IMG/VR virus record: IMGVR_UViG_3300044625_001067
Location: 1 to 64,000 of that record
Length of the DNA stretch: 64,000 nucleotides
Strand: one strand, 5' to 3'
Notes under the pieces: model-generated
Told to the model about the DNA's origin: nothing
Database searches by the model: none
What the model saw: only the letters and a program-made list of their open reading frames with translations
Shown here: piece after piece, positions 1-64,000 of the stretch
How the letters are laid out: each line of letters begins with the position of its first letter
Position numbering within the stretch: position 1 is the first letter of the stretch
Made by a program: the position numbers and the translations under genes

Positions 1-495
1 GGAAGCGCTGCAAAAGTGCAGACCACTGCACAAATGTGCAACGGCTGTTTCAACGCAGACGAGTTTCCGGCGCTGCCCGTTTCAATTGCTGCGCTAACGT
101 CGGCAAATCTTATGTATGCTACAACCAATGCACGGCGGATTCCGCCATTCCCAAGCTCAACAGCAGGGATAACAAATATTAACGGACTGGTGCAAGGTAT
201 GCCTAATTTGCAAGAGCTGCCGGTAATCAATATGGCCGGAGCATCTAGCGCCGGAAACGGCAGTCTTACTGGTGGGCAGTCGGCCCCATCGCTGAAGCGC
301 ATGCGTATTTCAGGGATGCGGTTTTCGTTTAGCGTGGCAAACTTTCAGCTATCAGCGGCGGCTCTAAATGAAATCTTCACGGGGCTGCCAACCGTCGTAG
401 GACAAACAATTACGGTGACGGGTAATTATGGCACTAGCCAGGGCGGGTATAACCCTCTTATTGCAACAATGAAAGGTTGGACGGTGACGACATGA
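1..495 (+). CDS. C-terminal part of tail fibre / receptor-binding protein (runs in from window edge)
   Basis: Leucine-rich-repeat-like 'LQELP' units; C-terminus 'TITVTGNYG...IATMKGWTVT' typical of phage fibre ends. Confidence 0.5.
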   Translation, partial: GSAAKVQTTAQMCNGCFNADEFPALPVSIAALTSANLMYATTNARRIPPFPSSTAGITNINGLVQGMPNLQELPVINMAGASSAGNGSLTGGQSAPSLKRMRISGMRFSFSVANFQLSAAALNEIFTGLPTVVGQTITVTGNYGTSQGGYNPLIATMKGWTVTT

Positions 496-1004
496 CCAAC
501 ACAGCAGGCTTCTACAAATTCGAAAATGACGAGCTAAGGTACGCCAGTACCTCAGTACATGCACCCAACTTCACTTTGGTTGAAGCCAATCACGCCAACT
601 ACAATTATCCGGTCGAAGGTTGGTACTACTTTAACTCCTACGAAGACGCTGAAGCTTATTTTGAATTGAACGGCGCTAGTAACACCGATTGGGCGGGGTT
701 TCGGCACGCTATCCTGACCGAAAACGGCTATGTAGACGCATTGGCACGGGCTCTGGATTCTGAAAACAATAGCGCCAGGCTCGCGGTAACTTTTTCTCAT
801 TCTCGCCTTGACCGATTTCAGGATAAAGGGGACTTTGCCGAATACTTGCAAGGACTGCTTCTGATTGTTTCTGTACAACCTGATGAGTATAAAGCGCCTT
901 TGATTGAGGAATTTTTAGCCCTGTCGCAAAGGTTTAACTTGCCAGCGGCGTTCATGACTGCGCTTTATCAGGCCATAGTTGCTATAACGCCCTCCAGCGC
1001 CTAG
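492..1004 (+). CDS. phage protein downstream of tail fibre (possible fibre chaperone)
   Basis: ATG overlaps the upstream TGA; 'GFYK...YNYPVEGWYYF' motif; position after the fibre gene. Confidence 0.4.
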   Translation: MTNTAGFYKFENDELRYASTSVHAPNFTLVEANHANYNYPVEGWYYFNSYEDAEAYFELNGASNTDWAGFRHAILTENGYVDALARALDSENNSARLAVTFSHSRLDRFQDKGDFAEYLQGLLLIVSVQPDEYKAPLIEEFLALSQRFNLPAAFMTALYQAIVAITPSSA

Positions 1005-1286
1005 ATATGGAACTAAAACTTTTTGTAATAATGACCGTGGCGCACCTGGTTCTGTTCCCCGCAGCGTGGTGGGTACTCACTAAACCTGATGCGATTCGGC
1101 GCTGGATGGCTGAAAGGTTGAAATCGTGAGTACTCAACTAGCCACTAGACCCGAAACAGAGCGACGTCACCGTTGTTCTCGAAAGCGTCCGGGTTACTTA
1201 CAGAAGTAAAGAAAGATCAGTAAACGAAGTTTACTCTTACCCTTAGCCTTGAAACTAAGTTCAAGGCAAGGCAAATTCACCTGAAG

Positions 1287-2363
1287 ATGAAACCTACACT
1301 CCACCTAATCGGAATTTTTCACACACAACCTACTCAGGCGTATAGTCACTGTGCATTCACCGGAAAGGCCATGCGCTTTCCAAGGATGATGATGGCGCAA
1401 GGGTACAACGTAATCGAGTACGCGAATGAAGGTTCTGAGGCGAATGCATCGGAGCACGTTACAATGCTGACGGCAGACGAATTTGACAGACTATACGGCA
1501 ACCGCGACGATCGGGAATTCCATGGAGACGACGCCACAATTGGAACAGAGGGTCACCAACTCTTTGAGTCTCGTATAATTCCTGCGCTTCACGACCGTGT
1601 AAGACCTCGCGACATTATCTGCCACCCGTTTGGTCACGCCCACTCCGCTTTGCTGAGCGAGTTTCCCTCAAGTACACACGTTGAAACCGGTATTGGGTAC
1701 CCTACAACAATGCAGGGAACAAAGAAGATATACGAGTCCTACGCCTGGATGCACTATCACCAGGGGAAAGAGGGGAGGAACGGTGAGAACTACGAGTGGG
1801 TTATTCCCAATTATTTTGACACAAGCGAGTGGGAACCTTCGTTTGAAAACGGCAACTATCTCGCATTCCTGGGAAGAATAACCCCACTGAAAGGTCTTGA
1901 CACAATCAAGGCACTCGCAGACTACAGTCCCTGGAAAATCCGCTTGGCCGGACAAGGAGATCCAACACCTTGGGAACACCCTAACATTGAGTACGTGGGG
2001 CCACTCAAGGGCAAAGAACGTAGTACGTTCCTACGAAACGCACGTGCCTGCTTAATGCCGACCACCTTTACAGAACCGTTCGGGGGGTCTGGGGTTGAAG
2101 GAATGCTCTGCGGAACTCCTTTAATATCCGTAGACTACGGTGCCTTCACAGAGACCGTTGTCGAAGGTGTTACTGGATTCCGGTGTCACACTCTTCAAGA
2201 CTGGGTGAATGCTTTGCATAACGCAGGGGTCCTGGACCGCAAGAGGATACACGAGATTTCGGCAGCAAAGTACAGCCTGGACGTGTGCGGGAAGAAGTAC
2301 GCCAGAGTATTTTCCGACTTGGACAATTTGTGGGATGAAGGTTGGTATACTTTGAGTGTCTAA
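1287..2363 (+). CDS. glycosyltransferase, GT4/GT-B family
   Basis: 'FLGRITPLKG', 'EPFGGSGVEGMLCGTPLI', 'ETVVEGVTGF' GT-B motifs. Confidence 0.9.
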   Translation: MKPTLHLIGIFHTQPTQAYSHCAFTGKAMRFPRMMMAQGYNVIEYANEGSEANASEHVTMLTADEFDRLYGNRDDREFHGDDATIGTEGHQLFESRIIPALHDRVRPRDIICHPFGHAHSALLSEFPSSTHVETGIGYPTTMQGTKKIYESYAWMHYHQGKEGRNGENYEWVIPNYFDTSEWEPSFENGNYLAFLGRITPLKGLDTIKALADYSPWKIRLAGQGDPTPWEHPNIEYVGPLKGKERSTFLRNARACLMPTTFTEPFGGSGVEGMLCGTPLISVDYGAFTETVVEGVTGFRCHTLQDWVNALHNAGVLDRKRIHEISAAKYSLDVCGKKYARVFSDLDNLWDEGWYTLSV

Positions 2364-2402
2364 ATGGGGGTAAAATACCCTGTAAGAAGTGCTCAACCGA
2401 CC

Positions 2403-3023
2403 ATGGTTATGGACCGCAACCCTTCGTTCGCAAGAGACGAAAACTTTGAGATAAGTGCAAGGAAAGTAACAGATATGCTGTGGGAAGCTTCGAGAGGGGA
2501 CCTTGCTTCTATTCCGAACAGCTACGTTGAGGGCCTCTCCCACGACTACTCCGACGGTTCTGTGTCACTCTTGAATCTACTCAACCGTGTCACACTCACT
2601 GAGAAAACCTACGAGGAGTTTTCCGAGGTTGTTGAGCGTCTAATTTACACTCAGGATTCGGATTGGCCCGCGAAAGACAGCATCCTTGAAGTCCAGGCAG
2701 AAAAGCTTCTCCACGACTCTTGCGGCGAGGGTCTCAGCTTCAGCGAACTCGACTTTGATCTCAGCTTTGCCGAAACGGGCAACATGTCAGACAAGATCGA
2801 GCTTTTCCTTAAAAAGGTAATTTCCTCTGTCTACCTCGACGGTGTGTCGAGTGTCACGGACAGGGATGGAAACCCCCCAAACGAAAGTAACAGCTACCTC
2901 CAGTCCCCAGATGGGAAGTCCTTTTCCGGCACCTTCTTTGACAACTCGGACTCTGAAAAACCCAAAAAGTTTGACTTTGAGATAAATAAGGGATCAAAGG
3001 GGGACTGGACAATTAAGTATTAA
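2403..3023 (+). CDS. hypothetical acidic phage protein
   Basis: Open frame; ATG at 2403 follows a GGGTAAAA motif. Confidence 0.6.
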   Translation: MVMDRNPSFARDENFEISARKVTDMLWEASRGDLASIPNSYVEGLSHDYSDGSVSLLNLLNRVTLTEKTYEEFSEVVERLIYTQDSDWPAKDSILEVQAEKLLHDSCGEGLSFSELDFDLSFAETGNMSDKIELFLKKVISSVYLDGVSSVTDRDGNPPNESNSYLQSPDGKSFSGTFFDNSDSEKPKKFDFEINKGSKGDWTIKY

Positions 3024-3088
3024 GTGTCTGGAGAACGGTTCTCACCCCACAGAAAAGGGGTAAAACTCAGTCGAGTCACTGGAACACA

Positions 3089-3526
3089 ATGGAAGAAAAT
3101 TTCACGGTATACGCGAATAAGGCCCTTAAGTCTCTCAATGACGCAATAGTTGTCAGCCGATTGTCGCACTGGAACGTGAGAGGGCCAAATTTCTACGAGT
3201 GCCACCTTCTTTTCGAAAGAATTTACACCGACCTTTCCGAACAAATTGATGGCCTTGTTGAGAGCCTAAGAGCGTTTCAGCACAACCCCGACTTCGCACT
3301 CTTCAGTGGCCCTGGAATCTCGATGCAGAACTACGACTGCCGCTTCTTGGCCGAGCTTTCCCTTGACTTTTTAATGTCCCTGATCGCCACCCTGGCCCTA
3401 TTCTTCGAATTTGTTGAGAGCATCGAGGGTGACCCCCGTCTGGTCGCACTTTCCAATCGCATTCAAGGCATCTCTGACGCGGTTCTTACGGACCAGTACC
3501 TCCTTCAAGCTTACCTTGGAATGTGA
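3089..3526 (+). CDS. Dps/ferritin-like four-helix protein
   Basis: 'HWNVRGPNFYECHLLFERIY...IDGLVE' matches the Dps signature region. Confidence 0.8.
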   Translation: MEENFTVYANKALKSLNDAIVVSRLSHWNVRGPNFYECHLLFERIYTDLSEQIDGLVESLRAFQHNPDFALFSGPGISMQNYDCRFLAELSLDFLMSLIATLALFFEFVESIEGDPRLVALSNRIQGISDAVLTDQYLLQAYLGM

Positions 3527-4031
3527 GCCCTTTACCGACGTGTCGAGGCGCTAAGCTAGTCTCAGCTACTCGAGAACTATTATGTATTTGGTTGTTCGCG
3601 TTGATGGCCGAGTGTGGGATGGCTTCGGATGGAACGTAAAAGGCAAGAAGTTCTTCACAGTGGCCAGTGCAACCCGCTCTCTGCATGAGAATGGCGAAGG
3701 TGTCGAAAAGGCTGAGATTCGGCCTGCAGAGGGAATTCTGCACGAGTGGGCATCGCCTGCAGTACCATCCAATGAGCGCTGGCTGCACGAACCCTCGGCT
3801 GCAGCAGACCTGCAAGCCGCGATGGCCTGGTCCGTCAGCCAAGACTTAAAATGATACCACCAAGAAACTTCCCACCAGGTGTCCTAAAGCTGGTTGAAAT
3901 CGAGGGAAACCAGATAGTGAAGACACATGCAGAGTGGCCGTCAACTTCTCGGTACAGAAGCAAACTACAAAATATGAGAAATGACCTCCTTATGATTAAC
4001 CCTAAGTTGGACCTTCAAATTATCGAAAACA

Positions 4032-4217
4032 ATGCTTGAGCATAATAATGATAACCTTACAACGAAACTTTCTTCCGACGACAATGGTGACCTCATTCTT
4101 GACTTCCCTGAAGAGATCCTTCAAGCAGTTGGTTGGTCGGAAGGTGACACGCTCGGAATCGAGGTGTTCGCCGGACGAATCATTTTCCGAAAGATTGAAC
4201 CCGACGGCGATAGCTAA
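4032..4217 (+). CDS. AbrB/MazE-like DNA-binding protein
   Basis: 'GDLILDFPEEILQAVGWSEGDTL' swapped-hairpin motif. Confidence 0.7.
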   Translation: MLEHNNDNLTTKLSSDDNGDLILDFPEEILQAVGWSEGDTLGIEVFAGRIIFRKIEPDGDS

Positions 4218-4368
4218 GTTGAACATGGACGTTTTGTTAAGGCTTTGCGAGTGTGAGACTGAGATTTCTCTGCGTGAAGCGTCGAAAAACCGTTGCGACG
4301 ATCTCTGATCTCTAGCCCTTGGCTCCTGCGACCTGGGGGCAAGGGGGTGGATTCCCCCCCTCGCTCGG

Positions 4369-4412
4369 GGGCGGTTTCCCGGCTTGTTTCTGCGGCGCAT
4401 AACCGCTATAGT
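4369..4412 (+). promoter_or_regulatory. first copy of the repeated composite phage promoter (about 38 copies in window)
   Basis: GGGCGGTTTCCCGGC-TTGTTT-17 nt-TATAGT. Similar copies at approx. 5553, 7398, 10383, 10709, 11235, 13012, 13906, 15001, 15422, 16320, 17331, 19023, 19998, 20383, 21401, 23218, 23758, 24198, 29025, 29702, 30291, 31442, 32235, 33878, 34855, 38233, 39702, 40528, 40788, 43861 (+) and 49714, 52198, 54336, 57650, 58605, 58963, 61451 (-). Confidence 0.9.
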
Positions 4413-7400
4413 TACTTCAGTCTACGCAACCGACTGTGAAAAAGTCCACCCTTGACCTCTTTGAGGATAAAGCTCAGAAGGAAGACGAGCTTAAATTTGC
4501 ACTCTGCGAAGAGTTTGCATCTGAGATGGAATTGCCTGTAGACTACGTCTACGCTGAGTTTGTGGACCCCAACACCACCTCTTTACAAGAGGTTAAGTCA
4601 GTCCTTGATTCTTTCTAGGCTGCTTCGCAACGCTACCCCAACCAACTTCCCTGCAATGCCTGACACTTTAGACTTTAGTGGAAACCTTGTGACCTTTTTA
4701 GGTCTCATCGGTGTTACATCCACGCTCGTTATCTACGTGGTGGTATCAAGAACTTTCTGGTCTTCACCTTTTCGGCGTTAGCTCTCCGCAGTAACTTCGC
4801 AAAGACACACAACCACTCGGCCATGAGACTCAATTATTTCAACCTTCTAGCCACTCTCTGCATTGGGGCACTCGGCAGCTTAATGTTCCCACACGCCATT
4901 TTCCTGTTTGCCTTTGTTAATGGGTTTTGCGGTAGCACTTTGTACCCCATTGTTGAGTTTGAGTAGCACTAAGGAGCACTGAAGACGCTCGAATGCCTGT
5001 ACAAGGCCCCCACCTAAACACTCCGCACCCTTGTTGCGCCCCAAGCAAAATGGCAAGCTTCACCGACGAACGTTACATGGACCTGGCTACGGAAATTTAC
5101 CTTCACCTTATCCGGGAGAGTGGACCTCATGCACTTCTTGACTTCGAACTGAGGGAACTAGCTAAAAGGGCAGACGATGCTGCAGCTGCTCTGGCGGATC
5201 GATTCCTGGAGGAATGAGCCAACCTTGCATGAAAACATACCAATTTTGGTACGGATCCCCGCACGGTGATGGGTCAGAAGTTCACTATAGATCAAACCAC
5301 CAGCCGGTGTTCGAGTGCTACTGCGAAGGAATTGAAGAAGCAGTGAAGCTATTTGAAGCACAAACACAAAAGTCCTTCATGAGAGGGTACAGCATAAGTG
5401 TTGATTCGGACTTAAGCTTCCCGGAAGTGAACTACTACGATCGCCCGAACTTTGCACCTGTAAAGGGTTTCAGGGGTGTGAGTAGACTACGTTTGAGGTT
5501 AAGCTTTAAGCTATGGTGCGCCTACCGAGAAATTGTACATAGTTGGAGAGCTGGGGCCGGTTTCCCGCCCTTGCTATCTTGAGCAGAAAGCGGTATAGTA
5601 GAGTCAGTTAACCCACCTTTGGCCAACAGCCATGAACACCTCTAAACTGTGTCCCAACGCTCAAGAGCTGTACGACGCCGCAGAATCCACACTTAAGCAA
5701 TTTGGGATCCCCGAGGATACCCTTCGCACAGCGTTGGCCGCTGCCCTACACCGTCTTTCAGACAAGTGGGAGAGGGAAATTGGAATTTTCAATAACAAAC
5801 CAAAAACTGAGTTTATACGTGGGATCACAAACTGTACGACCTCTTTGACAGAGATTGCTGACGACTTAGATGGAAAGTCCTGATAACCATTTATACGGAC
5901 AAACCTGAAGATTACCACATGAAAAACACCACCTCAACCCACTCTGACAACTTGAGTCTTGAAGCTCAGCAAATTATGGACTTCATACAATTACGAGACT
6001 ACCAGAAAAGGCATGCTCAGCTAGTCGTCTCCGCTGCTTTCCAGGCTTTGGCTAACCTAACAAAGAGTGAAGTTTCCCGACTTACCCCTGAGTTACTAGA
6101 GACCCTCTCAAGAGAGTTTCAATGGAAAGCACAACACCTGTAACTACGTTGCATTGATGACCACTCCCAAAATTAAGTATGAGATCACCCCCGAAGACGC
6201 ACGTAGAGTCGCACAAGCTCTTCGTAACGAGGCTCACCAACTCGAAAATGAGAGCGAACGTGCCTGTGAAAAGGGCTTCGACGACTACGGCACCTTGCTC
6301 TGGAAAGAGTGTTCCCTTCACAATAAGCTGGCTGATTACTTCTACCCCTTAGGTTAAACAACTAAAGCCCCTTAACCCTCGAGATTACTATGGAAGTTCC
6401 AGTTTTGTTAGTGATTATCGTGTCCGCCGTTGCCGTTGCAGGTGTGGTGGCAACTTTAGTCCTGTACAATGTTCTTCAAGGTTTGACAAGGAGAAAATGA
6501 CGATTGACCCCTACGGTAACCTTCGTTCTTTACAAGAGGTTAAAGCCGCAACACAAAAGGTAGTGAGTGCGTTTAGCCATCGTCACAACCCTGAAGCTGA
6601 CTCCGGCTTTAGCGCCCTTGCTGAGGCCATCCGTGTTGCAGCCCAGGAAGCTTCACCGGTAGAATACGGCTCACTATACGGTTTTCCTATGGAATACAAA
6701 TGCCATGTACGTGATGCCCTGAACCTAATCGCGTCTGAGCTGGACGCTCTGGCCCTGAAACGCGAATCCTTTCTAAGGCAAGGCTCTGACTGATTACTGT
6801 CGGGTAGTCCCACGCAGCTCTTAAGCGAAATCAGCACACACTTCTCAGGTTAAACACCCCCGTAGCCAAATGTCTGGAAAGTTTTCGTTCAGCAAACTAG
6901 TTTTAGGTTTGACACGCCCCAAGGCGGTAACGTCAGGAGTCGTTGCGTACTACCTTCAACCACTCATACACGGCAACAACACCGCACTGAATATGCTATT
7001 TACAGCATTTTCCGTTCTAGCCTACTTAATTGCCATCCTGATTGTGGTGGTCGGAGATCCTTTTCTGATCCCACCGGGAAGCTGGAGGGTCGCCGAGGTG
7101 TACCGGGAACGTCTCAATAGACGATGGGCTCGCCACCAGGTACTCTTCCTGTCTTACCTTGTTACGCTCGGGCTTATTTTTATATCCGTGCTGGTGTTAA
7201 AAGCTGCTCCCACCCAAAGTATCTGGTTGGAACGAATATACCTGTTCCTTGGCATTCTCGCATTCTCCCATTCGCTGAGTATTCCAAGTGTTTTAATTGC
7301 TGCCCAAAGAGAGCGAATTGATTCTGTTATCGAGTCGAGGAGAAGGCAAGAAGGTATTGCCCCTCGAACCGATCTGGGAGAGGGGGGGACTTGGTTAGGG

Positions 7401-7466
7401 CGGTTTTCCACCCTTGTTTCTGCTCGGCAGTAACGTATACTTAATTCAGTTGAGACACTCGAACCA

Positions 7467-7979
7467 ATGACCCTCGCCCTCGCCCAGCCCCAAACTCTCA
7501 GCACAAAGGAACTTGTAAAGGGCCTAGTCTTCCATAACTACGCAGAGCGCAAACCCGAAGAAGGGTTATGCATCTGGAGGATGGCACACAAGAGCGAAAA
7601 GTTTACAATAGTGTTCACAGCAGAGATGCGGATTCGAGGCGCCGGGTTCAAAAACGTGCTGTCGCCTGAGTTTGACTACTGGGATGGCTACAGAGTGATT
7701 CTTCCCAAGGGGCTGATTGAGTGGGCGGAAATCCCGGCTGGTATGCCCTTGCCCCGAGGACTTGGTAACCACGTGCTTGATATTCCCGGCGTAGAGCACG
7801 AGAATTGCCCCTTTTGCAGGAGCCAACCTAAATGGCGAAGTGGGGGCTTCGGTGGCTATACTCCACTAAACCACACAGACTTTCACCTTGTGTGCTGCAA
7901 GTGGTTCAACGGAGAGCGCAACCGTTCCCACGACCCCGTAGCGTTAGCCGCAGCCAGAAACGCAGCTATAATCGGATAA
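7467..7979 (+). CDS. hypothetical protein with CxxC motif
   Basis: ATG directly after promoter copy at 7398; CPFC...CC. Confidence 0.6.
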   Translation: MTLALAQPQTLSTKELVKGLVFHNYAERKPEEGLCIWRMAHKSEKFTIVFTAEMRIRGAGFKNVLSPEFDYWDGYRVILPKGLIEWAEIPAGMPLPRGLGNHVLDIPGVEHENCPFCRSQPKWRSGGFGGYTPLNHTDFHLVCCKWFNGERNRSHDPVALAAARNAAIIG

Positions 7980-8323
7980 TGGGTCCGTACAACTTATTTC
8001 GGGCAGTTCAAGACCAGTTTCCCCTTCAAAGGGCACTTCGAAACTTTTTCGTCACCGGGTTCGCCTGGGGCCTTTTCTCTCGAAACTCTCACATTTCGCT
8101 CAAGAGTGGGAAGCCAAAAGTTGTATACAGCAGCAAAAGCTCAGCATTGAACGCAGCCGACTCGATGCAAAAGAGACTCGGTGGCACCTTCAGTGCGTAC
8201 AAATGTGCATTTTGCGACGGATACCACGTTGGCCGTAGTCGAACTCGACAAGAGGCGCGAGAGCGTTGCTCTCCCTTTCAGTTTACCATCCAAACTACAA
8301 ACAATGATCAACGTAATCCTTGA
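7979..8323 (+). CDS. small Zn-finger phage protein
   Basis: 'AYKCAFCDGYHVGR' motif; ATG overlaps the upstream stop. Confidence 0.55.
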   Translation: MGPYNLFRAVQDQFPLQRALRNFFVTGFAWGLFSRNSHISLKSGKPKVVYSSKSSALNAADSMQKRLGGTFSAYKCAFCDGYHVGRSRTRQEARERCSPFQFTIQTTNNDQRNP

Positions 8324-8972
8324 TAAAAAGCACTGGTTCATGTGCATGCTGGACACGAGAAAGCACATTGAGAGCTCGCTCGGGAAGCCAATGTCTCTTC
8401 CTCCTTCGATTCAAGAATGCGTGGAAGAAAGCGACTTTTCGGAGGACGCCTATGCGGACCTTGTTTCGGTTTTCAAGTTGATAAAAGGTTGCGAATACGA
8501 ACAAGTTGTACGAGAAAACACTTGCAACTTCGAAAACGACCTGTCTGATTTTTTCGTGTACACTGTATACGCGCCAGTTGGAAGTTCGGACTGGCTCTGG
8601 CAGCGCGATTGTTTCGTCACCGTGCAGATTGGTGATTCGGGTGATCCTCACTACGTTAGCTACGAGACCGCTCAAGTTTACGACATGTGCGACAACCAAC
8701 TCGCTGAGACGGGGTTCCTGAGTGACCGGTTAAGTTGGTACGCTCGCTACTTCCCGCACAGAGAATTTGAAGAAAACAGCGACGAAGCCAAGCTCCTTGA
8801 GAGAACCAACGAAGAACTCGATGCTACTTCTTCAGGCAACCCGACAAGTCGGCTCGGAGAGCTTTTCTACGCTGATCCGATATGGGTTGAAAAGTACCAA
8901 GGGTTCGTCGCAAGAGTAAAAGGGTCAAGGTTCCCAATGGTGTTTGTACCTACGGAGCCGTACTACGGCTAG
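8304..8972 (+). CDS. hypothetical protein
   Basis: Long open frame; probable start MINVILD. Confidence 0.55.
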   Translation: MINVILDKKHWFMCMLDTRKHIESSLGKPMSLPPSIQECVEESDFSEDAYADLVSVFKLIKGCEYEQVVRENTCNFENDLSDFFVYTVYAPVGSSDWLWQRDCFVTVQIGDSGDPHYVSYETAQVYDMCDNQLAETGFLSDRLSWYARYFPHREFEENSDEAKLLERTNEELDATSSGNPTSRLGELFYADPIWVEKYQGFVARVKGSRFPMVFVPTEPYYG

Positions 8973-9247
8973 TCCCCCACGGGTCTCGGTTTCTTTCGCT
9001 TAGGCGGGTCAACGAGTCGAGGAATCGGCCCGTAATACTCTAATGGGCTGCCTTGTGTCGAGTGTCCGCAGCGGAATGTGCGATCGAGTAGAACACAGAT
9101 TTGCTTTCGTGTAAGAGTAACTCCGTTTTGGGTTACTGTCCAATTCTCATTGTTTTCTTCTCTCTTGGGTTCCATAGTCGTCTCCGGAAAGTTTTGTAAC
9201 TTACTGAATAAAGTGTAGTGTGTTCAACAAGGTGGTAAATTTTAAGG

Positions 9248-10198
9248 CTAAGATAGATGGGGCCTCACGACTTCCTCGGGATACTTAGAAATCGCCTCCC
9301 TCGCAGCATCAACAAAGTCAGTGTCCCACTTTGCTTTACCCTCCATCTCCCCTACAGCTGCCATAGCTACAGCTACCCTCTCAAGCTCTAGGCCGTCTTT
9401 CCAGGTGTCTTCCCCAACAATGTAGCCTTCGTCTTTCAAAGCTTGAATCGCGTACTGACTCATTGGAAACCCCGCGTATCGAGACAATAGCTTTTTTACA
9501 ATCCTGTCATAGGAGCAGTCTTCCCAGAACGCTTCATACTCTTCCCTAGTCACAGAGAGACCCGTCTTTGCTGTCCAAGTTGCTAGTTCCCGACGAATAC
9601 TTTCGTTTGTGTAGCTACTTAAAGCGCAACTGTCAACTGCCAGGTCTTCGAGTCGAATCTTGTCGGACGGTAGTCTTTCTTTGACATTGAACATTCGTTC
9701 AACACACCAATTTTTCAAGTCTAAGAGACACTCGGACGTTTCTAGCTCCGCCCACTTATCCAGTAGTTTGTCGGGATCCGAATAAGCAGAGCCAAGATAT
9801 TCTTCAAAAGTCGGGTAGAGACTTTCAACTAAGAACTTGTCTATTCTTGCACCCTCTCTTAAATCACTGGTGACTCTCAGCTTTAAGGGTAAGCTTAGCA
9901 GCTCTGCTGGCAGGGTTTCTTCGTAATATTGCTTTGTTTTCCTCCTCCTTGATTCCGGGGTGGTCATTTTTAACCCCTTCTCCAGGTTACGTATGGAAGA
10001 GTATCCTAAGTCCTTGACAATTTGATCTTGGCGTCTTAATCTACGAAGCTCTGAGTTCACCTTTTGAACGAGTTGCTGAAGGTTCAACCCCTGAACATCT
10101 ACCCCACTTACGGCCAATGTATCCGTCAAAGACTGAATTTGATCCTCTATTTGTGATAGTGCCTTCGTTACAGAAGAGGTGAAGGATGAAGTTGCCAT
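9248..10198 (-). CDS. hypothetical protein (316 aa), minus-strand gene within the plus-strand block
   Basis: Long ORF with N-terminal coiled coil; preceded by CCGGGTAAAA on the minus strand at ~10280. Confidence 0.7.
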   Translation of the reverse strand: MATSSFTSSVTKALSQIEDQIQSLTDTLAVSGVDVQGLNLQQLVQKVNSELRRLRRQDQIVKDLGYSSIRNLEKGLKMTTPESRRRKTKQYYEETLPAELLSLPLKLRVTSDLREGARIDKFLVESLYPTFEEYLGSAYSDPDKLLDKWAELETSECLLDLKNWCVERMFNVKERLPSDKIRLEDLAVDSCALSSYTNESIRRELATWTAKTGLSVTREEYEAFWEDCSYDRIVKKLLSRYAGFPMSQYAIQALKDEGYIVGEDTWKDGLELERVAVAMAAVGEMEGKAKWDTDFVDAAREAISKYPEEVVRPHLS

Positions 10199-11234
10199 AT
10201 AGCGAAAGTAACAATTTGGAGGGGTGGAGGAAGTGCTGCCCCAGGGTTGTTACAGCCCTCAGCACTCCTCCACTATAATTTTACCCGGTAAAGTCAATGT
10301 TAGGGGGGGTACCCCCCCACCCCCCCTCAACATTGAAAACTTTTTTCGAAGAGTGCGAAGCATTATCTTCCCCCTCGCAAACGGACGGTTTCCACCCTTT
10401 GTTTCTGCGTCGCAGAAACGGTATAATAATAGTGTGTAAACGCTGACCCATGGAGAACCCCCTCACTCAGTTTAAATATGCTTTTCAGTTTTGGGCTGCT
10501 GCTGTTTTTGGTGTGTATTCACAACACTTTTACGAGTGGGATGAGTGGTTGTTCCGCGATACAAGGTACACGCAAGAAAATCTTACGGGACGGTTCTGGC
10601 AAGAGATCAATGACGGCTGGGATTGGATGCAACCTTATATGATTGAGCACCTTGCGGAATTTAACTCGTGGGACGAACTCACCCCTTAGTCACCATCAAC
10701 CCCGAAAACGGGCGGTTTCCACCCCCTAGTTTCTGCTTGGCAGAAACGGTATAATAATAGCATACAAACGCCAGACCCAATGCCGAACTACAAAACCGTG
10801 GAAACCAGCCCCGAAGTCTGGGCGGTCATTCGTGCTCGCCACCCTGAGCTTGTGCCGTTCGGTACTGCATCATTTGAAGGCGACATGTTTACAAGTTATG
10901 GATTCCCTGGGTGTGACTTTCCGGTGATGGAAGCTCGAACCACTTGGGACATCAACCCCGAGGAGAGGTGGAAGCGCAACAACGAGCAGCATCGCTACTG
11001 GCTGTGCTTGCCCATTGAGAACCAAGATTGAGAACCCATCCGCATGGAGGCTATACTGCAACTTGAGACCAATGACTGAGGAACAATTCTACCTGCTGTG
11101 GGAGAAATTCGCCTATTCGACCCTGGTGGATTCCCTGCCCGACGATGTCCCACAAGAGTGCGAAAGACTCGGCATTTCCGTTGATTACTTCCTCTTCGAG
11201 TTTATCTAGTAGAAACTTTGTCAAAAGGTTGGAT

Positions 11235-11300
11235 GGGCGGTTAACCGCTCGCTCTGGGGCGGTTTACCGGCTTGTTTCTGCAGGGCAGAAACGGTATAGT
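11235..11300 (+). promoter_or_regulatory. composite promoter with two tandem boxes
   Basis: GGGCGGTTAACCGC and GGGCGGTTTACCGG 22 bp apart; TTGTTT 11272-77; 17-nt spacer; TATAGT 11295-300. Confidence 0.85.
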
Positions 11301-13455
11301 AGTTACAGCGAACTTCACCAGCCATGGCCGTCACCCCTTACGCCCTGCTTCCCACCTTTGAGCGGGACTACATTATGACTGAGATTCTTCGCTACAACGA
11401 CGGCAAGGAGGTCGTCAGCAAAACCGCTGTGTGCCGCCTGACTGTAAACCGCGCCGCAAGCGTTACCCACCTCCCCGGCCACAAGCACGGCAGGGTTAGC
11501 TTCTGGCTCGATCACGACCCACGCATTGTTGCCGTCTCTTACACCTACGCGCTGGCCTGACCCACGGCTCGCCGGGGCTCCCCGGCAGCAATCCACCACC
11601 AATGACACCCTCAGATTTAATCGCCATGCCTGCCACTATTCCCGCCATCACTGGCCAGCCGACCCATGAGTTTAACTTTGATCACTGCGTCTACCGGGAG
11701 TTCTGGGCTGGAGAGTACCCTTACTCTAGTCATTGCCGCGCTCAGTTATTGGGACTAGACGGAACAGTTGTAAGAGAGTTTCATTTCTCAACGACCTTCA
11801 ATCGGCTCCCGACCGATGCCGATTGGTGCAAATGGTGGGCTAGGGATTACATACCAGCCGATGCCACCATTGATACTGTCGTGGACATGTGGACGCGCCG
11901 AGGAAAGACCGCTGAAGAACTGATGGCGACCTTAGGTAAAGCCGTAGAAGCAAAAAGAGCAGCAATATCCAGAGACAAAAGACCGCTGTTTTCGTACAAA
12001 GGCAATGCTTTACGCAATGAATGGCGTAAGATTTACGAAGAAAAGAAAGAGTGCAGAAGGTTTTTGGCACATCAGGGCCATTTGCTACAGCAGTTTTTGA
12101 CAGGTGGCAAGAATTATTTGCCTGGGAGCTTTTGACCCCAACCCCCGGCTAACCCCAACCCGCCAGACGCCGTGAGCTTGGCATCCCATCCCATTGCATC
12201 TCAACCATGGCCCAGCCCATCCCCACCGTTGCCGACATCCTGGCCAGCACGTGGCTTGGCGGCGATCTCCATGAATGGAACACCGACGCTGCCGTGATCC
12301 GCATCACCCGATCCGAACTCCGCTCGGCCCTTGAGAATGCCTACGACTCACTGATGCCCAACTGGCCCGCCATGGTGGAGATTGACGATGCCTGACCCCA
12401 CCATGACCACACCATCCGAACTGTTTACGCACCCACGCCCGCGCTGTGTCGTCACAACTGTCTACAGCGATCCCGCTGTCAGCTTGACCGTTCAGGCATG
12501 GCGCCGCGAGCTATGCTCTTACTACCTGCTATTTCGGATAGCAAATCAGTATTCATTGACCCTTAACGAAACTGCGGTTTTTTATTTTTTCCGCAGATTT
12601 CCAGACTGGTATATTCAGCCTCCAGGAGGCTGGGCCAAGCACACTTGGAACCCCGCCACCGATAAGCGGGTGTCGGCACAAGCGCTCGCCGTCGTAGAGG
12701 CTTGGCTGGCCGAGCAAGAGGCCAATGCCTGACCCCACCTGGCGCGACCACTGCCGCCCAATCATTACCGCCGTGATCCAGCGGGTCGGCACCGAGGACC
12801 GCAAAACACTGCAGCTGGCTCTGGACGCTGCCTACCCCCGCGACCGTGGCCGCGTTTGCTGCTTGACAGGCAGGGACGACGCCTACGATGTCTGGTGCGA
12901 TGAGGTCAGGCGCCAGCAGCTCTCGCTTCTGGGTGCCGAATGACACCTGGTCCTACCGGTGCCGATCTCCAGCGTCGGTGCCACGCCAGGGATTAGTGGG
13001 TCGTGGTCCAAGGGCGGTTTCCCGTTTGCCCTGGGGCGGTTTACCCCTTGTTTCTGCCCCGCAGAAACGGTATAGTAGTTACAGCGAGTCAGTTCAGCAC
13101 TGGCTCAATCGCGATTTCTAACCCGACCCTTTACTCTGAAAATGGCAACCACCTACATCAACAAAGCTCAACGCCAGACCTTGATTGATCAGTTCATGGA
13201 GTGTTGGTTTGACACTGAGAGTTATTCCACCGAAGACGCCGCAGAGGAAGAGGGTCGAGAAATGCGTGCTGAACTAGAATCCCTGAACAACAGCCAACTT
13301 ATGGCTGAAATTAAGAAAAGTGAATGGTCGATCTTCACGTTAAACGGTTGTTCCATCTAAGGCGGATCCCCCGTCTCACCTTTCCCCGTGAAACACCCTA
13401 AAGTAAGTAATGTGAACTTGACCATCCACCCCTCCACCCATACCTATTAAACACC

Positions 13456-13896
13456 ATGCCAGCCAACGACACTCAGGTAACACCAGTTCCTCACCTATGG
13501 GAAGTCAGTCACCCTTACTACTGTAACTTAGGAAACTACTACGCCCCTGGTGGCGCTAAAGGTTACCGAGAGTACAAGTCTATAGCCGACTTCCTGGTTG
13601 AAGAAGGCGATAGCGACATGGACTACAATCTTGTATTTCGATGGGACTGGGTGGAGGATCACGAGGAGGACTCCGAAGGGGCGCCATTTCCGCACGTGGG
13701 CGACGACAACTACCGCAACGGTAAGCTGTTCCTCTTCATTATGCAGCAACGCAGAGGCTTATACGAGTGGATTGAGATTGAAGTTTGTAGGGCTGACGAG
13801 CCCGCTGTTATCGCCTACCTGACTCCCAGGTGGGAACACATGAAAGCACTGTGGGAGCCACTTGGCGGAGCCTGCTCGAACGCACCCCTAAATTGA
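13456..13896 (+). CDS. conserved phage hypothetical protein
   Basis: 'HLWEVSHPYYC...DMDYNLVFRWDW...QQRRG' pattern. Confidence 0.6.
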   Translation: MPANDTQVTPVPHLWEVSHPYYCNLGNYYAPGGAKGYREYKSIADFLVEEGDSDMDYNLVFRWDWVEDHEEDSEGAPFPHVGDDNYRNGKLFLFIMQQRRGLYEWIEIEVCRADEPAVIAYLTPRWEHMKALWEPLGGACSNAPLN

Positions 13897-15497
13897 GTCT
13901 TGTGTGGGGCGGTTTCCCGTTTGCCCTAGGACGGTTTACCTCCCTGTTTCTGCAGGGCAGAAACGGTATAATAAATACAGCGAAACGACCCCGGCAGTGA
14001 CCACCCTCCAAAATCTGAGCCACGACGACACTCACAACCGTCCGACCCAGTACGAAATCGTGGTGGTTATCGACGGTGAACGGATTCTCGCTGGCTACTC
14101 GGCAAAGAAAACAAAGAAGGCTCTGCTCACCGTCGCACTCGACAACGATGATGTCCGCCTCCAAATGCTCGCAGCTCTTCCCGCCGACGACGCCTCAACC
14201 CCAACCTACACCGCTCGCAACGGGTGGGTTCTGGGCAACTCCGTCATTCGTTGGTCCGGTGGAACACTCCGTCACCCTGCCCTTAGTTCTTGACACAACC
14301 GCTTTAACTCGTTAGAACCCATTTCCAACTACCATGATTGAAGAAGCACTAGCCAGTTTAGACTGGGCACCATCCGGTTCCAAGTACATACTGGTCTCAG
14401 ACAACTCTGACGGTAGACGACTGCCGTACATTGGCCCTTTCTCTTCGCTCGCAGCCGCGTCCGACTGGCGCAGCGATGCTGAGAGGCAAGGGGTTATTTA
14501 CGCAAATCGCTACCACTTGAGAGCTCTACAGGAGCCCCAACCCCTGGAAGAATCACCGGCACTGACCAACTCTGCCGTCACTGACCTGCTAGACTATACT
14601 GACATCGGGAACGGTTACCACACTTGGCTCACCGAGGATGGCCCCATCACTGTCACTCGGGAAGAACTGCGCCGAGCTTTCGACAACGCCTACGACCCGA
14701 ACGAGCCGGACTGGGCGATGAGAGTGAAAATTGACGATTCCACTGTCCCCCTACGTTTGCTACCTTGAACTAGCATGGAAATCAACCTGCCCTACGTTCC
14801 CTTTCTGTCCTCCGACGTCCCGTTTAAGGGGAGGGTCTATCGCCCTAGGGGGCACTTTATTCAAATGCAAGTTATCGGCCCCATCTGGTGGGCTGGCGGG
14901 TACTGCTCGTCTCCCGAAATTGCTCGTGTAATTAGTGACCGTTTAAACGCCGCTTCCAAATCGACCCGTACAACATGATTCAAGCGTACGAAGACCTTTG
15001 GGGCGGTTTCCACCCCCTGTTTCTGCTCGGGAGAAACGGTAAACTAAGTGAGTTAAAAGGCATCCCACAATGACAGTCTCTGCTTCCGTGCTACTTTCAA
15101 TACTGTGTAAAGCCAAGGAGCTTGATGTTCGGGTAGTGTTTGATACCCGTGAGGAGTTCGGACGCTACAACGTAAACTTTCACTTCCCGGATCGCTACAC
15201 TGTCGATAAATGCTCCCTGAATCTCTTTAGTGAGAACATAGGGGAGGTAACCTTTGAGCAGGTGGCAGAAAGCCTCCTTTTAAGAGAAGATTCGCTGAGG
15301 CAAATAGAGCTGGACAGACAAGACAGCGAGAGGAAAGAGCTTCTGGAGCGGTTAAACCTATCCGACAAAGACAAGGAGTTACTTGGGTTGCAATCCTTGC
15401 CTGGCCATTAGACGGCAGGGTGGGCGGTTTCCCGGCTTGCCCTTTCCGCCAAACCACGCTATGGTAGTTACGGTGAATCGACCCCATCCTGAATCTT

Positions 15498-16262
15498 ATG
15501 GAAAAACTTTTAGTTGAAGAAATCAGCCTCACCATGGTGAAGATCCCGTCAGGCAGCTTTTTGATGGGCTCTCCTGAGGACGAGCCGGAGCGATCAGACG
15601 ATGAAGGCCCCCAGCATGGAGTGACGCTGGGCGCCTTCTGGATGGCCCAAACACCGATTACCCAGGCCCAGTGGCGGACGGTGGCGGATTGGCAGAAGGT
15701 AGAGCGTGACCTGGAGCCCGATCCATCGAATTTCAAGGGAGCGAACCGTCCGGTGGAGCGGGTGTGCTGGTTTGATGCGCAGGAGTTCTGCCGCCGCCTG
15801 AGCCAGCGCACGGGCCAACGTTACGTGCTGCCGAGCGAGGCGCAGTGGGAATACGCCTGTCGTGCCGGCAGCAGCACGCCGTTTCATTTCGGGGCCACGC
15901 TGACGCCAGATCTGGCCAACTACAACGGCAATCACGTTTATGGAAATGGCCCCAAGGGCACTTATCGCGAGCAGACTGTTGAGGTGGCCAGCTTTGCGGC
16001 CAATGGCTGGGGCCTGCATGACATGCACGGCAATGTCTGGGAGTGGTGCGCAGACCATTGGCATTACAGTTACAACTTCGCCCCTGGTGATGACCAACCC
16101 TGGCATATACCTGCCGCTGCTGATGATGAACCAAGGCTGCTGCGCGGCGGGTCGTGGGTCAACTTCCCCAGGTACTGCCGCTCGGCTTACCGCTTCATCA
16201 ACCACCCGGACTTCCGCGGCCTCAACGTCGGTTTCCGCGTCTGTTGCCTCCCCCAGGACTAA
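15498..16262 (+). CDS. formylglycine-generating enzyme (FGE-sulfatase/SUMF1) domain protein with DGR-type variable region
   Basis: 'FLMGSP', 'LPSEAQWEYACRAG', 'NGWGLHDMHGNVWEWC', 'LLRGGSW...CRSAYR...VGFRV'. Confidence 0.92.
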   Translation: MEKLLVEEISLTMVKIPSGSFLMGSPEDEPERSDDEGPQHGVTLGAFWMAQTPITQAQWRTVADWQKVERDLEPDPSNFKGANRPVERVCWFDAQEFCRRLSQRTGQRYVLPSEAQWEYACRAGSSTPFHFGATLTPDLANYNGNHVYGNGPKGTYREQTVEVASFAANGWGLHDMHGNVWEWCADHWHYSYNFAPGDDQPWHIPAAADDEPRLLRGGSWVNFPRYCRSAYRFINHPDFRGLNVGFRVCCLPQD

Positions 16263-16987
16263 TTCTTTACCCTTAAACCCTTTATATCTTTACACTTCAG
16301 CTGTTGGCTGTGTGAAGTTGGGCGGCTTTCCGCCCCCTGTGAACCGGTTTACCCCCTTGTTTCTGCGGTGCAGAAACGGTATACTAAATGAGTTGAAAGG
16401 CACTCCCCAATGACCTCACCCACAAAGTCTCTCCGCCCAACCATCGCCAACTTGGCCGCAGGTCAAATTGTACGCGCTGGATACAGTTACCATGGCGACA
16501 CATCCGGGGTCGTCAAATACCGTTTCATAGGCTTCAGGTACAACGACACATGGTTCAGCAACTTGAGGGATCTTAAGAATTTCATGGGTGCCACGACTCT
16601 TGCGAGCCTAGAACAAGCAGCCGAACGCAGGGGCACGGAGTCAATACATGCTGGGTTCAAGAGTGAGCAGGGTGAGTACCAGTGGGAAGCCTACCTCTGG
16701 AACGGTGCCTTCCAAGTTGGAACGAGTGCCGATCGCCTTTTGCTCAGGGCTGCCTAACCTCCTTATCTTTGACCTTGGCTATTATGGAACCAACCATTCT
16801 CCCCTACCGTGTGTGCAGCAGCGTTGGCGCCGAGCACGCTATCCTTGCACTGTTTTTGAACCGACGACTGGCCTACCGGTTTCGGGACATTCTCTGGTCA
16901 GACTAACCCGCTTGGGTAGCTAATCCGCCCATCTGGGTCGAGACCCTGACTCCGGAAGGGTGGCTGCGCGACCCTGACTGATAAGTT

Positions 16988-17043
16988 CCCTCAGCAAACC
17001 TCAGCAAACCCTCAGCAAACCCTCAGTAATCACACAGCAAACC
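16988..17043. repeat. short tandem repeat (CCTCAGCAAAC)n
   Basis: Three to four imperfect 10-11-bp copies. Confidence 0.7.
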
Positions 17044-19210
17044 TATGGGCAATTCAGGCAGGTCCGTCTACGGTGATCCCTTTGTACCAAGCACCTATAA
17101 CTGGGTCAGGGAAGGAGAAGTAGCTGTTGTAACTTACGGAGACACCGACGGCACTCGGTTCAGCATTCGCTACACCAAGGGGGCACTCCGACAGGCTCTC
17201 GTAGAGATTGAAAACAACTGGCTTCAGGGCAGTTCGTGGTTCTCCTGTGAACAGTCCTATGAATCCCTCAGAGCTTACTACCTGGCTGGCGGACAACTCT
17301 TTTCCTGGTAGCATCTCCGCTTTGGCTAGGACCGGATAACCGTTTGCTTAAGGGCGGTTTCCCGGCTTGGTTTCTCGAAGGAAAACCGGTATATGTAACT
17401 GTGATTACAGTTCACTTCAACTCTCCTATGCAAAACCCTTTCTCACCTGCAGCGGAAATCCTCCGACTCGACATTAACCCTGTGGACACGATTCACCACG
17501 AGGGGATGGTTTACACAGAGGTTAGTGGGTGCGACATATGGCTCGTACAGGGTTCCGAACCAAACCAGTTCTACGTTTCTAATGCGTTGGGGGTCCGTCG
17601 TTCGCAGATACGAGAGGACCCTACTGACGCGGTTCTCGACTTACTGGAGCTAGACCCAACGTTGTTAGGCCGCTGTAACACTTTCTTCCCCCGTACTAGT
17701 CCTGGCCCTGAAAACTTTCAACTTATCCCATCCGACTATGACTTTCGACTCAAAGACACCCTTTGATATTACGGTAGAGCTCTCAAAGGAGCAGGTTGAG
17801 CATATTGTCCAGGAAGCAATGCTCGAAAAGTTCCGAGACTACAACGTTGCAAAAGTTTCATTTGTGATCGGAACTGAGGAGGATCGAATGGGGTACACCA
17901 CCGGTCACTACCTTCGAACTGCAAAAGTTTCTCTGAGTAATAATCTGGGATCTGCTTCAAATGGACGTTGAACGTCAAACCTTGATGAGGAGCGAAATTA
18001 GCAGCGAAGTGGTACAATGACAATCCTTGCAAATTTCTCTTCGAGAAAACAAGCCGGTAAACCGTCACAGAGCAAGGGGTTGGGCCAGTGAAAGACGTAA
18101 CATACGTGAAGCTAAATGAGATTTGCAACCGTCACGAGATCACCCAATCCGCACGAGCAGAACTCCGAGAACTTTTCCGAGGTGTAATGAGCAGAGCAAA
18201 CTCAGACGAAGCCTTCCTTCGAGATTCCCTTGAAGACCGAGCAGAGCGTCAGCGACACCAAGACACTTCCTACCAGGGAAGTTGGTGAGTTACTCCGAAA
18301 GCCCACTCAACAAACAGTAAGATGGAAACCAAACGAGAAGGACCCCACCTCCACTTAACAGCAGATTGCTACGGGTGCCGATACGTGACTAGCGAGCAAT
18401 ACCGCTGCCAAAGCGACAGCGGGTCCGATGTTTATTGTACGCATCCCTCGTTTGAAACACGGCGCAGCATAGGCGACACTCGCTGGGTTACACCGGACTG
18501 GTGCCCCTTTGCAGCCCCAATGCTTTCCATACGAAAGCAACTTGAATCCCCCAAGTAACTTGAGTCACTCGTTGAGTCACTCGCAAACTCACAACTCAGC
18601 AAAATGACAACTCCCGCCGCAGCTGCCCTCTACCTTGCGCAGCACAACCTTACGATGGAAGGACGCAAAGTCGCAATTTTCAATCCAAACTCAAGAGACC
18701 TTGACCAGCTACCGGTAATCTTTGGTTTCAACAACGGTGGCTCTAGCGGATTCCTCGAAGGTGTTCTAGTGTCTGAAGATGGCACTTTTCTGGGCTCTCA
18801 CGCTTGCAGCAATGAAGCCTACATGTACCACGACCTTGGGATCTTGGAGGGTACTCGACCCGACCGCCACGAAAGGTTCCAAGAGCATTATCCGGTCGGG
18901 TACCGCATGGAGTTTGTCCCTTATGCGGACCTAAAGGAGCATACCGGACTCAATAAAGCCTTAGCTTTGCTCGACGCCAAAGGGGGACTGAATGCGTTTT
19001 CCTCCTATGATCCCTAAGAGGCTGGCTAACCGTTTGTTCTAGGGCGGTTACCCGGCGTGTTTTTCGAAGAGAAAACGGTATACTTAGTTTTTGGAGGAAC
19101 TCCTTCACAATGGCCAAGCTCCCCAGCACCGAGTTCCCTTACCACACGCAAAGCCGCTGGAACAATGCCCAGATACTTGCCCCTTAACAACCACCCTTAC
19201 ACACATTCCG

Positions 19211-19981
19211 ATGGTAACCCCCAAAGAAACACCCGTCCAGTTCACTCTCGACATGGTCAGAGCCACACAGGCTGGCCTAAAGACACAGATGCGGATTGTG
19301 GTAGACCCGCAACCTGACTGTGGGAGTGGGTGGGAGATGCACGAAACGGACGCCACAGGAATGTGGTTTAAACCCCGGTCAGGCCCAGTCTACCCTCTTA
19401 TACCCTGTCCACTCGGAAAGCCGGGGGACCGACTTTGGGTGCAAGAGATATGGGCTGCGCGACATGAGTACGATCACTGCAGCCCTACTGAGATACACCC
19501 CGGCACCCCGATTTGGTACAAGAGCGACAAGCAAGGTGACACCTTAGGAGGAGTCGGTTGCTGGCGACCCGCAACATCTATGCCCCGGTGGGCCAGCCGT
19601 TTAACCCTAGAAGTTTCCTCTGTGAGAGTGGGATTGCTACAGGGCCTCACCGAGGTTGATGCTGCTGCCGAAGGCGTGATTGAAGACTTTAGACCTGTGG
19701 CGGATAAGTGGGATCTGTGTTCCTTATATCGCAACGCTTATCGTGAGCGTTGGGTGTCCCTCCACGGCAAGGAATCGTGGGACGCTAACCCGTTTGTGTG
19801 GGTGGTTGAGTTTTCACCAATCGCGACAAGCAACGAACAACCTGACTTTCGGTCCTTGTGCGCCGAGCTTCTAACTGAGCTTCAGTTTATGAGAAGGGCG
19901 ATAGCGGACGAAGTCGGCTACCCGATCCCCCTTTCTCCCCTTGAAGAAAGAGTCAGTGCGCTCCTCCACAACGAGAACTAA
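19211..19981 (+). CDS. ASCH/PUA-like phage protein with appended C-terminal module
   Basis: 'GLKTQMR', 'CPLGKPGDRLWVQE', 'SMPRWASRLTLEV', 'SWDANPFVWVVEF'. Confidence 0.7.
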   Translation: MVTPKETPVQFTLDMVRATQAGLKTQMRIVVDPQPDCGSGWEMHETDATGMWFKPRSGPVYPLIPCPLGKPGDRLWVQEIWAARHEYDHCSPTEIHPGTPIWYKSDKQGDTLGGVGCWRPATSMPRWASRLTLEVSSVRVGLLQGLTEVDAAAEGVIEDFRPVADKWDLCSLYRNAYRERWVSLHGKESWDANPFVWVVEFSPIATSNEQPDFRSLCAELLTELQFMRRAIADEVGYPIPLSPLEERVSALLHNEN

Positions 19982-20476
19982 GCGTGTTGTCCCATATGGG
20001 CGGATAACCGCTTGCTCTGGGACGGTTTACCGGCTAGTTTCTGCGTCGCAGAAACGTTATAGTAAGGGATGGAAAAGTCCCTAAGAAACTCGTCTTAACA
20101 CAATGAAAAACGTCCAACAACCTAATTTCCGCGATCTGTGCTCCAGACTCGCTGACGAGCTGCATAAAGAGACGTGTCTCTACCCCGGTTACGCTAGAGA
20201 GTCGGTGAGAGAGGCTGATAAGGCCCTCAAACAACCTGCTCTTCAGGTGAGCCGTGGGGAAGTATCTTCCCTATACTATGAACACGGTGGTAATGACTGG
20301 TATGAGGGGTTTTCCTGTGAAGACTTCGAGCGTGCTGTAGGCACTCTTCTGGCTCGTCTCGGTTATGTTGTAGTTTAAGAAGACGGATAACCGCCCCTGA
20401 AGTGGGCGGTTTACACCCTTATTCCACTCAGGCGAAACGGTATAGTAAAGGGGTGGAAAACACCGCCCCCAACCCG

Positions 20477-20731
20477 ATGCAAACTCCTGAAGCCGTTGCC
20501 CTCGCCGCCACCATTCAGCTTCATGGCGAAATGCTCAACGACGAGTGCTTCGCCGGCTAAGATGGTGACAAGGATGCTTTCGACATTCTCTACCAAGAAG
20601 TCTTCGTGATTGCACGCGACGATGTTACTCTTGAAGTTGACCCGGTTAACCAAGTTGTTGACATGTTTTACGAGTACCATTCGGAAATCTGCGACGGCAC
20701 ACGCGAGGTCGACTGGTACCTCTATCGCTGA
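20477..20731 (+). pseudogene. small ORF interrupted by in-frame TAA
   Basis: ATG 20477 follows promoter copy at 20383; TAA at 20558-60; frame stays open and protein-like to TGA 20729-31. Confidence 0.6.
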
Positions 20732-22270
20732 GTTCTCACCGATTTCACTCTCTAGTTAACAATCAACCAACTCTTGAGAAAATGGAAAACCTTTCACCTG
20801 CCCCCGACAACACTCTCGACGACCCTTTCACCTCGTACCTTGAAAACGAGCTGCTAAGCTCTGAGGACGAAGGCGACCGAGACAACGAAGATTGCTGAAC
20901 TTTCCCACCCAAACCCACTCTAGGACTGTTACCATCATGAAACCTTCCGAAACCTACTACATTGGAGACCTTGGATACGTTATTCAGGGTGGCGCATGGG
21001 ACGAGGTTTGTAACCTCACCTTCCCCTGTATCGGTGAAGAACGCGAAGGAAGAATCGTGCTCAAGGATGGCCGAGAGCTTTTCATCTTCAGTACAGCTCA
21101 CGGAGACGGCGAGTTCAAGGACCAGTTTGGTAACACCTACGGTGTAGACTCTGGCACACTCGGGGCAATCCGCGTTGAGGATATTCGGGATGACACTCTG
21201 ATCGAGCTAGGGTGTTTTCACACGTTCGACCAACCACTTTCGGACGCTGAATGCTGCAGCGTAGAAGGCGTTGTCACCTTCGGTCACATACACATTGATA
21301 CCGATCCTCTGCAAGATGACGAGGAGGATTACTTGGATGAAGACTGGTACGTCGAAGACGACGAAGACGAAGACGAAGACTGAGCAATATTCCAAGGTAA
21401 GGGGCGGTTTCCCGGCTTGTCTTTCCCTGGAAAAGGCGCTATACTTAGTTCACTCGCCCCTTTCAGCCATGCTCTACGAAGAAAAGTACCCAGACGGACT
21501 GCAAATGAAGCAGTTCAAATGGGTTGCGGGCAATAAGTATAGTCATAACTACTATTTAGGGTTTGACAATGACCTGCTGCTGGCCGAGAGTGACGATGAC
21601 GATACAACTGAGTGGTTCCTGGCCCACAACGAAACCTTCCGATACTTGGGTGAGAGCAAGTGCTCCCGTGGAGAACTTCTCGAACGACACGAACAACCCT
21701 GCACTTGAACTGCCAACTTAAGTCATTTCAACCCTGAAGCAACCCCCCCCCCCCCGAAGCAACACAATGAGCACCATTTTCAGCAACTCCCCCGTAAGAG
21801 TGAATCTTACGAGAGCTCAGATAGAAGCGCTAATCAAGCAGGAGGTTGGGCGGTCCTTACCAAACTTCTCCGCAGATGTAATCTCATTCAAAGTTTCCAC
21901 TCAAACTGATATGAGACGCGAGATTTCTGGAACCACTTTTGAAGGTGTTGATATAGTTCTGAAGCCTTCACATCTCACACCATGGGATCGATGACTAAAA
22001 TCAAGCACTTTTCAAAAGTTGAACTCGACCTTGCCTCTGTCAAAGATGCCGTGATTTCTTCTCTGGAGACTCAGTTTCCGGGGCAGAAAGTTACGAGTAT
22101 TCTCCCTTTGTACTCAAGCCCTGTAGGATACTACGAGGACCGTTTTCCCTCACAGAGGGACTTTTCCGGGTTTGATGTTACTTTGGAGCCTGAGGGTTAA
22201 CCTGAAAGATTTCCTCAGGATCTCCACTAAAGGATCCTCAGACAAGCAAACAAAGCATCGGAGAAGCTCA

Positions 22271-23188
22271 ATGAGCACAGTTGAAGACATCCTCAAGCTG
22301 AAAGAGCAACGCAATGCCGTAATCCTGGCCCACTACTACCAGGTTCCTGAAATTCAAGAAATTGCGGACTTTGTTGGAGACTCGCTTGAGCTCGCTCGCC
22401 AAGCTGCGGGAACCAACGCAGACACGATCGTTTTCTGCGGAGTTCACTTCATGGCCGAAACCGCCAAAGTTCTCAATCCGTTAAAAACCGTTTTACTCCC
22501 GGACATCAACGCCGGTTGCAGCCTGGCTGATGCATGTTTGCCGGAGGACTTTGAAAAGTTTCGTGCTGATAACCCCGACCACTATGTAATTAGCTACATA
22601 AACTGCTCAGCAGCAATCAAGGCTCAGAGCGACCTGATCTGCACCAGCAGCAATGCCGTGCGCCTTGTTGGACAGGTCCCGAAAGACCGACCTATTTTGT
22701 TCGCACCGGACAAAAACTTGGGACGATGGGTCGCTGAGCAGACTGGTCGAGAGCTAACGCTCTGGAACGGAAGTTGCCAAGTCCATGAAGCTTTCAGCGA
22801 AGAGGCTCTCATGGAGCTATGGGTGAAACACCCCGAGAGCGAGGTTATCGCCCACCCTGAGTGCGAAGAGGCTCTGTTAAATCTGGCGGATTTCGTGGGT
22901 TCCACGAGTGCTTTGCTCCGCAGAGTGCAGGAAAGTACGGCGGAGTCCTTCATCGTCCTGACGGAACCAGGAATCATTCACAAAATGAAGCAGGTTGCGC
23001 CGAACAAGGTGTTTCTGCAGGTTCCTGGACGAGACGGTTGTAGCTGCAACGACTGCCCCTGGATGAAATTAAATACCCTGGAAAAAGTGCGGAATTGTCT
23101 GCGGGACTTGACTCCCGAGATTAACCTTGAAGAGGGACTGAGACTGAAAGCTTTGCAACCTCTTGAGCGAATGCTTTCTCTTTCTTAG
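22271..23188 (+). CDS. nadA: quinolinate synthase A
   Basis: 'AVILAHYYQ', 'GDSLEL', '[10 protein letters not shown]', 'AGCSLAD', 'YINCSA', 'AHPEC', 'CPWMK'. Confidence 0.97.
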
Positions 23189-25553
23189 TACCTCGGCCTG
23201 AAGCCAATGCGGCGAGCGGGGCGGTTTCCCGCCTTGCTCCCACCGCTAAAACACGCTATACTATATTCAGTGAACCGAACGGCCATGTCTCACGCTCAAG
23301 AGCTCCAGGCAATCTTCCAGATCCACGCAATTCCAGAGCAGGCTCAGAACGAGCTGCGCGAACTGTTCAAAAAGAGCAACAGAGACGGTTTTCAGGAAGG
23401 ATGGCGTGAGGGCCACGAAGACGGGTTTTACGAAGCTGTCGACGAGTGAGTCCCTGAACTTTTCTCTTTAATGGCGAGTCTCGCTCGTCTAGCACCTCTG
23501 AAAACCAACCATGGAAACAATTGACAAGTTAGTTCACCTGGTGCGAAGGACGGAGAACTTTGTCCCTCGTCTTTCCTCTGCCGACTTCTACGAAAGAGAA
23601 GGTGTTTCGGTTCTTGAGGAGGACGCAGGGTACTCCATTACCCTTCGAAGCCAAACTGGTGACTTACATGTTATTGACGGGTACGGTCCAGGTGGAAGAT
23701 TCATCGAGTGGCGGAAGGGTGATGAAACTGTTGCTCAAAAGTGGCTGGAGAAGCTAGGGGGTTAACCGCCCCGACTAGGACGGTTCCCCGCCTTGTTTTC
23801 CTATGGAAAAACGGTATAGTAAAAGTATGGAAAACAACCAACGCTTGGAGGGAAGCAGAATGAAAGGGACTCCAGTGAATGCCCCGAAGAGAGACACCCT
23901 GAGAGCCGCAAGTTACAACGCGCTCTGGTTCCTTGGCCCGTTGAACAAACGAGTGAAGCTCTCCCAGGCACTCGCAACTGGCACGGCGGATGACGTTCGC
24001 TTTGCCGCTCAGGCATCCCTGTCTGGCGTAACATGCCCCAAGGCCCACAAGCGCCTTGAACTTGCCCTGCGAGTGCCTCGTATATGACGTGCAGACCCGA
24101 TCCCCGTACCTTCCGGGGCACCAGCCAAGTATTCCTCCCCTGTATCGCATAATTCCTTTGTACGACCGAGTGCCTTCAGAGAAGCAAGCTGAGAGAAGGG
24201 CGGTTAACCGAACCGCCACGGGCGGTTTACCGGCTTGGTTTTCCGAAGGAAAAGCGGTATAGTAAGTGCATGGAAAACACCGCTCCCATGACCGCCACAC
24301 TCACCAAGGTTCTTCACGCCTACGGCAACCTTGAGGTTCAAGAAACGATGCGCTTCGCTAACATGTCAAGCGCAGCACGCTTTCGCCGCGACATGCTCAA
24401 CAAGCGTGTGGGCAGACCATGCGCCGGATCCGCCTACACCATCATTGCCGTTGAGTGGTGAGCATGGACACCTGTAAAGAGCCCGTGTGGGTTAGCCCTG
24501 CCAAGAGCACGCCCGAGCCCTTTGAGGAAGTTCAGGTGAGGGTGGGCGAGGTTGTCAACCCTCGCCGCTTTGCGAGGCAGTCCAGTTACGTTTTATCGGC
24601 CTATATTAACGGGATGGGGGAATGGCGCCAGTTTTGGAGCCCTTCTCGCGAGCCCTTGGTCGGTGTTGTGTCCTGGCGTTACCCTCCTAGAGCCAGGCCA
24701 TGAAGGAGAAAGACCGAAATACAACTCTAATCACCCTGATCGTCGGGGCCTTAGTAACCTTCCTTCTTGAGACCTTTTTCACCGCACCATGAAGTACGAA
24801 TTTCACCTCACCGCTAGAAATCCCCGACTTGTTCGCACTCTTAACTACGGGATTGAAACCTTTGAAGCAGGTACTCCAATTCTCGCGATAACAAACATTG
24901 ACGAAGACGGCTGCTCCCTCGCCACGGACTGGATGACCGCCCAGAAGGCTTCACTCAGTGACGGGCACATTGCGGCTTTACGCTACCTTTTCAACTCTCA
25001 AAACAAGCTCGGGTGGTACTACGGCACAATAAACGAGCCGGACCGCAAAAAGATCGAAGTTGAGTACAGCCCAGAATGCGCCCCGAAGGAATACCTTTAC
25101 ATTGAGACTCACTTTCAAGTAAGTGCAGAGGAAGCGAAAGAGCTAAAAACTGGTATCAGTCGCAATTTGTTCAGCGGAACCCTAATAGCTACAGAGAGGT
25201 GCTACGAATCGGGCAATTTCCACGAGTTTGCCCAGAGGCACGCAGCGTTAGGCCGCAAGGTCGAGTTGTGCTTGCTTGACACGAACGTCCGGCGCGACGC
25301 TGAGGGCCGGTGGATGAAAGTTCCGAAGAAAATTGGCATCATGTCAGAGGCGTCACGTAAGACTCTTTCGGATGAGTACGGCAAGGTGTCACGATCACGT
25401 AAACTTTGGGAGGTTTCCTAACTTTCTCTACCCGCACAAGACGAGCAGCCCTGGCCCATTAAACTACCTCAGCACCCTTGACTCTTGGCTCCCAATGACT
25501 GAAACCACCAAAGTCTTTCAGTATAGGATTCTTGAAGAACTCCTATTGACCAC

Positions 25554-26078
25554 TTGAGCGAGTTTAAGAACCACGACCGTTTAACTGTTTTTTATCACAA
25601 GGGCACAACGTGTGTTCAATGCAGTAGAACCGGGACTCGCCTCATTAAAGGAGAAGGTAGAGGCGGTTGCCATTGGGACATTTACACAGACGATCTATAT
25701 CCTCTTACTGTTGATCACATTATCCCTAAATCTCGTGGTGGTGGTGAGGAACTCGAAAATAAGCAACCAATGTGTGCGGGTTGCAACTTCAACAAAGGGA
25801 ACGGGGATAAGCCGTACAGCCGCACTGACTGGGTACCTGCAGGGTTCTCTAAATGTTCTCTTCTGAAGGACTTGAGCCTATTAGTGGGAAAGCCAGTCTG
25901 GAAGCGTTCCCCCAAACCAAACTCCAATCGAAAGCACAAAAAACTATACCATTTTGGAACTTGTTCTGAAGTTGCAATCAATCCGCTAACCAAGAGAATA
26001 GCCGCAGCTGTTGCAGAAAAGCCTGGCGTCTTATTTGACTTGAGAACTCTTTTTGTTCCACAAGGCGAGTATTCCTAG
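25554..26078 (+). CDS. HNH endonuclease
   Basis: CxxC...'LTVDHIIPKSRGG...NKQPMCAGCNFNKG'. Confidence 0.85.
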   Translation: MSEFKNHDRLTVFYHKGTTCVQCSRTGTRLIKGEGRGGCHWDIYTDDLYPLTVDHIIPKSRGGGEELENKQPMCAGCNFNKGNGDKPYSRTDWVPAGFSKCSLLKDLSLLVGKPVWKRSPKPNSNRKHKKLYHFGTCSEVAINPLTKRIAAAVAEKPGVLFDLRTLFVPQGEYS

Positions 26079-26343
26079 CTCCCTACCACCACTTAACTAA
26101 ACACTCATGAGCACCGCTAACATCAACACTAATCTTCCGGCGATGGCCGTCAAACGTACTTTCTTTTATGCTGGATTTGTCCAAATAGCTGACGGAGTCC
26201 AAGACTTCTTTCATGGATTCTACAGCACCGACAACTTCGACCCCGAGGCTGGGTTTGATCTTGTGCTAACCGAAATTACGCAGCATTTGGGCTCCGATCC
26301 GGGTAAAGTGCACATCTCTACCTTCACACCTTTGTAGTCTTAA

Positions 26344-26964
26344 ATGACGCACCCCATGGAAGACGATGCAACATCCTATAACCCTGCCGACGATAGTTTT
26401 GTCGCCACCGTCAACGAACTTGCGGTACGTACCGGCCAAAGCAAAGCAGAAGTTCTCGCGAATGCTGTGAACTTGTATTACGACTTTGTTGATAAGCAGC
26501 AAAGTACCGACCAAGAAAAAGTTGAGATTCAACCTGGTGCTACAGCGCTAATTCAACAGAAAGGTTCATGGTGGGTTGGATGGGTTGAAGAAGCCACCGG
26601 GGTGAACGCTCAGGAACGCACTCGTGACAGTCTTCTTGCGTCTTTGACAGAAATCCTTAGGGAAGAAGAGACACTTCGACGAAAGAAGAGGGAGAAACTA
26701 CCCTCGGACGAAACCCTGGTGTGGGGTATAGCTGAGCTGTTCTATCAGCTGAATGGTGACTGGCTGAGTGCAAACGATGTAGCAACTGGGCTTGGCATAG
26801 GTGTTAATCATGCGCGGTACATCTTGGAAGAATCCCGGCAGTTTCTCCACACAACGGGCTTCGGTCACCCTCGCCTGTACACCACCAAGAAAAAATACTT
26901 CAGGTGGTCTAACCTAAAGCATATAATCGCGGACTTTCTTTCGCAGCAAATTTCTGTTAAGTAA
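26344..26964 (+). CDS. chimeric protein: RHH/CopG-like + HicB-like segment + HTH-like C-terminus
   Basis: 'VNELAVRTGQSKAEVLANAVNLY' (RHH-like); 'TALIQQKGSWWVGWVEEATGVNAQERTRDSLLASL' (HicB/UPF0150-like). Confidence 0.6.
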   Translation: MTHPMEDDATSYNPADDSFVATVNELAVRTGQSKAEVLANAVNLYYDFVDKQQSTDQEKVEIQPGATALIQQKGSWWVGWVEEATGVNAQERTRDSLLASLTEILREEETLRRKKREKLPSDETLVWGIAELFYQLNGDWLSANDVATGLGIGVNHARYILEESRQFLHTTGFGHPRLYTTKKKYFRWSNLKHIIADFLSQQISVK

Positions 26965-28204
26965 GCAACTCTATGACCAATCTCGAACCAGAAGGTGAAA
27001 GTTATCCGTACAATGTGGGAGTAAGCGAAAAGGGCAAGAAGCACGCTGAAAGAATTGCAGCGTTACTGGAGCTTGACGAGTGGTGGCAAGCTTACGGTAT
27101 TGGTTTTCTTTTTGCGATAGACCACGCTGAAGCCCACGTCAAGGGTAGCACCGAAGTAGTATTTTGCAGGCCAGAAGTTAAGGAGCTGCTGGAGAACAAT
27201 CAGCAGTTTATTGAAGCACTTTGCGAAGAAGGTGTAGTCGAGTGGCTGACGCCGTTTGTCTTAGCCAAGTTGAAAAACAAGAGTACCACGCCAAACTAAC
27301 CAATCATAGATCTAAAATCATGAACATACTTCAGTCTATTTGCCGCGCCATTCGTGCTCCCTTAATAACCTTTCTGTGCCGCATCGGAGTTCATCAGTGG
27401 CACTTCCTGCTATCCGAGGTTGGTTACGTCCCCTTTAAAGGCTGGCCGAGTGGTACGACATGCCTTCACTGTAGAAAGCCACACCCTTGCTCCACCCCTA
27501 GTCTAAGAGACAAGAATGCTAGATGAACGTTTCATCGGGGGCGGCTTCGATGATTTCCTACGTGGAGAAGGATTCATATGCGGCAAAGAGACAGGGCTTA
27601 AGATAGCCGCAGGAAATCCAAACGTTTTCGTAACGAATCTCTGCGACTATTACGGTCCGTACATAATGAGGTATATAGGTATAATTGATCTGGCGGAAGC
27701 CCTTCGCCTCAATGACCTTGATGTAGTATACAAGTGGACAAAAAAGTTTCACCCTGTGCACTACTTCTCTAGCCACCTCCTTACGAACAGACAAAAGTGC
27801 GAGAGTGGGAGTGGGTGCATGAAGTGGGACGTGTGGACTGCCGTTACCGAGGACAACCCAGACTGGCGTGCTATTCCAGGAACACCCTACTACGGGAAAC
27901 TAACCGTCAGGAACCTTAGAAAGAAGTTACTCCCAATTGCCATAGACGAGAAAAAGGTAGAACAGTGGATTTCTGCTTCATCGGAAATTCCAGGGTTATA
28001 CACCGTATTAACCGTTTAACCTCCCGAATTTTGGCTAAACTAGTGCGGTAGGTGCGCTTGGCGCAACCCGCGAGCAAGTTTCATCTACAAATGTACAAGA
28101 GGCTCTCTCCGAGTACTCGTCGTACAAACAAGACTCATCCTAGCGCAAGCTTCAGCGTGCTCTGACTCGTAGGGGTCACACGTGTCGTTTCTTGTAGCAG
28201 AAGG

Positions 28205-28996
28205 GTGCATATAAACCAAACAACTATTCAAACAATGTTTAGAACTGATGGCTCCACACACTACTCCGGTGTGTTGAACGAACTTGAGACCATACGAGTA
28301 ATGCAGCAGTTGAACCTCCTGAGCGAGGAAACTACACGACTCGGGGGCACACGGCATAAGGCCGACTGGGAGGATAGAGGAGTTTCCTACAGTGCCAAAC
28401 ACAAGTCTTGCTTGGGTAAGGGATCCTTTGATTGGATTAATACAACACGCCTAGGACAAAGCGACACAGACATAGTTAAAAACTTTCTCAGAAATGTTCA
28501 CGAACTTTCCTGTAAGGTTGTTCCAGACAAGGCAAACACGGCAGTTGTGAAAACTGCACGGAGCCTTTTCTCGGATACCTCACGGGAACTTTTGGATGAA
28601 TGGACCTCGGACAACCTTTCTGATTTTCTGTCAGAACACCTTGTTGGACCCAACCGAAGTATGCAGTGTGTGATAACAGAGTCCAGCAAGCGAAAGTTGT
28701 ACATTTTTCCAGTGAGCAATCACCCTGCGGTCCGAATGCTGAAACAAGGATACACTCCAAAGTTGAGTGGCACCGCAAAAGGTTCTCGTAAAATCACGTT
28801 TTGCAAGGGGTCGGAAGAAGTAGAATCGGGACTTAGGCTTCGCCTAACGTTGAATAATGGTGTAAAAGCTCTTTTAGGGTTAGCTACGGATAAGGATGGA
28901 AGGAAAAAGCACAGCAGCTTGGTTGCAAAACTTCAGCAGGATAACATAAAGCAGCTTGTTGAAAGGAGCGACGCCGAAGTTTATGACTATGCGTAA
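28205..28996 (+). CDS. hypothetical protein (263 aa)
   Basis: Long ORF; no recognised motif. Confidence 0.6.
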   Translation: MHINQTTIQTMFRTDGSTHYSGVLNELETIRVMQQLNLLSEETTRLGGTRHKADWEDRGVSYSAKHKSCLGKGSFDWINTTRLGQSDTDIVKNFLRNVHELSCKVVPDKANTAVVKTARSLFSDTSRELLDEWTSDNLSDFLSEHLVGPNRSMQCVITESSKRKLYIFPVSNHPAVRMLKQGYTPKLSGTAKGSRKITFCKGSEEVESGLRLRLTLNNGVKALLGLATDKDGRKKHSSLVAKLQQDNIKQLVERSDAEVYDYA

Positions 28997-30376
28997 AAAG
29001 CTTAGCTTAAACGTCCCTTGCCAAGGGCGGTTTACCCCCTTTGCATTTCCGAAAGGAAAGCGGTATAGTTACTTTGTAACAACCTTGTCCCCCTATGACA
29101 ACTTGGCGCTACAGCGACCAAATGAACCCCTACGGGTTTAAAGACCTAGTAGAAGGTGTGAAAACTCCGCAGTCTCACCCGTACAGCTACGACCCTTTCA
29201 CGATCTGGAAGAACCGTGTAAAGTCGACAAATGCCGTCTACTCCGACCGACTTCTGAGTTGGGATCGCAAAAGGCACGACGAACTTTGCAAGAGACACTT
29301 CAAAAATCAAGGGCACGACTGGTCTCATCGCGATCCCCGCAAAATTGAACGCTTTCTGAGAGATTACTTCGACAGTCCCGCACTGGTTCTTTGCGAGGTT
29401 GTCCAGGGTTGCAACTTAAGTAATGGGTACCCCTACTGGGCCTTTCTCTACACTTCACCTGCACTTGAACAATGACCCACATTTCCTTCCTAACTCTCGT
29501 CCCTCTAGCAGAAACTCACTTCGACGTCACATCAGTGCCAAGGGTGGGAGATGAGATTTGCCTGGAAGCTCCTAATGGTGCTCTTGTGATGTTCAAGGTG
29601 AAAAAAGTCACATGGTACGCGGCAAGAGAGCCCTACAAGGGGCTTGAGGCAGAAGTTGATCTTTCGCTGGTGGGGCGCCAAGGGGGTCACCTCTTGCACT
29701 AGGGCGGTTTACCCCCTTGCCCCTGCTGCTAAACCACGCTATAGTAAATACAGCGAACCAACTCACGCACTCCAAAAATGAAGATCAACTTTCGCACCGA
29801 GTCATCGGTCAAACTTCAGAGGAAGTCCTGCAAATCGTCCGTAGTCCCCCGTGTAGGTGAAACGATTGAGTTACCTGCTCGAGACGGGGAGGAGCCTCTT
29901 ACGGCTGCGTACACAGTGAGTAGAGTAGTTTGGGAGATAAACGATTTCTACACGGATACAGATGACCTTCAAGTTACGGTCCACCTGGTTTTTCTCGGGT
30001 TTGAAGGACCCACGACCCAATCGCCATTCCCATTCCCCCTTCCCGCATGAACACCGAAGCCATCGAAGCGGCTTGCAACGAAGCTTGCCGAGACGTTGCA
30101 GGGCTGATACTCTCCCGCAAGGCTTCAGGTAGGCCCTTACCAACATCTGAGGTTTTAGCGGTTGGGCTGGAACGATTGCTTTCTCACGGGGTCACACAGA
30201 AAGACCTGTGGAACTGTGTAGATGCCTTGTTCAGGAGGGCCGAAGACCTGAAATTTCAGAAACTTGTAGAGTTTCGCACCCTAAAGTAGAACGGTAAACC
30301 GTTTGCTCCGGGGCGGTTTCCCCCCTTGTTTCTGCGTCGCAGAAACGGTATAGTTACTTTATTGACCTCCGACCCA

Positions 30377-31111
30377 ATGACCACCTTTCAGTTCTACGAA
30401 GTTGGCGGTTGCGTCCGAGATTCTCTCCTTGGCCTTTCAAGCAAGGACGTTGACTTCTCCGTTGTTGCTCCCGACGGCTTCAACACAGCAGATAGTGCCT
30501 TTCTGGCTATGGAAGCCCAGCTTACCGAGCAAGGCTTTCAAATCTTCGAGTCTCGCCGTGAGTTCCTGACTATTCGGGCGCGGGTCCCGAAGGGCCATGA
30601 ACTGGGAGCCCGCACCGCTGTCGCCGATTTCGTACTGGCCCGCCGAGACGGCCCTTACAGCGATGGCAGGCGGCCAGACTGGGTCGCCCCTGGTACCCTG
30701 GCCGATGACCTGGCTCGGCGTGACTTTTCTGTAAATGCACTCGCCCGAGGCGTGGACGGCACCCTGATAGACCTGTTTGGTGGTGTGGAGGATTTGGGTG
30801 CCAGTCTGCTGCGCTTTGTGGGTGACCCTACGAAGAGAATCGCTGAGGATGGCCTCCGTGTGATGCGTGGACTCCGCTTTCATGTAACCAAGGGGTTTGA
30901 TGTCGAGGCCGAAACTTGGAAAGCCCTTATCTCCGAGTTCGCTGCGGAGAAGCTCTCGAAAGTCTCCGTCGAAAGAGTGCGCGAAGAGCTGAACAAAATG
31001 TTCCGTGCAAACACCTTGCACTCTCTTCGTTTGCTCGGTGAGCTGCCTCAGCACACCCAAGAAGCGATCTTCCGCGACGGTCTCCGCCTCGACGCCACAA
31101 TGGCTCAGTGA
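30377..31111 (+). CDS. cca: tRNA nucleotidyltransferase (CCA-adding/poly(A) polymerase family)
   Basis: 'VGGCVRD.LLG...KDVDF', 'DLARRDFSVNALA', 'EDGLRVMRGLRF', 'VSVERVREEL'. Confidence 0.92.
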   Translation: MTTFQFYEVGGCVRDSLLGLSSKDVDFSVVAPDGFNTADSAFLAMEAQLTEQGFQIFESRREFLTIRARVPKGHELGARTAVADFVLARRDGPYSDGRRPDWVAPGTLADDLARRDFSVNALARGVDGTLIDLFGGVEDLGASLLRFVGDPTKRIAEDGLRVMRGLRFHVTKGFDVEAETWKALISEFAAEKLSKVSVERVREELNKMFRANTLHSLRLLGELPQHTQEAIFRDGLRLDATMAQ

Positions 31112-31688
31112 GGTCCTTGCTGACCTCTCACTCCTCACCTTAAACTAAACTAATGAACCTCTCACGCTGGCCTTCAACAAAAACCAATGGGCTGAAACCT
31201 TGGTATCTCATCCTAAAGTCTAGTCTGGTTTTTCCTTTTTCTTCTTTTTTCGGTATTGGCCTTTACCTGTGCCTTCTTATCGACCGGGGGAATGAAGTCG
31301 CAGTGTCCTTCAGAAAGGACTGGTTGGATATGTGATGTTTACTACACGTTGGCGGGAAACCCCATCTGTAAGTGAACCCCCGGAGTTTGGACCCGAAGAG
31401 GATCCGACTCAGTACCGTAAGGCTCAGTTAAACCCTTCCGTGGGGCGGTTTACCGCCCTTTCTTTTCCGTGAGGAGCACGGTATAGTTAGTGTGCAGCAC
31501 GAACAACCCAAGCCAATGAAAAATCACCCGAACATCAACTCGTTTCTCACGCTGGCTGAGGAGATTCAAGATCTGCAAAAGGCTAAGGATCTTCTTCAAG
31601 AGGTTTGGTTAGCTGATGGGCGAGAAGTGAATCTTTCCTTAGAACTGTCCAGGAAACTTGACGAGTACTTCGAGGTTGACGACAGCGA

Positions 31689-32156
31689 ATGAAGCCCGTT
31701 ATTTTGGGGAGTTGTCTTTATGAAGACCCTGAAGGTTTAGAATGGTTAAGGACTATGGCACATCAAGAGGAAAAGAACGACATACAGGAGACTTATAAGC
31801 TGAACACTTTCCCAAACTGTATTGGTGCCACTCTGAAAGAGTTAGCTCATTCGTGGGGTTACAAGCCACGAGTGTCCAGGATCGATGGAGAGGGTGCGTT
31901 CGTTCCAATTAGTGGGTCAGCAGGGTGGCATACCGACCCTGGTCTTGGCACCTTATTGTCTTGGATTGTTTGGACAACCCCCGCGAAAAATCCACCCCAA
32001 TTGATCACTTCACACGGTGCACTTCTCGTTGATAAAGGAGATATATTCGTCTTCAACGCCAACAAAGGCCACGCATGGTTTTCGAGCACTCGCTGTGTGC
32101 TTGCTCAGATTCCAGTATCAAAACTCCCCACGAAACCCCGAAGTCCCAAACCATGA
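31689..32156 (+). CDS. putative 2OG-Fe(II) oxygenase / cupin
   Basis: HxD ('GWHTDPG') and distal H ('GDIFVFNANKGHAW'). Confidence 0.6.
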   Translation: MKPVILGSCLYEDPEGLEWLRTMAHQEEKNDIQETYKLNTFPNCIGATLKELAHSWGYKPRVSRIDGEGAFVPISGSAGWHTDPGLGTLLSWIVWTTPAKNPPQLITSHGALLVDKGDIFVFNANKGHAWFSSTRCVLAQIPVSKLPTKPRSPKP

Positions 32157-32545
32157 CCATCGTACACAGCACTCCTGTCCTTCAGTCTACCACTCGCACA
32201 GGTAAAGCCAAGTTCTGGCAAGAGTGTGTGGCAAAACGGTTTCCCGACTTGTTTTCCCGAGAGGAAAGCGCTATAATAGGTTTATGCAAACAGGCCTGAG
32301 TACATCCTGATAAAACATGAGAGATACCCAAAGTAGCGTCCATACAACACACTGCTGTCGCAAATGTGGCTGCAAGTACTTTGACCCTGACTGTCCAGTT
32401 GAACTTGGTGTACTGGAAGCTGAGTATGACTGCGAGGATTGTCAGGGGCGAGAAGAAGAGCTACGAGAGCAATTTTCCAAAATGGACTTTCACGAGTTGT
32501 CACAAACTCTACACTTACTCCACAGTTTCATAGATGCTAAGACCA

Positions 32546-32881
32546 ATGAACGAAGATAAACTGGGCGAAGTCTCAGACGGTTACCACACCTTTGACGAAC
32601 TTTACGAGCACAGGCACAGCCTGTTCCTTGCCCTGATGCGTTGCCTGCCTTACTGCTCCTGGCTCAGCCGTTGGCACGATGATGGAACTTTCTTCGAAGG
32701 TATGTTCATTTGCGGCATCGACTTACCCCGCGCAGGCGGCACAGTAACGTACCACCTTCCAGAGAGGCTCTGGGCTACAGCGGTGGCCACAGGTGCGAAG
32801 AAACTAGAAAGAGCGCCTAAATGGGACGGTCACACTTCAGACGATGTCGTCTCACGTTTAATCCACTTTGCAACTTTTTAG
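32546..32881 (+). CDS. conserved phage protein with WDGH motif
   Basis: 'SDGYHTFDELYEHR...WDGHT'. Confidence 0.65.
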   Translation: MNEDKLGEVSDGYHTFDELYEHRHSLFLALMRCLPYCSWLSRWHDDGTFFEGMFICGIDLPRAGGTVTYHLPERLWATAVATGAKKLERAPKWDGHTSDDVVSRLIHFATF

Positions 32882-32957
32882 CTCAGCAGAGTATCCCGAC
32901 GGTTTAGCACAGAAAAAGTTCAGATTAACAAAACCCAAAGCAACACATTAAACAGCA

Positions 32958-33848
32958 ATGAGTCATTTCACAGTTATGGTTATTGGCCCCGACCCCGAGG
33001 CCCAACTTGCACCGTACCACGAGTTTGAGTGCACAGGAGTAGACGATGAATATGTCCAGGATGTTGACACCACAGAGGATGTCCTCAGCCGCTTAACAAT
33101 AGCGGGTGTAGACGGTAAGACGGAAACTTTGCAGGAAGCTCTTGAGTACGAGGGTCTCGAAAATAGGGTTGTTGGGGACTTATCTGAAGTTGAGACGGAG
33201 GGGGACCACAAGTACGGCTGGGTCCTTGTTCAAGGCGGTCAGTTAGTGAAAGCTGTGAGGAGAACCAATCCGAACGCAAAGTGGGACTGGTACCAAGTTG
33301 GCGGGCGATGGACTGGCTTCCTTAAGCTAAAATCCGGTGCAAAAGGAAGAGTCGGTGAACCAGGACTAATGACACAACCTGCCTCGGTTGGTAGGGCAGA
33401 CGCGGCACTTTTCGGCGACATAGACATTGAGGGAATGCGCCATGATGCCGGAGAAGAAGCCTCTGAGCGTTGGATTCGTGCTCGAAAGGTAGCACCGGAA
33501 CCTTGGGAGAGTTGGGAGTCTGTTCGAAACCGATTCGACTCCCTTGACGATGCGCGAGAGTTTTACCACGGTCAAAATGCCGTTAAAGCTTTGACTCGTG
33601 AGCAATTTTGGGACAGAAAGGACCAGTTTCTAACTGATCACGGCACCTACATCGAAGACGCACGAAACGCCGCACTGTCAACTTTTGCAATCATCTACCA
33701 AGGAACCTGGTACGAGCGTGGAGAAATGGGATGGTTTGGGTGTGTCTCCGACGAGAAAGAAAGGGATGTTTGGTTAGAAACCGTTGAGGAAATTCTGAGC
33801 AAGCTAACGCCCACCGATTTAGTCACAATTGTTGACTGCCACATTTAA
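32958..33848 (+). CDS. conserved phage hypothetical protein
   Basis: 'MSHFTVMVIG', 'NPNAKWDWYQVGGRW', 'GEMGWFG', C-terminal 'VDCHI'. Confidence 0.75.
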   Translation: MSHFTVMVIGPDPEAQLAPYHEFECTGVDDEYVQDVDTTEDVLSRLTIAGVDGKTETLQEALEYEGLENRVVGDLSEVETEGDHKYGWVLVQGGQLVKAVRRTNPNAKWDWYQVGGRWTGFLKLKSGAKGRVGEPGLMTQPASVGRADAALFGDIDIEGMRHDAGEEASERWIRARKVAPEPWESWESVRNRFDSLDDAREFYHGQNAVKALTREQFWDRKDQFLTDHGTYIEDARNAALSTFAIIYQGTWYERGEMGWFGCVSDEKERDVWLETVEEILSKLTPTDLVTIVDCHI

Positions 33849-34351
33849 CCCCGCGTCTACCCTATAAAACATAAGCAGGGCGGTTTCCCGAACATAAGCA
33901 GGGCGGTTTCCCGGCTTGTTTCTGCTCAGCAGAAACGGTATAGTAAGTTCATGAAAAGCAAAGCCCCGATGATCTACGCCACCGCCGCTCGCTCCCCAAT
34001 CGCGCACATCCTGGGCGGGTCCCAGTTCACCGCAGAACCTTGCGACTCTCCCGCAAAACAGCGGAGGCAGTGGTGGGACGTGTGTGAGCGCCCAGACCAA
34101 GACATTTGCCTTGAGGACGGCGAGTTTCAGCTTTCCGGACCGCACGGCTTCCGCAGAATCGCACGGTTTACAGGGCGAATGCGCTGGGTCAACTCCCACA
34201 CCTGCGCCCCCACAGTCGAAGTCTTCGATGTGGAAACGGTAGTTGCAATGGTTGGTGACCTGCCTGTGATCCTGGGGTGCCGAGGCGAGCGCATCAAGGG
34301 AACCTGGTGGACTCACTGGAATGCTGTGAACCACGATGTTGTTGCCTTGCA

Positions 34352-34816
34352 GTGAAGAACGTGAAAGTTTTCCTTGACGATGAAAGGCCCACGCCAGACG
34401 GCTGGGTCCGTGCCTTCACAGCTCCTGAAGCCATCGATCTTCTTAAAACCGGAAAGGTTACACAACTTTCCCTTGACCACGACCTTGGGCCGGAAGACGC
34501 AGGAACTGGATACGACGTTTGCCTGTGGGTGGAAGAGAAAGTCTTCTCTCAAGACTTTTGTACTGAGGACCCTTTTACACCTCCAATCATGAGTGTGCAT
34601 TCCGCCAACCCTGTTGGCCGGCAACGAATGGAATTTGCTATTCAAATGATTTACCATCACTTCAAGGTTACTCAGCCTGTGGTGTGGGACTCCTTTAAGG
34701 AAACCCTCCAAGAGAAGCGACGTAGCGGGTCCAGAGAAGCCTTAGATGCCCTTGCAAAGCTTGGCCAGGAGTCTAATGATTACGGTGATGATTACGGACC
34801 AACGACGCGAGACTGA
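34352..34816 (+). CDS. cyclic-phosphate-processing receiver-like domain protein
   Basis: 'VFLDDER', 'LSLDHDLG', 'TGYD', 'VHSANPVG'. Confidence 0.8.
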   Translation: MKNVKVFLDDERPTPDGWVRAFTAPEAIDLLKTGKVTQLSLDHDLGPEDAGTGYDVCLWVEEKVFSQDFCTEDPFTPPIMSVHSANPVGRQRMEFAIQMIYHHFKVTQPVVWDSFKETLQEKRRSGSREALDALAKLGQESNDYGDDYGPTTRD

Positions 34817-35448
34817 ACTCGCTTCAGATTCCAACACGAGGACAGACCGTTGCCGGTACGGTTTTCCGCCCCCTTATTCCCTCCACAAAAGGGGCTATAG
34901 TTAGGGGGTAAGAAACACGAACAAAATGGGCGTCATTGCCGACTCACTCCGCTCCACACTTCGAGAGCTGGCTCAGGCCGATGCCCGGCTCTACCGGGGC
35001 CTGGCCGACGAGCTTGGGTCTCATGCTCCAGCGCTCCCTAGCGCCGTGACTGAGGCGGAACTGGCCGCTGCTGTCGCGCTGCTCAAGGCTAACGGGTACC
35101 GGGTCACGCCGCCCAAAACCTGAGATTCCCTGCCCCCCGCACTCTATCCTCATGGAAAACCCCACCGACGCAGAAATCGAAGCTCTCCTGCAGGAGGTAG
35201 ATGCGGTTATCGCCGCATCGAACGCGCTAGACGAACGCACCGAGCGGCTCCTGCGGGGTGGCAGCGTGGCGGTCCGCATGGCCGATCTGGCCCTTCAGAT
35301 GGACCAGGGCCGGCAGGAGCTGGATGAGATCGAGCGGCAGCAGGCCGCCATCGAAGACGAGATCGAGGCAATGGAAGCAGAGTAGCGGCGCAAAATGATA
35401 CCTGAATTCCTACGCCTGCGAACACAGGAAGACACTTAAATCATCCCA

Positions 35449-35928
35449 ATGAAAACCCTTAGATACACAACTATTAACCGACAAGCCTTGGGTTGGCCAT
35501 CTGGCCCGTGGGACAATGAGCCCGACAAGGTCCAGTGGCCTGACATGGCGACCGGACTCCCTTGCTTAGCAGTTCGCAACCCTCTCTCAGGGCACTGGTG
35601 TGGCTACGTTGGCGTTGCCGACGAGCACCCTTGCTTCGGCAAGTACTGGGATGACGTTCCGGGTATAGATGTCCACGGCGGGCTCACTTTCTCCGACCAC
35701 TGTCAACCAGACTCCGAAGAGACAGGGATATGCCACATTCCGGGTGAGGGACAACCCGACCACGTTTGGTGGTTCGGCTTCGACTGCGCCCACTACGGTG
35801 ATTCTTCACCGCAACTACAAGTTTACTTAGGTACGGAACGCCACCAAGAATACAGAACTCTTGAGTACGTGAAAGAAGAGTGCGGTTTTCTTGCACGCCA
35901 ACTTTCTCACCCTATCCGACTCGCGTAA
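35449..35928 (+). CDS. conserved phage protein
   Basis: 'GHWCGYVGV...VHGGLTF...WWFGFDCAH'. Confidence 0.7.
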   Translation: MKTLRYTTINRQALGWPSGPWDNEPDKVQWPDMATGLPCLAVRNPLSGHWCGYVGVADEHPCFGKYWDDVPGIDVHGGLTFSDHCQPDSEETGICHIPGEGQPDHVWWFGFDCAHYGDSSPQLQVYLGTERHQEYRTLEYVKEECGFLARQLSHPIRLA

Positions 35929-36702
35929 AGTGGAAAAGAATCTTCTCGACGCTTTTAACCTTGAAGAGTACGACTACGAAGTCGCCTTTGAGTTTCGCGA
36001 CTCTAGCTTCTTTCGCCGACTTTTCACTCGCAAAAAAGATTTCTTGGTGTATTACATTCGCCGAGTGCCGAAGATTGCGTCTGACCCGGCGAAAGAGAGT
36101 CAGGGGGAGAAGGTTCTATCGCACAGGTACAGTTCTCAGGATGGCGAGAAGATCTATGCCTTTGGCTCAGTAAATGACAAATGGGATTTTATGTACTGGG
36201 ACACATCAGACGAACCTCAACAGTTACTCATGAGAGTATGCCTGAAGCTTCGGCTCTCAAGCGACAACGTTACATTTTCTACCGCGACTCACTAGAGTTT
36301 GCAGCACACTGAATTAAAACTTTGACAATGGTAAACGTACCACTCAGTAATTTTGATTTCGACCGCTACAACTATGTGGTAGCATTTGAGTTTCGCAATT
36401 CGGGGTTTCTTCGTAGGCTTCTCACTCGAAAGAGTGATCACCTGTTGTACTACATTCGACGGGAATGCAAGCTGAAATCTCAAAACCAAGACGGAGAGGA
36501 AATCCTGTCCAGCTACTTCACTCTTGAGTATCTTGAGAGATACGTTTGTTTCCTGTCGCGAGAGGAGGACAACTACAAACCCCTATACTGGAACAATCCC
36601 ACTGAACCTCAGGAGTTTCTCACTCGACTGTACATGAAACTCAAACCTTCTCAAGACAACGTTACTTTTTCAACCTCAAGCCTCAGTTTCACGGAACAAT
36701 AA
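35929..36702 (+). CDS. two tandem paralogous hypothetical genes (about 35929-36295 and 36322-36702)
   Basis: 'YDYEVAFEFRDSSFFRRLFTRKKDFLVYYIRR' vs 'YNYVVAFEFRNSGFLRRLLTRKSDHLLYYIRR'. Confidence 0.7.
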
Positions 36703-36714
36703 TAGCATAGCAGT

Positions 36715-37497
36715 ATGGCACACACTGACACCCTTGGAGACCTTCTTAAGGCTCAAGAACAGGCGGAAGCGGGGCGAAAAGCCGACCCGTTACTCCCCCT
36801 TATGGCACGTATCGACGGTAGCTGCTTCAGTGCTTTCACCAAGGGGCTAGAGCGACCATTTGACGAGCGATTTGTGCAGTTAATGATTGAAACCACCAAG
36901 TTTCTCGTTGACAAGAGTGAAGCCCAACTCGGTTACTGCCAAAGTGATGAAATTACATTGTTCTGGTACCTCGACAAGGAAAATTACTCGAACAGAGAGC
37001 TGTGGTTCGGTGGCAAGTTTCAAAAGCTGACCTCGATCCTGGCCGGCTCCGCATCGTCATACTTTAGTGCGAACATTCCAAAAGTTCTGCATGAAAAGCA
37101 AGGGTGCTATCCCGTGTTTGACGCGAGAGTGTGGAATGTCCCGGACTTAGAACACGCATACCTAAACTTTGTCTGGAGACAACAAGATGCGCAGAAGAAC
37201 TCCGTATCCATGTACGCTCGCCACTTCTTCTCCCACAAGTCTCTTCAGGGCAAAACCTGCCGAGAAATGAAGGGAATGCTTGCCGAAGTCGGAAAGCCAT
37301 GGGAAGAACTCCCTAAGTTTTTCACTCACGGAACGTTCGTGCGAAGGCAGCGCCGTCTTGTCAACCCCGAGGATCTTGTTGGCATTCCCGAGAAGTACCG
37401 CCCGACCAAGGCAATCGTTCGCACTGTTGTTGAAAAGTGGGAGCCTTATGGGGAACTTTCCTTGAGCGACTTTGCTCCTTGGGCTTTTGCTCGGTAA
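36715..37497 (+). CDS. thg1: tRNA(His) guanylyltransferase Thg1-like 3'-5' polymerase
   Basis: 'RIDGSCFSAFT', 'GYCQSDEITL', 'GKFQKLTS', 'FDAR', 'WRQQDAQKNS'. Confidence 0.93.
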   Translation: MAHTDTLGDLLKAQEQAEAGRKADPLLPLMARIDGSCFSAFTKGLERPFDERFVQLMIETTKFLVDKSEAQLGYCQSDEITLFWYLDKENYSNRELWFGGKFQKLTSILAGSASSYFSANIPKVLHEKQGCYPVFDARVWNVPDLEHAYLNFVWRQQDAQKNSVSMYARHFFSHKSLQGKTCREMKGMLAEVGKPWEELPKFFTHGTFVRRQRRLVNPEDLVGIPEKYRPTKAIVRTVVEKWEPYGELSLSDFAPWAFAR

Positions 37498-37661
37498 CGG
37501 ACTCATATGGGAAATCACCCTGAGCGACTTTGCTCCTTGTGCCATTGCGCTGTAACGGATTCACCCATGAAATGTCCCTAAGCCACTTTACTTCCTGAGT
37601 CCCTTGCGCTATACTGATTTCACCTGGGAATTTACTCCTGAGTCCCTTGCGCTGTAGCGGA
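37445..37661 (+). repeat. degenerate ~58-bp tandem repeat (about 3.7 units)
   Basis: Core TGAGCGACTTTGCTCCTTG...TTGCGCTGTAACGGA repeated from the thg1 3' end to tRNA-Gly. Confidence 0.75.
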
Positions 37662-37678
37662 GGCACCGGCAAACCAAT

Positions 37679-37750
37679 GCGAGTGTAGTTCAGCGGTAGA
37701 ACGTTAGCTTCCCAAGCTAAATGTCGCCGGTTCAAGTCCGGTCACTCGCT
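37679..37750 (+). tRNA. tRNA-Gly(CCC)
   Basis: GCGAGTG/CACTCGC acceptor; anticodon loop TTCCCAA; T loop TTCAAGT; no encoded CCA. Confidence 0.95.
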
Positions 37751-38306
37751 CTCTTTCCCGCACAGCAAATATCTTTATGCAACCTTCAAACGAAGACCCC
37801 AGCTCAGTGGAAAAGATTGAAAAGGAAGTTATTGAGTTCTTGAACACAAAGGGAGGACGTGCAAAGCTTCGTGAAGTTCAAACTAGGTTTGAGCAGGAAA
37901 CAGTGAAGTCCATTCAAAACCTCACAGTCGCACCGGGGTCTGTAGTTCTCGACATGATTGCAAACAACAAGCTTTGTCTCAATTCCGATTGGGAAGTTGG
38001 TGTTAGACCCACTATTCCCATAAGCACGGCATCACCCAGGTACGTAACAACTGGGAGTTTTTCCGTGCGCAACGATATAAACTGCCCACGCTGCGATCTT
38101 CAGCATGTCGACCGGGGCGACTGGGCCAAGAGACTGCACAGGAAGCACCTCTGCGAACGGTGCGGCTGCATCTGGCAGCCTGAGGACGGGTATAGCTTCG
38201 GAATCTGACCCTAAGTGTTCAATTCAGTGAGCAGGGCGGTTACCCGCCTTTACCTTTCCGGGAGAAGGCGGTATGATTATAAGGTAACCAGTTTCGGTCC
38301 GGTCTG

Positions 38307-39008
38307 ATGGCTTCTTCCTCAAAAGTTCTTGACCTTGTTCGTTACGTTGGGCAGACCTTGTCGGTTAAACGAAGGAATGGCAGCATCGTCTCCTTAAGAA
38401 TTTCAGCTTCAACTAGTAACCCCCTTTACCCCTTCCAAGACTCCTCCGGAGGATTTTACACCCCTGAAGGGTGCACCTTCTTTGGCCAAAGGTCTCCCGA
38501 CGATATTGTGAAGATTCTCGGTATCAGGAAACCGGGAATGGGTAGGACTGAGCTTAGAGATTTTATTTCCCAGACCGAAGAGTATGCGAGACAACTTAAA
38601 TTGGAATTGTCTCGCCGGGAGTCTTGCCCAACTTTACAGGAAGCCTCAGAAGGTGATGTACTTGAAGATGACTCCATTGTTCTCCTCAAGTGTGCTAACA
38701 ACGCAATACTCGTATCCCCCTCATATACAGAAACCGAAGCCACATGGAGTGATACTTTTCTGGAGCTGAATGATTCCCTAAAGGAGGGTGGATTTAATCC
38801 TTCTGAGTGGTTTGTACCCTCCAAGAGCCTTCTTCACTTGGCTATGGCGACCCATAGAAGGTTTTTTGAAGAATCATGGTATTGGAGTTCCACTGAGTAT
38901 GACGACACCAGGGCAGAGGCTGTGGACTTTAGGGATGACGGAAGCTACGAGCTTCACCCAAAGACCTATAAAGGTTCCGTTCGTGCCTTTCGCTCCGTCT
39001 ACTTTTAA
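38307..39008 (+). CDS. protein with C-terminal DUF1566/C-type-lectin-like end
   Basis: 'WFVPS...WYWSSTE...VRAFR'. Confidence 0.6.
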   Translation: MASSSKVLDLVRYVGQTLSVKRRNGSIVSLRISASTSNPLYPFQDSSGGFYTPEGCTFFGQRSPDDIVKILGIRKPGMGRTELRDFISQTEEYARQLKLELSRRESCPTLQEASEGDVLEDDSIVLLKCANNAILVSPSYTETEATWSDTFLELNDSLKEGGFNPSEWFVPSKSLLHLAMATHRRFFEESWYWSSTEYDDTRAEAVDFRDDGSYELHPKTYKGSVRAFRSVYF

Positions 39009-40527
39009 CCCCCGAAAGCCCTAAACCAATGGTAGACCCTGCACAAACTGACTTGTTTACTGCCCCGGTGACTTCAGACTATCAAGTAAAGACCCGCTGG
39101 GGTTTCATGGGGTTCGAGAATCAGTATTGGGATAAGACAAAAATAGGGGAGATAATCACACTTTCCGGACCGCGAGTTGATGTAGATCACAAGAGAAAGA
39201 ATACGTTTAGTGGGTATATTCTTGACCTAGAGTTTCTTACTTGCGAGGATTATAGCAGGGTTCAAGGGGAGTGGACAGCGCCGAAACACATGGATTGCGC
39301 TATTGCAACTATGTGGACTTTTAAGGGAACCGCCGCTAGACGTAAAATGACGACACTACTTAAAAGTGGGCTTGGCATTGGCGTCTCAATTGAGCATGGC
39401 GGTAGAAAGCCTAAAAGAACCATAGGTCCTTGCATAACAGTCACCCATTGCCCCCAAAACCACGATGCATGGGTTATAACTGGAGCCATCGCAGGAAAGT
39501 TCTACAGCAATTTGTATCCAAAGAACAAAACACTTCCGGACTCAGTTTTGAACTGTGCACGGGAGCAATACGAGAAGCACGCTAAACAAGTGTTTCATAC
39601 ACGTGGGAATAGAGATTTCATTCGTGCCCAGCTAGAGTGGGAACCTGGCGGGTCTTACTACAAGTTGTTAAATCCACCCTGTCGAGGGTGAGGTTAGTCG
39701 GGTACGGTCAACCGCACCCCTGAAGGCGGTTACCCGCCTTGCCTTTTCCAGGAAAGTAAGGCATAATTAACGAGAAACTGAACGATGGCCCTCGAACAAT
39801 GAAGTCCACATTTTACGTGAAGAACGAAAAGGTTGAGAGCACAAAAGCTCTCGTTCGCCAACACGCAACTCTAAGATTTCTACAAAACCCTTTACAGGTG
39901 GGTTCCTCAACCGAATTCTGCTTAGAAGGCGATGTCAAAGACTTTAATTCTCTCAACGTTATGCTGGAGGAGCTAAACGTCGAAGAAAAACCAGAACCAG
40001 GGAGCTTTGTTGAACATTTCTGGTCAGTTGTAAGGGGTTCCCCTCGCAATCGCAACCTGTGATTGCCGCAGAAACGGTTAGCCGGCCCCATCCGTTAGGT
40101 CCTTTTTCGGCCTTTGCAAGTAAACACGTCATTCTACTAGCATGGACATTAAGTCACCCTTGACTGACATAGGCTTGCGTAACTTGGCTCACGCACCCCG
40201 TCCCACTGCGGCAAGGGCTCGAAAGCAGATTAGAGAGATTAAAAAAGGGTCCGGCGTGTCTGTGAACGATTGGACGTTTAGAGGTAACATGAAGTACTCT
40301 ATAAACTGCGGAAGTCTAGAAGACACTTCTACAGCCGTATCTTGGCTGAAAGAGAAGAGTATTGCTGTTCTTGAGTGCCCTAAGATACTTGACGCCACAG
40401 CATAGGGCGACGGATGGATTGCTTATTTGGTTAGACCTATAGCGTGAAGGCGGTTTCCTGGCTTGTTTGCTTGGGGGACTCCCTCTGACAACCCTGCGGC
40501 ACTCAAGTCGAATTCTCCCGCCCAACG

Positions 40528-40572
40528 GGGCGGTTACCCGCCCTTTTGCCCCTCGGCGAAACGGGCTATAGT
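40528..40572 (+). promoter_or_regulatory. composite promoter 1 of RNA island
   Basis: GGGCGGTTACCCGCC...TATAGT; no plausible ORF follows. Confidence 0.8.
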
Positions 40573-40600
40573 AAAGGAGTGGTTGAGAGCTTCGCTCCTC

Positions 40601-40785
40601 GCCCCCCTTGCGAAACGAACCTCGAAAAGATCGCGTCTTTGTAAAAGACCTAAGTAGCATACCCCACGAATGTACCTCGTTAGTCGTGCTTGGCGGGTTA
40701 AGCGTAAATGCTTCCGTAAGCTGGGGAAAGGGCTAGGACAAATTGCTACTACAATGACGCAATCTTCGAGACTTCGCCAAGGGGC
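40601..40785 (+). ncRNA. ~185-nt rod-shaped structured RNA of unknown class
   Basis: Nested pairings GCCCC/GGGGC, CTCG/CGAG, AAGAT/ATCTT, GCGTC/GACGC, AGTAGCA/TGCTACT, CCCCA/TGGGG; lies between two promoters. Confidence 0.65.
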
Positions 40786-40787
40786 AA

Positions 40788-40831
40788 GGCGGGAAACCGC
40801 CCTTTACTCCCCTAGCCAAACAAGCTATAGT
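40788..40831 (+). promoter_or_regulatory. composite promoter 2 of RNA island
   Basis: GGCGGGAAACCGCC box, TTTACT, TATAGT 40826-31. Confidence 0.8.
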
Positions 40832-40911
40832 AAAGGGGTGGTTGAGAGAGCTTCGCTCCTCACTCTTTCCCCGGTCTCTCCGGGGGCAACTTGAAAATTT
40901 AAGATTTACAC

Positions 40912-41006
40912 ACACTGGTGAGTACACAGGTTGGGGTACGACCAAGTGCTACCGTGGTCGGGCTTTTACCCTGGTAAGGGGTGAAAGAGTTGGTAGCAGC
41001 CAGTGT
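40912..41006 (+). ncRNA. pseudoknotted multi-stem RNA of unknown class
   Basis: ACACTGG/CCAGTGT closing stem; three internal hairpins; loop TGCTACCG complementary to TGGTAGCA. Confidence 0.55.
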
Positions 41007-41017
41007 TAAGACCAAAA

Positions 41018-41140
41018 GGTTAACGAGAGAGAAAGATCACGGTTCGAGTCCGGATCCAGCAGTAATTGAGCCCGTCAAGGGCATTCCTAGCCATGGTTGC
41101 GGGGTAGTTTAAGTGGCCTAAAAACATTCTCTCTTTTACC
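41018..41140 (+). ncRNA. circularly permuted tRNA-like element 1
   Basis: Order: GAGAGAG, T arm (TTCGAGT), acceptor closed by a linker, TA-GTTT..AAAC D arm, TTCTCTC. Confidence 0.65.
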
Positions 41141-41219
41141 CAGGGGACAATGGCGGTCGCGGCTAACGCCAAGTGCGACTAAGCCACGTCTCATGACCCC
41201 GGTTGATCCCGGGGTATAC

Positions 41220-41293
41220 GCTGCAGTAGGCGAATTGGTTAAGCCGCCAGACTTTCAATCTGGAAATTACGGGTTCAAACCCCGTCTGCAGTA
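41220..41293 (+). tRNA. tRNA-Glu(TTC)
   Basis: GCTGCAG/CTGCAGT; CCAGA-CTTTCAA-TCTGG; ACGGG-TTCAAAC-CCCGT. Confidence 0.9.
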
Positions 41294-41422
41294 TGACCCT
41301 GTGGTTTAACCCATGGGGCACCCTGTGGTTCAACCCGTAGGGCAAATCCACCTTGCCTCTACAGATCGGGAGATAGCATCAAAACGAGTCATCGTGGAAG
41401 AGGGAAGAACTCGGTGGGTTCC

Positions 41423-41548
41423 TGACTAAGAGTGTTAGAGGTTAGCATGTTCCTTTGGGCGAAAACAGTAAGATAGAACGAAGGCCAAGTTCCGTATCTG
41501 TGAGTAGTTTTGACAGAGGAGGTTGAGGTTCGAATCCTCGTTAGTCAC
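41423..41548 (+). ncRNA. tRNA-like RNA with ~50-nt hairpin insertion in the anticodon arm (Gln-like)
   Basis: TGACTAA/TTAGTCA acceptor, D arm, TGAGG-TTCGAAT-CCTCG T arm; extended anticodon arm. Confidence 0.7.
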
Positions 41549-41695
41549 TTGCCCCTCGGCAACAGGGTGCTTCGTTATGCCCTGACCATCAAACATAACG
41601 CCGCTTCTCGTGACGGTAAGATCGAGACTCTGCATCCCTGAGTAACGGGACGCTTAATGTTTGTCGGACAAACATCCTTGGCAACTCAACAGGTT

Positions 41696-41790
41696 AAGAC
41701 GTTGCGAGTCACAGCTGGTAACTGTGACAGGGGACAAGTCTGGTTGACGTTCTGTGCACAAGAACCACGGGTTCGATTCCCGGCGTCTTC
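41696..41790 (+). ncRNA. tRNA-like RNA with extra arm (Cys GCA-like loop)
   Basis: AAGACGT/GCGTCTT; GTCACAG/CTGTGAC hairpin; GTTCT-GTGCACA-AGAAC; CGGG-TTCGATT-CCCG. Confidence 0.6.
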
Positions 41791-41816
41791 GTTGGTTTGC
41801 TTTCGCAAACCCTTAC

Positions 41817-41865
41817 TTCCGCTCTTCTGAGGCCGAAAGCCACGGGGTTCGAATCCCGGCGGAAA
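41817..41865 (+). ncRNA. miniature tRNA-like element (acceptor + T arm, GAAA hairpin)
   Basis: TTCCGC/GCGGAA; GGC-CGAAA-GCC; GGG-TTCGAAT-CCC. Confidence 0.55.
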
Positions 41866-42097
41866 CTGCTCTAAGGGGCAATCACAGGCAAACGCGAGAG
41901 AAATTATGGACAATAGAGCCCGAGGATTTCTCGGATACTCACCCGGCTCCCCTTCGGGTCCCTTCAAGGGATAATTCCTTAGCCTCATAATGTGAGGGTC
42001 CTTTGGGCAACAGTTTCGATTGATCGTAAACCCTCGTTTGGAAAGTGCGGCGCATAACTAAGTCCGTGCGGAAGACAGCAGTGGGTGACCGTCGAAG

Positions 42098-42177
42098 TTG
42101 AAACGGAGCTGGACGCTCGTACTCGTACAGGATGGCCTCTGTGCGAGCAATGCAGGTTCGATCCCTGCCGTTTTAAT
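42098..42177 (+). ncRNA. D-stemless tRNA-like element with long anticodon-position stem
   Basis: TTGAAACG/CGTTTTAA; GCTCGTAC/GTGCGAGC; GCAGG-TTCGATC-CCTGC. Confidence 0.6.
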
Positions 42178-42244
42178 TGCCCAAGATAAACCCACTGGCT
42201 AACCCTGGTACGGTTAATCGCAAGGCAATCCCTCCGGAGGGGAA

Positions 42245-42309
42245 GGTGCGTGGCTTAGTGGTAAAGCTGGTCCGAAAGGCTGAACGCAGGTTCGATTCCT
42301 GCCGCACCA
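42245..42309 (+). ncRNA. tRNA-like element with GAAA tetraloop replacing the anticodon loop
   Basis: GGTGCG/CGCACC; canonical D arm GCTT-AGTGGTA-AAGC; GCAGG-TTCGATT-CCTGC. Confidence 0.7.
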
Positions 42310-42310
42310 C

Positions 42311-42951
42311 TTGGAGTGAGATTCGAGAGTTAGTCGCCTCGATACCCGCAGGGGTATAGCTTAAAGACTCCCTAACAGAGCGCACTCAACCCCAGTTATC
42401 CCACGGCGCTGGTCGCATAGCCGAAGGCACTTCCTGAAGAAGGAACAACTACCGCTGGCGGACCTGGGGCGGTTTGTTGTAAAACAATTGGTATTCAGTA
42501 GCGTCTCGCGAGCAACGCTGATACAACCAGGTCCTGCGACCCTAAGTTAATGCCTCCACGTGGCAGGGTTGGTAACTTTCCCTTTAGGAAAGGCCAAATT
42601 AACAGGGAATTTCTCATCCCGTACGTGAGAAACCTCGACCAAGGTGAGAAGTCAGTCGCTCAGGACACTCTGGGAAAACCTGCCAAGGGTTAATTTGGAC
42701 GGAACTTTCATCCGTTACGTGAAAGCTCTCCTTTGGATTTCGAAGGAATCCGGGGTACTTTGACAGCGATTTGCTCTAAAACCTTCAACAGGTCTGGCAA
42801 TTCGGTGAGTTTGATTCCCGCTTACTCCATTGGATTTTCTCAAATCCGACACCCCCAGAAAAGTTTACTACCTTTGGTAGTGACTATAATGGATGAGTCA
42901 CTGCTCTGCTTGGGCGAAAGCTAAACGGATAACCGGACCGTTCAGCTCCAA
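42311..42951 (+). ncRNA. large ornate structured RNA (~640 nt) with several pseudoknots
   Basis: Terminal stem TTGGAGTGA/TCAGCTCCAA and many long-range complementarities (see findings); no credible ORF. Confidence 0.7.
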
Positions 42952-43208
42952 GTATCAGGTTTCCCCTGGGTTAGCACCCAGGGGTTTAACCCATTCTAGA
43001 AACTGGGATCGTAAGGAAAACGTCGTTAAGTTCCCGTCACTGCCCTGTAAACAGACGTTAACATGGGGTGCTTTCTTGAGGGCTGTCTTGCCGCTGGTAT
43101 CGCTAGATGAAACACTCTTACCGGCCAGTTTGCGAGCCCTGCTGAAAGCTTAGTCCCCTCTGTGCGGCATTGGTTCGCCAAGGCCACGGGATTAGCCTCC
43201 CGTGCTAC

Positions 43209-43284
43209 CCAGGTATCGCCTAACTTGGCTATGGCACCTCTTTCGGGAAGAGGAATAGTCCCGGTTCAAATCCGGGTGCCTGGA
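43209..43284 (+). tRNA. tRNA-Pro(CGG)
   Basis: CCAGGTA/TGCCTGG; CCTCT-TTCGGGA-AGAGG; CCCGG-TTCAAAT-CCGGG. Confidence 0.9.
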
Positions 43285-43355
43285 TGTCCCACTAACGTGG
43301 GAGCAAGGAAACTTGATAACTAAGTAACTATTCTGTCGCAAATGCGATAGCATTT

Positions 43356-43429
43356 GGGGTCTTAGCTCATTTTGGTAGAGCATCTCTGTGGCACGGAGAA
43401 GGTGACCGGTTCGATCCCGGTAGATTCCA
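43356..43429 (+). tRNA. tRNA-Ala(GGC)
   Basis: GGGGTCT/AGATTCC with G3:U70; loop GTGGCAC. Confidence 0.92.
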
Positions 43430-43457
43430 CTTTGTGGGCAACCACAAACTAGAGCAA

Positions 43458-43531
43458 GGGCTTACATGTACCAAGGCTGGCGAGATTGCTTTGCAAGCAA
43501 ACTGTGAAGAGTTCGATTCTCTTTGGGTCCA
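43458..43531 (+). tRNA. tRNA-Ala(TGC), atypical D arm
   Basis: GGGCTTA/TGGGTCC with G3:U70; loop TTTGCAA; AAGAG-TTCGATT-CTCTT. Confidence 0.75.
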
Positions 43532-43552
43532 CTTTCGCTAACGCGAAAACAC

Positions 43553-43668
43553 GAGGGAGAAATGCCGGTTCAAGTCCGGCTCTGGGGGTCCTATAACGTG
43601 GGGTCCTGGGTAGTTTAACTGGTGCCAAGGACTTGTTATCAGTACGCACAAGTCCAAAAACTTCTTTC
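43553..43668 (+). ncRNA. circularly permuted tRNA-like element 2, with hairpin inserted in the D loop
   Basis: GAGGGAG, GCCGG-TTCAAGT-CCGGC, closed acceptor hairpin, TA-GTTT-AACTGGT..[GGACTTGT/ACAAGTCC]..AAAC, TTCTTTC. Confidence 0.7.
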
Positions 43669-43674
43669 CCACAA

Positions 43675-43747
43675 CCCCTCATAGTGTAGCGGCCAAGCAC
43701 GCACCTCTGTCTAAGGTGTATCACGGGTTCAAATCCCGTTGAGGGGG
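43675..43747 (+). tRNA. tRNA-Asp(GTC)
   Basis: CCCCTCA/TGAGGGG; CACCT-CTGTCTA-AGGTG; G73. Confidence 0.92.
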
Positions 43748-43783
43748 TTATTCCGAGGGGTGGCCACCCCAATGACGAATAAA

Positions 43784-43843
43784 GCCAGAGTCCCTGGATA
43801 GGGAAGAGTCGCGACAACGGGGTTCGAATCCCCAGCTCTGGTG
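43784..43843 (+). ncRNA. tRNA-like element lacking an anticodon arm
   Basis: GCCAGAG/CTCTGGT; CCCT-GGAT-AGGG; stub GTCGCGAC; GGGG-TTCGAAT-CCCC. Confidence 0.6.
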
Positions 43844-43860
43844 TTGACGCCCTGGATTGA

Positions 43861-43925
43861 GCGGTTAACCGTTTGCTCCGGGACGGTTTCCCGCCCTTTC
43901 ACCTTTCTGCGAAACGGGTTATAGT
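43861..43925 (+). promoter_or_regulatory. composite promoter 3 of RNA island
   Basis: GCGGTTAACCG and ACGGTTTCCCG boxes, TATAGT 43920-25. Confidence 0.8.
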
Positions 43926-44070
43926 AAAAGGGTGGTTACGGGAGTTTCACTCTCGGCCCCGAACGCTGCGGTTAGGTCTCTGCGTTAGTGAGACTGGCAG
44001 GAGCCCGCCTCCCAGGGCGATGCTTAAGAGCTAGACCCCTTTCTCTGGTTCCCGGAGAAAGATTCCCCGA

Positions 44071-44120
44071 TCCAACTGGTGGTTTGCCTCCGGCAAAGCA
44101 GGTTCGAGTCCTGCCTTGGA
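44071..44120 (+). ncRNA. miniature tRNA-like element
   Basis: TCCAA/TTGGA; CTGGTGG D-loop remnant; TTTGCC/GGCAAA; GCAGG-TTCGAGT-CCTGC. Confidence 0.5.
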
Positions 44121-44213
44121 AATTGGTGCGAAGATCCCTAAGTCTTTATGCCATCTCGTCTCAGAATCCAGCTGTTTGCTTAGGGGCGAACGATCTCTGG
44201 TGAAAAGAGCGAG

Positions 44214-44287
44214 TCTCTCATCGACTAATTGGTAATGTCACCGCCGGGTTACTGGTGGGAATCCAGGTTCGAACCCTGGTGAGAGTG
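44214..44287 (+). tRNA. tRNA-Asn(GTT)-like with 8-nt anticodon loop lacking U33
   Basis: CTCTCA/TGAGAG; CCGCC-GGGTTACT-GGTGG; CCAGG-TTCGAAC-CCTGG; G73. Confidence 0.7.
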
Positions 44288-44316
44288 TTTGCTCTAGTGT
44301 GCTAGAGTGATTAAAA

Positions 44317-44390
44317 GCCCGAGTAACCCAGCGGAAGAGGTGCCTGACTTAAAATCAGGAAGTCGTAGGGTTCGAATCCCACCTCGGGTA
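44317..44390 (+). tRNA. tRNA-Leu(TAA), short variable loop
   Basis: GCCCGAG/CTCGGGT; CCTGA-CTTAAAA-TCAGG; A73. Confidence 0.88.
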
Positions 44391-44441
44391 TTGCTCCTTT
44401 GACCTGGGCCTGGAAGCTCAGTGAATAAGGAACAAACAATC

Positions 44442-44516
44442 GCGTATGTACCCCAACCGGAAGAGGGGCAACACTGAGACTGTTGTTATGTGGAGGTTCG
44501 ACCCCTCTCATGCGCA
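44442..44516 (+). tRNA. tRNA-Leu(GAG), short variable loop
   Basis: GCGTATG/CATGCGC; CAACA-CTGAGAC-TGTTG. Confidence 0.85.
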
Positions 44517-44589
44517 TTTTCCTTTTACCACCCTTCACATAGTGGCGGTAGCTTGGAAAGAACCCTGCGGTTGAAAACCATGGGCAAAA

Positions 44590-44660
44590 TCTCGAATCGA
44601 CTAGTGGTAGGTCGCCTGTCTCTGAAACAGGAAACTTTGGTTCGAATCCAAATTTGAGAA
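44590..44660 (+). tRNA. tRNA-Gln(CTG)
   Basis: TCTCGAA/TTTGAGA; CCTGT-CTCTGAA-ACAGG. Confidence 0.9.
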
Positions 44661-44715
44661 TAACGTTTGGGGCACATCTATGTGCCCTTGCGTACGTTTC
44701 TCGTAGAGAAACCTT

Positions 44716-44804
44716 GGAAGAGTGGTCGAGTGGCTGATGACGATTGCTTGGAAAGCAATTGAGGCGCAAAAGCGTCTCCGGAGGTTCGAATCCTCTCTCT
44801 TCCG
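44716..44804 (+). tRNA. tRNA-Ser(GGA)
   Basis: GGAAGAG/CTCTTCC; loop TTGGAAA; long variable arm; G73. Confidence 0.95.
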
Positions 44805-44862
44805 TCTCACCTGAAAGTAGTACAGCAATAGGGTAAATTATAGGAGTCAATACGTATTTACC

Positions 44863-45564
44863 ATGTCGCTAGGATACTTCTCAGACGAGGTAGTTGAGTG
44901 GCTGTACGAGAACTACTCGGAGTTGGCCGGCAGTATTCTCTACGAATTTACAACGTGCCAGCGACCCAACGGAACTGTATACGGCACGGCAGGAACTTGT
45001 CGAAAAGGTTCCGAGATAGAACAACGGCGCCAGGAGTCAATAACTCACCTGAACACTACCCTGGCTTCCTTAAGGAACAAGCGTGATAACTCACCCGAAG
45101 AGAGCAGGAGCAGGATAAATAGATTGATCACCAAGCTGGAAACGGACCTAAAGGCTATTCAGGGTGTTAAGGGGGCGGAAAAGAAAAGTACGGGGGTCGG
45201 TAGTAGAGCAACGGGTCAGGACCCTATTCGAAATCCCGTGGATCATTCTGCGATGACGCCTGAAAAGACTCAAAATGAGACGTATGGGTTTTACGGTACT
45301 ACTCGAGATGCGAAACCCAAGGAAGTGGAAAAGCGCTGGCGTCACGCATCACGAGCGATTCAGTCTCAAGGGGTGCTTCCGATACACGCACGACGCCTGC
45401 TCGACGCGTCGTGGGGTAGGCATTTGGCAAATGAGCTGGGGAAGACACCAACTGACAAGGTATGGAAGACGGTTCAAGAAATGCTTGAGAAACGTGATTC
45501 ACCAGAACGAAGAGACTTCCTGAAGATTTTGAGGATGGTCACAAGAGAGGACTACGAAGACTGA
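44863..45564 (+). CDS. hypothetical protein with N-terminal 'CQRPNGTVYGTAGTCRKG' motif
   Basis: 233-aa ORF preceded by GGGTAAA motif; last plus-strand gene before the strand switch. Confidence 0.7.
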   Translation: MSLGYFSDEVVEWLYENYSELAGSILYEFTTCQRPNGTVYGTAGTCRKGSEIEQRRQESITHLNTTLASLRNKRDNSPEESRSRINRLITKLETDLKAIQGVKGAEKKSTGVGSRATGQDPIRNPVDHSAMTPEKTQNETYGFYGTTRDAKPKEVEKRWRHASRAIQSQGVLPIHARRLLDASWGRHLANELGKTPTDKVWKTVQEMLEKRDSPERRDFLKILRMVTREDYED

Positions 45565-45805
45565 GCCTTAGCCTGCAGGGCTAGCGTCATGACATCGGCA
45601 AGTACGGGTCATGCACTCTAAACGTACACGGATCCCCATCGTTGAAATACGGGGCGTACTGAGACCAATGTACGGCCTTAATGGCAGGGTTCTTTTCCCA
45701 GAACTCAGCAAAGTACTCTTTTAGCCTCTCCTGAGCGACCTTTTGGAATCTCTCTTGTTGCTCTGTAAACTCTTGAATAAGTAAGTCGAGGGATTGTGAC
45801 ATGGT

Positions 45806-46168
45806 TTAGTCTCCGATTGGAATGAATTTGGTTTGTTTGTTGGGTGACTTGTTAGTGCCAGACATCCACGGTTGTGCAACCATGTTGTTTAGGTACTTTT
45901 CGACCGTGGGAATGAACCCGAGGTCTTGACTAATGTGATCTTCGGCGATGTCTCGGGGAGAGTAAGTTATTCCAGCAGAGTTTGTGCGTGTGCGACCGAA
46001 CATCTGCTCAACGACAAAACACCCGAACGACGAGTGAAGCAATGCCCGGTGACGAATGTCGGGAAAGGCAATCTTGCTACTGTCAATAAAGTCGTCGATA
46101 TCGGCGTAGTCGTTGGGGGAGCCTCCATACTTTCTGGCATGTATCCTCCCGTGTAGAAAAGGTTTCAT
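45806..46168 (-). CDS. DUF6915-like His-rich phage protein
   Basis: 'HARKYGG...DFIDSSK...RHRALLHS...IAEDHI..DLGFIP'. Confidence 0.65.
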   Translation of the reverse strand: MKPFLHGRIHARKYGGSPNDYADIDDFIDSSKIAFPDIRHRALLHSSFGCFVVEQMFGRTRTNSAGITYSPRDIAEDHISQDLGFIPTVEKYLNNMVAQPWMSGTNKSPNKQTKFIPIGD

Positions 46169-46184
46169 ATCAAATGTGGAAGTT

Positions 46185-46988
46185 TTAACAAAGTTTTTCG
46201 TCAGTCTTGCAAGATCGTGGCTGACTCCATGAGGTCTCCCGCTCAAGCCGAACTTTGTAGGTTTCTTTAGAAGTGTCGTACCAAAACTCGGGATCTTTTA
46301 CTCGGCACGGTGGCACGTCCGTGAAGTTCGCCTCTCGTGGCAAAAGCTTGGATACTAGTCGTATGCATTCCCGTGTAATCTCGTCAACCGTTTGACACCC
46401 GTCGATTGTAACCACGGGGTAACATTTCAGTCCCAGTTGTTCGTTAGGGGTTTGAAACCCTGTAAGCAAACGGTCGAAAAAAGGTCGTTCTGACCGCTCA
46501 AACCTGTCTCGGACAGTCAGCCCGTCGTTTTCTCGCCTTGAGAGCCGTCTCATGGACTCATCAACGGGAACGTCGAAAAACAGTTCCAAGTCAGGGTACA
46601 AGACTCCGCAGGCAAGTTCGTGGGCTTTCTCTACCACTTCAGGCCCCAAACCTCGTCCCCACCCTTGATAGGCTAAGGTGCTCGCGTAAAATCGGTCGCA
46701 TAACACCCAGTTACCTTTCTCCAGCTCCGGCATTATTACTGTTGCAACGTGTTGAGCCCGGTCGGCCATGAGCAGTAAAAGTTCGGCTTTCGGTGTGATC
46801 GCAGCCTTAGGGTCCTTAAGCAAGTCTCGCACACCTGGTAAACATCCTGGCTCTCGAGTTGTGACAACTTTCACCCCCCCAGGTAATTGACCACTGCTCG
46901 AAAGCCACTCAGAAACAGCCTTAAGCTGAGTTGTTTTTCCGCAGCCGTCAAGACCTTCAAAGGTTATTAACTGTCCTGTGTAACTCAT
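46185..46988 (-). CDS. tmk: thymidylate kinase
   Basis: 'ITFEGLDGCGKTTQ', 'TREPG', 'ADRAQH', 'VLCDRF..STLAYQG', 'DRFE'. Confidence 0.95.
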   Translation of the reverse strand: MSYTGQLITFEGLDGCGKTTQLKAVSEWLSSSGQLPGGVKVVTTREPGCLPGVRDLLKDPKAAITPKAELLLLMADRAQHVATVIMPELEKGNWVLCDRFYASTLAYQGWGRGLGPEVVEKAHELACGVLYPDLELFFDVPVDESMRRLSRRENDGLTVRDRFERSERPFFDRLLTGFQTPNEQLGLKCYPVVTIDGCQTVDEITRECIRLVSKLLPREANFTDVPPCRVKDPEFWYDTSKETYKVRLERETSWSQPRSCKTDEKLC

Positions 46989-47156
46989 AGCGAAATTGTT
47001 TGAATATAGTTTTGGTAACGGGTGAAGCGACCTACAGACGCTTTCACGTTTAAGCTTCGACAAGCTTCACAGTAGGAGAGAAACTCGTACCATGGGGTCG
47101 TGGGATCTAAAGTCTCGAGCTTGGCCTCTGCCCATGTCTCAGAAGTACCATGGCCC

Positions 47157-47465
47157 TTAGTCATGTCTCAGCCACGGAGGCGCCCTGAAAAAGTTTGCAA
47201 GATCGTCTGGGGATTGGGGTCCAACTAAATGAGAGGAAGGATCCGCAAAGCCGAGGTTCATCCCGTCGATAAGTTCGTCGAGAGACCCCGGCTCAGGCTC
47301 CCCCGAGATTGCCCTCCGACGTGCTTTCTGAAGGATCTCGTAGGCGTGGCGATTGTGGTCTGACCATTTCTGAATAAGGGAAATCTCCTTAAGGGAAATC
47401 TCCTCGTGTCTTGAGATACGGTCGGCAATATCTTGTAGCTGGAGTCGTGTGTCAGTGGACAACAT
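47157..47465 (-). CDS. conserved cyanophage hypothetical protein
   Basis: 'MLSTDTRLQL...ARR...LGFADPSSH' resembles a cyanomyophage conserved family as I recall it. Confidence 0.6.
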   Translation of the reverse strand: MLSTDTRLQLQDIADRISRHEEISLKEISLIQKWSDHNRHAYEILQKARRRAISGEPEPGSLDELIDGMNLGFADPSSHLVGPQSPDDLANFFRAPPWLRHD

Positions 47466-47930
47466 TTGACTGAAGGGTTGGGGTACTAACCTGGAAGTTG
47501 AGCTCCGCTCAGCGTCTGTGCTCAAAGGTCGAAAGACGCCAGGGAATGTGCTAAACAGATTTCGTCTGATGCTTGCTTGCATTGCTCGGCGCAATCAATT
47601 AGAACTTGAGCGTAGTCAGCCCTACCGATGTCGTCCACTCGGTCAATGTCACGTTCGAAAGACGCTTGCTTCTCCTTGAGAAGGTCGTTTATGAGCGACC
47701 ATGTCTCGCGAGGAAGTGAAACAGAAATAACGGAATCAATTTTCATGGTTGTTGTTTGGCGTTGAGGGTGTTGTTTTGGCAGGTGGGAAGCACCACGAAG
47801 TTGCTCTACCATAAGGTTTGCAACAAGCTCCTGTCTCTCTGGCACGACATTAGGTAGGTGGAAGCTCATTTCGGCCATGGTAGCCATTATTTCTCTTCTT
47901 TTCCTAGGGGGTGGTGCGAGTGTGTATGAA

Positions 47931-48332
47931 TCATTGCATAACCTGAACACAAGGAATCCCAAGTTCTCTCACAACTTTACAGTTGTCTTGGTTGTCGTCG
48001 TACCAAAGCGAAGGGCGTCCGAAATCTTCAATAATTGCGAGAGCTTGCTCGGTCTTAACGTAGTGGTCGGGGAGATCGTCCCCGTCCTCTCTCATGTATA
48101 AGGCGTCGAACTTAACACCCACACTTTGTAGCCAGTTTTCTGAGCCGGCTCGAAGACGATTTGGGCGAGCAGTGGATATAAGGATTGTAACACCGGATAC
48201 AGCTAGAGATACTGCAAGTTGAACGAGTGGCAAATTGGCTCGAAGCGTTGCAACATTGTCTTCGTAATACCACTCACTCGTGAGTGTCATGTCAATATCA
48301 AACACCACTAAGGGGTTATTTTTAGGCGTCAC
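47931..48332 (-). CDS. HAD-family phosphatase (T4 Pnkp 3'-phosphatase-like)
   Basis: 'VFDIDMTL', 'STAR', 'LYMREDGD..PDHYVK', 'YDDN'. Confidence 0.8.
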   Translation of the reverse strand: MTPKNNPLVVFDIDMTLTSEWYYEDNVATLRANLPLVQLAVSLAVSGVTILISTARPNRLRAGSENWLQSVGVKFDALYMREDGDDLPDHYVKTEQALAIIEDFGRPSLWYDDNQDNCKVVRELGIPCVQVMQ

Positions 48333-50072
48333 GACATAAGGGCAATGTGAATGCTGTCTAGCTGTTGAAGCAATATGTTCATTTTCGCTGCCTCGCTCAC
48401 AGCCAAATCAAGCTGTCCACGTGTCACATAAGTGGCAACTACCTGACTCGCTTGTGCCCTAAAGGTGGAGGAAAAGGCTTCGGCACACTGAGCTAAAACG
48501 AGCCAGTCTGAGTTGGGGAGACTCACCGAACGGTGAATTTCTTCACCTTCACCTTGTGTAAAGACCTGTGTAATCGCGGAAGTATGGCTCATGGGTTAGG
48601 ATTGTGGTTTTTTGGCCATTTCAAGCTGAGCCTTGTAGAGTGCCACCCTCTTCTGGGTACCCTTCTTAACAAGGTTCAGATGGTTGAGTGTTCGAGTGGG
48701 GTTTGTTGGTTTCATTGGGTATGGTGTCGCCTCTTGTGAAGTTGGTTTAGGAAGAGAAAGCCCCCTATCTTAGTGAAAACCTCGATTGGTTGCCACCTTA
48801 GGTACGAAGAGGTAAGATACCACTTTCCTTCGGCATTTTTGTAAACTTTCCCCACGAGTACATCCGTAGTGGGGCACTTGTAGGTTACGAACGATGGGAA
48901 GTTAAACCCAACTCGAAGGGGTGACTTGTACGGGGCAGGTTTATCGTACACGGTTGACCTCCTCCCAGTAGTCTGATCGTGGTTTGCTGGTTTTCGTCAC
49001 ATCTCTGACTCGGACCGTAGCTTTTCGCTTTCTAAGCATTTCAGCCAAGGTGGCCCTGAGTTTAGGGTCCGTGGTGGTATTATAGGCTTGTTCGAGTCTC
49101 TCGTAAACTGCGTCCCGGTTCGGGATCTGCAGGTTTTCCTTGTTCAGTACCTCAGAGCTGAGGTCCAGGGTTCCTAGTTTACCTTGGATTTTGTTCCTTC
49201 CGAAGTTCCCCGAGACTCTGCCGTTCGTTCGCAGTTTCGGCTTAATTTTGCTTAAGTTGCTGTTTTCCATGTCCTACACATGCTCCACAGAAAGATCGCG
49301 AGAAGCTTCGCATGAGTATTGGAAAGCCAAGTCCATGAGGTAGTCCTCTACTTGCCTGAGCTTTTCAAGAGCCGCTTCCCGTTCCTCGCAGAATAACTCC
49401 CATGCTTCCTCATCCCTAGTACCGCGAGATGGGCAGTTCGCTTGGATAAGTTTCTTTCGGGCATCGTGAACAGACGCCCAAACCCCGTTGTACTCAGACG
49501 CAAGGGTAGAAGCATTAGTTTCACTCTTCTCAGTGGCAGGGGTGCAGGTCATTGCTTTGCTTGCGGATGGGACTGAGGGGTCAACTTTTGAAGGAGGCAG
49601 GCGCGGCGAGCTCTCGCTTGGCGAAGAGCTTGGGGCTTGGCCCTGCCTTTTCGTTTTCGGCCCTTTTGGCGGGGTCCAAGTTTGGAGCGGACTGAGTCGT
49701 TTTCCATACATTTACTATACCGTTTCTGCGAGGCAGAAACAAAGGGCGAAAACCGCCCCATGAAGGAGGGTTAACCGCCCACTCTCCCACAAGGACTAGT
49801 TAGGGACTGGACTGTGTATTAACCCAAAGACGTTCAGGGTTATTCCAACTACGATGACAGCTACCACATCCCACTGCTTTTTCTTTACAAAGAAGGGAAG
49901 GCTCAGAGTGCTCCCTGTAATCAGAATTAATAGGCCCACCTTACGGTCCAAGAAAAGCAAAACAAATTGTCCAACTACCAGCGCAATATTTCCAAGGATG
50001 CGGAGGTAAGTGAGTCTGGGGCGGACACGTGGGTATTTCATGGTCCGAAGGTGTGATAGGTAGTTATTCGTC

Positions 50073-50957
50073 CTACGAAACAACCTTGAGTGTTTTCAGA
50101 ATCTTGCTCAACCGTGCTGGCTTCAAGTACGACTTGAACTCTAAACCCTCAAAGAGTGCTTCTACACTCTGTTCAGACGGCGGTGAAGACGCGTACCACG
50201 ACAAATCGGGAACATCGTCCTCAAGAGTGACCAAGCGAAGGTTACTAAAGAATGTGGACGCAGTTGAAACCACCTTAGGATGGAACGCGATTCGATCAGC
50301 GAGCGACAGCTCTGAGTTTGTACCGCTGGTGTGGCACTCTTGGATTATCTTCACAGCGGTCTTCGGGCCAACGCCGGAGACACCTGATATGTTATCTGAG
50401 GAGTCCCCAGACAAAGCCTTGAAGAACTTGACGTCTGAGGGGGGAACACCGAAGTGCCCCTTAACACCCTCAATGTCAACCAGCTCCATTTTCTTAGCTG
50501 AGTTGAAGAGAAGCACCTTTACTCTGTCGTTGACAAGCTGAAGCAGGTCCTTATCGCAAGTCAAAATGTGTACTTCACTGTACCCAGGAGAGTTACGAGA
50601 AATATGAGCTACAACATCGTCCGCCTCAAAACCCTGGGCACCCACTGGCGAAAAACCAAGAGCTGGAAGGACGTCTTCAACCAGGAGGGAAAGGTCGGAG
50701 TAGTGCTCAACGCTGGCTTTTTCTCGATTCGCCTTATAAGTACCGGATTCTTTCTTGCGAAAGTTTCCACCTTTATCTGTACAAGGAACTACGCAATCGT
50801 ACTCGTACTGAGCCATCACGGCAAGTAAGGCGTTGCAAAACCCATAAGTCCCAGTTACTGGAGCTCCATAGCTCGTAACCATTTCACCCATAGCTCGACG
50901 GAGAGCTGAGCGCGAGCGAAAAAATAGCGCGGATGTGTCTACGAGAAGCAGTTTCAT
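50073..50957 (-). CDS. 5'-3' exonuclease / flap endonuclease (PolI N-terminal-like)
   Basis: 'LLVD', 'YKANR', 'EADD', 'DKDLLQL', 'GDSSDNISGVSGVGPKTA'. Confidence 0.93.
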   Translation of the reverse strand: MKLLLVDTSALFFRSRSALRRAMGEMVTSYGAPVTGTYGFCNALLAVMAQYEYDCVVPCTDKGGNFRKKESGTYKANREKASVEHYSDLSLLVEDVLPALGFSPVGAQGFEADDVVAHISRNSPGYSEVHILTCDKDLLQLVNDRVKVLLFNSAKKMELVDIEGVKGHFGVPPSDVKFFKALSGDSSDNISGVSGVGPKTAVKIIQECHTSGTNSELSLADRIAFHPKVVSTASTFFSNLRLVTLEDDVPDLSWYASSPPSEQSVEALFEGLEFKSYLKPARLSKILKTLKVVS

Positions 50958-51002
50958 TGTTTAGGTTCTGGTGTGGTTTTAGTGTCGGAACTTGGCTCCA
51001 GA

Positions 51003-51725
51003 CTAGTCCTTGCGAGGTTGCCGTGAAAATTGGTGAAAAGTATTTTGAGTGACGTTGTAAGCGGTTAGGCGACCCTTCGTCTTAATAAACGCACCCGTAT
51101 CTATATTTACGCGTTGTCCCGTCACAACGGGAAGGTGGTCCTGAGGTGGTTCCTCGAAGTTGGTTGGTGTGTGACCATGAACGACTTTCTTCAGTCGTGG
51201 GTTCCACCCTTCGAACTCCGGCCCGTATCTCAGAAAAGGTTGTCGAATCCACAGGAGTGCCTCGCCTCTCCCATCGACAATGAGCTTTGCAGGGTCGTGG
51301 CCAGGGTACACCCCTGCGTGAATGAAAAGGGTATCTCCAATTGTCATATACAAGGGTAGATTTCGAATCCACTCCTTATGTTCCCTCTCCATGTCACCCA
51401 CTTGGTCATAGTTTCCCCCGTTTCGAATCCACAGAACGTAACTACTTGGGTCGTCAAGGGCGTCAAGAAACATCCTCTCGTGGTTCCCCATCAGGGCATA
51501 AAAGGCTTGAAGCCCCCAACTTTCCGGATCGTAGAGGAGCTTTTTCGTATACTCCAAAACTTTCAGGTCGCCCCTACCACGATCAATCATGTCACCTAAA
51601 AGTATGACGGTGGCTTGAGACCCTTTCACCCAATTTAGAAATTGTTCGAAAAGAGTCCAGGTCGCGTGAATGTCCCCCAGAGCAACTACGTCCCCCGGCT
51701 GTATTTTGTTGTCGTAAGTTATCAT
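51003..51725 (-). CDS. calcineurin-like metallophosphoesterase
   Basis: 'GDIH', 'LGDMIDRG', 'GNHE', 'HAG', 'VHGHTP', 'NIDTGA'. Confidence 0.92.
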   Translation of the reverse strand: MITYDNKIQPGDVVALGDIHATWTLFEQFLNWVKGSQATVILLGDMIDRGRGDLKVLEYTKKLLYDPESWGLQAFYALMGNHERMFLDALDDPSSYVLWIRNGGNYDQVGDMEREHKEWIRNLPLYMTIGDTLFIHAGVYPGHDPAKLIVDGRGEALLWIRQPFLRYGPEFEGWNPRLKKVVHGHTPTNFEEPPQDHLPVVTGQRVNIDTGAFIKTKGRLTAYNVTQNTFHQFSRQPRKD

Positions 51726-51729
51726 CTTG

Positions 51730-52191
51730 TCAGTATATGAAGTCAATACGGTGGAAGGGTTCGTTGATATTCTTAAGGGAAGCTTGTAAGGAGGCGTGCA
51801 TGCGCTCAATCACTTCTTCCGGAACCCTACGCTCGCGAGAAGCATTCTGGCGCAGGCAAACGGTGAGGGGCTTGTCAAGGACAACAGCGGTGATTTTGCA
51901 GTAACCGTACGAGTTTAGCATAGCAACTGCTTCCTTGCGGTAAGCTGCCTTGTAGTGGGTACCATCCATAACTATAGTCCGACCTACACTCTCCTCCAGA
52001 ATCTCAAGCATGCGGTCGTGGATTTCTACGTAATTTCCTTGAATGTCCGCGTTCCCGTAGAGCTCAGCGCGGATTTCATCGCCGGAAATTACAACGGCAT
52101 CTGGGTGAAGCTCTAGTAGCTTAGCCACATGGGTTGACTTTCCGGAGCCAGGGGCACCGACCATCACGTATGCTTCGAGGTTGTTTTCCAT
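51730..52191 (-). CDS. P-loop polynucleotide kinase-like (AAA_33)
   Basis: 'VGAPGSGKST', 'SGDEIR', 'DGTH', 'RNASR.R.VPEEVI'-type motif. Confidence 0.85.
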   Translation of the reverse strand: MENNLEAYVMVGAPGSGKSTHVAKLLELHPDAVVISGDEIRAELYGNADIQGNYVEIHDRMLEILEESVGRTIVMDGTHYKAAYRKEAVAMLNSYGYCKITAVVLDKPLTVCLRQNASRERRVPEEVIERMHASLQASLKNINEPFHRIDFIY

Positions 52192-52441
52192 ATTTATATT
52201 ATACCGTTATTCCTCGTCAGGGCAAGGCGGGAAACCGCCCAAGGACAAGCGGTTTACCGGCCAACTTTAGCTTTTGGTCTCAGACCGGAAAAAGTTATAC
52301 TCTTCAACCCACTCATGAAGAGGGTCCTCATTCACAACGTCCCCACTGTTGTTCACATAGTCTTGAACCACCCAGGCAATCTCTCTAAACTCCAGGTCGT
52401 TCCAGGGCCATGACGCACCCACTTTGACGCCAGGGCAGCCC

Positions 52442-52945
52442 TTAAGCAGACTCCTTAACTTTTCTTTGAGCTTTTCGGAACTTTTCATTGTTTCTCAAGA
52501 GTGTTGCAAGTTTTAAAGCGTACCTGTTCCCCTGAAAAGGTGCAGGGTTTTTGCCTTGGTCTAAAACCTTTCTCAGCGCCGTGCTCGAACCACTTCGTTC
52601 GTTCCCATGAAAAGAGACTCCGAAGGTGTGCGAAAGCTGCAATCCGAGTGAAGCTTGGTCGGACCCCAGAACGAGAACCACCTCGCTTGGCTTCCTGCTT
52701 TTTAGAACATCTGACAACCCCGCATAGGGATCGATGGCCTTTAGAAATGATACCCTACTCAGGTCAATGCTCGCTTGGCGGCACAGCGTCCGCAGAAGTA
52801 AAACTCGAAGGTCCCAGTCGTTGTTCTGTCTCCCTAAGGACACATAAACTTTAGCGGTCGAACCAAGGGTGAGCAACTTTTTAACTAGCTCAACATGGCC
52901 GGGGTGGCCTATGTTAAACCTCCCGAACGTTACAGCGGTTTTCAC
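52442..52945 (-). CDS. cytidylyltransferase-like (HxGH) nucleotidyltransferase
   Basis: 'TFGRFNIGHPGH', 'VLGSD', 'SSTALR'. Confidence 0.75.
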   Translation of the reverse strand: MKTAVTFGRFNIGHPGHVELVKKLLTLGSTAKVYVSLGRQNNDWDLRVLLLRTLCRQASIDLSRVSFLKAIDPYAGLSDVLKSRKPSEVVLVLGSDQASLGLQLSHTFGVSFHGNERSGSSTALRKVLDQGKNPAPFQGNRYALKLATLLRNNEKFRKAQRKVKESA

Positions 52946-52954
52946 AGATGTTTT

Positions 52955-53551
52955 CTAAGTGTCAGGTGTTTTAGGGTCCGGTTGTCCCGTCAGGTCGAGC
53001 AAAGGGGCGTCAGGGTCGTAGTGCACGTATCCCTTTCGAGAACCTTGCCACATTCGACTAGGGTCCATGCTATGCTTGTCCGCCACCCCCTTCCCAGCTA
53101 ACGCGGCAAGTGCTTTGATAAAGCCATGAGTTTCTTCGTAGGAAACATTTAGATTCACGTTAACTTTCCACAGGAGTCGGTATGAGCTTTTTCCGGGGTG
53201 TTGGCCGTCAGAAAACGTTCGGTAAGCGAGCCAAGGCTTGTAGCCTAGCTCAGTGTAAAGCTTGACCATTTTCTCGGGATGAACTTCGCACTTGTCAAAG
53301 TCCACTCCAATGAGAGTTTGCGTATGCCAGCACAAACGCTGATACTGAAGTTCCATGAGGTCGAGTCCTTTGAACAGGCAACCGTAAAAGGTGCAACCTT
53401 TCTCGGTAACTAGCTCAAGGAAGACCCCGTCACTGAGCGACTCCCAGGGCCTTTGAATCATGTAGTCCCGAAGCTTTCCGTACTCCTGAAGTGTTTCAGG
53501 TTTTTGTAGGCGCCCTCGGGGGTCAATTTGGCAGAGAATACTTTTCGGCAC
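52955..53551 (-). CDS. primase/replication-protein-like N-terminal domain
   Basis: 'GVDFD', 'YRTFS', 'YRLLW', 'D.SRMWQG' pattern. Confidence 0.5.
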   Translation of the reverse strand: MPKSILCQIDPRGRLQKPETLQEYGKLRDYMIQRPWESLSDGVFLELVTEKGCTFYGCLFKGLDLMELQYQRLCWHTQTLIGVDFDKCEVHPEKMVKLYTELGYKPWLAYRTFSDGQHPGKSSYRLLWKVNVNLNVSYEETHGFIKALAALAGKGVADKHSMDPSRMWQGSRKGYVHYDPDAPLLDLTGQPDPKTPDT

Positions 53552-53780
53552 CTTTCACTTGTCGGTTGGTTAGTTGAAGATGAATCTTTCGTTAAACTCA
53601 GCTTTTATGTCCTGAAACTTTGCCCTAACCTTCCTTTCTAAATCAACTTCAGGCAAACCGTAGATAATCGCAGGCCAAAATAAGTCCGCAATTCTGCCGT
53701 CTCCGCCACCATCCCAGTTGTTAAAGGAATGTTGTGCAACTTGTTCGACGAAAGAATTAAGTGGGAGAAGTTTTGGCATA

Positions 53781-54305
53781 CTAAACTTTGTTGAGGGGGC
53801 TAACGATAAAGAACCAGCAGCCGTTGGCCATCCAAGAGTGCGTTTCCCTATCGTCAAAAACTAGCGCGTCCCCTGGCCTCATCAATGTCATTTTTCCGCC
53901 AGCGTAAAATTCGCCTTCAGATATGAGCTGGCTGCCGTAGGGTGCCTCGTCGTCAGGGGTGTGCCCCCCGAGAAAAACCAGGAGAGACAAACCAGTCATT
54001 TCGTAGTCTTCGTGCGAACCTACGGACCCTTTCCCGTACACAACCGTGGCGCCCTCGCGACGCATATTTTCAGTCGGGGATGGAAACCTGTATTGCTGTT
54101 CTGCACGATTTAGAAGCGAAAGTGCCTCTTGCAAAGTGGAGCGAAGCCAGTCCGGCACTGGCTTGGACCCGACATCGCCGAGAGTCCACAACCGTGGGTC
54201 GGACCTACGAGTGCCCGCTGCGTCTTCTGACACCGACCGCAGGAGTTTTTCAATAGTGAAATTAGGGACAGTAACCTTGCCGTCAATTTTGATGGCACGC
54301 TTCAT
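53781..54305 (-). CDS. putative 2OG-Fe(II) oxygenase
   Basis: 'GSHED', 'GDALVFDDRETHSW'. Confidence 0.55.
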   Translation of the reverse strand: MKRAIKIDGKVTVPNFTIEKLLRSVSEDAAGTRRSDPRLWTLGDVGSKPVPDWLRSTLQEALSLLNRAEQQYRFPSPTENMRREGATVVYGKGSVGSHEDYEMTGLSLLVFLGGHTPDDEAPYGSQLISEGEFYAGGKMTLMRPGDALVFDDRETHSWMANGCWFFIVSPLNKV

Positions 54306-54972
54306 ACTTGGAGAACTAAGCTCGCTTACACACCCATTATAGCCCCCCTTGATCCGGGAAGGCAAGGGTGGAAACCGTCCCTTTTCACAGGGTTTTAAGT
54401 ATAGTCCGCAGAATCTGCGATTCTTGTTCTTGGAGCTCTACTCTCCTCTGCCTCAGTTTCCGCTTAGTTCGCCTCAGTTCTCTTACGCGACTTTCCAAGG
54501 ATAGTGCGCGCTTCTCTGCTAAAAAGGACGCTTGCCTCAGAGGCAAAAGCCAGTCAGTCTCGTCTAGGAAGGGGAACATTCGTCCGGGCACAGACCAACG
54601 TCAAGGTTAAGCTCGTCAAGAGCACTTTGAACTTCCGACCTTCCTTTGTTCTCGTAGACCACACTTCCCTCACTACCCGAGAAACCCTCAACAAATTCGT
54701 CAAGGTCGTCTAAGTCAGCGTACTTTTCAATCAGGTCTGTGTACCCCGCGTTAAGCACGGCCTGAAAGAAGCCGTCGTCGTCAAGTTCGTCAATTGCCGC
54801 TTTCACGGAGAGAGAGTATACGCGGAGAACTTCGCTTATTGGTGCGTTGTTAATCACCCGTGAAATTACTTCATTCACGAATTCCGGTTTGTCTTTAATT
54901 GTCATTTTGCATGTGTATAACGGTTTCTTTAGCGCCGTTGAATCTCTATGTGTTCAAAGGGGAAACCGTAAA

Positions 54973-55057
54973 CGGAAGAGGGGGGATTTGAACCCCCGGA
55001 GGTTTAACCCTCTACAGTGTTCGAAGCTGCTGCTTTCGGCCGCTCAGCCACTCTTCC
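54973..55057 (-). tRNA. tRNA-Ser(CGA)
   Basis: GGAAGAG/CTCTTCC; loop TTCGAAC; long variable arm. Confidence 0.9.
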
Positions 55058-55147
55058 TTGTCACCGTGGTGGGCCACTCCTGTGTCGTTCACCGGATATG
55101 ACCTGTGGGTGTGTTCTTTAACGAGTTTTCGAGGACTTGAAACTAAG

Positions 55148-55236
55148 TAGGCGTGTAGGGAGTCGAACCCTAACTAGCCGGTAATCTGCCGGAGAGGACT
55201 GTATAAGGGTCCCTGTGCACCGTACACCACACGCCC
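55148..55236 (-). tRNA. tRNA-Ile(TAT) with long variable arm
   Basis: GGGCGTG/CACGCCT; loop CTTATAC; V arm CCGG-CAGATTA-CCGG; TAGGG-TTCGACT-CCCTA. Confidence 0.8.
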
Positions 55237-55484
55237 AGGAAAGGGAACCACCGTGTGGGATGGAACCCAAGGTAAAGCTCAGACAGAGGGAGTTTGAACT
55301 CCGAATGCCAGGTCAAATTCGTCAAGGGCACTTTGAACTTCAGTGCCGGTGCTTGCCTCACTGAGCTTCAGAAGGAGCTTTGCTCCCCTGGGGCTTTTGC
55401 TGCTAATTCGTGCGGCACGATCAACTATAGAAAGATTTGCCATTTTGTATTGTTGTTGTTTAGTGTGGCTGCAAAGGCAACCGA

Positions 55485-55556
55485 CGCCCTGAGAGGGATT
55501 CGAACCCACGACCGGTGTCTTAGAAGGACAGTGCTCTTCCACTGAGCTACCAGGGC
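55485..55556 (-). tRNA. tRNA-Arg(TCT)
   Basis: GCCCTGG/TCAGGGC; loop CTTCTAA. Confidence 0.93.
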
Positions 55557-57746
55557 TTTCATAACTAGAATAGCGTCCCACAGAGGGTAGTAAACCTTAT
55601 CTGCAAGGCACCCCTTACTTAAGCCTTCTCTCCCGCGTCATTAGACTCCCCTCTCACCCACTCAACCCAGTAGTCTCGTGGGCACCGCATGTTTGCCATT
55701 GTTGTCTTAGCGGGAAGAAAGCATCCGCACTCGTCACAGGTTGAACTTTTTTCTTCAAAGGATCCGCACACATTGCTCTCACAAAGTGCGAGTCGGTCCT
55801 TTGCCACTTGGCGAGGGGCAAACGACGGATCTTCCAGCATTCGTTTAGCTGTGTCAATCAAGGATGCGCCGAAACTTCTGCGGCAACATTCTGGCTCTTT
55901 ATTCGTTTGTTCCAACGTTGCTCTCTGCGAAAGGTCTGTATAGTGTAATTTACCCGGATCAGTCCGTAAAGGTGCACAAGACCGAGAGATGCTTGTACAA
56001 AATACTCTCATCGAAAAACCGGTACTCCGACGAAAACTCTTCTCTCTGCTGAAAGTGTTCGAGCTCTTTTAAGGTGGCCCTAACGACCGGGCAGTCTGAA
56101 ACGTAATCCTTGTACCAGAAAGTGTTGAACTTTGGAATGTACTTCCACCTATCTCCGTGCGGAATCCAAACTTTTTCAAATTCTATTTCGAATAGCGAGA
56201 ACGGGTCGTCCCATTCTTCAGGATTTACGACGCTTAACTGCTGAACGATATCTTTCGTATCGTCGAGAAACCACTGAAAGTGCGTGCTGTTGGGGGATAC
56301 TTTCCATGTTAGGTTGACAATAAGATAGGGGATGTCGGGAAAGTCCCCTGACTGCACCGAAACCTTCTCGGCCACCCTTAAGCTAGTGATTGCCGTTTTC
56401 ATCTTCCTCCGAAATGTTTGAAACTTCCGGGGTTCCCCTCAAAAGAAGCGTCTCAAAGAATTCGACCACGTCTATGCGATTAGTCGTATCAACTCCCGCC
56501 GTGCGGCAGAACTCGATTGCTTCGTACTCAAAGGGGAAGAACGGGTTGGACAAGCCGAAAGATTTAAGTCTCTGCAGGAAACAGTCTCGGATTGCGCCAT
56601 AAAGGGGCGGGAAATCGGACTCGTTAAGTTCGACGGTGCGTTCAACTTTCGACGGTGCGTTATACGTGATTTTCATACTACTCAGTGGGGTGTACTGAAT
56701 GGGAATTACGTTCAATAACTTGTTCCAGGAAAACAAGTGCTTGTTCGTCAGTGTCGAAGAAGTGGCCTGCTGCATTCGATCCGAGAAGCACCTCTCCCGC
56801 TTCTTTAGGTGTGAGAGTAAAAGCACCAACCCCTCCCATAACCTGCGCGAAGCCCGCCAGACAGTGAGTGGTCCCGCACGTGTGAAAACCTGCTTCGTTC
56901 GATGGTTCCTTCCAGAAGGACCAATCTTCGTAAGTTGTTCTGTCAGTGTCAAACCAGAGCTTGTGCCACCTCTCCATGTGGAGGTTTTTCCGGTCGCGCT
57001 CAACAATCCATAGTGCGACATGGAGGAGATTGGCTTCCTGTTGTTCGGGTGTCAACCCTCCCAAGTCTTCTACGTTTCTGTACGTGCACTCCTCTAAGGC
57101 GTCAAGGGCGAGTAGGAAATTCGCCGGGATATGCGGGAGCGGAGGGAGCCCTTGTGATGTGCACATCCGGTGAGCAACCCGAGTGGCTTCAGCTGGCGTC
57201 AGTGCTTCGGTGCAAGTTGCTGTGGTCATTGTTTCGTTCGAAAATACGTTGGTTTGTTTGGAAAAGGTGAACGGTGCGTGGTTTTCCTCGCCCAGCAAAC
57301 CTAGGGGAAAGGTTTACGCGTTACAAAGTAAGTTGAGACCCCTTGGTCGTTGCAAATGTGGAGGCTTAGGGGCCTCTCGGTTATGTACGGGTCTGCACGA
57401 ACTGAGTTACTCACCAGCTTGCACTTTTCGGCTAAGACCTTCGCTTCTTCCCTCTCAATCTCAGCGGTGCTCTCTTCGAGTCTACGACTGGCCACGCTAA
57501 CCGCACCGACCCCTAAAAGAAGTAGGCCGACTATGAAGGCTATGATCACAAAGCCAGCGACAATACCAATATACGGATTCTCAGTTTTCATACTTCGTGT
57601 CGAATGCGAAACTTCATTGAGAGGTTGGCGGTGGAAGGTAAGCTGATTAACTTTAGCGTGTGCCCGGTAAGGGATGGGGGCGGAAAACCGCCCATTCCCC
57701 TTGGTAAGATCTTGGGAGCGGGACCCTTGGGCCCGGTGCCCTAGGG

Positions 57747-58574
57747 CTAGACAGTAGCCATATCAAGGGCTACTTCCATGGCCCGCTGGTTGATGGTTGC
57801 GCCTTGGCCGAAGTTTGCGTAGCCAAAGCGTCCGGTCTCGCTCTTTCGACTACGATTGGAACTAAAGTCCGTAACCGCATTCATGGCATCGTAAAAGGTG
57901 CGACCTTCGTTACCAGCGCCGTTGTAAAACAGGTCGTTGAGAACGTTGACATTGCGCATTTTGTCCGCTTCTTTCTTGTAAGTCGCCTCAAGGAAGGCAC
58001 GGAATTGGGCGGAAGTGCAAGTTGCCGAGGCGATGACTTCAACTCTTTTAGAATACATCTTCATGGCGCTATTCACAAAGTCAAGCACTGCGGTGCTCTC
58101 AAGAATGCGCTCGTTCACTCCGGAAGAGTGGCGGAATTTTTCTCCGATGTTAGAGTAAGCCATCGAAAAAGTGTTGCCGCAAATTACGCGAGTGGCAACC
58201 GGACCGATGGCCACGGAGGCGTTTCCCGTGTGCCCATTCAGAAGAGTAATGTAGGCGTTGTAGTCCTCGCCAACTACACGAAACTCCTGGTTGATTTTCG
58301 CCTGTGCAAACACCTTGGCCCCGTGAGCCAAGTATCCCATGTTTTCCACTACCAGAAGCCCCTCTTCAACCATAGGGTTGATCATCTGGAGAAGCTGGGC
58401 ATTTTGCACCACCTCGTACCCGGTGGAAACATATCCGAGGCGTTCGTCGGTGTCGTCTCGGTGTATCGCTTTGCGGTCTGGGTCCGCAACCCAGACTCCC
58501 TGGGAGTTAAGCGATGCCGTGGGCCTTGGGGAGACGGTCCAGTTAAGGTCGTTGGTGATGGCGAAAGCGGGCAT
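57747..58574 (-). CDS. DUF932 family phage/plasmid protein
   Basis: 'LGYVSTGYEVVQN', 'LLNGHTG', 'RVICGNT', 'T.YDAMNAVTDF'. Confidence 0.85.
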   Translation of the reverse strand: MPAFAITNDLNWTVSPRPTASLNSQGVWVADPDRKAIHRDDTDERLGYVSTGYEVVQNAQLLQMINPMVEEGLLVVENMGYLAHGAKVFAQAKINQEFRVVGEDYNAYITLLNGHTGNASVAIGPVATRVICGNTFSMAYSNIGEKFRHSSGVNERILESTAVLDFVNSAMKMYSKRVEVIASATCTSAQFRAFLEATYKKEADKMRNVNVLNDLFYNGAGNEGRTFYDAMNAVTDFSSNRSRKSETGRFGYANFGQGATINQRAMEVALDMATV

Positions 58575-59296
58575 GGTTTGTGAGGGGTTGCTTGGACTGA
58601 AATAACTATACCGCTTTCCTGTCGGAAAGGAAAGGGGGGTGAACCGCCCGAGGAAAACGGTTTACCGCTCTTGGATCGAGCTAGTGAATCGACTCTCTAG
58701 CTCAGCGGCAATACCAAGGAGGGACTCACGGACGGAGTCGTTCCTTGCTTCTAGACCATTGTCCCACTCAACGTGCCCGGTGAAAGACGCGTAGTCCTCG
58801 GGAACAATCGAGTCAGCAGCAGCGCGAAGAGTGGCTGCTACAATCAGGTCAATTTCGGTCGTAGCTCTGCTCCGATACGCATTGATGGCTTGAGCACGAA
58901 TTGCTTGTGCTTTGGGGGAGAGATTTGTGAGCTGCTCCATTGGACTTTCTCGGCTACCCTATAATCATACCACCTTTCTCTCAGACAGGCAAGGCGGTAA
59001 ACCGCCCTTCCTCTGGGGCTAAGACCCGAACCTCAGTCTCTTTCCCACAATTGAGAGCACCGTTGACTACATTTCACCGGTCTGAGCGGGTAGCTCATTT
59101 TGGTTTTGAACGCATTTCTTTGTACTTCTTCTGCGTTCCTACCTGTAATCACTACTTGGGTCTTGCACAATGCCTCGTTGCCAGATAAAGCGGTGCAAAG
59201 CGCCAAGATCGCAATTGAAACTCTGTTCATTTTTCGTGTGAAAAGGGAAGCGGCGGGACTCGAACCTGAAACCGAGCCTTAGACCTCCGAAGTACC

Positions 59297-59839
59297 TTAA
59301 CTTGCGGGCTTTTCCGGCGAAGAGCCAAGTTCCTGGGATGCGGCTAGATAGTCTTCGATGGCTGCATGAAAGTTGGATTCAAATTCAGCTATCGTTTCGC
59401 CGTGAAACGAGATAATGTCGTCGATGTCTAGGACACGACCAACAATAATCTTGTCTTCAGTATCGAAGACCATACTGGCTGTGTAGTCTTTGTAGGCCAT
59501 GGAATTGATCATGGCTTTCCGCACCCATGTAGAAGAATACGGTTCAGTAAGCATGTACAAACCTTCCTCAAACTTCCCAGTAGAGAGAATGATTTGGAGG
59601 GCTGTTTGAGTTTGTTCGTGAAGTTGCCTGTACTCCTCTTCCTGTGACTCGGTCAATTCTTCTAGGTCTTCTCCAGTCAGAATTTCGTGTATGTCTCCGA
59701 TAACCCAACTGTTACCATACGGTCTTTTCGGGTCTATTTCCGGAGCACCGAATTCACAGTTTCTCCACCCAACGTGCATTCTTCTCAGCAGTTTCAGGTG
59801 GTTTTGAGTTAGGAGAAAGAAGGTCTTGCTGTTAGTCAT
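59297..59839 (-). CDS. phage domain fused to truncated HicB antitoxin domain
   Basis: C-terminal 'YKDYTASMVFDTEDKIIVGRVLDIDDIISFHGETIAEFESNFHAAIEDYL...PEKPAS*' is HicB N-domain-like and ends before the DNA-binding domain. Confidence 0.75.
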   Translation of the reverse strand: MTNSKTFFLLTQNHLKLLRRMHVGWRNCEFGAPEIDPKRPYGNSWVIGDIHEILTGEDLEELTESQEEEYRQLHEQTQTALQIILSTGKFEEGLYMLTEPYSSTWVRKAMINSMAYKDYTASMVFDTEDKIIVGRVLDIDDIISFHGETIAEFESNFHAAIEDYLAASQELGSSPEKPAS

Positions 59840-59853
59840 AACAAAAATGGGAA

Positions 59854-59965
59854 TGGGACCGGCAGGACTCGAACCTGCAACCGCGCCTTTAAAAGAGGTA
59901 ATTTAATTGCTGATGTATCTTTGTCAAGATAACTTTTCGTGCTCTACCAGTTGAGCTACGGTCCC
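59854..59965 (-). tRNA. tRNA-Lys(TTT) with 39-nt insertion in the anticodon stem
   Basis: GGGACCG/CGGTCCC; CG[39 nt]CCT-CTTTTAA-AGGCG; GCAGG-TTCGAGT-CCTGC. Confidence 0.8.
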
Positions 59966-60696
59966 GTATTTGATCCGAAAACTACCTGGAGCGATATTGA
60001 AAGTTTTTTCTCAGCCCCCTGAGCTACTCTCCAATGTTAATGGGTTCAAAGGTTAAGTTAAACCACTCCCCGTCAGAGTTACAGAACAAGAGCTTAGAGT
60101 CGCTATCGTCGGGGTAATACCAGATCAGCATGTTCTTTAACGATTTGTTTTGGGAGTTTTTGGGCAGGGTCTCACCTCGCTTCAGTCGATACAATACGTC
60201 ATGCCCTATCCCTTTACTCGGCACGTCTAACCGTATGCCCTTGTCACCGTCAAAACCTGCTTCAGTGGGTGTCATATCTTTTTGTTAGGTCTACGTTCGC
60301 TTGGCAAATTACTTGGATCGATAATAAAGGTGTTTAGCCCCCAAGTTCTAGAGCCTATATGAGTCCACACAAACATTCAGCATCAACACTTTTCTTTTGG
60401 GCAGGTTTTCACCGGGAAAAGAGTAAGGATGTAACTTCACACCCGTTTGATTTTCAGGGTTAGCATAGAAACAATTGTCATAGTAGTAGCTCGGAAGATC
60501 ATACTCGTCTTCGGGGTCGAGAACTGCTACAATGTCTTCCTTAATGCGAACTCTCCCTTCTACCTTAGTGAGGGGTATGTGATCGGGAGGTAAAGATAAG
60601 AGTACACCAACAACAACTTCCATGTTATCCGGGAAGTCGCTCAGTCTTTCCTTCAGGTCTTTTACTTTCATTCTGTTTACAAAGTCTGAGTTTAAC

Positions 60697-60746
60697 TAGA
60701 TAGTTGTTTTTCCCAAGAGAGTTAGGGTAAATCGCTGAACTATCTA
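60697..60746 (-). ncRNA. hairpin with TCAGC/AAAAACA internal-loop motif
   Basis: TAGATAGT-TCAGCGA...AAAAACA-ACTATCTA. Confidence 0.65.
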
Positions 60747-60764
60747 TGTTTGCCGAAGGCAAAG

Positions 60765-60886
60765 TCGAAGAGGCAAGATTCGAACTTGCGTATGGCGGTT
60801 CCTTTTGCGTATTGGGTAATTGCTGAATTACCTAAGCTAGGTAATCTTTTTGCATTACCACTGCCTAACCACTTGGCTACTCTTCG
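60765..60886 (-). ncRNA. tRNA scaffold whose anticodon loop is replaced by an AAAAAG-hairpin-TCAGCAATT module
   Basis: CGAAGAG/CTCTTCG; GCC-AAGTGGTTA-GGC; GTGGT/ACCGC; GCAAG-TTCGAAT-CTTGC. Confidence 0.8.
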
Positions 60887-61759
60887 GTTTTTCGCACCGC
60901 TTTGCTGGGTGGAGGTTAAGGGGCGAGGAGTGGAACCTTGAGCTCCACATCCGTATCATAGGTTGAGGGTGCTAGGGGTAAACGGACTCAAGCAGAGACC
61001 CTCACTCGGGGCCTATCGCGGGGCACCACTCATATACTCTCGAAAGGCGTTCATAAAGTACCTTACGTCCTCCTCGTAAGATGTGTCAGGGTCGTACCAC
61101 GAGAAGGGGACTTTTTGCGATATCTTCTTGGAGAAAATAAGGTCATACTTGGCTTCATCGGAGAGCTTAGACTCGTAGATTGAGTTGGCCTCCCTGTACA
61201 CTTTGCTTAACTCCTCAAAGCCCTCTACCTCCTCGTTCGAGTCCAAGGCACCTTCATACCACTCTTCGAGGGACTCCACAATTTCTCCAAGCCTTGCGGC
61301 GTAGGTGTGTTGGTCGTCCCTCAGTAAACTGTCACGAAAAAAGCGCAATTGACTCAGGGGTTTGTTAAACTTCCACATTGCTTTAGGGCTAACTGAGAAA
61401 GGAGGTATCCCCGAGAAGATGCTGTATACTGGGGTGTTTTCCATACGTGAACTATAGCGGTTTTGCTGAGCGAAGGAAAGGGTGAAAACCGAACCGCTAG
61501 GGGCGGTTAACCGCCCTGGCTCAAATTTGTTACTCGTCGAGTCCCCTTATACAACTCGATAACTTCACCATCTTCCGACACTCTTACGTCGTAATGGCGG
61601 TACTCGGTTGGTATTTCGTGTCCAACTAAGGGTGTGAAGTCTCTTAGAAAGTTCTCCCAAGAAATAACATTGTCTAGGCCACGACTTCGTAAGTTTTCTA
61701 CAAGACTGTCGTACTCCTCCCGCAAAGAAGAGGAAAAGGGAGCCCACTCGCTATGCGAT

Positions 61760-62137
61760 TCACTTGGTTGACCTTGCATACAAATTCGACAGTAGCAGAA
61801 GCAGAATGAGTGACAAAATGGACACAGAGCCTAAGATTACGATTGGGCTAAACACTGAGAGCCATGGCCAGGTTATTTGCCCCGTTAATTTCAACCCGAG
61901 GAGGAGACCCTGGGCTGTCATTAACGAAACTGCGAGATTCTCAAACATTAGTTATTTCTCATGCGAAAGTAGTTGAAGAATCATCCAAAGGGCTCCCAAC
62001 CCAAGTAGAAAAATTGGCACAAGGGTTGGTGAAAGCACTGTGAGCCAGGGCCAGGAAACCTGACCCGTTACTTTCATAGTCATGAATACGGTTTGCAGAA
62101 CGATGCAGAGGGCACCCGGCAATTTGATCCAGATCAT
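61760..62137 (-). CDS. two tandem paralogous small membrane proteins (61952-62137 and 61760-61948)
   Basis: 'KVTGQVSWPWLTVLSP' vs 'KLTGQITWPWLSVFSP'; first overlaps the DUF2828 stop. Confidence 0.7.
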
Positions 62138-63612
62138 GCTCCTTCAGCAAATACGGCACCGACAGCGTCGTACCTTTCAGTGTAAACAGCGTCACGCATA
62201 GCCCCTACAGGCGTAATTACCCCGCCAGTAAGCACAGCTTTCAGGATTGAAGGGCTGCACCCGGAGACCAGGCAAGTTCCCGTGTCGTGCATTTTCATAG
62301 GTACGTTGCCGCTAGAGTTAACATTCCAGAAGACAAGTTCCGGCAAGGAATACCCAGCTTGAGCGTACTTGATTCGCACCGCCTCAAAGTTTGTCACTGA
62401 GTTGTTTCTGCAGCAGGAATCAAACTGCATGTCTGAGACAATGATGAGCTTGCGCGGCATTTCCCCCTCAGGAATATGGTTCATCGTGGCGGTAGCCAAC
62501 ACAAGATTGAAGACTGCTTGCAGGTCTGTATTCGCACCCCAGTCGGCCCGGCTAAGGTTACGAACACGCTCAGCAACGTTTCTCCCTGTAACCGACTGCA
62601 ACTGCGGTCTTCCGGAGAAGGTTAGGAACTTATCCTTCCATGCCCCGGTGTTACGCTCAGCGATGTACATCGCCAGCGAGATTGAAACCGCCATGGGCAT
62701 GCCGCCGTTATTTCCCATTGATCCTGAGACGTCGGCAATTACCAGGCCGTTCAGCTGCTCTCCTTCCATGTAGTTGGGTAGAGCCTCCCACATTAAGTTT
62801 AGAGTCTGATCGCTCCTCTCACCCCCGTAAAGGTACTTGTGCACGATCTCGTAAGGGTAGATCGTACCGGCATTGATTTTTGCCTCACCTTTCTCTACCG
62901 AGTCAAGGTAGGATTGGTAGCGGTCGCCGTCGCGCTTGGCGAAAGCTTTACGATACATGAAGCCTGCCCGAGAAGGCAACTTGCTATAGTCAATGCTTTC
63001 CCACTCACGGGCACACATTGGCTGCTCAACAATCTTGACTTGTGACCTGAGGGCAGTCAGTGCCTTGCGGTACTGCCTCTCGGTCCAACCCATTGCTTCG
63101 GCAATTTTTCGGCCAATCCTCTTAGAGTCCTGGCTGGAAGCGTTAATGGAAGGCAGCCACTTTGCCAGAAGTGAAACTGACTTTCCAACTTCCGTATTTA
63201 GGTCGGCGTTCAGTTGTGCCTTAATTGCTTCGAGTGCGATGCCCCAAACTAAGGTACCGTCAAGGGCTACCACATCATCCCAGCGACCGTACTGTGGAAT
63301 CAGGCTAACTAGCCTGGCACCAATTGCAGCATCATTTCGAACCAGCTCCTTGAAAACTTCTCGAAAGATCTTTCGCTCTCCCTGGCCCCCACGAATGTCG
63401 CGTGCCCAAAACAAGATTCGAGTTGCGGTCTCAGGGTCTTCTGCGTAGGCAAGGTTGAACAGTCGAGTTGCTTCGCTGATTTTGTCACGGCAAGCTGCAA
63501 TCTTTCCAAAAAGGTCCAGGCACTTAGACTCGGTGGACTTGTATGCCTTTGCACCGTTTGCAGTGGTAGTTTGGTTAAACTCGTTTTCGAGTGCGTTTAA
63601 AAAGGTTGTCAT
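62134..63612 (-). CDS. DUF2828 family protein (TROVE/Ro60-like helical domain + vWA)
   Basis: 'TANGA...ST..CLDLF', 'RDIRGGQGER', 'YGRWDD', 'AKWLPS', MIDAS 'DVSGSM', 'SDMQFD', 'VFWNV', 'VSGCSP'. Confidence 0.88.
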   Translation of the reverse strand: MTTFLNALENEFNQTTTANGAKAYKSTESKCLDLFGKIAACRDKISEATRLFNLAYAEDPETATRILFWARDIRGGQGERKIFREVFKELVRNDAAIGARLVSLIPQYGRWDDVVALDGTLVWGIALEAIKAQLNADLNTEVGKSVSLLAKWLPSINASSQDSKRIGRKIAEAMGWTERQYRKALTALRSQVKIVEQPMCAREWESIDYSKLPSRAGFMYRKAFAKRDGDRYQSYLDSVEKGEAKINAGTIYPYEIVHKYLYGGERSDQTLNLMWEALPNYMEGEQLNGLVIADVSGSMGNNGGMPMAVSISLAMYIAERNTGAWKDKFLTFSGRPQLQSVTGRNVAERVRNLSRADWGANTDLQAVFNLVLATATMNHIPEGEMPRKLIIVSDMQFDSCCRNNSVTNFEAVRIKYAQAGYSLPELVFWNVNSSGNVPMKMHDTGTCLVSGCSPSILKAVLTGGVITPVGAMRDAVYTERYDAVGAVFAEGA

Positions 63613-63618
63613 TTTCTC

Positions 63619-63662
63619 AAGTTGATTGTTTGTTAAGATACAAATTAAAGCTGTATCAACTT
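63619..63662 (-). promoter_or_regulatory. 5' leader hairpin of the DUF2828 gene with ACAGC/AAACA motif
   Basis: AAGTTGAT-ACAGC...AACAAACA-ATCAACTT ending 6 nt before the ATG. Confidence 0.65.
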
Positions 63663-64000
63663 TGCGCTATGGGTAAGGACTCGATGGTCGAATGGTGGAG
63701 GAAATCCTCAAGGGTTTCTGAGCCATCGACACCCAAGCATAGTTAAAACCTAATGCAGTAAATCCTGGGAACTACCAGGAGGCCCGGTACACGAACCTCC
63801 AGCTATAGTCCTCCTCAGGAATCGCGGGGTGGTTGAGGACTTTCTCCAGGACTTTGACTGTGTGTTCAAGGTCGGCGTAGTAATTCTCACCGTAGTCTGT
63901 CGAGCCGAAGAAGAATCCCCCTTCGGTGGGTAGGATCTCCGCAGGGTTTACTGTGTTTGTTTCCGCAGGGGTGTCCCTACTTTCGAGGAGTTTTTTGCAC

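What the first reader, a model, noticed from the sequence alone, without database searches (positions are those of the whole stretch)
4369..61516. About 38 copies of a composite promoter with phased upstream boxes and a palindromic spacer
Seen: a GGGCGGTTWMCC box abuts a -35 (TTGTTT-like), then a 17-nt spacer and TATAGT/TATAAT. Many copies have a second box (often CGGTTAACCG) 22 bp upstream (checked at 11238/11260 and 30292/30314), about two helical turns. The -35/spacer often forms an inverted repeat (GTTTCTGCG-T-CGCAGAAAC). All copies point into the local gene direction. Inference: a regulon in which a dimeric factor binding in phase recruits or blocks host sigma70 RNAP; the hairpin could extrude as a cruciform, as in N4-type promoters.
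Basis: partly seen in the sequence, partly recalled or inferred. Interest (0 to 1): 0.66.

Follow-up and report, generated by a model that had tools for sequence, protein, structure and literature searches.

The report
Repeated cyanophage promoter cassettes with upstream box
A 277-kb lake cyanophage drives its early genes from about 95 near-identical switches (38 in this window), each a bacterial-type promoter preceded by a phage-specific GC-rich box; this is a known kind of phage device with some unusual details.

Summary
A two-block weight-matrix scan finds 38 good copies in the window (32 on +, 6 on -) and 94 in the whole 277-kb genome. Reversed-sequence controls give none.

Each copy has these parts:
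- a box GGRCGGTTTMCC;
- a weak -35 (cTTG);
- a 17-nt spacer;
- a -10 hexamer TATAGT.
A start codon follows either exactly 6 nt later (leaderless) or about 24 nt later without a Shine-Dalgarno sequence.

Further features:
- 46% of copies carry a second box 22 +/- 1 bp upstream.
- 43% have a spacer stem of 5 or more base pairs, with covarying arms.

The genome is a myovirus related to Synechococcus phage S-CBWM1. That phage has the same box-promoter layout but no spacer dyad.

The box core and the -10 are the slowest-evolving positions between strains. The spacer evolves faster than background.

The box is not enriched in three candidate host genomes. It does not behave as a conserved hairpin.

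Best reading: these are host primary-sigma early/middle promoters with a dyad site near -43 for an unidentified dimeric factor. They also act as recombination cassettes, like the PeSLs of T4-type phages. No phage single-subunit polymerase gene turned up to support the N4-type cruciform idea (that search's control was silent). There are no transcript-start data.

The parts
4369..4412 (+). promoter 1, single box
   Evidence: PWM 51.6; spacer stem 3; GTG 23 nt after -10
5555..5599 (+). promoter 2
   Evidence: PWM 44.8; stem 4; ATG +32
7398..7441 (+). promoter 3
   Evidence: PWM 29.7; stem 4; ATG +25, 170-aa ORF
10383..10427 (+). promoter 4, class-1 spacer dyad
   Evidence: PWM 49.0; 8-bp stem; ATG +22
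10710..10755 (+). promoter 5, class-1 dyad
   Evidence: PWM 43.3; 8-bp stem; ATG +24; lies at the right edge of a strain-variable block
   Evidence: PWM 54.3; boxes 22 bp apart; 8-bp stem; ATG +23
13009..13076 (+). promoter 7 with distal box
   Evidence: PWM 44.8; 8-bp stem. An RNA-library contig joins 13011 to 15422, box to box
13360..13404 (+). promoter 8, weak and degenerate box
   Evidence: PWM 18.0, the lowest accepted
13904..13972 (+). promoter 9 with distal box
   Evidence: PWM 48.1; 8-bp stem; GTG +24
15001..15045 (+). promoter 10
   Evidence: PWM 44.7; stem broken in this genome, 8 bp in strain G004
15422..15465 (+). promoter 11, no dyad (spacer ends AAACCACGC)
   Evidence: PWM 40.0. 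Strain G004 lacks 15434-16344; the breakpoint lies inside this box
16342..16385 (+). promoter 12, box core only
   Evidence: PWM 42.5; 8-bp stem; other breakpoint of the 911-bp cassette indel
17327..17395 (+). promoter 13 with distal box
   Evidence: PWM 41.4; class-3 dyad; ATG +32
19017..19084 (+). promoter 14 with distal box
   Evidence: PWM 44.8; stem 5
19995..20063 (+). promoter 15 with distal box
   Evidence: PWM 47.6; 8-bp stem, lost in G004 by one change
20379..20446 (+). promoter 16 with distal box
   Evidence: PWM 43.8; no dyad; no clear ORF within 120 nt
21402..21445 (+). promoter 17
   Evidence: PWM 50.9; class-2 dyad; ATG +23
23219..23262 (+). promoter 18, no dyad
   Evidence: PWM 49.1; ATG +22
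23753..23820 (+). promoter 19 with distal box, leaderless
   Evidence: PWM 52.8; ATG exactly 6 nt after the -10
24195..24263 (+). promoter 20 with distal box, leaderless
   Evidence: PWM 52.4; 6-bp stem; ATG +6
29025..29069 (+). promoter 21
   Evidence: PWM 50.7; class-2 dyad; ATG +25
29702..29745 (+). promoter 22, no dyad
   Evidence: PWM 46.6; ATG +32
   Evidence: PWM 57.9, the best. In G004 a 620-bp insert is flanked by two copies of this promoter
31443..31487 (+). promoter 24, box is a full palindrome
   Evidence: PWM 47.2; ATG +28
32234..32277 (+). promoter 25, box core only
   Evidence: PWM 33.5; right edge of a replaced block in G004
33876..33944 (+). promoter 26 with distal box, leaderless
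   Evidence: PWM 56.8; 8-bp stem; ATG +6, 134 aa
34856..34901 (+). promoter 27, weak box
   Evidence: PWM 27.0; ATG +24
38234..38277 (+). promoter 28
   Evidence: PWM 39.6; -10 TATGAT; ATG +29, 233 aa
39699..39767 (+). promoter 29 with distal box
   Evidence: PWM 28.5; -10 CATAAT
40528..40572 (+). promoter 30, tRNA-leader type
   Evidence: PWM 46.0; class-4 dyad; conserved leader shared with six other copies
40787..40831 (+). promoter 31, tRNA-leader type, box in flipped orientation
   Evidence: PWM 29.1; upstream of tRNA-Glu at 41220
43856..43925 (+). promoter 32 with distal box, tRNA-leader type
   Evidence: PWM 45.9; upstream of the tRNA cluster 44317-44806
49714..49783 (-). promoter 33 with distal box, leaderless
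   Evidence: PWM 49.8; 8-bp stem; ATG +6
52198..52265 (-). promoter 34 with distal box, leaderless
   Evidence: PWM 45.9; ATG +6, 153 aa
57650..57693 (-). promoter 35
   Evidence: PWM 30.5; -10 TAAAGT
58605..58674 (-). promoter 36 with distal box
   Evidence: PWM 45.4; 6-bp stem; drives the 275-aa hydrolase homologue shared with S-CBWM1
58964..59007 (-). promoter 37
   Evidence: PWM 39.1; ATG +23
61451..61519 (-). promoter 38, leaderless; its distal box is the perfect 16-nt palindrome at 61501-61516
   Evidence: PWM 29.6; ATG +6, 143 aa
18020..18067 (-). decayed copy: box, -35 and dyad but no -10, against the gene direction
   Evidence: Box block 23.4, -10 block -12.7; resembles the 'half PeSLs' of PMC4122927
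40448..40490 (+). decayed copy: box and -35 without a -10
   Evidence: Box block 19.8, -10 block -8.1

Best explanation
These are the early/middle promoters of a freshwater jumbo cyanomyovirus.

Core promoter. They are most likely read by the host RNA polymerase with its primary (group 1) sigma factor. The parts are a -10 hexamer TATAGT, a conserved G two bases before it, a 17-nt spacer and a weak -35 of which only cTTG is kept. Transcription should start 7 nt after the hexamer. This places the 12-nt box at -50 to -39, with the centre of its GGCGG-N4-CCGCC dyad at about -43.

The box. I take it to be the docking site of a dimeric DNA-binding protein. It sits where class II activators sit and would compensate for the weak -35. 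The second, more palindromic box two helical turns upstream would allow co-operative binding on the same face. The factor is not identified. It could be phage-made, carried in the virion, or a host protein with few chromosomal sites.

The spacer dyad. It is a lineage-specific add-on to part of the family. Selection acts on the symmetry and not on the sequence. It probably tunes or shuts off a subset of promoters, either as a structure-prone element or as an operator for small phage HTH proteins.

The cassettes. Because about 70 nt are repeated roughly 100 times, they also serve as sites where gene cassettes are gained, lost and swapped.

Late genes (171-277 kb) use a different, -10-only motif (GGGTAAAA). 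This is probably read by the two phage sigma factors.

Shown: the anatomy, the copy number, the conservation pattern, the link to start codons and the strain indels.
Inferred: which polymerase and sigma factor read them, the start site, protein binding to the box, and activation rather than repression.

Confidence by part: about 0.9 that this is a sigma-70-type promoter family for early/middle phage genes; about 0.45 that the box is a protein site acting as an activator site.
For: Promoter identity:
- 94 copies against 0 in reversed controls.
- All lie in intergenic positions and point with the genes.
- 11 copies have an ATG exactly 6 nt after the hexamer, never 5 or 7.
- 65 copies have a start 15-45 nt after it (median 24); only 4 of these have an SD-like 4-mer.
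- Two of the leaderless ORFs align with S-CBWM1 proteins from residue 3-4 on.
- Information content is about 43 bits: box 16.9, cTTG region 6.7, the 9 nt before the -10 8.0, hexamer 9.1.
- The -35 is weak by the E. coli consensus; the simple scan picks up only 3 of the copies in 10-30 kb.

Box under selection. In 75 orthologous promoter pairs with strains G001, G002 and G004 (93-95% identical):
- the GGT of the box has 0 mismatches;
- TATA has 0-1;
- TTG has 1-4;
- background is 0.068 per site.

Conserved layout. Phage S-CBWM1 (TerL 60%, Pol 57% amino-acid identity) has 17 promoters built as dyad box, then TTTACA, then 17 nt, then TAAGCT/TAAAGT. One stands before its sigma-factor gene, as here at 252154.

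Symmetric recognition. The well-conserved half of the dyad is promoter-distal here and promoter-proximal in S-CBWM1.

Not a host motif:
- 0 full dyads in three Cyanobium/Synechococcus genomes.
- 6 half-boxes against 8 in the controls.
- The composite is absent from 185,579 species genomes.

Second box: 43 of 94 copies at 22 +/- 1 bp. Its CGGTT has 2-4 mismatches in 75 pairs.

Cassettes:
- A strain indel has both breakpoints inside boxes (15433/16345).
- An insert is flanked by duplicated promoters (30287-30335).
- A replaced block is bounded by promoters.
- An RNA-library contig joins box to box with only 13 shared letters.

Late class:
- GGGTAAAA occurs 27 times on + after 171 kb and 3 times before it.
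- The two phage sigma factors look like group 3, SigF/SigB/FliA-like.
- From my own knowledge, group 3 sigma factors recognise GGTAA/GGGTAT-type -10 elements.
Against: - No transcript 5' ends are available. The RNA libraries were held only as contigs, which also break at repeats.
- No box-binding protein was found. The three XRE-type HTH proteins (95.7, 97.2, 170.6 kb) and one weak HTH_17 have no counterpart in S-CBWM1. The S-CBWM1 'DNA binding protein' homologue is a pyrimidine-dimer glycosylase. The 'transcription elongation' homologue is SprT-like.
- A factor conserved in both phages should exist if it is phage-encoded. A host factor should leave sites in host genomes. Neither was seen, though the real host is unknown.
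- In S-CBWM1 the box is a perfect 6-bp G/C hairpin followed by TTT, which also fits a terminator.
- The copies are paralogues. Part of their similarity, including the 22-bp spacing, could be inherited rather than selected.
Confidence: 0.6

Rival explanations
1. The box is not a protein site. It is a G/C stem-loop that terminates or stabilises the transcript of the preceding gene. Each unit would then be a terminator-promoter module of the PeSL type, with the T-rich -35 region serving as the U-tract.
For: - In S-CBWM1 the box is a near-perfect 6-4-6 hairpin followed by TTTAC.
- PeSLs of RB49/phi1 have a G(n)-loop-C(n) stem just upstream of a sigma-70 promoter (PMC4122927).
- 7 of 79 boxes here are perfect palindromes.
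- The distal boxes are usually palindromic.
Against: - In this genome the register gives a median of 4 of 6 Watson-Crick pairs.
- The roughly 25 GGACGG variants are never compensated.
- Between strains the would-be right arm (positions 13-14) changes in 10 of 75 pairs, faster than background. The left-arm core changes in 0 of 75.
- None of the boxes in 10-30 kb passes the terminator-like scan, which finds fewer such sites than shuffles do (14 against 21.9).
- The sharp 22-bp phasing of two boxes has no role in termination.
Confidence: 0.2
2. The promoters are read by polymerase carrying one of the two phage-encoded sigma factors (middle mode), not by the host primary sigma. The box would be contacted by that sigma factor or a partner protein.
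For: - Two sigma-70-family genes are conserved with S-CBWM1.
- The promoter carries far more information than a host promoter needs.
- The box is specific to the phage lineage.
Against: - The -10 and the TTG at 17 bp match the primary-sigma consensus.
- The phage sigma factors resemble group 3 (SigF/SigB/FliA) with a weak region 4.
- A separate motif, GGGTAAAA, fits them and marks the late region.
- The family covers the whole 4-170 kb block. That block includes a sigma gene's own promoter and the first genes at the divergence point, so some copies must fire before any phage protein is made, unless the factor is injected.
Confidence: 0.1
3. N4-type mechanism. The spacer inverted repeat extrudes as a hairpin or cruciform and is recognised by a phage single-subunit RNA polymerase.
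For: The best class has 8-bp arms and a 3-nt loop. Arms covary among copies and between strains.
Against: - No T7/N4-type polymerase domain was found in the 98%-complete genome (the control was silent, so this is weak).
- A canonical -35/-10 pair surrounds the dyad.
- Only 40 of 94 copies have a stem of at least 5 bp.
- Folding energy is -7.3 kcal/mol at best and about 0 for dyad-free copies that otherwise score as well.
- S-CBWM1 promoters lack it (mean stem 2.94 against 2.68 for shuffles).
Confidence: 0.02
4. Sub-hypothesis for the spacer only. The dyads are operators for small phage repressors, for instance the three XRE-type HTH proteins. These would switch off classes of early promoters later in infection.
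For: - The dyads are 17-19 bp and overlap the -35 and the spacer, the classical repressor position.
- They fall into a few classes: TTCTGC/GCAGAA 27 copies, TTTCC/GGAAA 13, TTCTC/GAGAA 6, a tRNA-promoter class 8.
- Three HTH_3 genes lie behind box promoters at 95.7, 97.2 and 170.6 kb.
Against: - The spacer evolves faster than background (0.096 against 0.068 per site).
- Hairpins are gained, lost or replaced by another type between 93-95% identical strains. Operators of a fixed protein would be conserved.
- A third of the copies fit no class.
Confidence: 0.25
5. The extended similarity, box included, is mainly a by-product of recent duplication and gene conversion among cassettes. Only the -35/-10 would be functional.
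For: - The copies are paralogues that spread together with leaders and N-termini.
- Recombination between copies is seen.
Against: - Conservation is position-specific, not uniform. The box core and the -10 are frozen while the spacer and the bases between the boxes are free.
- The same box at the same distance survives in S-CBWM1, whose core proteins are only 50-60% identical.
Confidence: 0.05

Closest known systems
PeSLs (promoter-early stem-loops) of T4-type phages (Arbiol et al. 2010; Comeau et al. 2014, PMC4122927)
   Same: - A repeated unit of 50-70 nt made of a G/C dyad immediately upstream of a sigma-70-type early promoter, reaching to the start codon.
- Placed between small ORFs of plastic genome regions.
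- Indels and swaps between close strains end in the repeats, and decayed half copies exist.
   Different: - Here the dyad does not behave as a hairpin: the right arm is free to vary.
- A second box sits 22 bp upstream.
- The spacer carries its own covarying dyad.
- There is no Shine-Dalgarno sequence, and 11 copies are leaderless.
- The phage is not T4-like.
- About 95 copies cover 60% of the genome.
T4 early promoters
   Same: Dozens of host-sigma promoters with much more conserved sequence than host promoters, including positions upstream of the -35. The phage also encodes an ADP-ribosyltransferase (99.2-100.2 kb), as T4 does (Alt/Mod; own knowledge).
   Different: The T4 upstream elements are A/T-rich UP-like sequences at about -42 and -52. 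Here the element is a G/C-rich dyad, with a repeat at 22 bp.
Class II activator-dependent promoters (CRP/FNR family; NtcA in cyanobacteria)
   Same: A 5-4-5 inverted repeat centred near -42, overlapping a weak -35 and paired with a good -10. Extra upstream sites lie in helical phase.
   Different: - The sequence is unlike GTA-N8-TAC or TTGAT-N4-ATCAA.
- No activator was found.
- The inferred centre is -42.5 to -43.5, not -41.5.
- No matching sites occur in candidate host genomes.
Box promoters of Synechococcus phage S-CBWM1 (Aokuangvirus)
   Same: Same order and spacing: dyad box, -35, 17 nt, -10. There are 17 copies in the early region and one before the sigma gene.
   Different: - The box is a full palindrome with the loop in the opposite orientation.
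- The -35 is stronger (TTTACA) and the -10 is TAAGCT/TAAAGT.
- There is no spacer dyad.
- I found no description of these promoters in the held literature. The original 2018 paper is not held.
N4 early promoters
   Same: A short hairpin with a 3-nt loop inside a promoter.
   Different: N4 promoters have no -35/-10 and need the virion RNA polymerase. Neither holds here.

Membership tests
Sigma-70 (group 1) type bacterial promoter | -10 hexamer close to TATAAT with A at position 2 and T at position 6 | tested here: met
   T, A, T, A and the final T are each 92-100% conserved; hexamer information 9.1 bits
Sigma-70 (group 1) type bacterial promoter | -35 element TTGACA-like, 16-18 bp upstream of the -10 | tested here: met
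   cTTG is conserved at 17 bp and the last three positions are free, so the -35 is weak
Sigma-70 (group 1) type bacterial promoter | Transcription starts about 7 nt after the hexamer, by host holoenzyme | not testable with these tools
   Indirect only: 11 ORFs begin with an ATG exactly at that position. The RNA runs were contigs
PeSL cassettes | Conserved early promoter repeated between small ORFs of variable regions | tested here: met
   94 copies in the 4-170 kb small-gene region, none but three weak ones in the late region
PeSL cassettes | Stem-loop (terminator) just upstream of the promoter | tested here: inconclusive
   A dyad is there. Pairing is poor here (median 4 of 6), uncompensated and not conserved between strains. 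It is perfect in S-CBWM1
PeSL cassettes | Indels and exchanges between close relatives end in the repeats | tested here: met
   4 of 11 gaps against strain G004 have a breakpoint in or within 15 nt of a cassette. Two are box-to-box or flanked by duplicated promoters. A box-to-box joint is seen in a contig
PeSL cassettes | Shine-Dalgarno sequence and start codon at the 3' end | tested here: not met
   The start codon is position-locked, but only 4 of 65 leaders hold an SD-like 4-mer and 11 are leaderless
Class II activator-dependent promoter | Dyad site centred near -41.5, overlapping a weak -35 | tested here: inconclusive
   The dyad centre is at -42.5/-43.5 if the start is 7 nt after the hexamer. 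The start site is not measured
Class II activator-dependent promoter | A known activator protein that binds the site | tested here: not met
   No candidate is conserved in both phages. The motif is not enriched in three candidate host genomes
N4-type hairpin promoter | Phage single-subunit (T7/N4-like) RNA polymerase | tested here: not met
   No PF00940 match in the 98%-complete genome. The control genomes were silent, so the search is not validated
N4-type hairpin promoter | Hairpin present in all promoters, with no -35/-10 | tested here: not met
   A stem of at least 5 bp in 40 of 94 copies; -35/-10 in all
MerR-type promoter | Dyad operator inside an over-long (19-20 bp) spacer | tested here: not met
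   The spacer is 17 bp in most copies
T4 MotA-dependent middle promoter | Activator box centred at -30, replacing the -35 | tested here: not met
   The box lies at -50 to -39 and TTG is kept at -35
Intrinsic terminator | G/C-rich stem of at least 5 pairs followed by a T-run | tested here: not met
   No box among the 14 terminator-like sites in 10-30 kb; shuffles give 21.9

The most novel reading that the evidence does not exclude
The box is the address label of a phage-lineage-specific transcription system. A so far unrecognised dimeric protein, phage-encoded or carried in the virion, with no detectable similarity to known regulators, would bind the GGCGG-N4-CCGCC dyad at about -43 and at -65. 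It would hand the host primary-sigma polymerase to about 100 phage promoters whose own -35 is too weak. In the same system the fast-evolving but symmetry-preserving spacer dyad would act as a DNA-structure switch, sensitive to supercoiling or strand opening, that times subsets of these promoters. This would be a new mode of host-polymerase capture in cyanophages, distinct from T4 MotA/AsiA and from the NtcA sites of T4-like cyanophages.
Probability: 0.2. Interest if true: 0.7.

Novelty: new variant of a known kind. Interest (0 to 1): 0.5.

Why it matters
Transcription control in cyanophages outside the T4-like and T7-like groups is almost unstudied. The Aokuangvirus-like lineage has no described promoters in the literature I could search.

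What this family offers:
- A clean two-class transcription map for a 277-kb phage from sequence alone: about 95 box promoters for 4-170 kb, and a -10-only GGGTAAAA motif for 171-277 kb.
- A 43-bit motif that can be used to annotate relatives, to call true start codons (leaderless and SD-less genes), and to find the unknown factor by pull-down.

If the box binds a new protein, it would show how a phage makes host polymerase prefer its DNA.

The cassette indels extend the PeSL idea of promoter-mediated gene shuffling beyond T4-type phages.

For synthetic biology in picocyanobacteria, the copies form a natural series of graded promoter variants.

Tried and rejected
1. Near-identical DNA in the phage collection: none.
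2. Kinship with Synechococcus phages B3/B23: this rests on a single shared gene in T4-like Kyanoviridae and is not the phage's family.
3. Transcript starts from public RNA runs. Six metatranscriptomes hold parts of the stretch, but only as assembled contigs, which break at these very repeats. No starts could be read.
4. Box as terminator hairpin: pairing, compensation, strain conservation and the terminator scan all speak against it in this genome.
5. Box as host regulon motif: not enriched in three Cyanobium/Synechococcus genomes. The two hits in a fourth MAG are copies of an unrelated repeat at contig ends.
6. Phage single-subunit RNA polymerase: no match, with a silent control.
7. Search for a regulator:
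 - Pfam over 201 early ORFs gave only three XRE-type HTH proteins and one weak HTH_17.
 - The S-CBWM1 'transcription elongation protein' homologue is SprT-like.
 - The 'DNA binding protein' homologue is a pyrimidine-dimer glycosylase.
 - A 62%-conserved early protein is a glucosyltransferase.
8. Known RNA family for the repeat: only tRNAs reach Rfam thresholds.
9. Literature: no paper in the held library mentions the box sequences or promoters of S-CBWM1. The S-TIM5 and S-CBWM1 genome papers are not held.
10. Spacer dyad in S-CBWM1: not present above chance.
11. The big protein searches, structure prediction and complex prediction were not used. No claim here rests on them.

Full report
What the window is.
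The window is the first 64 kb of a 277,244-bp virus record, rated 98% complete. The DNA is found in many lake-water metagenomes.
- It encodes a tail sheath, baseplate J, a T4-type large terminase, a topoisomerase II subunit, an intein-bearing ribonucleotide reductase and a mitochondrial-type family A DNA polymerase.
- Terminase and polymerase are closest to Synechococcus phage S-CBWM1 (Aokuangvirus), at 60% and 57% amino-acid identity.
- 98 ORFs have counterparts in S-CBWM1, including psbA at 75%.
- A phage EF-Ts gene has its 15 best matches in cyanobacteria, Cyanobium among them.
The host is therefore most likely a freshwater picocyanobacterium. This is an inference.

- The 12-mer box with one mismatch occurs 45 times in the window, against 1.2 expected. 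It occurs 62 times exactly in the genome, against 0 for the reversed pattern.
- A regular expression for box, 25-28 nt, then a -10-like hexamer gave 79 copies. Their consensus is gGGgCGGTTtcCcccCTTg, a variable stretch, then aaAaaCGgTATAgTaa.
- A weight matrix built from these finds 101 peaks and none in reversed controls.
- 94 peaks have a sound -10, and 38 of those are in the window.
- They lie at 4-170 kb, plus four weaker ones at 252-268 kb, and always point with the genes.
- The box-to-hexamer distance is 26 +/- 1 nt in 89 of 94 copies.

Anatomy.
Total information is about 43 bits. The box alone holds 16.9, more than the hexamer at 9.1. The -35 is reduced to cTTG.

Eleven copies have an ATG exactly 6 nt after the hexamer. 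This is the canonical start position, so these genes would be leaderless. Two of them align with S-CBWM1 proteins from their third or fourth residue.

Sixty-five copies have a start codon 15-45 nt after the hexamer (median 24), and only four of them have an SD-like 4-mer. This lock to start codons is the best available evidence that the units are promoters. It also fixes the likely start site. On that numbering the box spans -50 to -39, and the dyad GGCGG-N4-CCGCC is centred at -42.5 to -43.5.

The second box.
In 43 of 94 copies a second box, usually the palindrome CGGTTAACCG, lies 22 +/- 1 bp upstream. Random windows show it in 1.1%. Of all boxes in the genome, 73 are proximal, 38 are distal and 21 are orphans at one mismatch. 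Several orphans are decayed promoters.

Hairpin or protein site?
- In the 6-4-6 register only 7 of 79 boxes pair fully, and the median is 4 of 6.
- The frequent GGACGG variant is never compensated.
- In 75 orthologous pairs with three strains of 93-95% identity, the GGT of the box never changes and TATA changes 0-1 times. The would-be right arm changes in 10 of 75 pairs, above the background of 0.068 per site.
- No box passes a terminator-like scan.
- S-CBWM1 has 17 promoters of the same layout with a nearly perfect dyad. There, however, the well-conserved half faces the promoter, whereas here it faces away.
The flip means the dyad as a whole is the functional unit, as expected for a symmetric binder. 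A stem-loop role remains possible in S-CBWM1.

Whose factor?
- The full dyad is absent from three Cyanobium/Synechococcus genomes. The half-box is as rare there as its reversed control.
- The composite occurs in none of 185,579 species genomes.
- Seventeen IMG/VR stretches from related contigs carry it.
This argues against a large host regulon. Among the phage proteins I found no regulator shared with S-CBWM1. Three XRE-type HTH proteins are specific to this lineage. The factor is unidentified.

Which sigma factor?
The two phage sigma factors, conserved and syntenic with S-CBWM1, resemble group 3 sigma factors. The late region carries a different motif, GGGTAAAA. It has no upstream element and sits about 30 nt before start codons. 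It occurs 27 times on + after 171 kb and 3 times before it. From my own knowledge, SigF/SigB-type sigma factors read GGTAA/GGGTAT-like -10 elements, so this motif is their likely target. That leaves the TATAGT promoters to the host primary sigma. One sigma gene stands behind a weak box promoter in both phages, which fits an early-to-late cascade.

The spacer dyad.
- 40 of 94 copies have a stem of at least 5 bp.
- The classes are TTCTGC/GCAGAA (27), TTTCC/GGAAA (13), TTCTC/GAGAA (6), a tRNA-promoter class (8) and others. 33 copies fit no class.
- Exchanging 3' halves among copies lowers the mean stem from 4.56 to 3.43, so the arms covary.
- Between strains the spacer changes faster than background. 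Stems are gained (88850, 15001), lost (155950, 20020) or replaced by another type (165595, 162452).
- DNA folding gives -7.3 kcal/mol for the best class and 0 to -5 for the others.
- S-CBWM1 has no such dyad.
The dyad is therefore a lineage-specific, dispensable modifier in which symmetry rather than sequence is kept. I cannot decide between a structural role and operators.

Cassettes.
Against strain G004, 4 of 11 gaps have a breakpoint in or next to a cassette:
- a 911-bp promoter-plus-gene unit is missing, box to box;
- a 620-bp insert is flanked by two copies of promoter 23;
- a replaced block is bounded by promoters.
An RNA-library contig joins 13011 to 15422 with only 13 shared letters, too few for an assembly artefact at k = 31. 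This matches the PeSL model (PMC4122927).

Limits.
There are no transcript ends, no binding data, and the host is unknown. The copies are paralogues, so counts are not independent events.

Noticed in passing
window 45,600 and genome 143,642: The 98-kb block between these points is inverted relative to two related contigs (G001, G002). There an ORF runs straight across the junction; in this record the gene is split and no inverted repeat flanks the block. This is either a real inversion or a misassembly. In the other layout, all box promoters in the parts those contigs cover would point one way, as in S-CBWM1.
   Followed up: partly
genome 171-277 kb; also window 2368 and 3058: A second promoter-like motif, a.aGGGTAAAAct, has no -35 and sits about 30 nt before start codons of structural and replication genes. 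It occurs 27 times on + after 171 kb against 3 before. It is probably the late class, read by the two phage group-3-like sigma factors at 252.2 and 258.7 kb.
   Followed up: partly
window 40573-40640, 40832-40900, 43926-44000; genome 135.3-141.6 kb: Seven box promoters are followed by a conserved leader of 60-70 nt that begins AAAGGGGTGGTTGAGAG, holds two hairpins and ends near GGCAACTTGAAAATTTA, and then by a tRNA. This is a repeated promoter-leader-tRNA module. No Rfam family matches it.
   Followed up: partly
window 23827, 24270, 33951, 49707, 52191, 61444 and five more in the genome: Eleven genes start with an ATG at the predicted transcription start (leaderless). The other early genes have leaders of about 17 nt rich in C and A, with CCAATG-like start contexts and no Shine-Dalgarno sequence.
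   Followed up: yes
genome 99,204-100,169 (-): An ADP-ribosyltransferase (ADPrib_exo_Tox, E 6e-15) and, elsewhere in 1-104 kb, an ADP-ribosylglycohydrolase. The transferase shares a short N-terminal module with at least eight other ORFs and with S-CBWM1 gp165. Whether that module targets proteins to the virion, as in T4 Alt, is not tested.
   Followed up: no
genome 145.7-153.5 kb and one ORF in 104-171 kb: A likely DNA-hypermodification set: two SNF2-like proteins, a glucosyl-HMC-glucosyltransferase-like protein (62% identical to S-CBWM1), a TET-associated glycosyltransferase and sugar-nucleotide enzymes. If cytosines are modified, recognition of the G/C-rich box would involve modified bases.
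   Followed up: no
genome 108,990-109,595 (-): A phage-encoded elongation factor Ts, 56-60% identical to cyanobacterial EF-Ts. The early region also holds Thg1, a CCA-adding enzyme, a polynucleotide kinase/phosphatase and at least 13 tRNAs in the window alone.
   Followed up: partly
genome 276,690-277,244: The right end of the record is a tandem array. The left ends of strains G004 and G005 hit it at many offsets with 71-78% identity.
   Followed up: no
window 10286-10330; genome 195,990-196,020: Long homopolymer features: a G7-T-G7-TA-C7 palindrome next to a promoter-like TAAAAT on the - strand, and a run of about 27 T before a late GGGTAAAA motif.
   Followed up: no
genome 265,666-265,710 and 266,621-266,665: Two hybrid units: a flipped box and TTTACG, then 17-18 nt, then a -10 TAAAAT that overlaps the late motif GGGTAAAA. 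These are possible dual-class promoters.
   Followed up: no

What the first reader, a model, noticed from the sequence alone, without database searches (positions are those of the whole stretch)
40579..44804. A 4.2-kb protein-free RNA island with three dedicated promoters
Seen: no credible CDS. Ten near-canonical tRNAs are interleaved with at least nine T-arm-containing non-canonical elements, a 640-nt RNA, a 185-nt rod and many spacer hairpins. Each non-canonical element keeps the TTCRANY T loop and an acceptor-like stem while the anticodon arm is deleted, replaced, opened or extended. That bias is not what random decay would give. Inference: selection on the tRNA elbow/acceptor, either as processing punctuation that releases neighbouring ncRNAs or as decoys against host tRNA-targeting defences.
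Basis: partly seen in the sequence, partly recalled or inferred. Interest (0 to 1): 0.85.

Follow-up and report, generated by a model that had tools for sequence, protein, structure and literature searches.

The report
Cyanophage tRNA island with tRNA-derived RNAs
A 4.3-kb gene-free stretch of an uncultured jumbo cyanophage carries eight ordinary tRNA genes mixed with about a dozen tRNA-shaped RNAs that cannot decode, several of them conserved in related phages, so the phage appears to reuse the tRNA body as a chassis for other small RNAs.

Summary
Window 40.5-44.8 kb has no credible CDS. It has 17 strict T-arm motifs, all on the + strand, against 0.19 expected by chance. Eight are in canonical tRNAs and at least eleven elements are non-canonical. 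Three copies of a 59-nt terminator-plus-promoter module divide the island into three transcription units.

Related viral contigs show that several odd elements are conserved and covary:
- A (41025-41136) is a circularly permuted tRNA-like RNA, 87-96% identical in four other contigs, with 5 compensatory pairs. A2 is a paralogue.
- B (41423-41548) is a cloverleaf whose anticodon arm is a 73-nt conserved rod.
- C is a tRNA-like element without a D arm.
- E carries a conserved 52-nt trailer hairpin, S1.
- L is the counterpart of a relative's tRNA-Ser, with the anticodon loop replaced by a tetraloop.

None of these matches an Rfam family, including YrlA. A probable HDV-like self-cleaving ribozyme lies at 42538-42603. 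The "185-nt rod" and "640-nt RNA" have no comparative support.

Best reading: these are tRNA-derived ncRNAs that keep the acceptor/T-arm helix as a handle for processing and stability. The permuted type resembles Y RNA, and tRNA-repair genes lie nearby. The decoy idea is not excluded, and some unconserved elements may be decaying tRNAs. This is a new variant of a known kind.

The parts
40526..40584 (+). Module P1: GC hairpin plus U-run (terminator of the upstream unit), weak -35, -10 TATAGT at 40567-40572, conserved AAAGGAGTGGTT
   Evidence: Repeat family D1; exact core match; alignment of all copies
40579..40808 (+).
   Evidence: z = -2.62; the structure is not conserved in L038, where only the leader hairpin and terminator are shared
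40785..40843 (+). Module P2 (terminator hairpin, TTTACT-17-TATAGT); start of the 3.1-kb unit 2
41025..41136 (+). Element A: circularly permuted tRNA-like RNA. It has a 9-bp GA-rich closing stem, a T-arm, a capped acceptor-like arm (hairpin GCCC-GUCAR-GGGC) and a D-like arm (GGGGUAGUUUAAGUGG)
   Evidence: 87-96% identical in L031, L038, L025 and L029; 95.7% of cells paired and 5 compensatory pairs; covariance model R1; no Rfam hit
41220..41293 (+). tRNA-Glu(UUC), canonical
41296..41343 (+). Two tandem copies of a 24-nt spacer hairpin (ACCCUGUGGUUUAACCCAUGGGGC); further copies at 42976 and 44562
   Evidence: Repeat family D3
41423..41548 (+). Element B: cloverleaf with acceptor, D-arm and T-arm, in which a 73-nt three-segment arm with a nearly invariant sequence replaces the anticodon loop
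   Evidence: 88% identical in L038 and L044; 40 consensus pairs, 4 compensatory; model R2 finds only these three copies
41610..41728 (+). Conserved spacer hairpins upstream of C, including GUCACAG-CUGGUAA-CUGUGAC
   Evidence: Aligned with L031; 3 compensatory pairs in the hairpin
41730..41791 (+). Element C: tRNA-like element without a D arm, with a 7-nt anticodon-type loop (GCA here, GUA in L031)
   Evidence: the proximal acceptor pairing and the T stem are kept through changes between the window and L031, read from the alignment
41819..41867 (+). Element D: mini element with a 6-bp acceptor-like stem, a small GGC-CGAAA-GCC hairpin and a T-arm
   Evidence: no homologue found
42099..42176 (+). 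Element E: cloverleaf with a 10-bp 'anticodon' stem and a 6-nt loop
   Evidence: the T-arm and acceptor 3' strand are conserved in L037 and L038, while the middle has diverged
42177..42228 (+). S1: conserved 52-nt three-helix hairpin that always lies directly 3' of a tRNA-like acceptor end
   Evidence: 85-89% identical in L037, L038 and L044; in L044 it follows B instead of E
42244..42310 (+). Element F: tRNA body with normal acceptor, D and T arms, but the anticodon arm replaced by a short GAAA-capped hairpin
   Evidence: Rfam tRNA 40.4 bits; fold; not called by ARAGORN at default settings
42312..42830 (+).
   Evidence: z = -2.6 for 42311-43208; only 42752-42819 has a 75% match, in L038
42538..42603 (+). 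Probable HDV-like self-cleaving ribozyme: G1.U, P1 GACCCU/AGGGUU, P2 GUUAAU/AUUAAC, P3 GCC/GGC, P1.1 CC/GG, P4 CUUUCC/GGAAAG, and a C in J4/2. Predicted cut is 5' of G42538
   Evidence: RF02682 at 25.6 bits, E 0.019 in 911 nt; my own descriptor gives 1 hit in the window against 0.017 expected per 128 kb, and 0 hits in 2.9 Mb of other loci
43209..43430 (+). tRNA-Pro(CGG) 43209-43284 and tRNA-Ala(GGC) 43356-43430, both canonical
43458..43532 (+). Element H: tRNA-Ala(UGC)-like, with G3.U70 and the anticodon loop intact but a degenerate D-arm and a G.U-rich acceptor
   Evidence: 17.4 bits; relaxed ARAGORN; 43464-43532 is 87% identical to tRNA-Ala of Pseudomonas phage VCM
43552..43672 (+). Element A2: second permuted tRNA-like RNA (closing stem, T-arm, capped 6-bp acceptor stem, D-like UAGUUUAACUGG, extra hairpin)
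   Evidence: Paralogue in the phage's other tRNA island (L013 880-982, minus strand); 22 pairs, 4 compensatory; R1 scores the L013 copy at 20.4 bits
43675..43747 (+). tRNA-Asp(GUC), canonical
43785..43842 (+). Element J: 58 nt with a 7-bp acceptor stem, a D-like hairpin, a 15-nt linker in place of the anticodon arm, and a T-arm
   Evidence: no homologue found
43879..43937 (+). Module P3 (terminator hairpin, TTCACC-16-TATAGT); start of unit 3
44038..44127 (+). Element K: T-arm at 44098 with an uncertain acceptor pairing
   Evidence: no homologue found
44214..44287 (+). Element L: tRNA body whose anticodon arm is a 7-bp stem capped by a GUUA tetraloop
   Evidence: it is the positional counterpart of tRNA-Ser(UGA) in L037 (8807-8888), with two compensatory changes in the acceptor stem
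44317..44806 (+). tRNA-Leu(UAA), tRNA-Leu(GAG), tRNA-Gln(CUG) and tRNA-Ser(GGA), all canonical

Best explanation
The island is a set of three sigma70-type transcription units of an uncultured T4-like jumbo cyanophage. They co-express ordinary tRNAs with a repertoire of tRNA-derived non-coding RNAs.

In these RNAs the acceptor/T-arm helix is retained, usually with a D-like elbow partner. That part is what RNase P, the 3' processing nucleases, the CCA-adding enzyme and T-loop modification enzymes recognise, so it ensures excision from the polycistronic precursor and stability. The anticodon domain, freed from decoding, has been replaced by other modules:
- a conserved 73-nt rod (B);
- a capped hairpin (E, F, L);
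- a linker (J);
- an open terminal helix in the circularly permuted type (A, A2).

So the tRNA body is a maturation and stability chassis for small RNAs, and those RNAs are the selected products. The permuted A/A2 type has the topology of bacterial YrlA-type Y RNAs. It most likely works as a protein-binding tRNA mimic in the phage's tRNA/RNA repair or quality-control set: a Thg1-like enzyme, a cREC-domain protein and a 'Ro-like' DUF2828 protein are encoded nearby. Processing is supplemented by conserved trailer hairpins (S1) and probably by one HDV-like self-cleaving ribozyme.

Shown: the elements exist, they are all on one strand, and several are conserved with covariation. Inferred: processing by tRNA enzymes, the chassis role, and any protein partner.
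For: - 17 T-arms on one strand against 0.19 expected.
- No coding signal in the island.
- A is 87-96% conserved across four other contigs, with 5 compensatory pairs, and is more conserved than the adjacent tRNA-Glu.
- B: the acceptor covaries, while the insert replacing the anticodon loop is nearly invariant in three phages whose shared coding regions are 64-79% identical in DNA.
- Model R2, built from B, also picks up ordinary tRNAs through its scaffold.
- A2 and its paralogue covary in the T stem, acceptor stem and extra hairpin.
- L corresponds to a tRNA-Ser of a relative; the acceptor covaries and a neat tetraloop stem replaces the anticodon loop.
- S1 always abuts a tRNA-like 3' end, even when the upstream element differs.
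- Extra T-arms outside called tRNAs recur in relatives' islands: 8 in L037, 8 in L038, 7 in L042.
- Neighbourhood: Thg1-like PF04446 at 89 bits and cREC_REC. Homologues of the DUF2828 protein are annotated 'Ro-like RNA binding protein' in mycobacteriophages, and a tRNA-like RNA lies downstream of it (2.2 kb here, about 0.4 kb in phage B3).
- Precedent: YrlA RNAs have the T, acceptor-stem-loop, D order, and one is cut by RNase P and receives CCA (PMC4201824).
Against: - There is no expression or end-mapping data.
- Only 2-4 distinct sequences are available per element, so covariation is suggestive and not statistically strong.
- A and A2 fail three of the four tested YrlA criteria (no Rfam hit, no GNCGAA motif, not next to the Ro-like gene).
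- The DUF2828 protein shows no sequence match to solved Ro60 structures. The link to TROVE rests on one Atlas row and on database annotation.
- D, G, H, J and K have no homologue in any locus searched, so for them selection is not shown.
- The functions of the modules are unknown.
Confidence: 0.45

Rival explanations
1. Decoys. The anticodon-less tRNA bodies bind and titrate host tRNA-directed defence factors (anticodon nucleases, acceptor-end toxins) or other tRNA-binding proteins. They cannot be inactivated by anticodon-loop cleavage, so they protect the real tRNA pool.
For: The neighbourhood is rich in tRNA repair functions (Thg1-like, cREC), which suggests that tRNA damage is a selective pressure on these phages. 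The elements keep the tRNA shape but lack cleavable anticodon loops. They recur in relatives.
Against: It does not explain why the non-tRNA inserts (the B rod, the capped hairpin and linker of A, S1) are the most conserved parts. Most known anticodon nucleases recognise the anticodon loop that these RNAs lack (general knowledge, not tested). No defence system or target is identified here.
Confidence: 0.2
2. Turnover debris. The tRNA array gains and loses genes quickly, and the odd elements are pseudogenes at various stages of decay. The apparent retention of T-arms arises because only remnants that still have a T loop are noticed.
For: tRNA content and order differ greatly between relatives. 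D, G, H, J and K have no detectable homologue. H and L look like recently altered tRNAs. Ascertainment through the T loop is real.
Against: A, A2, B, C and E+S1 are conserved, all but E+S1 with compensatory changes, and A and B more strongly than neighbouring true tRNAs. The replaced arms are well-formed helices and not eroded ones.
Confidence: 0.2
3. Unusual but working tRNAs. Some elements still decode, or at least are aminoacylated: C (no D arm, 7-nt loop with U33) and H (Ala identity pair G3.U70 with a UGC anticodon). They would serve translation or act as amino-acid donors.
For: C and H keep a 7-nt anticodon-type loop. H keeps G3.U70, read directly from the sequence. Armless tRNAs are known in mitochondria (general knowledge).
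Against: This applies to two elements at most. C has a pyrimidine at position 37, and its anticodon differs between relatives (GCA against GUA). A, B, E, F, J and L have no anticodon loop at all.
Confidence: 0.1

Closest known systems
YrlA-type bacterial and phage Y RNAs (Chen et al. 2014, PMC4201824; Rfam RF02553)
   Same: A and A2 have the same topology: the 5' and 3' ends form a stem, followed by a T-arm, a capped acceptor-like stem-loop and a D-like arm. YrlA RNAs are also encoded by phages. This phage encodes a protein whose homologues are annotated 'Ro-like'.
   Different: No RF02553 hit even at E <= 10 in a 181-nt search. No GNCGAAN0-1G motif. A/A2 sit 21 kb from the Ro-like gene on the other strand, inside a tRNA operon, and in several copies per genome. 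The protein is DUF2828/DUF7788, not a recognised TROVE protein.
Small stable RNAs C and D of the phage T4 tRNA cluster (from my own knowledge; no paper retrieved)
   Same: Non-tRNA stable RNAs co-transcribed with tRNAs in a T4-like phage and matured by tRNA-processing enzymes; their function is still unknown.
   Different: No sequence relation was tested. Here there are about a dozen elements of several architectures, including permuted ones.
Two-piece (permuted) tmRNA of cyanobacteria (Rfam RF01851, RF04321)
   Same: The permuted order is the same: T-arm, acceptor 3' strand, linker, acceptor 5' strand. A genuine permuted tmRNA lies in the homologous island of relative L038 (81 and 84 bits).
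   Different: A/A2 have no messenger-like domain, no pseudoknots and no G3.U70, and no tmRNA family matches in the window.
HDV-like 'theta' ribozymes next to tRNAs in gut phages (PMC10879173)
   Same: An HDV-type double-pseudoknot fold with a J4/2 cytosine, inside a phage tRNA array.
   Different: It is below the Rfam gathering score (25.6 against 44). It is not directly 3' of a tRNA. It has a full 6-bp P4. It is in a cyanophage, whereas theta ribozymes were reported only from gut Caudoviricetes. It is not conserved in the relatives available.
Engineered tRNA scaffolds and tRNA-like processing handles such as mascRNA (from my own knowledge)
   Same: An arbitrary RNA placed in the anticodon position of a tRNA body gains correct processing and stability. 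B, E, F and L have exactly this layout.
   Different: These are natural and phage-encoded, and their processing has not been tested.

Membership tests
Canonical tRNA (Rfam RF00005 / ARAGORN) | Cloverleaf scoring at or above the gathering score (29 bits) or called by ARAGORN at default settings | tested here: not met
   Met by the 8 canonical genes and by F (40.4 bits). Not met by A, A2, B, C, D, E, G, J, K and L; H scores 17.4 bits.
Canonical tRNA (Rfam RF00005 / ARAGORN) | 5-bp anticodon stem with a 7-nt loop and U33 | tested here: not met
   Absent in A, A2, B, D, E, F, J and L. Present in C and H only.
YrlA Y RNA (RF02553) | Stem formed by the 5' and 3' ends, then T, acceptor-like and D stem-loops in that order | tested here: met
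   A: 29 pairs, 95.7% paired, 5 compensatory. A2.
YrlA Y RNA (RF02553) | Match to the Rfam covariance model at the gathering score (69 bits) | tested here: not met
   No hit at E <= 10 in the 5.2-kb or the 181-nt search. The 26-27 bit hits in L037 overlap tRNA pairs.
YrlA Y RNA (RF02553) | GNCGAAN0-1G motif near the 5' end (presumed Ro60 contact) | tested here: not met
   Not present in the 5' strand of A or A2 in any of the aligned sequences. Motif definition from PMC4201824.
YrlA Y RNA (RF02553) | Encoded within 4 kb of a Ro60/TROVE gene on the same strand | tested here: not met
   The only Ro-like candidate (DUF2828, 62134-63612) is on the - strand, 17-21 kb away.
YrlA Y RNA (RF02553) | Bound by Ro60/Rsr | not testable with these tools
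   Needs co-immunoprecipitation or an in vitro binding assay.
Two-piece tmRNA | Tag reading frame and pseudoknots, Ala identity pair G3.U70, and a match to RF01851 or RF04321 | tested here: not met
   No tmRNA hit in the window. The acceptor of A is UGCGGGG/UCCAGCA, without G3.U70.
HDV-like ribozyme (RF02682; theta subclass) | Nested double pseudoknot P1-P1.1-P2-P3-P4 with G1.U and a cytosine at the start of J4/2 | tested here: met
   All helices are present at 42538-42603. The descriptor gives 1 hit against 0.017 expected per 128 kb, and 0 in 2.9 Mb. The descriptor was written after seeing the site.
HDV-like ribozyme (RF02682; theta subclass) | Score at or above the Rfam gathering score (44 bits) | tested here: not met
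   25.6 bits, E 0.019-0.11.
HDV-like ribozyme (RF02682; theta subclass) | Lies immediately 3' of a tRNA (theta definition); self-cleaves | tested here: not met
   The upstream sequence is a 74-nt hairpin, not a tRNA. Self-cleavage cannot be tested with these tools.
Sigma70-type promoter plus intrinsic terminator | -35 and -10 hexamers 16-18 nt apart; GC hairpin followed by a U-run | tested here: inconclusive
   -10 TATAGT is invariant. The -35 hexamers are weak here (TTTACT, TTCACC; 9 of 12) but TTGACA-17-TATAGT is present in relative L016. The generic scan is not enriched over shuffles. Conservation before tRNA arrays in relatives is the main support.

The most novel reading that the evidence does not exclude
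Jumbo cyanophages encode a previously undescribed family of circularly permuted tRNA mimics (A/A2), together with tRNA-scaffolded effector RNAs (B, E+S1). These act as RNA cofactors or decoys of a phage tRNA repair and anti-defence module (Thg1-like enzyme, cREC protein, Ro-like DUF2828 protein). This would be a phage counterpart of Ro-Y RNA particles, built into tRNA operons and matured partly by an HDV-like ribozyme.
Probability: 0.2. Interest if true: 0.8.

Novelty: new variant of a known kind. Interest (0 to 1): 0.62.

Why it matters
Phage tRNA clusters are usually read as codon-usage or anti-defence supplements, and anything a tRNA finder rejects is ignored or labelled 'pseudo'. Here several rejected elements are conserved and covary, and two of them are more conserved than the neighbouring real tRNA.

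This points to a class of tRNA-derived regulatory or cofactor RNAs in large cyanophages, including a permuted tRNA mimic that is absent from Rfam. It yields concrete covariance models for searching viromes. It provides a candidate natural 'tRNA scaffold' system. It also suggests that HDV-like ribozymes occur in tRNA arrays beyond gut phages. Finally, it offers candidate RNA partners for the widespread but uncharacterised DUF2828 'Ro-like' phage proteins and for phage Thg1-like enzymes.

Tried and rejected
- **Stop-codon recoding as the reason for missing ORFs.** No single reassignment gives long ORFs.
- **Hidden small proteins.** No significant family hits, and non-coding codon usage.
- **Known RNA families for the odd elements.** Rfam at E <= 10 gives only chance-level hits apart from tRNA and the HDV-like match. 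There is no YrlA, tmRNA, group I intron, GOLLD/ROOL, hammerhead or twister.
- **Cultured relatives.** Megablast against phage records found nothing. Sensitive blastn found only individual tRNAs. The flanking proteins have no useful phage homologues.
- **Relatives found through the flanking genes.** These were identical copies of the same virus and so uninformative.
- **More copies of A and B.**
  - A metagenome scan for A's capped hairpin added one true sequence.
  - A bacterial-genome scan for B's core gave only chance matches.
  - Models R1 and R2 searched over 1.4 Mb of 76 sources (the window and 75 loci) found no further members.
- **A as the junction of two degenerate tRNAs** (the false-positive type noted in PMC4201824). 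Rejected because the closing stem covaries and no flanking tRNA halves exist.
- **B as an intron-containing tRNA-Ser** (ARAGORN -i). Rejected because the insert is a conserved paired rod with no anticodon loop.
- **The rod.** 42995-43208 is no better than shuffles. 40579-40810 is not conserved in L038.
- **DUF2828 as a Ro60 relative.** Not detectable by sequence against solved structures.
- **Literature on T4 RNAs C and D.** Searches returned nothing usable.

Full report
**Source and setting.** The window is positions 1-64000 of IMGVR_UViG_3300044625_001067, a 277-kb viral contig. This follows from identical loci and matching coordinates. Its closest cultured relatives are the 244-kb T4-like Synechococcus phages B3 and B23 (Kyanoviridae); the DUF2828 protein is 62.8% identical. 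No cultured phage matches the island beyond single tRNAs.

**Observation: coding.** Between 40.4 and 44.86 kb no + strand ORF exceeds 86 aa. Ten island ORFs have no significant Pfam or PHROG match. Their codon-usage log-likelihood is -0.12 to +0.03 per codon, against +0.06 to +0.20 for flanking small genes. Recoding of a stop codon does not help.

**Observation: tRNAs.** ARAGORN finds 8 tRNAs. Rfam adds 42244-42310.

**Observation: T-arms.** A strict T-arm motif (5-bp stem, TTCRANY loop) occurs 17 times on the + strand and never on the - strand. Chance expectation is 0.19, with a maximum of 4 in 2000 simulations. Nine of the 17 lie outside called tRNAs. Relaxed ARAGORN, an acceptor-stem search and folding define the non-canonical elements A, A2, B, C, D, E, F, H, J, K and L, plus a weak G.

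**Promoter modules.** A 59-nt module occurs at 40526, 40785 and 43879. It consists of a GC hairpin with a U-run, a weak -35, TATAGT, a conserved AAARGRGTGGTT, and a leader hairpin.
- The same module precedes the phage's second tRNA island (L013) and the tRNA arrays of other contigs (L016, L031, L038).
- In L016 the -35 is a perfect TTGACA with a 17-nt spacer.
- A 2-mismatch copy at 20441 precedes coding sequence, so the module is a promoter class and not a tRNA-only device.
- The layout implies three units: an RNA of about 230 nt, a 3.1-kb unit and a 0.9-kb unit.

**Finding relatives.** The gene at 36715-37497 is a Thg1-like protein (PF04446, 89 bits). It is syntenic with tRNA islands. A profile of five orthologues retrieved 71 viral loci. 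Islands are present in L037, L038, L042, L043, L044 and L045, and in pattern-derived L025, L029 and L031. tRNA content and order are very plastic between them. Extra T-arms outside called tRNAs recur: 8 in L037, 8 in L038 and 7 in L042.

**Element A (41025-41136).**
- It is 96%, 94% and 87% identical in L031, L038 and L025/L029. The adjacent tRNA-Glu is 69-76% identical.
- Its structure is a 9-bp GA-rich closing stem, a 7-bp T-arm, an acceptor-like stem capped by a linker holding the invariant GCCC-GUCAR-GGGC hairpin, and a D-like arm.
- On four distinct sequences 95.7% of cells pair. Five pairs change on both sides, and the covariation score exceeds all 500 shuffles and all slid controls.
- This is a circular permutation of the cloverleaf, in which the terminal helix takes the place of the anticodon stem.

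**Element A2 (43552-43672).** A2 and its paralogue in the second island (L013) share this plan, with 4 compensatory pairs. No Rfam family matches A, not even in a 181-nt search. Model R1 finds no further members in 1.4 Mb.

**Element B (41423-41548).**
- B has a 7-bp acceptor stem, a D-arm and a T-arm. A 73-nt three-segment arm stands where the anticodon loop should be.
- Across three phages the acceptor stem and the rod show 4 compensatory pairs, while the rod sequence is almost invariant.
- Model R2 recovers only these three copies, plus ordinary tRNAs through the scaffold.
- No bacterial genome carries B.

**Elements C, E, S1, F and L.**
- C (41730-41791) is tRNA-like without a D arm. It is shared with L031. 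The proximal acceptor pairing and the T stem are kept through changes, and upstream hairpins covary.
- E (42099-42176) keeps the T-arm and acceptor, but its middle has diverged from the L037/L038 version.
- The 52-nt hairpin S1 (42177-42228) that follows E is 85-89% conserved in three relatives. In L044 it follows B instead.
- F has a GAAA-capped stub in place of the anticodon arm.
- L is the positional counterpart of tRNA-Ser(UGA) in L037. The acceptor covaries, and a 7-bp stem with a tetraloop replaces the anticodon loop.

**Elements without homologues.** D, G, H, J and K have no homologue in any locus searched.

**Large RNA and ribozyme.** 42311-43208 folds better than shuffles (z = -2.6, 20 shuffles), with a predicted closed domain at 42312-42830. 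No homologue exists apart from 42752-42819.

Within that domain, 42538-42603 matches the HDV ribozyme family RF02682 at 25.6 bits, against a gathering score of 44. Inspection adds what the model does not score:
- a 6-bp P2 pseudoknot (GUUAAU/AUUAAC);
- P1.1 (CC/GG);
- a G1.U start of P1;
- the J4/2 cytosine.

A descriptor of these features hits once in the window. The expectation is 0.017 per 128 kb, and there are no hits in 2.9 Mb of other loci. The descriptor was written after seeing the site. I rate this a probable ribozyme that cuts 5' of G42538. It differs from the theta ribozymes of gut phages in position and in P4.

**Interpretation.** However, the most conserved parts are often the non-tRNA modules. 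This argues that the tRNA body is a processing and stability handle, and that the modules are what selection acts on.

A/A2 share their topology with YrlA Y RNAs, one of which is cut by RNase P and receives CCA (PMC4201824). They fail the other YrlA criteria. The genomic neighbourhood is suggestive:
- a Thg1-like enzyme and a cREC-domain protein;
- a DUF2828/DUF7788 protein whose mycobacteriophage homologues are annotated 'Ro-like RNA binding protein';
- a 112-nt tRNA-like RNA downstream of that gene, 2.2 kb away here and about 0.4 kb away in phage B3;
- a genuine permuted cyanobacterial tmRNA in the island of L038.

Decoy function is not excluded, and for the unconserved elements neither is neutral decay. 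None of this has expression evidence.

Noticed in passing
window 59854-59965 (-) and 62134-63612 (-): A 492-aa DUF2828/DUF7788 protein has mycobacteriophage homologues annotated 'Ro-like RNA binding protein'. About 2.2 kb downstream lies a 112-nt tRNA-like RNA with normal acceptor, D and T arms and about 55 nt in place of the anticodon arm. The same pairing occurs in Synechococcus phage B3, where the RNA lies about 0.4 kb downstream and is annotated 'tRNA-Pseudo-GCA'.
   Followed up: partly
window 60740-60870 (-): Another perfect T-arm (GCAAG-UUCGAAU-CUUGC) that is not part of any called tRNA lies between the DUF2828 gene and the 112-nt tRNA-like RNA. No clear acceptor stem appears in the minimum-energy fold.
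   Followed up: partly
window 36715-37497 (+): A Thg1-like (tRNA-His guanylyltransferase family) gene. Relatives are found in 71 viral contigs, and in at least six of them it lies just upstream of a tRNA island.
   Followed up: partly
window 34277-34816 (+): A protein with a cREC_REC 'cyclic-phosphate processing receiver' domain. This is of note because an HDV-like ribozyme would leave a 2',3'-cyclic phosphate end.
   Followed up: no
L038 20239-20471 (IMGVR_UViG_3300014050_000058): A phage-encoded permuted (two-piece) cyanobacterial-type tmRNA lies inside the homologous RNA island (RF01851 at 81 bits, RF04321 at 84 bits). None is found in the window.
   Followed up: partly
window 20441-20458 (+): A fourth copy (2 mismatches) of the tRNA-island promoter core, with its upstream GC hairpin, lies in front of protein-coding sequence.
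   Followed up: no
window 55147-55236 (-): ARAGORN calls a 90-nt tRNA-Ile(UAU) with a long extra arm. Rfam did not report it at the gathering score.
   Followed up: partly
window 22172-23188 (+) and 44863-45564 (+): Quinolinate synthase NadA (PF02445, 396 bits). In addition, the gene just downstream of the island has an N-terminus that weakly matches a cyanophage NMN adenylyltransferase. Together these suggest auxiliary NAD metabolism genes.
   Followed up: no
window 42580-42740 (+): Two similar hairpins (UUUCUCA-UCCCGUACG-UGAGAAA and CUUUCA-UCCGUUACG-UGAAAG), each preceded by a UUAA-rich stretch, suggest an internal duplication of about 100 nt just after the ribozyme candidate.
   Followed up: no

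What the first reader, a model, noticed from the sequence alone, without database searches (positions are those of the whole stretch)
41018..41140. Circularly permuted tRNA-like RNA 1 (YrlA-like topology)
Seen: the T arm precedes the D arm, the acceptor strands TCCAGCAG/TTGCGGGG are joined by a hairpin-containing linker, and the ends pair at the anticodon position (GAGAGAG/TTCTCTC, extendable to GGT/ACC). Established: this T-acceptor-D order is that of bacterial YrlA Y RNAs and of permuted tRNA genes in some algae and archaea. Inference: a Y-RNA-like partner for a Ro-type protein, or a permuted tRNA needing ligation at the anticodon loop.
Basis: partly seen in the sequence, partly recalled or inferred. 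Interest (0 to 1): 0.78.

Follow-up and report, generated by a model that had tools for sequence, protein, structure and literature searches.

The report
Permuted tRNA-like Y-type RNA in cyanophage
A giant lake cyanophage makes a small RNA shaped like a tRNA whose parts are in rotated order, one of a conserved, previously unannotated family that sits in phage tRNA gene arrays and most likely partners with the phage's own Ro60-like ring protein.

Summary
Window 41025-41135 (+) encodes a tRNA-like RNA in the order end-stem, T arm, closed acceptor-like stem, D arm, end-stem.

It is not chance. A covariance model built only from its relatives finds it full-length (37.6 bits, E 4e-7). The family alignment has 24 of 32 pairs with compensatory changes. 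Orthologues in other phages keep every helix with different sequences. Four lake metatranscriptomes contain it as RNA.

The window is the start of a 277-kb jumbo cyanophage with about 50 tRNAs. It has two paralogues: 43553-43670 and genome position about 141.3 kb. The cultured Synechococcus phage B3 has an unannotated copy.

The topology is that of YrlA Y RNAs. However, the Rfam YrlA model does not reach it, the GNCGAA Ro-binding motif is absent, and here it lies 21 kb from the DUF2828 gene.

That gene's product folds like Ro60: its top 13 PDB matches are all Ro60/TROVE. In relatives it sits in the same co-oriented tRNA array, 3-4 kb from the RNA.

Best reading: a divergent, tRNA-array-embedded Y-RNA-like partner of a Ro-like protein. 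Binding is untested. I found no support for a permuted tRNA that matures by ligation. It is a new variant of a known kind.

The parts
40803..40831 (+). sigma-70-like promoter (TTTACT, 17 nt, TATAGT) of the transcript that carries the element
   Evidence: Consensus scan. A paralogous promoter upstream has RNA contigs of two runs starting at 40577. One RNA contig covering the element starts at 40809; the others start at 40865-40911.
41010..41021 (+). small 5' hairpin P0 (GACC AAAA GGTT) just before the end stem
   Evidence: Present in the long-context MFE fold. Orthologues L174, L176 and L106 have a hairpin of unrelated sequence at the same position.
41025..41033 (+). P1 5' strand (GAGAGAGAA), the anticodon-stem analogue formed with the 3' end
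   Evidence: It covaries with the 3' strand in L174, L176 and L106a.
41035..41056 (+). T arm: stem 41035-38 plus 41040-42 pairs with 41050-56, A41039 bulged, loop TTCGAGT
   Evidence: Sequence. The T-loop positions are invariant in 18 distinct family members. The C-G pair 41040/41052 becomes T-A in L176, with the bulge kept.
41055..41104 (+). closed acceptor-like stem: strands 41055-61 and 41098-104, with a conserved linker holding hairpins 41070-82 and 41086-96
   Evidence: 6 of 7 positions pair. The G-A mismatch at 41058 is a G-T wobble in L174. The linker is nearly identical in L174 and L176, and L176 has a paired C/G insertion that lengthens the 41086-96 hairpin.
41105..41125 (+). TA (tRNA positions 8-9) and D arm: stem GTTT/AAAC, loop AAGTGGCCTAA
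   Evidence: U8, A14, A15 and G18 are kept in 18/18 family members, A9 in 17/18 and G19 in 15/18.
41127..41135 (+). P1 3' strand (TTCTCTCTT)
   Evidence: RNA contigs of four runs end at 41140-41163.
43553..43670 (+). paralogue C2: same architecture plus a 7-bp hairpin inserted in the D loop, followed after 4 nt by tRNA-Asp
   Evidence: 129 bits with model R1; a training row of R1. Variants in L107, L129, L134 and L152.
62134..63612 (-). DUF2828+DUF7788 (vWA) protein, a Ro60-like candidate protein partner
   Evidence: Pfam. PHROG 'RNA-binding protein'. AF2 model pLDDT 70; the top 13 Foldseek PDB hits are Ro60/TROVE.

Best explanation
Window 41025-41135 encodes a roughly 110-nt non-coding RNA that is a circularly permuted tRNA mimic.

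Structure. Its 5' and 3' ends pair to form a 9-bp stem at the place of the anticodon stem. Then follow a T arm, an acceptor-like stem closed by a conserved linker, and a D arm. The nucleotides that build the tRNA elbow are kept.

Setting. It belongs to a family of such RNAs that sit, often in several copies, inside the tRNA gene arrays of freshwater jumbo cyanophages and other tRNA-rich phages. They are transcribed with the tRNAs from sigma-70-type promoters. Their ends are probably set by processing of the neighbouring tRNAs.

Proposed function. It most likely acts as a Y-RNA-like (YrlA-like) cofactor of the phage's Ro60-like ring protein (DUF2828 plus vWA). That gene lies about 8.5 kb downstream of an Rnl2-type RNA ligase gene on the same strand, and a second (Rnl1-type) ligase lies further on. 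In the proposed model, the end stem and short tails dock on the protein. The tRNA-shaped module recruits or competes for a tRNA-recognising enzyme. The complex would then serve surveillance, repair or protection of the phage's and host's tRNA pool during infection.

Shown: the structure, its conservation and covariation, its expression, the Ro60-like fold of the protein, and genomic linkage in relatives. Inferred: the RNA-protein binding and the downstream function.
For: Structure and family:
- Model R1, built without this sequence, finds it at 37.6 bits, E 3.7e-7.
- Family alignment A4 has 18 distinct sequences. 90.7% of cells are paired against 69.8% in shuffles, 24/32 pairs change on both sides, and the slide control peaks sharply at 0.
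- Orthologues of this subtype (L174, L176/L177, L106a) keep P1 as 8-12 bp helices of different sequence, a compensatory T-stem change and the bulged A.
- Elbow nucleotides are conserved.

Expression:
- Contigs of four lake metatranscriptomes span 40865/40911 to 41140/41163.
- Flanking coding DNA and the canonical tRNA cluster at 44225-44852 have about zero depth.

YrlA link:
- The topology is the same (PMC4201824; 10.1101/312249).
- The Rfam YrlA model aligns full-length to distant family members at 26-34 bits.

Protein:
- The DUF2828 protein's top 13 PDB fold matches are Ro60/TROVE, E 1e-7 to 3e-3.
- Mycobacteriophage homologues are annotated 'Ro-like RNA binding protein'.

Linkage:
- In contigs G011 and G012 the DUF2828 gene lies in the same co-oriented tRNA array, 3.2-3.8 kb from the RNA.
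- Gabriela has a same-topology RNA 130 nt after the gene.
- Salmonella phage Mushroom has one 1.1 kb downstream.
- Phage B3 has both the RNA and the gene.
- The relative S-CBWM1 has neither.
- An Rnl2-NADAR-Band_7-DUF2828 neighbourhood is seen in relative L172. Rnl2 and Rnl1 are in this genome.
- Precedent: Thermus phage phiLo Ro60 binds phage-encoded Y-like RNAs (PMC12135203).
Against: - Rfam YrlA gives no hit at the element.
- The GNCGAAN0-1G motif proposed as the Ro-binding site is absent and no P1 sequence is conserved across the wider family.
- In this genome the RNA is 21 kb from the DUF2828 gene on the opposite strand.
- In G011 and G012 the proximity may only reflect that both lie in the tRNA array.
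- Contig G013 holds the RNA, but no DUF2828 gene was found in its 91 kb.
- R1 found no convincing copy near the DUF2828 genes of Listeria A511, Bacillus Chewbecca, Vibrio CZ01 or a Staphylococcus phage.
- No binding data exist. The complex predictor gave no verdict for RNA.
- One tRNA-dimer false positive reached 34 bits with R1, so the score alone is not proof. The covariation in the orthologues is what carries the case.
Confidence: 0.5

Rival explanations
1. Two-piece tRNA mimic. RNase P cuts in the acceptor loop, the 3' strand is trimmed and receives CCA, as shown for M. smegmatis YrlA. The result is a nicked tRNA-shaped molecule with a free acceptor end and no anticodon loop. It would act independently of Ro, for instance as a decoy or competitor for enzymes or defence toxins that act on tRNA acceptor ends or elbows, or it might even be aminoacylated.
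For: - Many family members have a perfect 7-bp acceptor-like stem closed by only 3-7 nt (C3, L128, L140, L114, Gabriela, Mushroom). This is the feature that made M. smegmatis YrlA an RNase P substrate (PMC4201824).
- In C3 and L106b the loop reads UCCAU, that is discriminator plus CCA.
- Paralogue C2 is not assembled in the RNA runs although C1 is. That would fit cleavage into short pieces.
Against: - The element of the finding has an imperfect acceptor stem and a long, conserved 36-nt linker.
- RNA contigs run uninterrupted through that linker.
- CCA in the loop is not conserved: UCAAU, UGAAU and CCUGG also occur.
- There are no end-mapping data.
Confidence: 0.2
2. A cis-acting structural module of the tRNA operon transcript. 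In this reading it is a tRNA-shaped spacer that guides or paces RNase P/Z/E processing, or stabilises the precursor, and has no trans-acting role.
For: - It is always embedded between tRNAs on the same strand.
- The downstream tRNA often starts 0-4 nt after P1: C2, L128 and L136a before tRNA-Asp; L176 and L106a before tRNA-Gly.
- A small hairpin regularly precedes P1.
Against: - Strong conservation of elbow nucleotides, and of the acceptor linker sequence in the C1 subtype, is more than a spacer needs.
- It accumulates in metatranscriptomes more than its flanks.
- In Gabriela a same-topology RNA stands alone after the Ro-like gene, with no tRNA gene annotated within the 7.4 kb examined around it.
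Confidence: 0.12
3. A genuine circularly permuted tRNA gene. The ends would be joined (for example by the phage's Rnl1 or Rnl2) to create an anticodon loop, and the acceptor loop opened to give a working tRNA.
For: - The 3' half lies before the 5' half.
- The phage encodes two RNA ligases.
- Back-joints exist elsewhere in the RNA contigs of this region.
Against: - There is no back-joint at this element.
- P1 is 5-12 bp long with unrelated flanks, and no conserved 7-nt loop halves or bulge-helix-bulge motif are present.
- The acceptor stem of this member is imperfect.
- No RtcB is encoded.
Confidence: 0.04
4. Not a functional unit: a chance juxtaposition or decayed junction of two tRNA genes (T arm of one, D arm of the next).
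For: - Dimeric tRNAs mimic the T-then-D order. The YrlA authors warned of this (PMC4201824).
- One such dimer scored 34 bits with R1.
- The region holds many orphan T arms.
Against: - No tRNA is detected on either side, even at E 10.
- The strands that would belong to two different tRNAs pair with each other and covary in orthologues from other phages.
- The sequence is invariant across four RNA runs while its 5' flank varies.
Confidence: 0.03

Closest known systems
YrlA Y RNAs of bacteria and mycobacteriophages (Rfam RF02553; Chen et al. 2014, PMC4201824; structure PDB 6cu1, bioRxiv 10.1101/312249)
   Same: - Same connectivity: ends form the anticodon-like stem, then T stem-loop, closed acceptor-like stem-loop, D stem-loop.
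- tRNA tertiary nucleotides are kept, including A15:U48.
- Size is about 100-130 nt.
- The genome encodes a Ro60-fold protein.
- Some members have 7-bp acceptor stems like M. smegmatis YrlA.
   Different: - It scores below any threshold with RF02553.
[quoted passage not shown]
- It lies inside tRNA arrays, in 2-3 copies per genome, rather than next to rsr.
- The protein is of the DUF2828 type, not Pfam TROVE.
- Some members carry a hairpin in the D loop.
- Binding is untested.
Thermus phage phiLo Ro60 with phage-encoded Yrl1/Yrl2 (PMC12135203)
   Same: A phage that encodes both a Ro60-fold protein and small Y-like RNAs. The phiLo Ro60 structure (9l5y) is among the best fold matches of the DUF2828 protein here.
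   Different: I did not compare the RNAs of phiLo with this family. The phiLo protein is a recognisable Ro60, and in vitro it forms complexes with host PNPase. Nothing of that kind is known here.
Circularly permuted tRNA genes of Cyanidioschyzon merolae, other algae and Thermofilum pendens (cited in 10.1101/312249)
   Same: The 3' half is encoded before the 5' half. The acceptor is closed in the primary transcript and the ends pair.
   Different: Those mature through a bulge-helix-bulge cut, circularisation and acceptor opening to become real tRNAs with an anticodon loop. Here there is no such motif, no junction and no conserved anticodon.
Two-piece (permuted) tmRNA
   Same: The T arm and 3' acceptor strand precede the 5' acceptor strand, and the ends pair. 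This phage itself has a permuted tmRNA.
   Different: - It has no tag reading frame or pseudoknots and is only about 110 nt long.
- It has no G3-U70.
- The Rfam tmRNA models give no hit.

Membership tests
YrlA / bacterial Y RNA | Order: end-stem 5' strand, T stem-loop, closed acceptor-like stem-loop, D stem-loop, end-stem 3' strand | tested here: met
   Compared with nt 15-27, 33-49, 50-64, 67-81 and 83-93 of S. Typhimurium YrlA (10.1101/312249).
YrlA / bacterial Y RNA | tRNA elbow and core nucleotides (T loop UUCRANU, U8, A14, R15:Y48, G18G19) | tested here: met
   Column counts on 18 distinct family members: 15/18 to 18/18 at each of these positions (G19 15/18, U48 17/18, the rest 18/18). 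The element itself has all of them.
YrlA / bacterial Y RNA | Reaches the Rfam RF02553 gathering score (69 bits) | tested here: not met
   No hit at 41018-41140 even at E 10. Distant relatives reach 26-34 bits full-length.
YrlA / bacterial Y RNA | GNCGAAN0-1G motif near the 5' end (putative Ro60 contact) | tested here: not met
   The 5' part reads GGTTAACGAGAGAG. The orthologues have unrelated 5' strands.
YrlA / bacterial Y RNA | Encoded within about 4 kb of the Ro60 gene on the same strand | tested here: inconclusive
   Not met in this genome: 21 kb apart, on opposite strands. Met for orthologues in G011 (3.8 kb) and G012 (3.2 kb), and for Gabriela (130 nt). In all cases this is with a DUF2828-type Ro-like gene, not Pfam TROVE.
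YrlA / bacterial Y RNA | Bound by the Ro60 orthologue | not testable with these tools
   Complex prediction gives no verdict for protein-RNA pairs.
Circularly permuted tRNA gene | 3' half upstream of 5' half, acceptor closed in the transcript | tested here: met
Circularly permuted tRNA gene | End-joined (circular) intermediate | tested here: inconclusive
   No back-joint at the element in the contigs of four RNA runs. Contigs drop rare forms.
Circularly permuted tRNA gene | Joining the ends yields a 5-bp stem with a 7-nt anticodon loop | tested here: not met
   The end stem is 5-12 bp, with non-conserved flanks of variable length.
Two-piece tmRNA | G3-U70 pair, tag reading frame, pseudoknots | tested here: not met
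   Position 3:70 is C-G here and U-A or C-G in relatives. There is no room for a frame. No Rfam tmRNA hit.
Ordinary tRNA or tRNA dimer | Complete cloverleaf tRNA on either side of the junction | tested here: not met
   ARAGORN and the Rfam tRNA model find nothing between 40300 and 41219.
Ro60/TROVE proteins (for the DUF2828 protein) | Alpha-helical ring domain followed by a vWA domain; fold match to solved Ro60 | tested here: met
   All-alpha residues 1-280 plus an alpha/beta C-terminal domain. A weak VWA_2 hit. The top 13 Foldseek PDB matches are Ro60/TROVE over about 510-570 columns. The Pfam TROVE model itself does not hit.

The most novel reading that the evidence does not exclude
These RNAs and the DUF2828 proteins together form a widespread but undescribed phage ribonucleoprotein. 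DUF2828 proteins are found in about 700 sequenced phages, including Felix O1-like, A511-like, T4-like vibriophages, cluster J mycobacteriophages and jumbo cyanophages. On this reading they are a divergent Ro60 branch whose genes are physically tied to tRNA arrays. Their partners would be permuted tRNA mimics hidden inside those arrays and missed by tRNA finders, by Rfam, and by the original YrlA survey, which discarded hits overlapping tandem tRNA genes. The particle would protect or repair the tRNA pool, or blunt tRNA-targeting host defences, during infection.
Probability: 0.3. Interest if true: 0.75.

Novelty: new variant of a known kind. Interest (0 to 1): 0.6.

Why it matters
Phage tRNA arrays are usually read as lists of tRNAs plus 'pseudo-tRNAs'. 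This case shows that they also hide conserved, expressed tRNA mimics of the Y-RNA type.

It also ties those mimics to a large family of phage proteins (DUF2828) that nobody has studied experimentally. Here that protein is shown to have the Ro60 fold.

This gives a concrete, testable RNA partner for the protein family. A cultured system, Synechococcus phage B3, carries both parts.

It extends Ro/Y-RNA biology to cyanophages and tRNA-rich phages in general. It also flags a blind spot of Rfam YrlA and of tRNA annotation pipelines.

Tried and rejected
- Rfam at gathering and at E 10, and the YrlA model over the whole genome: no hit at the site. The weak YrlA hits were tRNA-tRNA junctions.
- MFE folding alone: z = -1.76, and the MFE fold misses the acceptor and D stems.
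- An upstream partner ACTGGTG (40914) for the 3' acceptor strand, which would make a 150-nt normal-order tRNA. Rejected because that segment pairs better within the separate structure 40912-41006, and because orthologues lack that upstream module.
- blastn and megablast against phage records and against relatives G001-G009: only the promoter repeat matched. G001 and G002 lack the 1-45.6 kb part.
- Flanking-protein searches: found only identical copies.
- First motif scan of viral contigs: mostly chance hits, but it gave L099.
- Single-sequence AF2 model of the DUF2828 protein: unusable, pLDDT 40. Redone with 51 homologues.
- phmmer against PDB sequences: nothing.
- Complex prediction of protein plus RNA: no verdict is offered for RNA.
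- The 280-kb relative L172 could not be searched whole.
- R1 around the DUF2828 genes of Chewbecca, CZ01, CP30A and a Staphylococcus phage: only tRNA dimers, plus one ambiguous hit in the unannotated gap upstream of the CP30A gene.
- Listeria A511: the hit is a tRNA dimer.
- RtcB is absent.
- Supplementary phage list of Chen et al.: not held.

Full report
**What the window is.**
- The 64-kb window is the start of a 277-kb virus record. CheckV estimates it as 98% complete.
- It has about 50 tRNA genes and a permuted tmRNA.
- Its large terminase is 60% identical to that of Synechococcus phage S-CBWM1.
- Near-identical DNA occurs in many lake-water metagenomes.
- The stretch 40.1-44.9 kb is almost free of long ORFs. 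It carries nine detectable tRNAs and about ten further 'orphan' T arms.

**The observation.**
These are a T hairpin (41035-41056, loop TTCGAGT), two strands that pair like an acceptor stem (41055-61 with 41098-104, 6 of 7 positions), a linker with a GCCC/GGGC hairpin (41070-82), TA plus a D arm (41105-25), and pairing of the two ends.
- Folding alone is unimpressive (z = -1.76). Neither Rfam nor ARAGORN reports anything here, even at E 10. The Rfam YrlA model run over the whole genome picked up only tRNA-tRNA junctions.
- Those junction hits point to an obvious artefact: in a tRNA array the T arm of one gene followed by the D arm of the next mimics this order. The YrlA authors themselves warned about this (PMC4201824).

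**Paralogues and homologues.**
- A self-comparison showed that the block GGGTAGTTTAA recurs next to two other orphan T arms: window 43.6 kb and genome 141.3 kb, minus strand.
- All three share a purine-rich 5' strand, AAU or AAG, a T arm, a closed acceptor-like hairpin, GGUAGUUUAA..GG, AAAAAC and a pyrimidine-rich 3' strand.
- Motif scans of viral and metagenome contigs then recovered many more copies from other phages.
- Among them are members with unrelated stem sequences, such as P1 ACCCAA/UUGGGU with acceptor stem CCUUCCG/CGGGAGG.

**Test of the structure.**
- I built covariance model R1 from eight sequences of the C2/C3 type, leaving out the element of the finding. On that alignment, 15 of 32 pairs already change on both sides, and no shuffle of 500 reaches the observed values.
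- Searched over 516 kb of this phage and two relatives, R1 finds the element full-length at 41017-41140. It scores 37.6 bits, E 3.7e-7, and ranks third after the two paralogues. Everything else is at or below 20 bits.
- An alignment of 20 matches (18 distinct) has 90.7% of cells paired against 69.8% in shuffles. 24 of 32 pairs have compensatory changes, and the slide control peaks sharply at 0. That alignment is fitted to the model and so leans towards it.
- One tRNA dimer reached 34 bits, so I looked for orthologues of this particular subtype.
- L174, L176/L177 and L106a/L175 come from other phage contigs. They keep the extended T stem with its bulged A and show a C-G to U-A change in the stem.
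- In L174 the one G-A mismatch of the acceptor stem becomes a G-U wobble.
- Their end stems are 8-12 bp long and differ in sequence: AGAGGGAA/UUCCCUCU, AGAAGGAAA/UUUCCUUCU and UUAGAAAAGGA/UUCUUUUCUAA.
- The 36-nt acceptor linker is nearly invariant in L174 and L176, which suggests a function of its own.
- The elbow and core nucleotides are conserved in 15 to 18 of 18 members: U8, A14, A15 with U48, G18G19, and the T loop UUCRANU.

- The end stem is GAGAGAGAA/TTCTCTCTT, in the register two bases further on.
- GGT at 41018-20 belongs to a small 5' hairpin that is conserved in position, not to a GGT/ACC extension.
- The eighth acceptor pair is not conserved.

**Expression.**
- Contigs from four lake metatranscriptomes cover 40809/40865/40875/40911 to 41140/41161/41145/41163, with no differences inside the element.
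- Depth is about zero over the flanking coding DNA and over the canonical tRNA cluster at 44.2-44.9 kb.
- A sigma-70-like promoter lies at 40803-40831. Contigs of two runs start at 40577, downstream of a paralogous promoter.
- No back-joint was seen at the element.
- Back-joints elsewhere (41548 to 40911; 42310 to 42176 or 42227) may reflect strain rearrangements or ligation. I could not decide between these.

**Comparison with YrlA.**
- The connectivity equals that of YrlA: ends forming the anticodon-like stem, then the T, acceptor-like and D stem-loops (PMC4201824; 10.1101/312249).
- The Rfam YrlA model aligns full-length to distant members of the family (L142 33.9, L108 33.8, L153 26.4 bits) but far below its 69-bit threshold.
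- The GNCGAAN0-1G motif is absent.
- The RNA sits in tRNA arrays in several copies rather than beside rsr.

**The candidate protein partner.**
- The gene at 62134-63612 (minus strand) encodes DUF2828 plus DUF7788. Its PHROG family is named 'RNA-binding protein'.
- The Pfam TROVE model does not hit anywhere in the genome.
- A model built from 51 homologues (pLDDT 70) has Ro60/TROVE structures as its top 13 PDB matches: Thermus phage phiLo Ro60, D. radiodurans Rsr, and frog and human Ro60.
- Homologues occur in about 700 phage records.
- In seven of the ten genomes and contigs examined the gene lies next to or inside a tRNA array, and in A511 also near RtcB. This window's own copy has tRNAs 2-7 kb downstream on the same strand. 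Gabriela, Vibrio CZ01 and Campylobacter CP30A show no annotated tRNA within 3-4 kb of the gene.
- In a 280-kb relative the neighbourhood reads Rnl2, NADAR, Band_7, DUF2828.
- This genome also encodes Rnl2 and Rnl1 ligases but no RtcB.

**Linkage of RNA and gene.**
- In G011 and G012 the RNA lies 3.8 and 3.2 kb upstream of the gene, in one co-oriented array.
- In mycobacteriophage Gabriela a same-topology RNA fills the gap 130 nt after the 'Ro-like' gene.
- In Salmonella phage Mushroom one lies 1.1 kb downstream, in an unannotated gap of the array.
- Phage B3 has both. Its RNA is unannotated, between tRNA-Lys and tRNA-Trp.
- S-CBWM1 has neither.
- Contig G013 has the RNA, but no DUF2828 gene was found in its 91 kb.
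- Several other DUF2828 phages gave no clear hit with R1, whose reach across lineages is limited.

**Verdict.**
- The element is a real, conserved and expressed circularly permuted tRNA mimic of YrlA-like architecture. My confidence in this is about 0.9.
- That it works as a Y-RNA-like partner of the Ro60-like DUF2828 protein is the best-supported mechanism, at about 0.5. It rests on topology, protein fold and gene linkage, not on binding data.
[quoted passage not shown] A purely cis-acting role in operon processing comes next.
- A true permuted tRNA and a chance tRNA junction are both unlikely.
- I rate it a new variant of a known kind.

Noticed in passing
window 59854-59965 (-), about 60690-60810 (-), 41423-41548 (+): tRNA-like genes with inserts of roughly 40-50 nt.
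- One is a 112-nt Rfam tRNA hit 2.2 kb downstream of the DUF2828 gene. Phage B3 has a 110-nt 'tRNA-Pseudo-GCA' about 390 nt after its own DUF2828 gene.
- Two are T arms whose perfect acceptor partners lie 97 and 101 nt upstream instead of about 48 nt.
The nature of the inserts is unknown.
   Followed up: partly
window 45600 and genome position 143642: The 98-kb segment between these points is inverted between strains. This record and contigs L003 and L004 have one order. G001, G002 and metagenome contig L107 have the other, which would join the two tRNA clusters into one.
   Followed up: partly
window 41548>40911, 42310>42176, 42310>42227: RNA-run contigs join these points 'backwards' with 1-5 extra letters (C, CACCA). 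They start from the 3' ends of tRNA-like units. These could be strain rearrangements, or ligation or circularisation by the phage's Rnl1/Rnl2.
   Followed up: no
window 40540-40572, 40803-40831, about 43895-43925: Repeated sigma-70-like promoter modules: a GGCGG..CCGCC hairpin, TTTAC, 17 nt, TATAGT, and a GTGGTTGAGAG leader. The motif GGCAACTTGAAAATTTAA recurs just upstream of tRNA genes at 40885 and four times in the 135-141 kb cluster.
   Followed up: partly
window 40912-41006: A branched structured segment directly upstream of the element and co-assembled with it in RNA contigs. It is not present upstream of the orthologues in other phages.
   Followed up: partly
window 42539-42604 (+): A weak match to the HDV-like ribozyme family of F. 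prausnitzii: 25.6 bits against a gathering score of 44.
   Followed up: no
genome 104340-104723 (-), outside the window: Permuted (two-piece) tmRNA gene with tag ANNIVKFERIAVAV. Relative G001 has one too.
   Followed up: no
L106 8899-8935 and L099 2058-2094: abiF RNA motif hits above the gathering score (53.8 and 51.5 bits, against 37). They lie at the start of tRNA arrays that also hold the permuted RNAs.
   Followed up: no
L159 1498-2049 (Listeria phage A511): A ROOL RNA-like match (87.5 bits, gathering score 99.1) about 950 nt upstream of the DUF2828 gene, with an RtcB-type ligase 1.3 kb downstream of it.
   Followed up: no
L186 2726-3995 (Campylobacter phage CP30A) and L184 3390-3998 (Bacillus phage Chewbecca): Unannotated gaps of 1.3 kb and 0.6 kb directly upstream of DUF2828 genes. 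The CP30A gap holds a T arm followed by acceptor-, D- and anticodon-arm-like elements. It could be unannotated tRNAs or another tRNA-like RNA.
   Followed up: partly

Follow-up and report, generated by a model that had tools for sequence, protein, structure and literature searches.

The gene at positions 41423–41548 (+) of the DNA analysed here is, on comparison with its relatives, a real, conserved, single-copy RNA gene. It is shaped like a tRNA, with a 58-nt insert (41457–41514) in place of the anticodon loop. The reading that we favour, and consider rather likely, is that it encodes a stand-alone, non-decoding RNA built on a tRNA scaffold, a member of a hitherto undescribed family that occurs in uncultivated large phages. 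The stretch analysed (the window) comprises the first 64 kb of G000, a phage record of 277 kb in IMG/VR that is 98% complete.

ARAGORN with its default settings makes no call at 41423–41548. When introns are allowed, it returns exactly this interval, with an insert of 53 nt. Between the two strands of the anticodon stem there are 58 nt instead of a 7-nt loop. The parts of the element, together with a promoter-like site upstream of it, are as follows.

40803–40831 (+), promoter-like site TTTACT-17-TATAGT from a consensus scan, within a repeated cassette upstream of the element
41423–41429 (+), 5' strand of the acceptor stem, TGACTAA, pairing with 41541–41547 over a perfect 7 bp; compensatory double changes in 7/7 pairs among 15 relatives
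41430–41431 (+), positions 8–9, GA; U8 is missing
41432–41448 (+), D arm as drawn by ARAGORN: weak stem GTGT/GCAT (G.U, U-A, G-C, U.G) and a 9-nt loop with GG
41451–41456 (+), 5' strand of the anticodon-stem equivalent, TCCTTT, pairing with 41515–41520; six pairs, 100% paired, two with compensatory changes
41457–41514 (+), conserved insert of 58 nt replacing the anticodon loop; pairwise identity 86.5%, against 63.3% for the tRNA body
41464–41468 (+), insert helix A-A-C-A-G, pairing with C-T-G-T-G at 41498–41502 in the RNAalifold consensus
41469–41475 (+), TAAGATA, 5' side of a 7x5 internal loop whose 3' side is CGTAT at 41493–41497
41476–41492 (+), apical hairpin with a 4-bp stem GAAC/GTTC and a 9-nt loop GAAGGCCAA containing the self-complementary GGCC
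41503–41514 (+), 3' side of the insert base, AGTAGTTTT, and the variable joiner GAC; contains TTTTGAC
41515–41520 (+), 3' strand of the anticodon-stem equivalent, pairing with 41451–41456
41524–41540 (+), T arm with stem TGAGG/CCTCG and loop TTCGAAT; 100% paired, compensatory changes in 3/5 pairs
41541–41548 (+), 3' strand of the acceptor stem, TTAGTCA, and discriminator C; CCA is not encoded

Several of these features had been picked out in an earlier reading of the letters alone (the sequence-only reading), and they are indeed present. A U1-A72 pair (T41423–A41547) closes the perfect 7-bp stem 41423–41429/41541–41547, and TTTTGAC lies at 41508–41514, preceded by about 50 extra nucleotides. 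Within these are GCG-AAAAC at 41459–41466, the pairing strands AGATAGAAC and GTTC..TATCT at 41471–41479 and 41489–41499, and G-TGAGTAGTT at 41500–41509.

U8 is near-universal in tRNAs. It occurs in 0/15 members of the family, in which positions 8–9 are GA, AA, AG or GG. The variable loop is just 2–3 nt long. Three pairs of the D-arm stem are kept in 15/15 members. The window copy keeps the elbow consensus, which is lost in two other members (L145 and L217), where the GG of the D loop has become AG and the T loop has become TGCAAGT.

Relatives were sought by scanning sequence collections with the insert core as an exact pattern. This gave 15 distinct full members, together with one distant lineage (L159), from viral and metagenome contigs. 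There are more than 15 sequence variants, with one copy per genome. In the viral, metagenome and genome scans, every true match to the core motif lies within a tRNA-like scaffold, and the element is single-copy in each of three complete genomes (G000, G002 and G006). Both observations, the single copy and the confinement of the core motif to such scaffolds, support an insert that is not mobile. In G002 (complete, 279 kb) identity is 88% over the orthologue but falls to 70% in the tRNA region upstream, and downstream the flanks cannot be aligned.

An exact-motif scan of one genome per species across 185,579 prokaryote species returned chance matches only, blastn against 50,697 GenBank phage records gave no match to the element, and the element matches no Rfam family. 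Nor was it found in Synechococcus phage B3, the nearest cultured carrier of the DUF2828 protein discussed below.

The fold of the element as a single sequence is unremarkable (z = −1.76), and the case for a conserved structure therefore rests on comparative evidence. A covariance model built for the family (R1) scores its members at 105–147 bits, as against 15–34 bits for plain tRNAs. Covariation was counted on a realignment of the 15 sequences guided by the covariance model. In this alignment, which is fitted to the model, 98% of pair cells hold standard pairs, and double (compensatory) changes are found in 16/34 pairs. The observed values were reached by 0–1 of 500 shuffles, and slid controls fall to about 40% paired. 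By helix, compensatory changes affect 7/7 pairs of the acceptor stem, 3/5 of the T stem, 2/6 of the anticodon stem and 3/4 of the apical insert helix. The pair T41451–A41520, for instance, is C-G in the G002 orthologue. An analysis of the raw MAFFT alignment by RNAalifold was set aside, as it misaligned the tRNA stems and recovered just the two insert helices.

It is striking that the insert is far more conserved than the tRNA body around it, with a mean pairwise identity of 86.5% as against 63.3%; the tRNA bodies of the relatives are only 38–63% identical. The sequence-only reading had described a tRNA-shaped gene with a long structured insertion in its anticodon arm, and this description is borne out by the 15 homologues and by covariation far beyond chance. 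It is for this reason that the product may be called a scaffold RNA, in a loose sense.

In one subgroup (L149, L156, L158, L184, L200, L213, L269, L146 and L151), an 8–12-bp helix immediately beyond the acceptor stem joins the 5' leader to the 3' trailer, and it too shows compensatory changes. This could mean that the mature RNA exceeds 126 nt, or that its precursor has an unusual route of maturation.

The RNAalifold consensus for the arm consists, in order, of the anticodon stem, a GGGC/GUUU pairing, a GAA/AGUA internal loop, a 5-bp helix (41464–41468/41498–41502), the 7x5 internal loop, the covarying 4-bp helix and the 9-nt loop. Within the 5-bp helix, the pair 41465:41501 is A-U, G-C or G.U in different members, and in L156 each strand has gained one base, the two insertions being matched. 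The 7x5 loop (UAAGAUA/CGUAY) does not vary among the members, even in the distant L159 lineage, except at one R and one Y position. The stem above it shows compensatory changes in 3/4 of its pairs. At the base of the arm, three mutually exclusive pairings fit the 15 sequences about equally, namely that of RNAalifold, a GC-GAAA-GC mini-hairpin and an AAAA:UUUU pairing. The sequence-only reading had proposed that AAAAC pairs with the GTTTT of the would-be anticodon loop. This is possible, 13–15 of the 15 sequences being compatible with it, but two exclusive alternatives fit equally well, and RNAalifold favours another.

The centre of the apical loop is GGCC, GUAC, GGCU or CGCG according to lineage, and is self-complementary in every case. 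This suggests loop-loop dimerisation, although weakly, because there have been few independent changes in the apical loop; on these few independent loop variants, our own rough estimate is a p of a few percent.

Other readings of the conserved loops were tried and rejected. The UAAG..UAU of the 7x5 loop presumably resembles the 11-nt receptor of GAAA tetraloops. This sequence does not vary, whereas the supposed tetraloop is GAAA, AAAA, GACA or AAAC, and there is therefore no consistent tetraloop/receptor pair. K-turn and hammerhead readings fail because the consensus nucleotides do not fit, and neither is matched in Rfam. Mimicry of helix 24 of 16S rRNA (the 790 loop) by the insert base was also considered; the 5' half aligns with 16S positions 773–794 (p about 0.04 against shuffles), but the 3' half does not. 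Finally, a target in trans was sought for the apical loop. Its complement, TTGGCCTTC, occurs five times in the genome as against about two expected, with no pattern.

In the genome there are 49 canonical tRNA genes, together with a tmRNA-like gene. Among the tRNAs are Gln(UUG) at 137735–137806, Gln(CUG) at 44590–44660, and Ser(UGA). Members of the family are found co-oriented inside tRNA arrays in 13/14 loci, and there are canonical tRNA-Gln(UUG) genes in the same arrays. In the window, a 59-nt cassette occurs three times (40526–40584, 40785–40843 and 43879–43937, all +), each copy being a GC-rich hairpin followed by TTTACT/TTCACC-16/17-TATAGT. By its sequence, the cassette probably marks transcription-unit boundaries in the tRNA array, and the predicted promoter at 40803–40831 is the probable start of the array transcript that contains the element.

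A gene for a Thg1-like tRNA-His guanylyltransferase, a 3'-5' polymerase, lies at 36715–37497 (+; phrog_4717, E 2e-67). It is found about 550 nt upstream of the orthologue in G002 and is present in G007, and it is absent from the complete genome G006. No protein-coding gene is conserved beside the element across both subgroups, and the Thg1-like gene is syntenic in the window subgroup only.

The array of the window holds further non-canonical or oversized tRNA-like elements at 41649–41791, 41786–41868 and 42139–42310 (all +), which are missed by default finders and have good T arms of the GGTTCGA type. Extra T-arm motifs are found at 41030–41053, 42147–42179, 44093–44125 and 44258–44290. Tandem 24-nt hairpin units, ACCCTGTGGTTYAACCCRTRGGGC, directly follow tRNA-Glu at 41296–41343 (+), with similar units at 42976–42999 and 44562–44585; these may be processing or spacer hairpins. 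Also in the array, 42539–42604 (+) weakly matches the HDV-like ribozyme family RF02682, at 25.6 bits (E 0.09) where the gathering threshold is 44. This may reflect a divergent HDV-like or theta-type ribozyme that acts in tRNA processing, or it may be chance. Outside the window, the main tRNA cluster of G000 includes two oversized tRNA-shaped genes at 137882–138000 (−) and 138412–138570 (−). In one of them the anticodon arm bears a branched, three-way insert; in the other the anticodon hairpin appears intact, and the variable region is occupied by an arm of about 85 nt.

The sequence-only reading had taken the element for a Gln-like tRNA, and this identification does not hold. UUG is readable in just 3/15 members. 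The U1-A72 pair is found in 7/15, these being the window subgroup together with L146 and L151, and the remainder have C-G or G-C. ARAGORN assigns the relatives to Ser, Pro, Gly, Thr or Leu, and the implied anticodon differs in nearly every member (others being AAG, GGU, AGG and AGA). In the very close relative L206, a single extra G turns UUG into UGG while the acceptor stem is unchanged. The stretch AGTAGTTT is conserved, and the joiner 3' of it varies among relatives in length (4–6 nt) as well as in sequence, so that TTTTGAC is not a fixed 7-nt anticodon loop. When the insert is removed in silico, the pseudo-spliced body is no nearer to the tRNA-Gln of the phage than to other tRNAs, and the same genomes and arrays contain canonical genes for tRNA-Gln(UUG). 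The Rfam tRNA model RF00005 gives no match over 41423–41548, either at its gathering threshold (29 bits) or at E<=10; its scores for the copies at 59.9 and 60.8 kb, which also bear inserts, are 48.5 and 41.9 bits. Since a nearly invariant arm of 58 bases stands where its anticodon loop would be, the element is not, on this sequence evidence, a glutamine tRNA.

It could be argued that the element is nevertheless a true tRNA gene, for glutamine or another amino acid, interrupted by a conserved intron that a host or phage activity as yet unknown removes. Such genes have a precedent in the tRNA arrays of Lak megaphages, which contain oversized tRNA genes whose inserts in the anticodon region are strikingly conserved between phages, by a mechanism that is unknown (Devoto et al., 2019; PMC6784885). 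The element resembles these 'enigmatic' introns in being an overlong tRNA-shaped gene in the array of a huge phage, with a conserved insert in the anticodon region. It is also consistent with an intron that ARAGORN, when allowed introns, calls a tRNA in every member, that the 3' joiner is often UU-NNN-AC, resembling positions 32–38 of an anticodon loop, and that the phage invests in tRNA repair through its Thg1-like gene (36715–37497).

We nonetheless regard an intron of the Lak type as unlikely. The Lak genes have a stable assigned anticodon and insert-free alleles. Here, in contrast, the anticodon is unconserved, shifting between close relatives that share an acceptor stem (UUG as against UGG, by 1 nt), and no insert-free allele of exons of the L146 type was found in viral contigs by exact pattern. 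The sequence of the insert is also different, and its core motif does not appear in the text form of the Lak supplementary intron tables. The body is a poor one for a decoding tRNA, with U8 in 0/15 members, a variable loop of 2–3 nt, the elbow consensus lost in two members and no RF00005 match at E<=10, and canonical tRNAs for the candidate anticodons are already in the genome. The insert is more conserved than its supposed exons.

Known routes of removal fare no better. Archaeal and eukaryal bulge-helix-bulge introns and bacterial group I introns of tRNAs also place extra sequence in the anticodon arm. However, neither RtcB (PF01139) nor a splicing endonuclease (PF01974) is encoded in the phage genomes G000, G002 and G006, in a search in which the controls were detected. 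Two 3-nt bulges 4 bp apart were seen in none of the consensus and MFE folds inspected. A group I intron would need more than the 53–58 nt of the insert. Over 40800–45200, Rfam gives no intron or ribozyme family that overlaps the element at E<=10, the sole overlap being a chance-level sRNA (E = 1.3). In the element it is the sequence that is conserved, and not just the structure of the boundaries. With no RtcB or endonuclease, no match to an intron or ribozyme and no insert-free allele, splicing would be possible only through an unknown activity. That such an activity does remove the 58-nt arm as a true intervening sequence, making it a third kind of tRNA intron, in bacterial viruses, seems less likely still. 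If it were true, a structured intron with a conserved sequence could be a functional RNA once released.

The same genome contains other tRNA-like genes with an insert in the anticodon arm, and the sequence-only reading had proposed that the element is a diverged third member of that family. These genes lie beside a DUF2828/DUF7788 protein encoded at 62134–63612 (−) and assigned to PHROG 850, 'RNA-binding protein'. Its nearest cultured relatives are in the 244-kb Synechococcus phages B3 and B23 (63% identity), which makes a cyanobacterial host plausible for the present phage. In a Foldseek search of the PDB with an AlphaFold model of the protein (pLDDT 68), the top 12 among the matches listed (ranks 1–13) are Ro60/TROVE proteins, with E 5e-8 to 6e-4, including a phage Ro60. 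The protein thus models as a Ro60-like TROVE+vWA fold. Because of this resemblance, the two RNAs linked to it in the window, at 59854–59965 (−) and 60764–60886 (−), are probably Y-RNA-like partners with open acceptor ends. Such partners of Ro60-type proteins are a known kind (PMC4201824; PMC7824862).

All 15 close loci (L122–L136; DUF2828 protein 75–99% identical) carry 1–4 insert-bearing tRNA-like genes about 0.2–2.5 kb downstream, and the distant DUF2828 homologue loci L137 and L138 carry none. The linked genes have at least four body types, with a common hairpin (UAYCUU/AAGRUA) and an invariant CAGCAA.

Some further observations concern this locus. The 59.9-kb copy contains a pseudo anticodon hairpin CCT-CTTTTAA-AGG at 59886–59898, the loop of which is not conserved in orthologues. 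Directly downstream of the linked RNAs, at 59297–59839 (−), is a 180-aa ORF, the C-terminal 70 residues of which match a HicB-like antitoxin (phrog_9151, E 1e-21). In Synechococcus phage B3 (L341, MN695334.1 221705–221814), a 110-nt gene annotated as 'tRNA-Pseudo-GCA', with a weak match to the insert module (20.9 bits) lies 390 nt downstream of the DUF2828 homologue. Phage B3 is a cultured cyanophage, in which the DUF2828-RNA pair is experimentally tractable.

If the element were a diverged third member of this family, it would be a further Y-RNA-like partner of the phage Ro60-like protein, a reading that we consider improbable. The general design is the same, with a tRNA body in which an A-rich stretch, a hairpin and xxAGxAxUU (6/9 identity) take the place of the anticodon arm. 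Moreover, the Ro60-like protein is encoded in the same genome, and Ro60 proteins bind more than one Y RNA (PMC4201824). The match to AAAAG-hairpin-TCAGCAATT on which the proposal was based is real in so far as TGAGTAGTT and TCAGCAATT are identical at 6/9 positions, but this is not beyond chance, and a regular expression loosened enough to admit the element also matches three unrelated places in the 277-kb genome. A strict scan of viral contigs for AAAAG-N12-28-TCAGCAATT was discarded, as it gave 120 chance matches, none of them in a tRNA-like context.

The comparison by covariance model is clearer. A model of the module (R2, 17 sequences), run over the whole window with filters off, scores the known copies at 54.1 and 46.8 bits and finds nothing at 41423–41548 at E<=10. 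The sequence-only reading had suggested scoring the element in this way against the module of the copies at 59.9–63.7 kb; the score is non-significant, and it counts against the relationship proposed there. Conversely, R1 gives the DUF2828-linked copies 15–25 bits, the level of plain tRNAs, as against 105–147 for true relatives. The signature of the module, a hairpin UAYCUN/NAGRUA followed by CAGCAA, is invariant or nearly so in 20/20 sequences of the module family. The element has GAGTAG where the module has CAGCAA, and its hairpin differs in both sequence and architecture.

There is no linkage either. A distance of 20 kb in G000, and of 65 kb in G002, separates the element from the DUF2828 gene, whereas the true partners lie about 0.2–2.5 kb downstream of it in 15/15 close loci. 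The complete genome G006 (195 kb) has the element and lacks DUF2828, DUF7788, TROVE and the module altogether. The module thus tracks DUF2828, being found in G000 and G002 and not in G006, and the element is present once in all three. As far as these comparisons go, the element is neither homologous nor genetically linked to the tRNA-like partners of the Ro60-like protein at 59.9–60.9 kb, and the proposed third member is not one.

It is nonetheless useful to compare the two. The DUF2828-linked RNAs and the YrlA Y RNAs (Chen et al., 2014; PMC4201824) resemble the element as phage-encoded, non-decoding tRNA mimics, in which a tRNA-like acceptor/T/D core carries a conserved protein-binding helix, this last being putative for the element. 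They differ from it in adjoining a gene of the Ro60/TROVE type and carrying the binding module of its product. The element is unlinked and occurs also in a phage with no Ro60-like gene, and there is no TROVE or DUF2828 gene near it, as would be looked for with a Y RNA of the YrlA type. In addition, the two ends of a YrlA RNA lie in its Ro-binding stem and its acceptor-like stem is closed, whereas the element ends in an open 7-bp acceptor stem and has a different conserved arm.

That the element is a decaying, functionless tRNA pseudogene with junk acquired in its anticodon loop is hardly credible: default tRNA scanners and Rfam do miss it, and several other odd tRNA-like remnants lie in the same array, but four helices are preserved by compensatory changes among relatives with just 38–63% identity in their bodies, and the insert is nearly invariant, single-copy and syntenic within the arrays of many phage lineages.

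On the basis of these observations, we return to the non-decoding RNA on a tRNA scaffold, and propose how it might be made and used. The element would be co-transcribed with the tRNA array and then excised by the host enzymes that process tRNA ends. We propose excision by these enzymes because the acceptor/T-arm minihelix and the elbow are kept. The tRNA body would act as a scaffold for processing and stability, and might also provide tRNA-binding proteins with a handle. The working part would be the conserved arm, offering a specific site to a protein, whether a host or a phage factor, and so acting as a decoy or adaptor. It may act as a dimer, through loop-loop pairing of the apical loop. 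The arm is probably a protein-binding or dimerising module.

The architecture is identical to that of the engineered tRNA scaffold attributed to Ponchon and Dardel in 2007, in which a structured RNA reportedly replaces the anticodon loop for stable expression; both retain the acceptor, D and T arms and have a module attached to the anticodon stem, in the engineered case so that the cell will process and stabilise it as it would a tRNA. The engineered scaffold is a laboratory design, whereas the element is natural, and conserved in phages. We know of no description of a conserved counterpart, with a module of its own, that occurs naturally in phages.

The element would be the natural equivalent of the laboratory tRNA scaffold, and the module that it presents is structured and nearly invariant. 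The 'pseudo' or oversized tRNA genes of large phages are usually ignored or called introns, and at least one of them is, by these comparisons, a strongly constrained RNA in itself. The family is clean enough to be modelled, searched for and tested. The analysis also tells apart two look-alikes within one genome, the Y-RNA-like partners of a Ro60-like protein and a tRNA-shaped RNA that is independent of them. Should the arm bind a factor of the host or the phage, such as a tRNA-targeting defence nuclease or a repair enzyme, the element would represent a new type of phage riboregulator or decoy.
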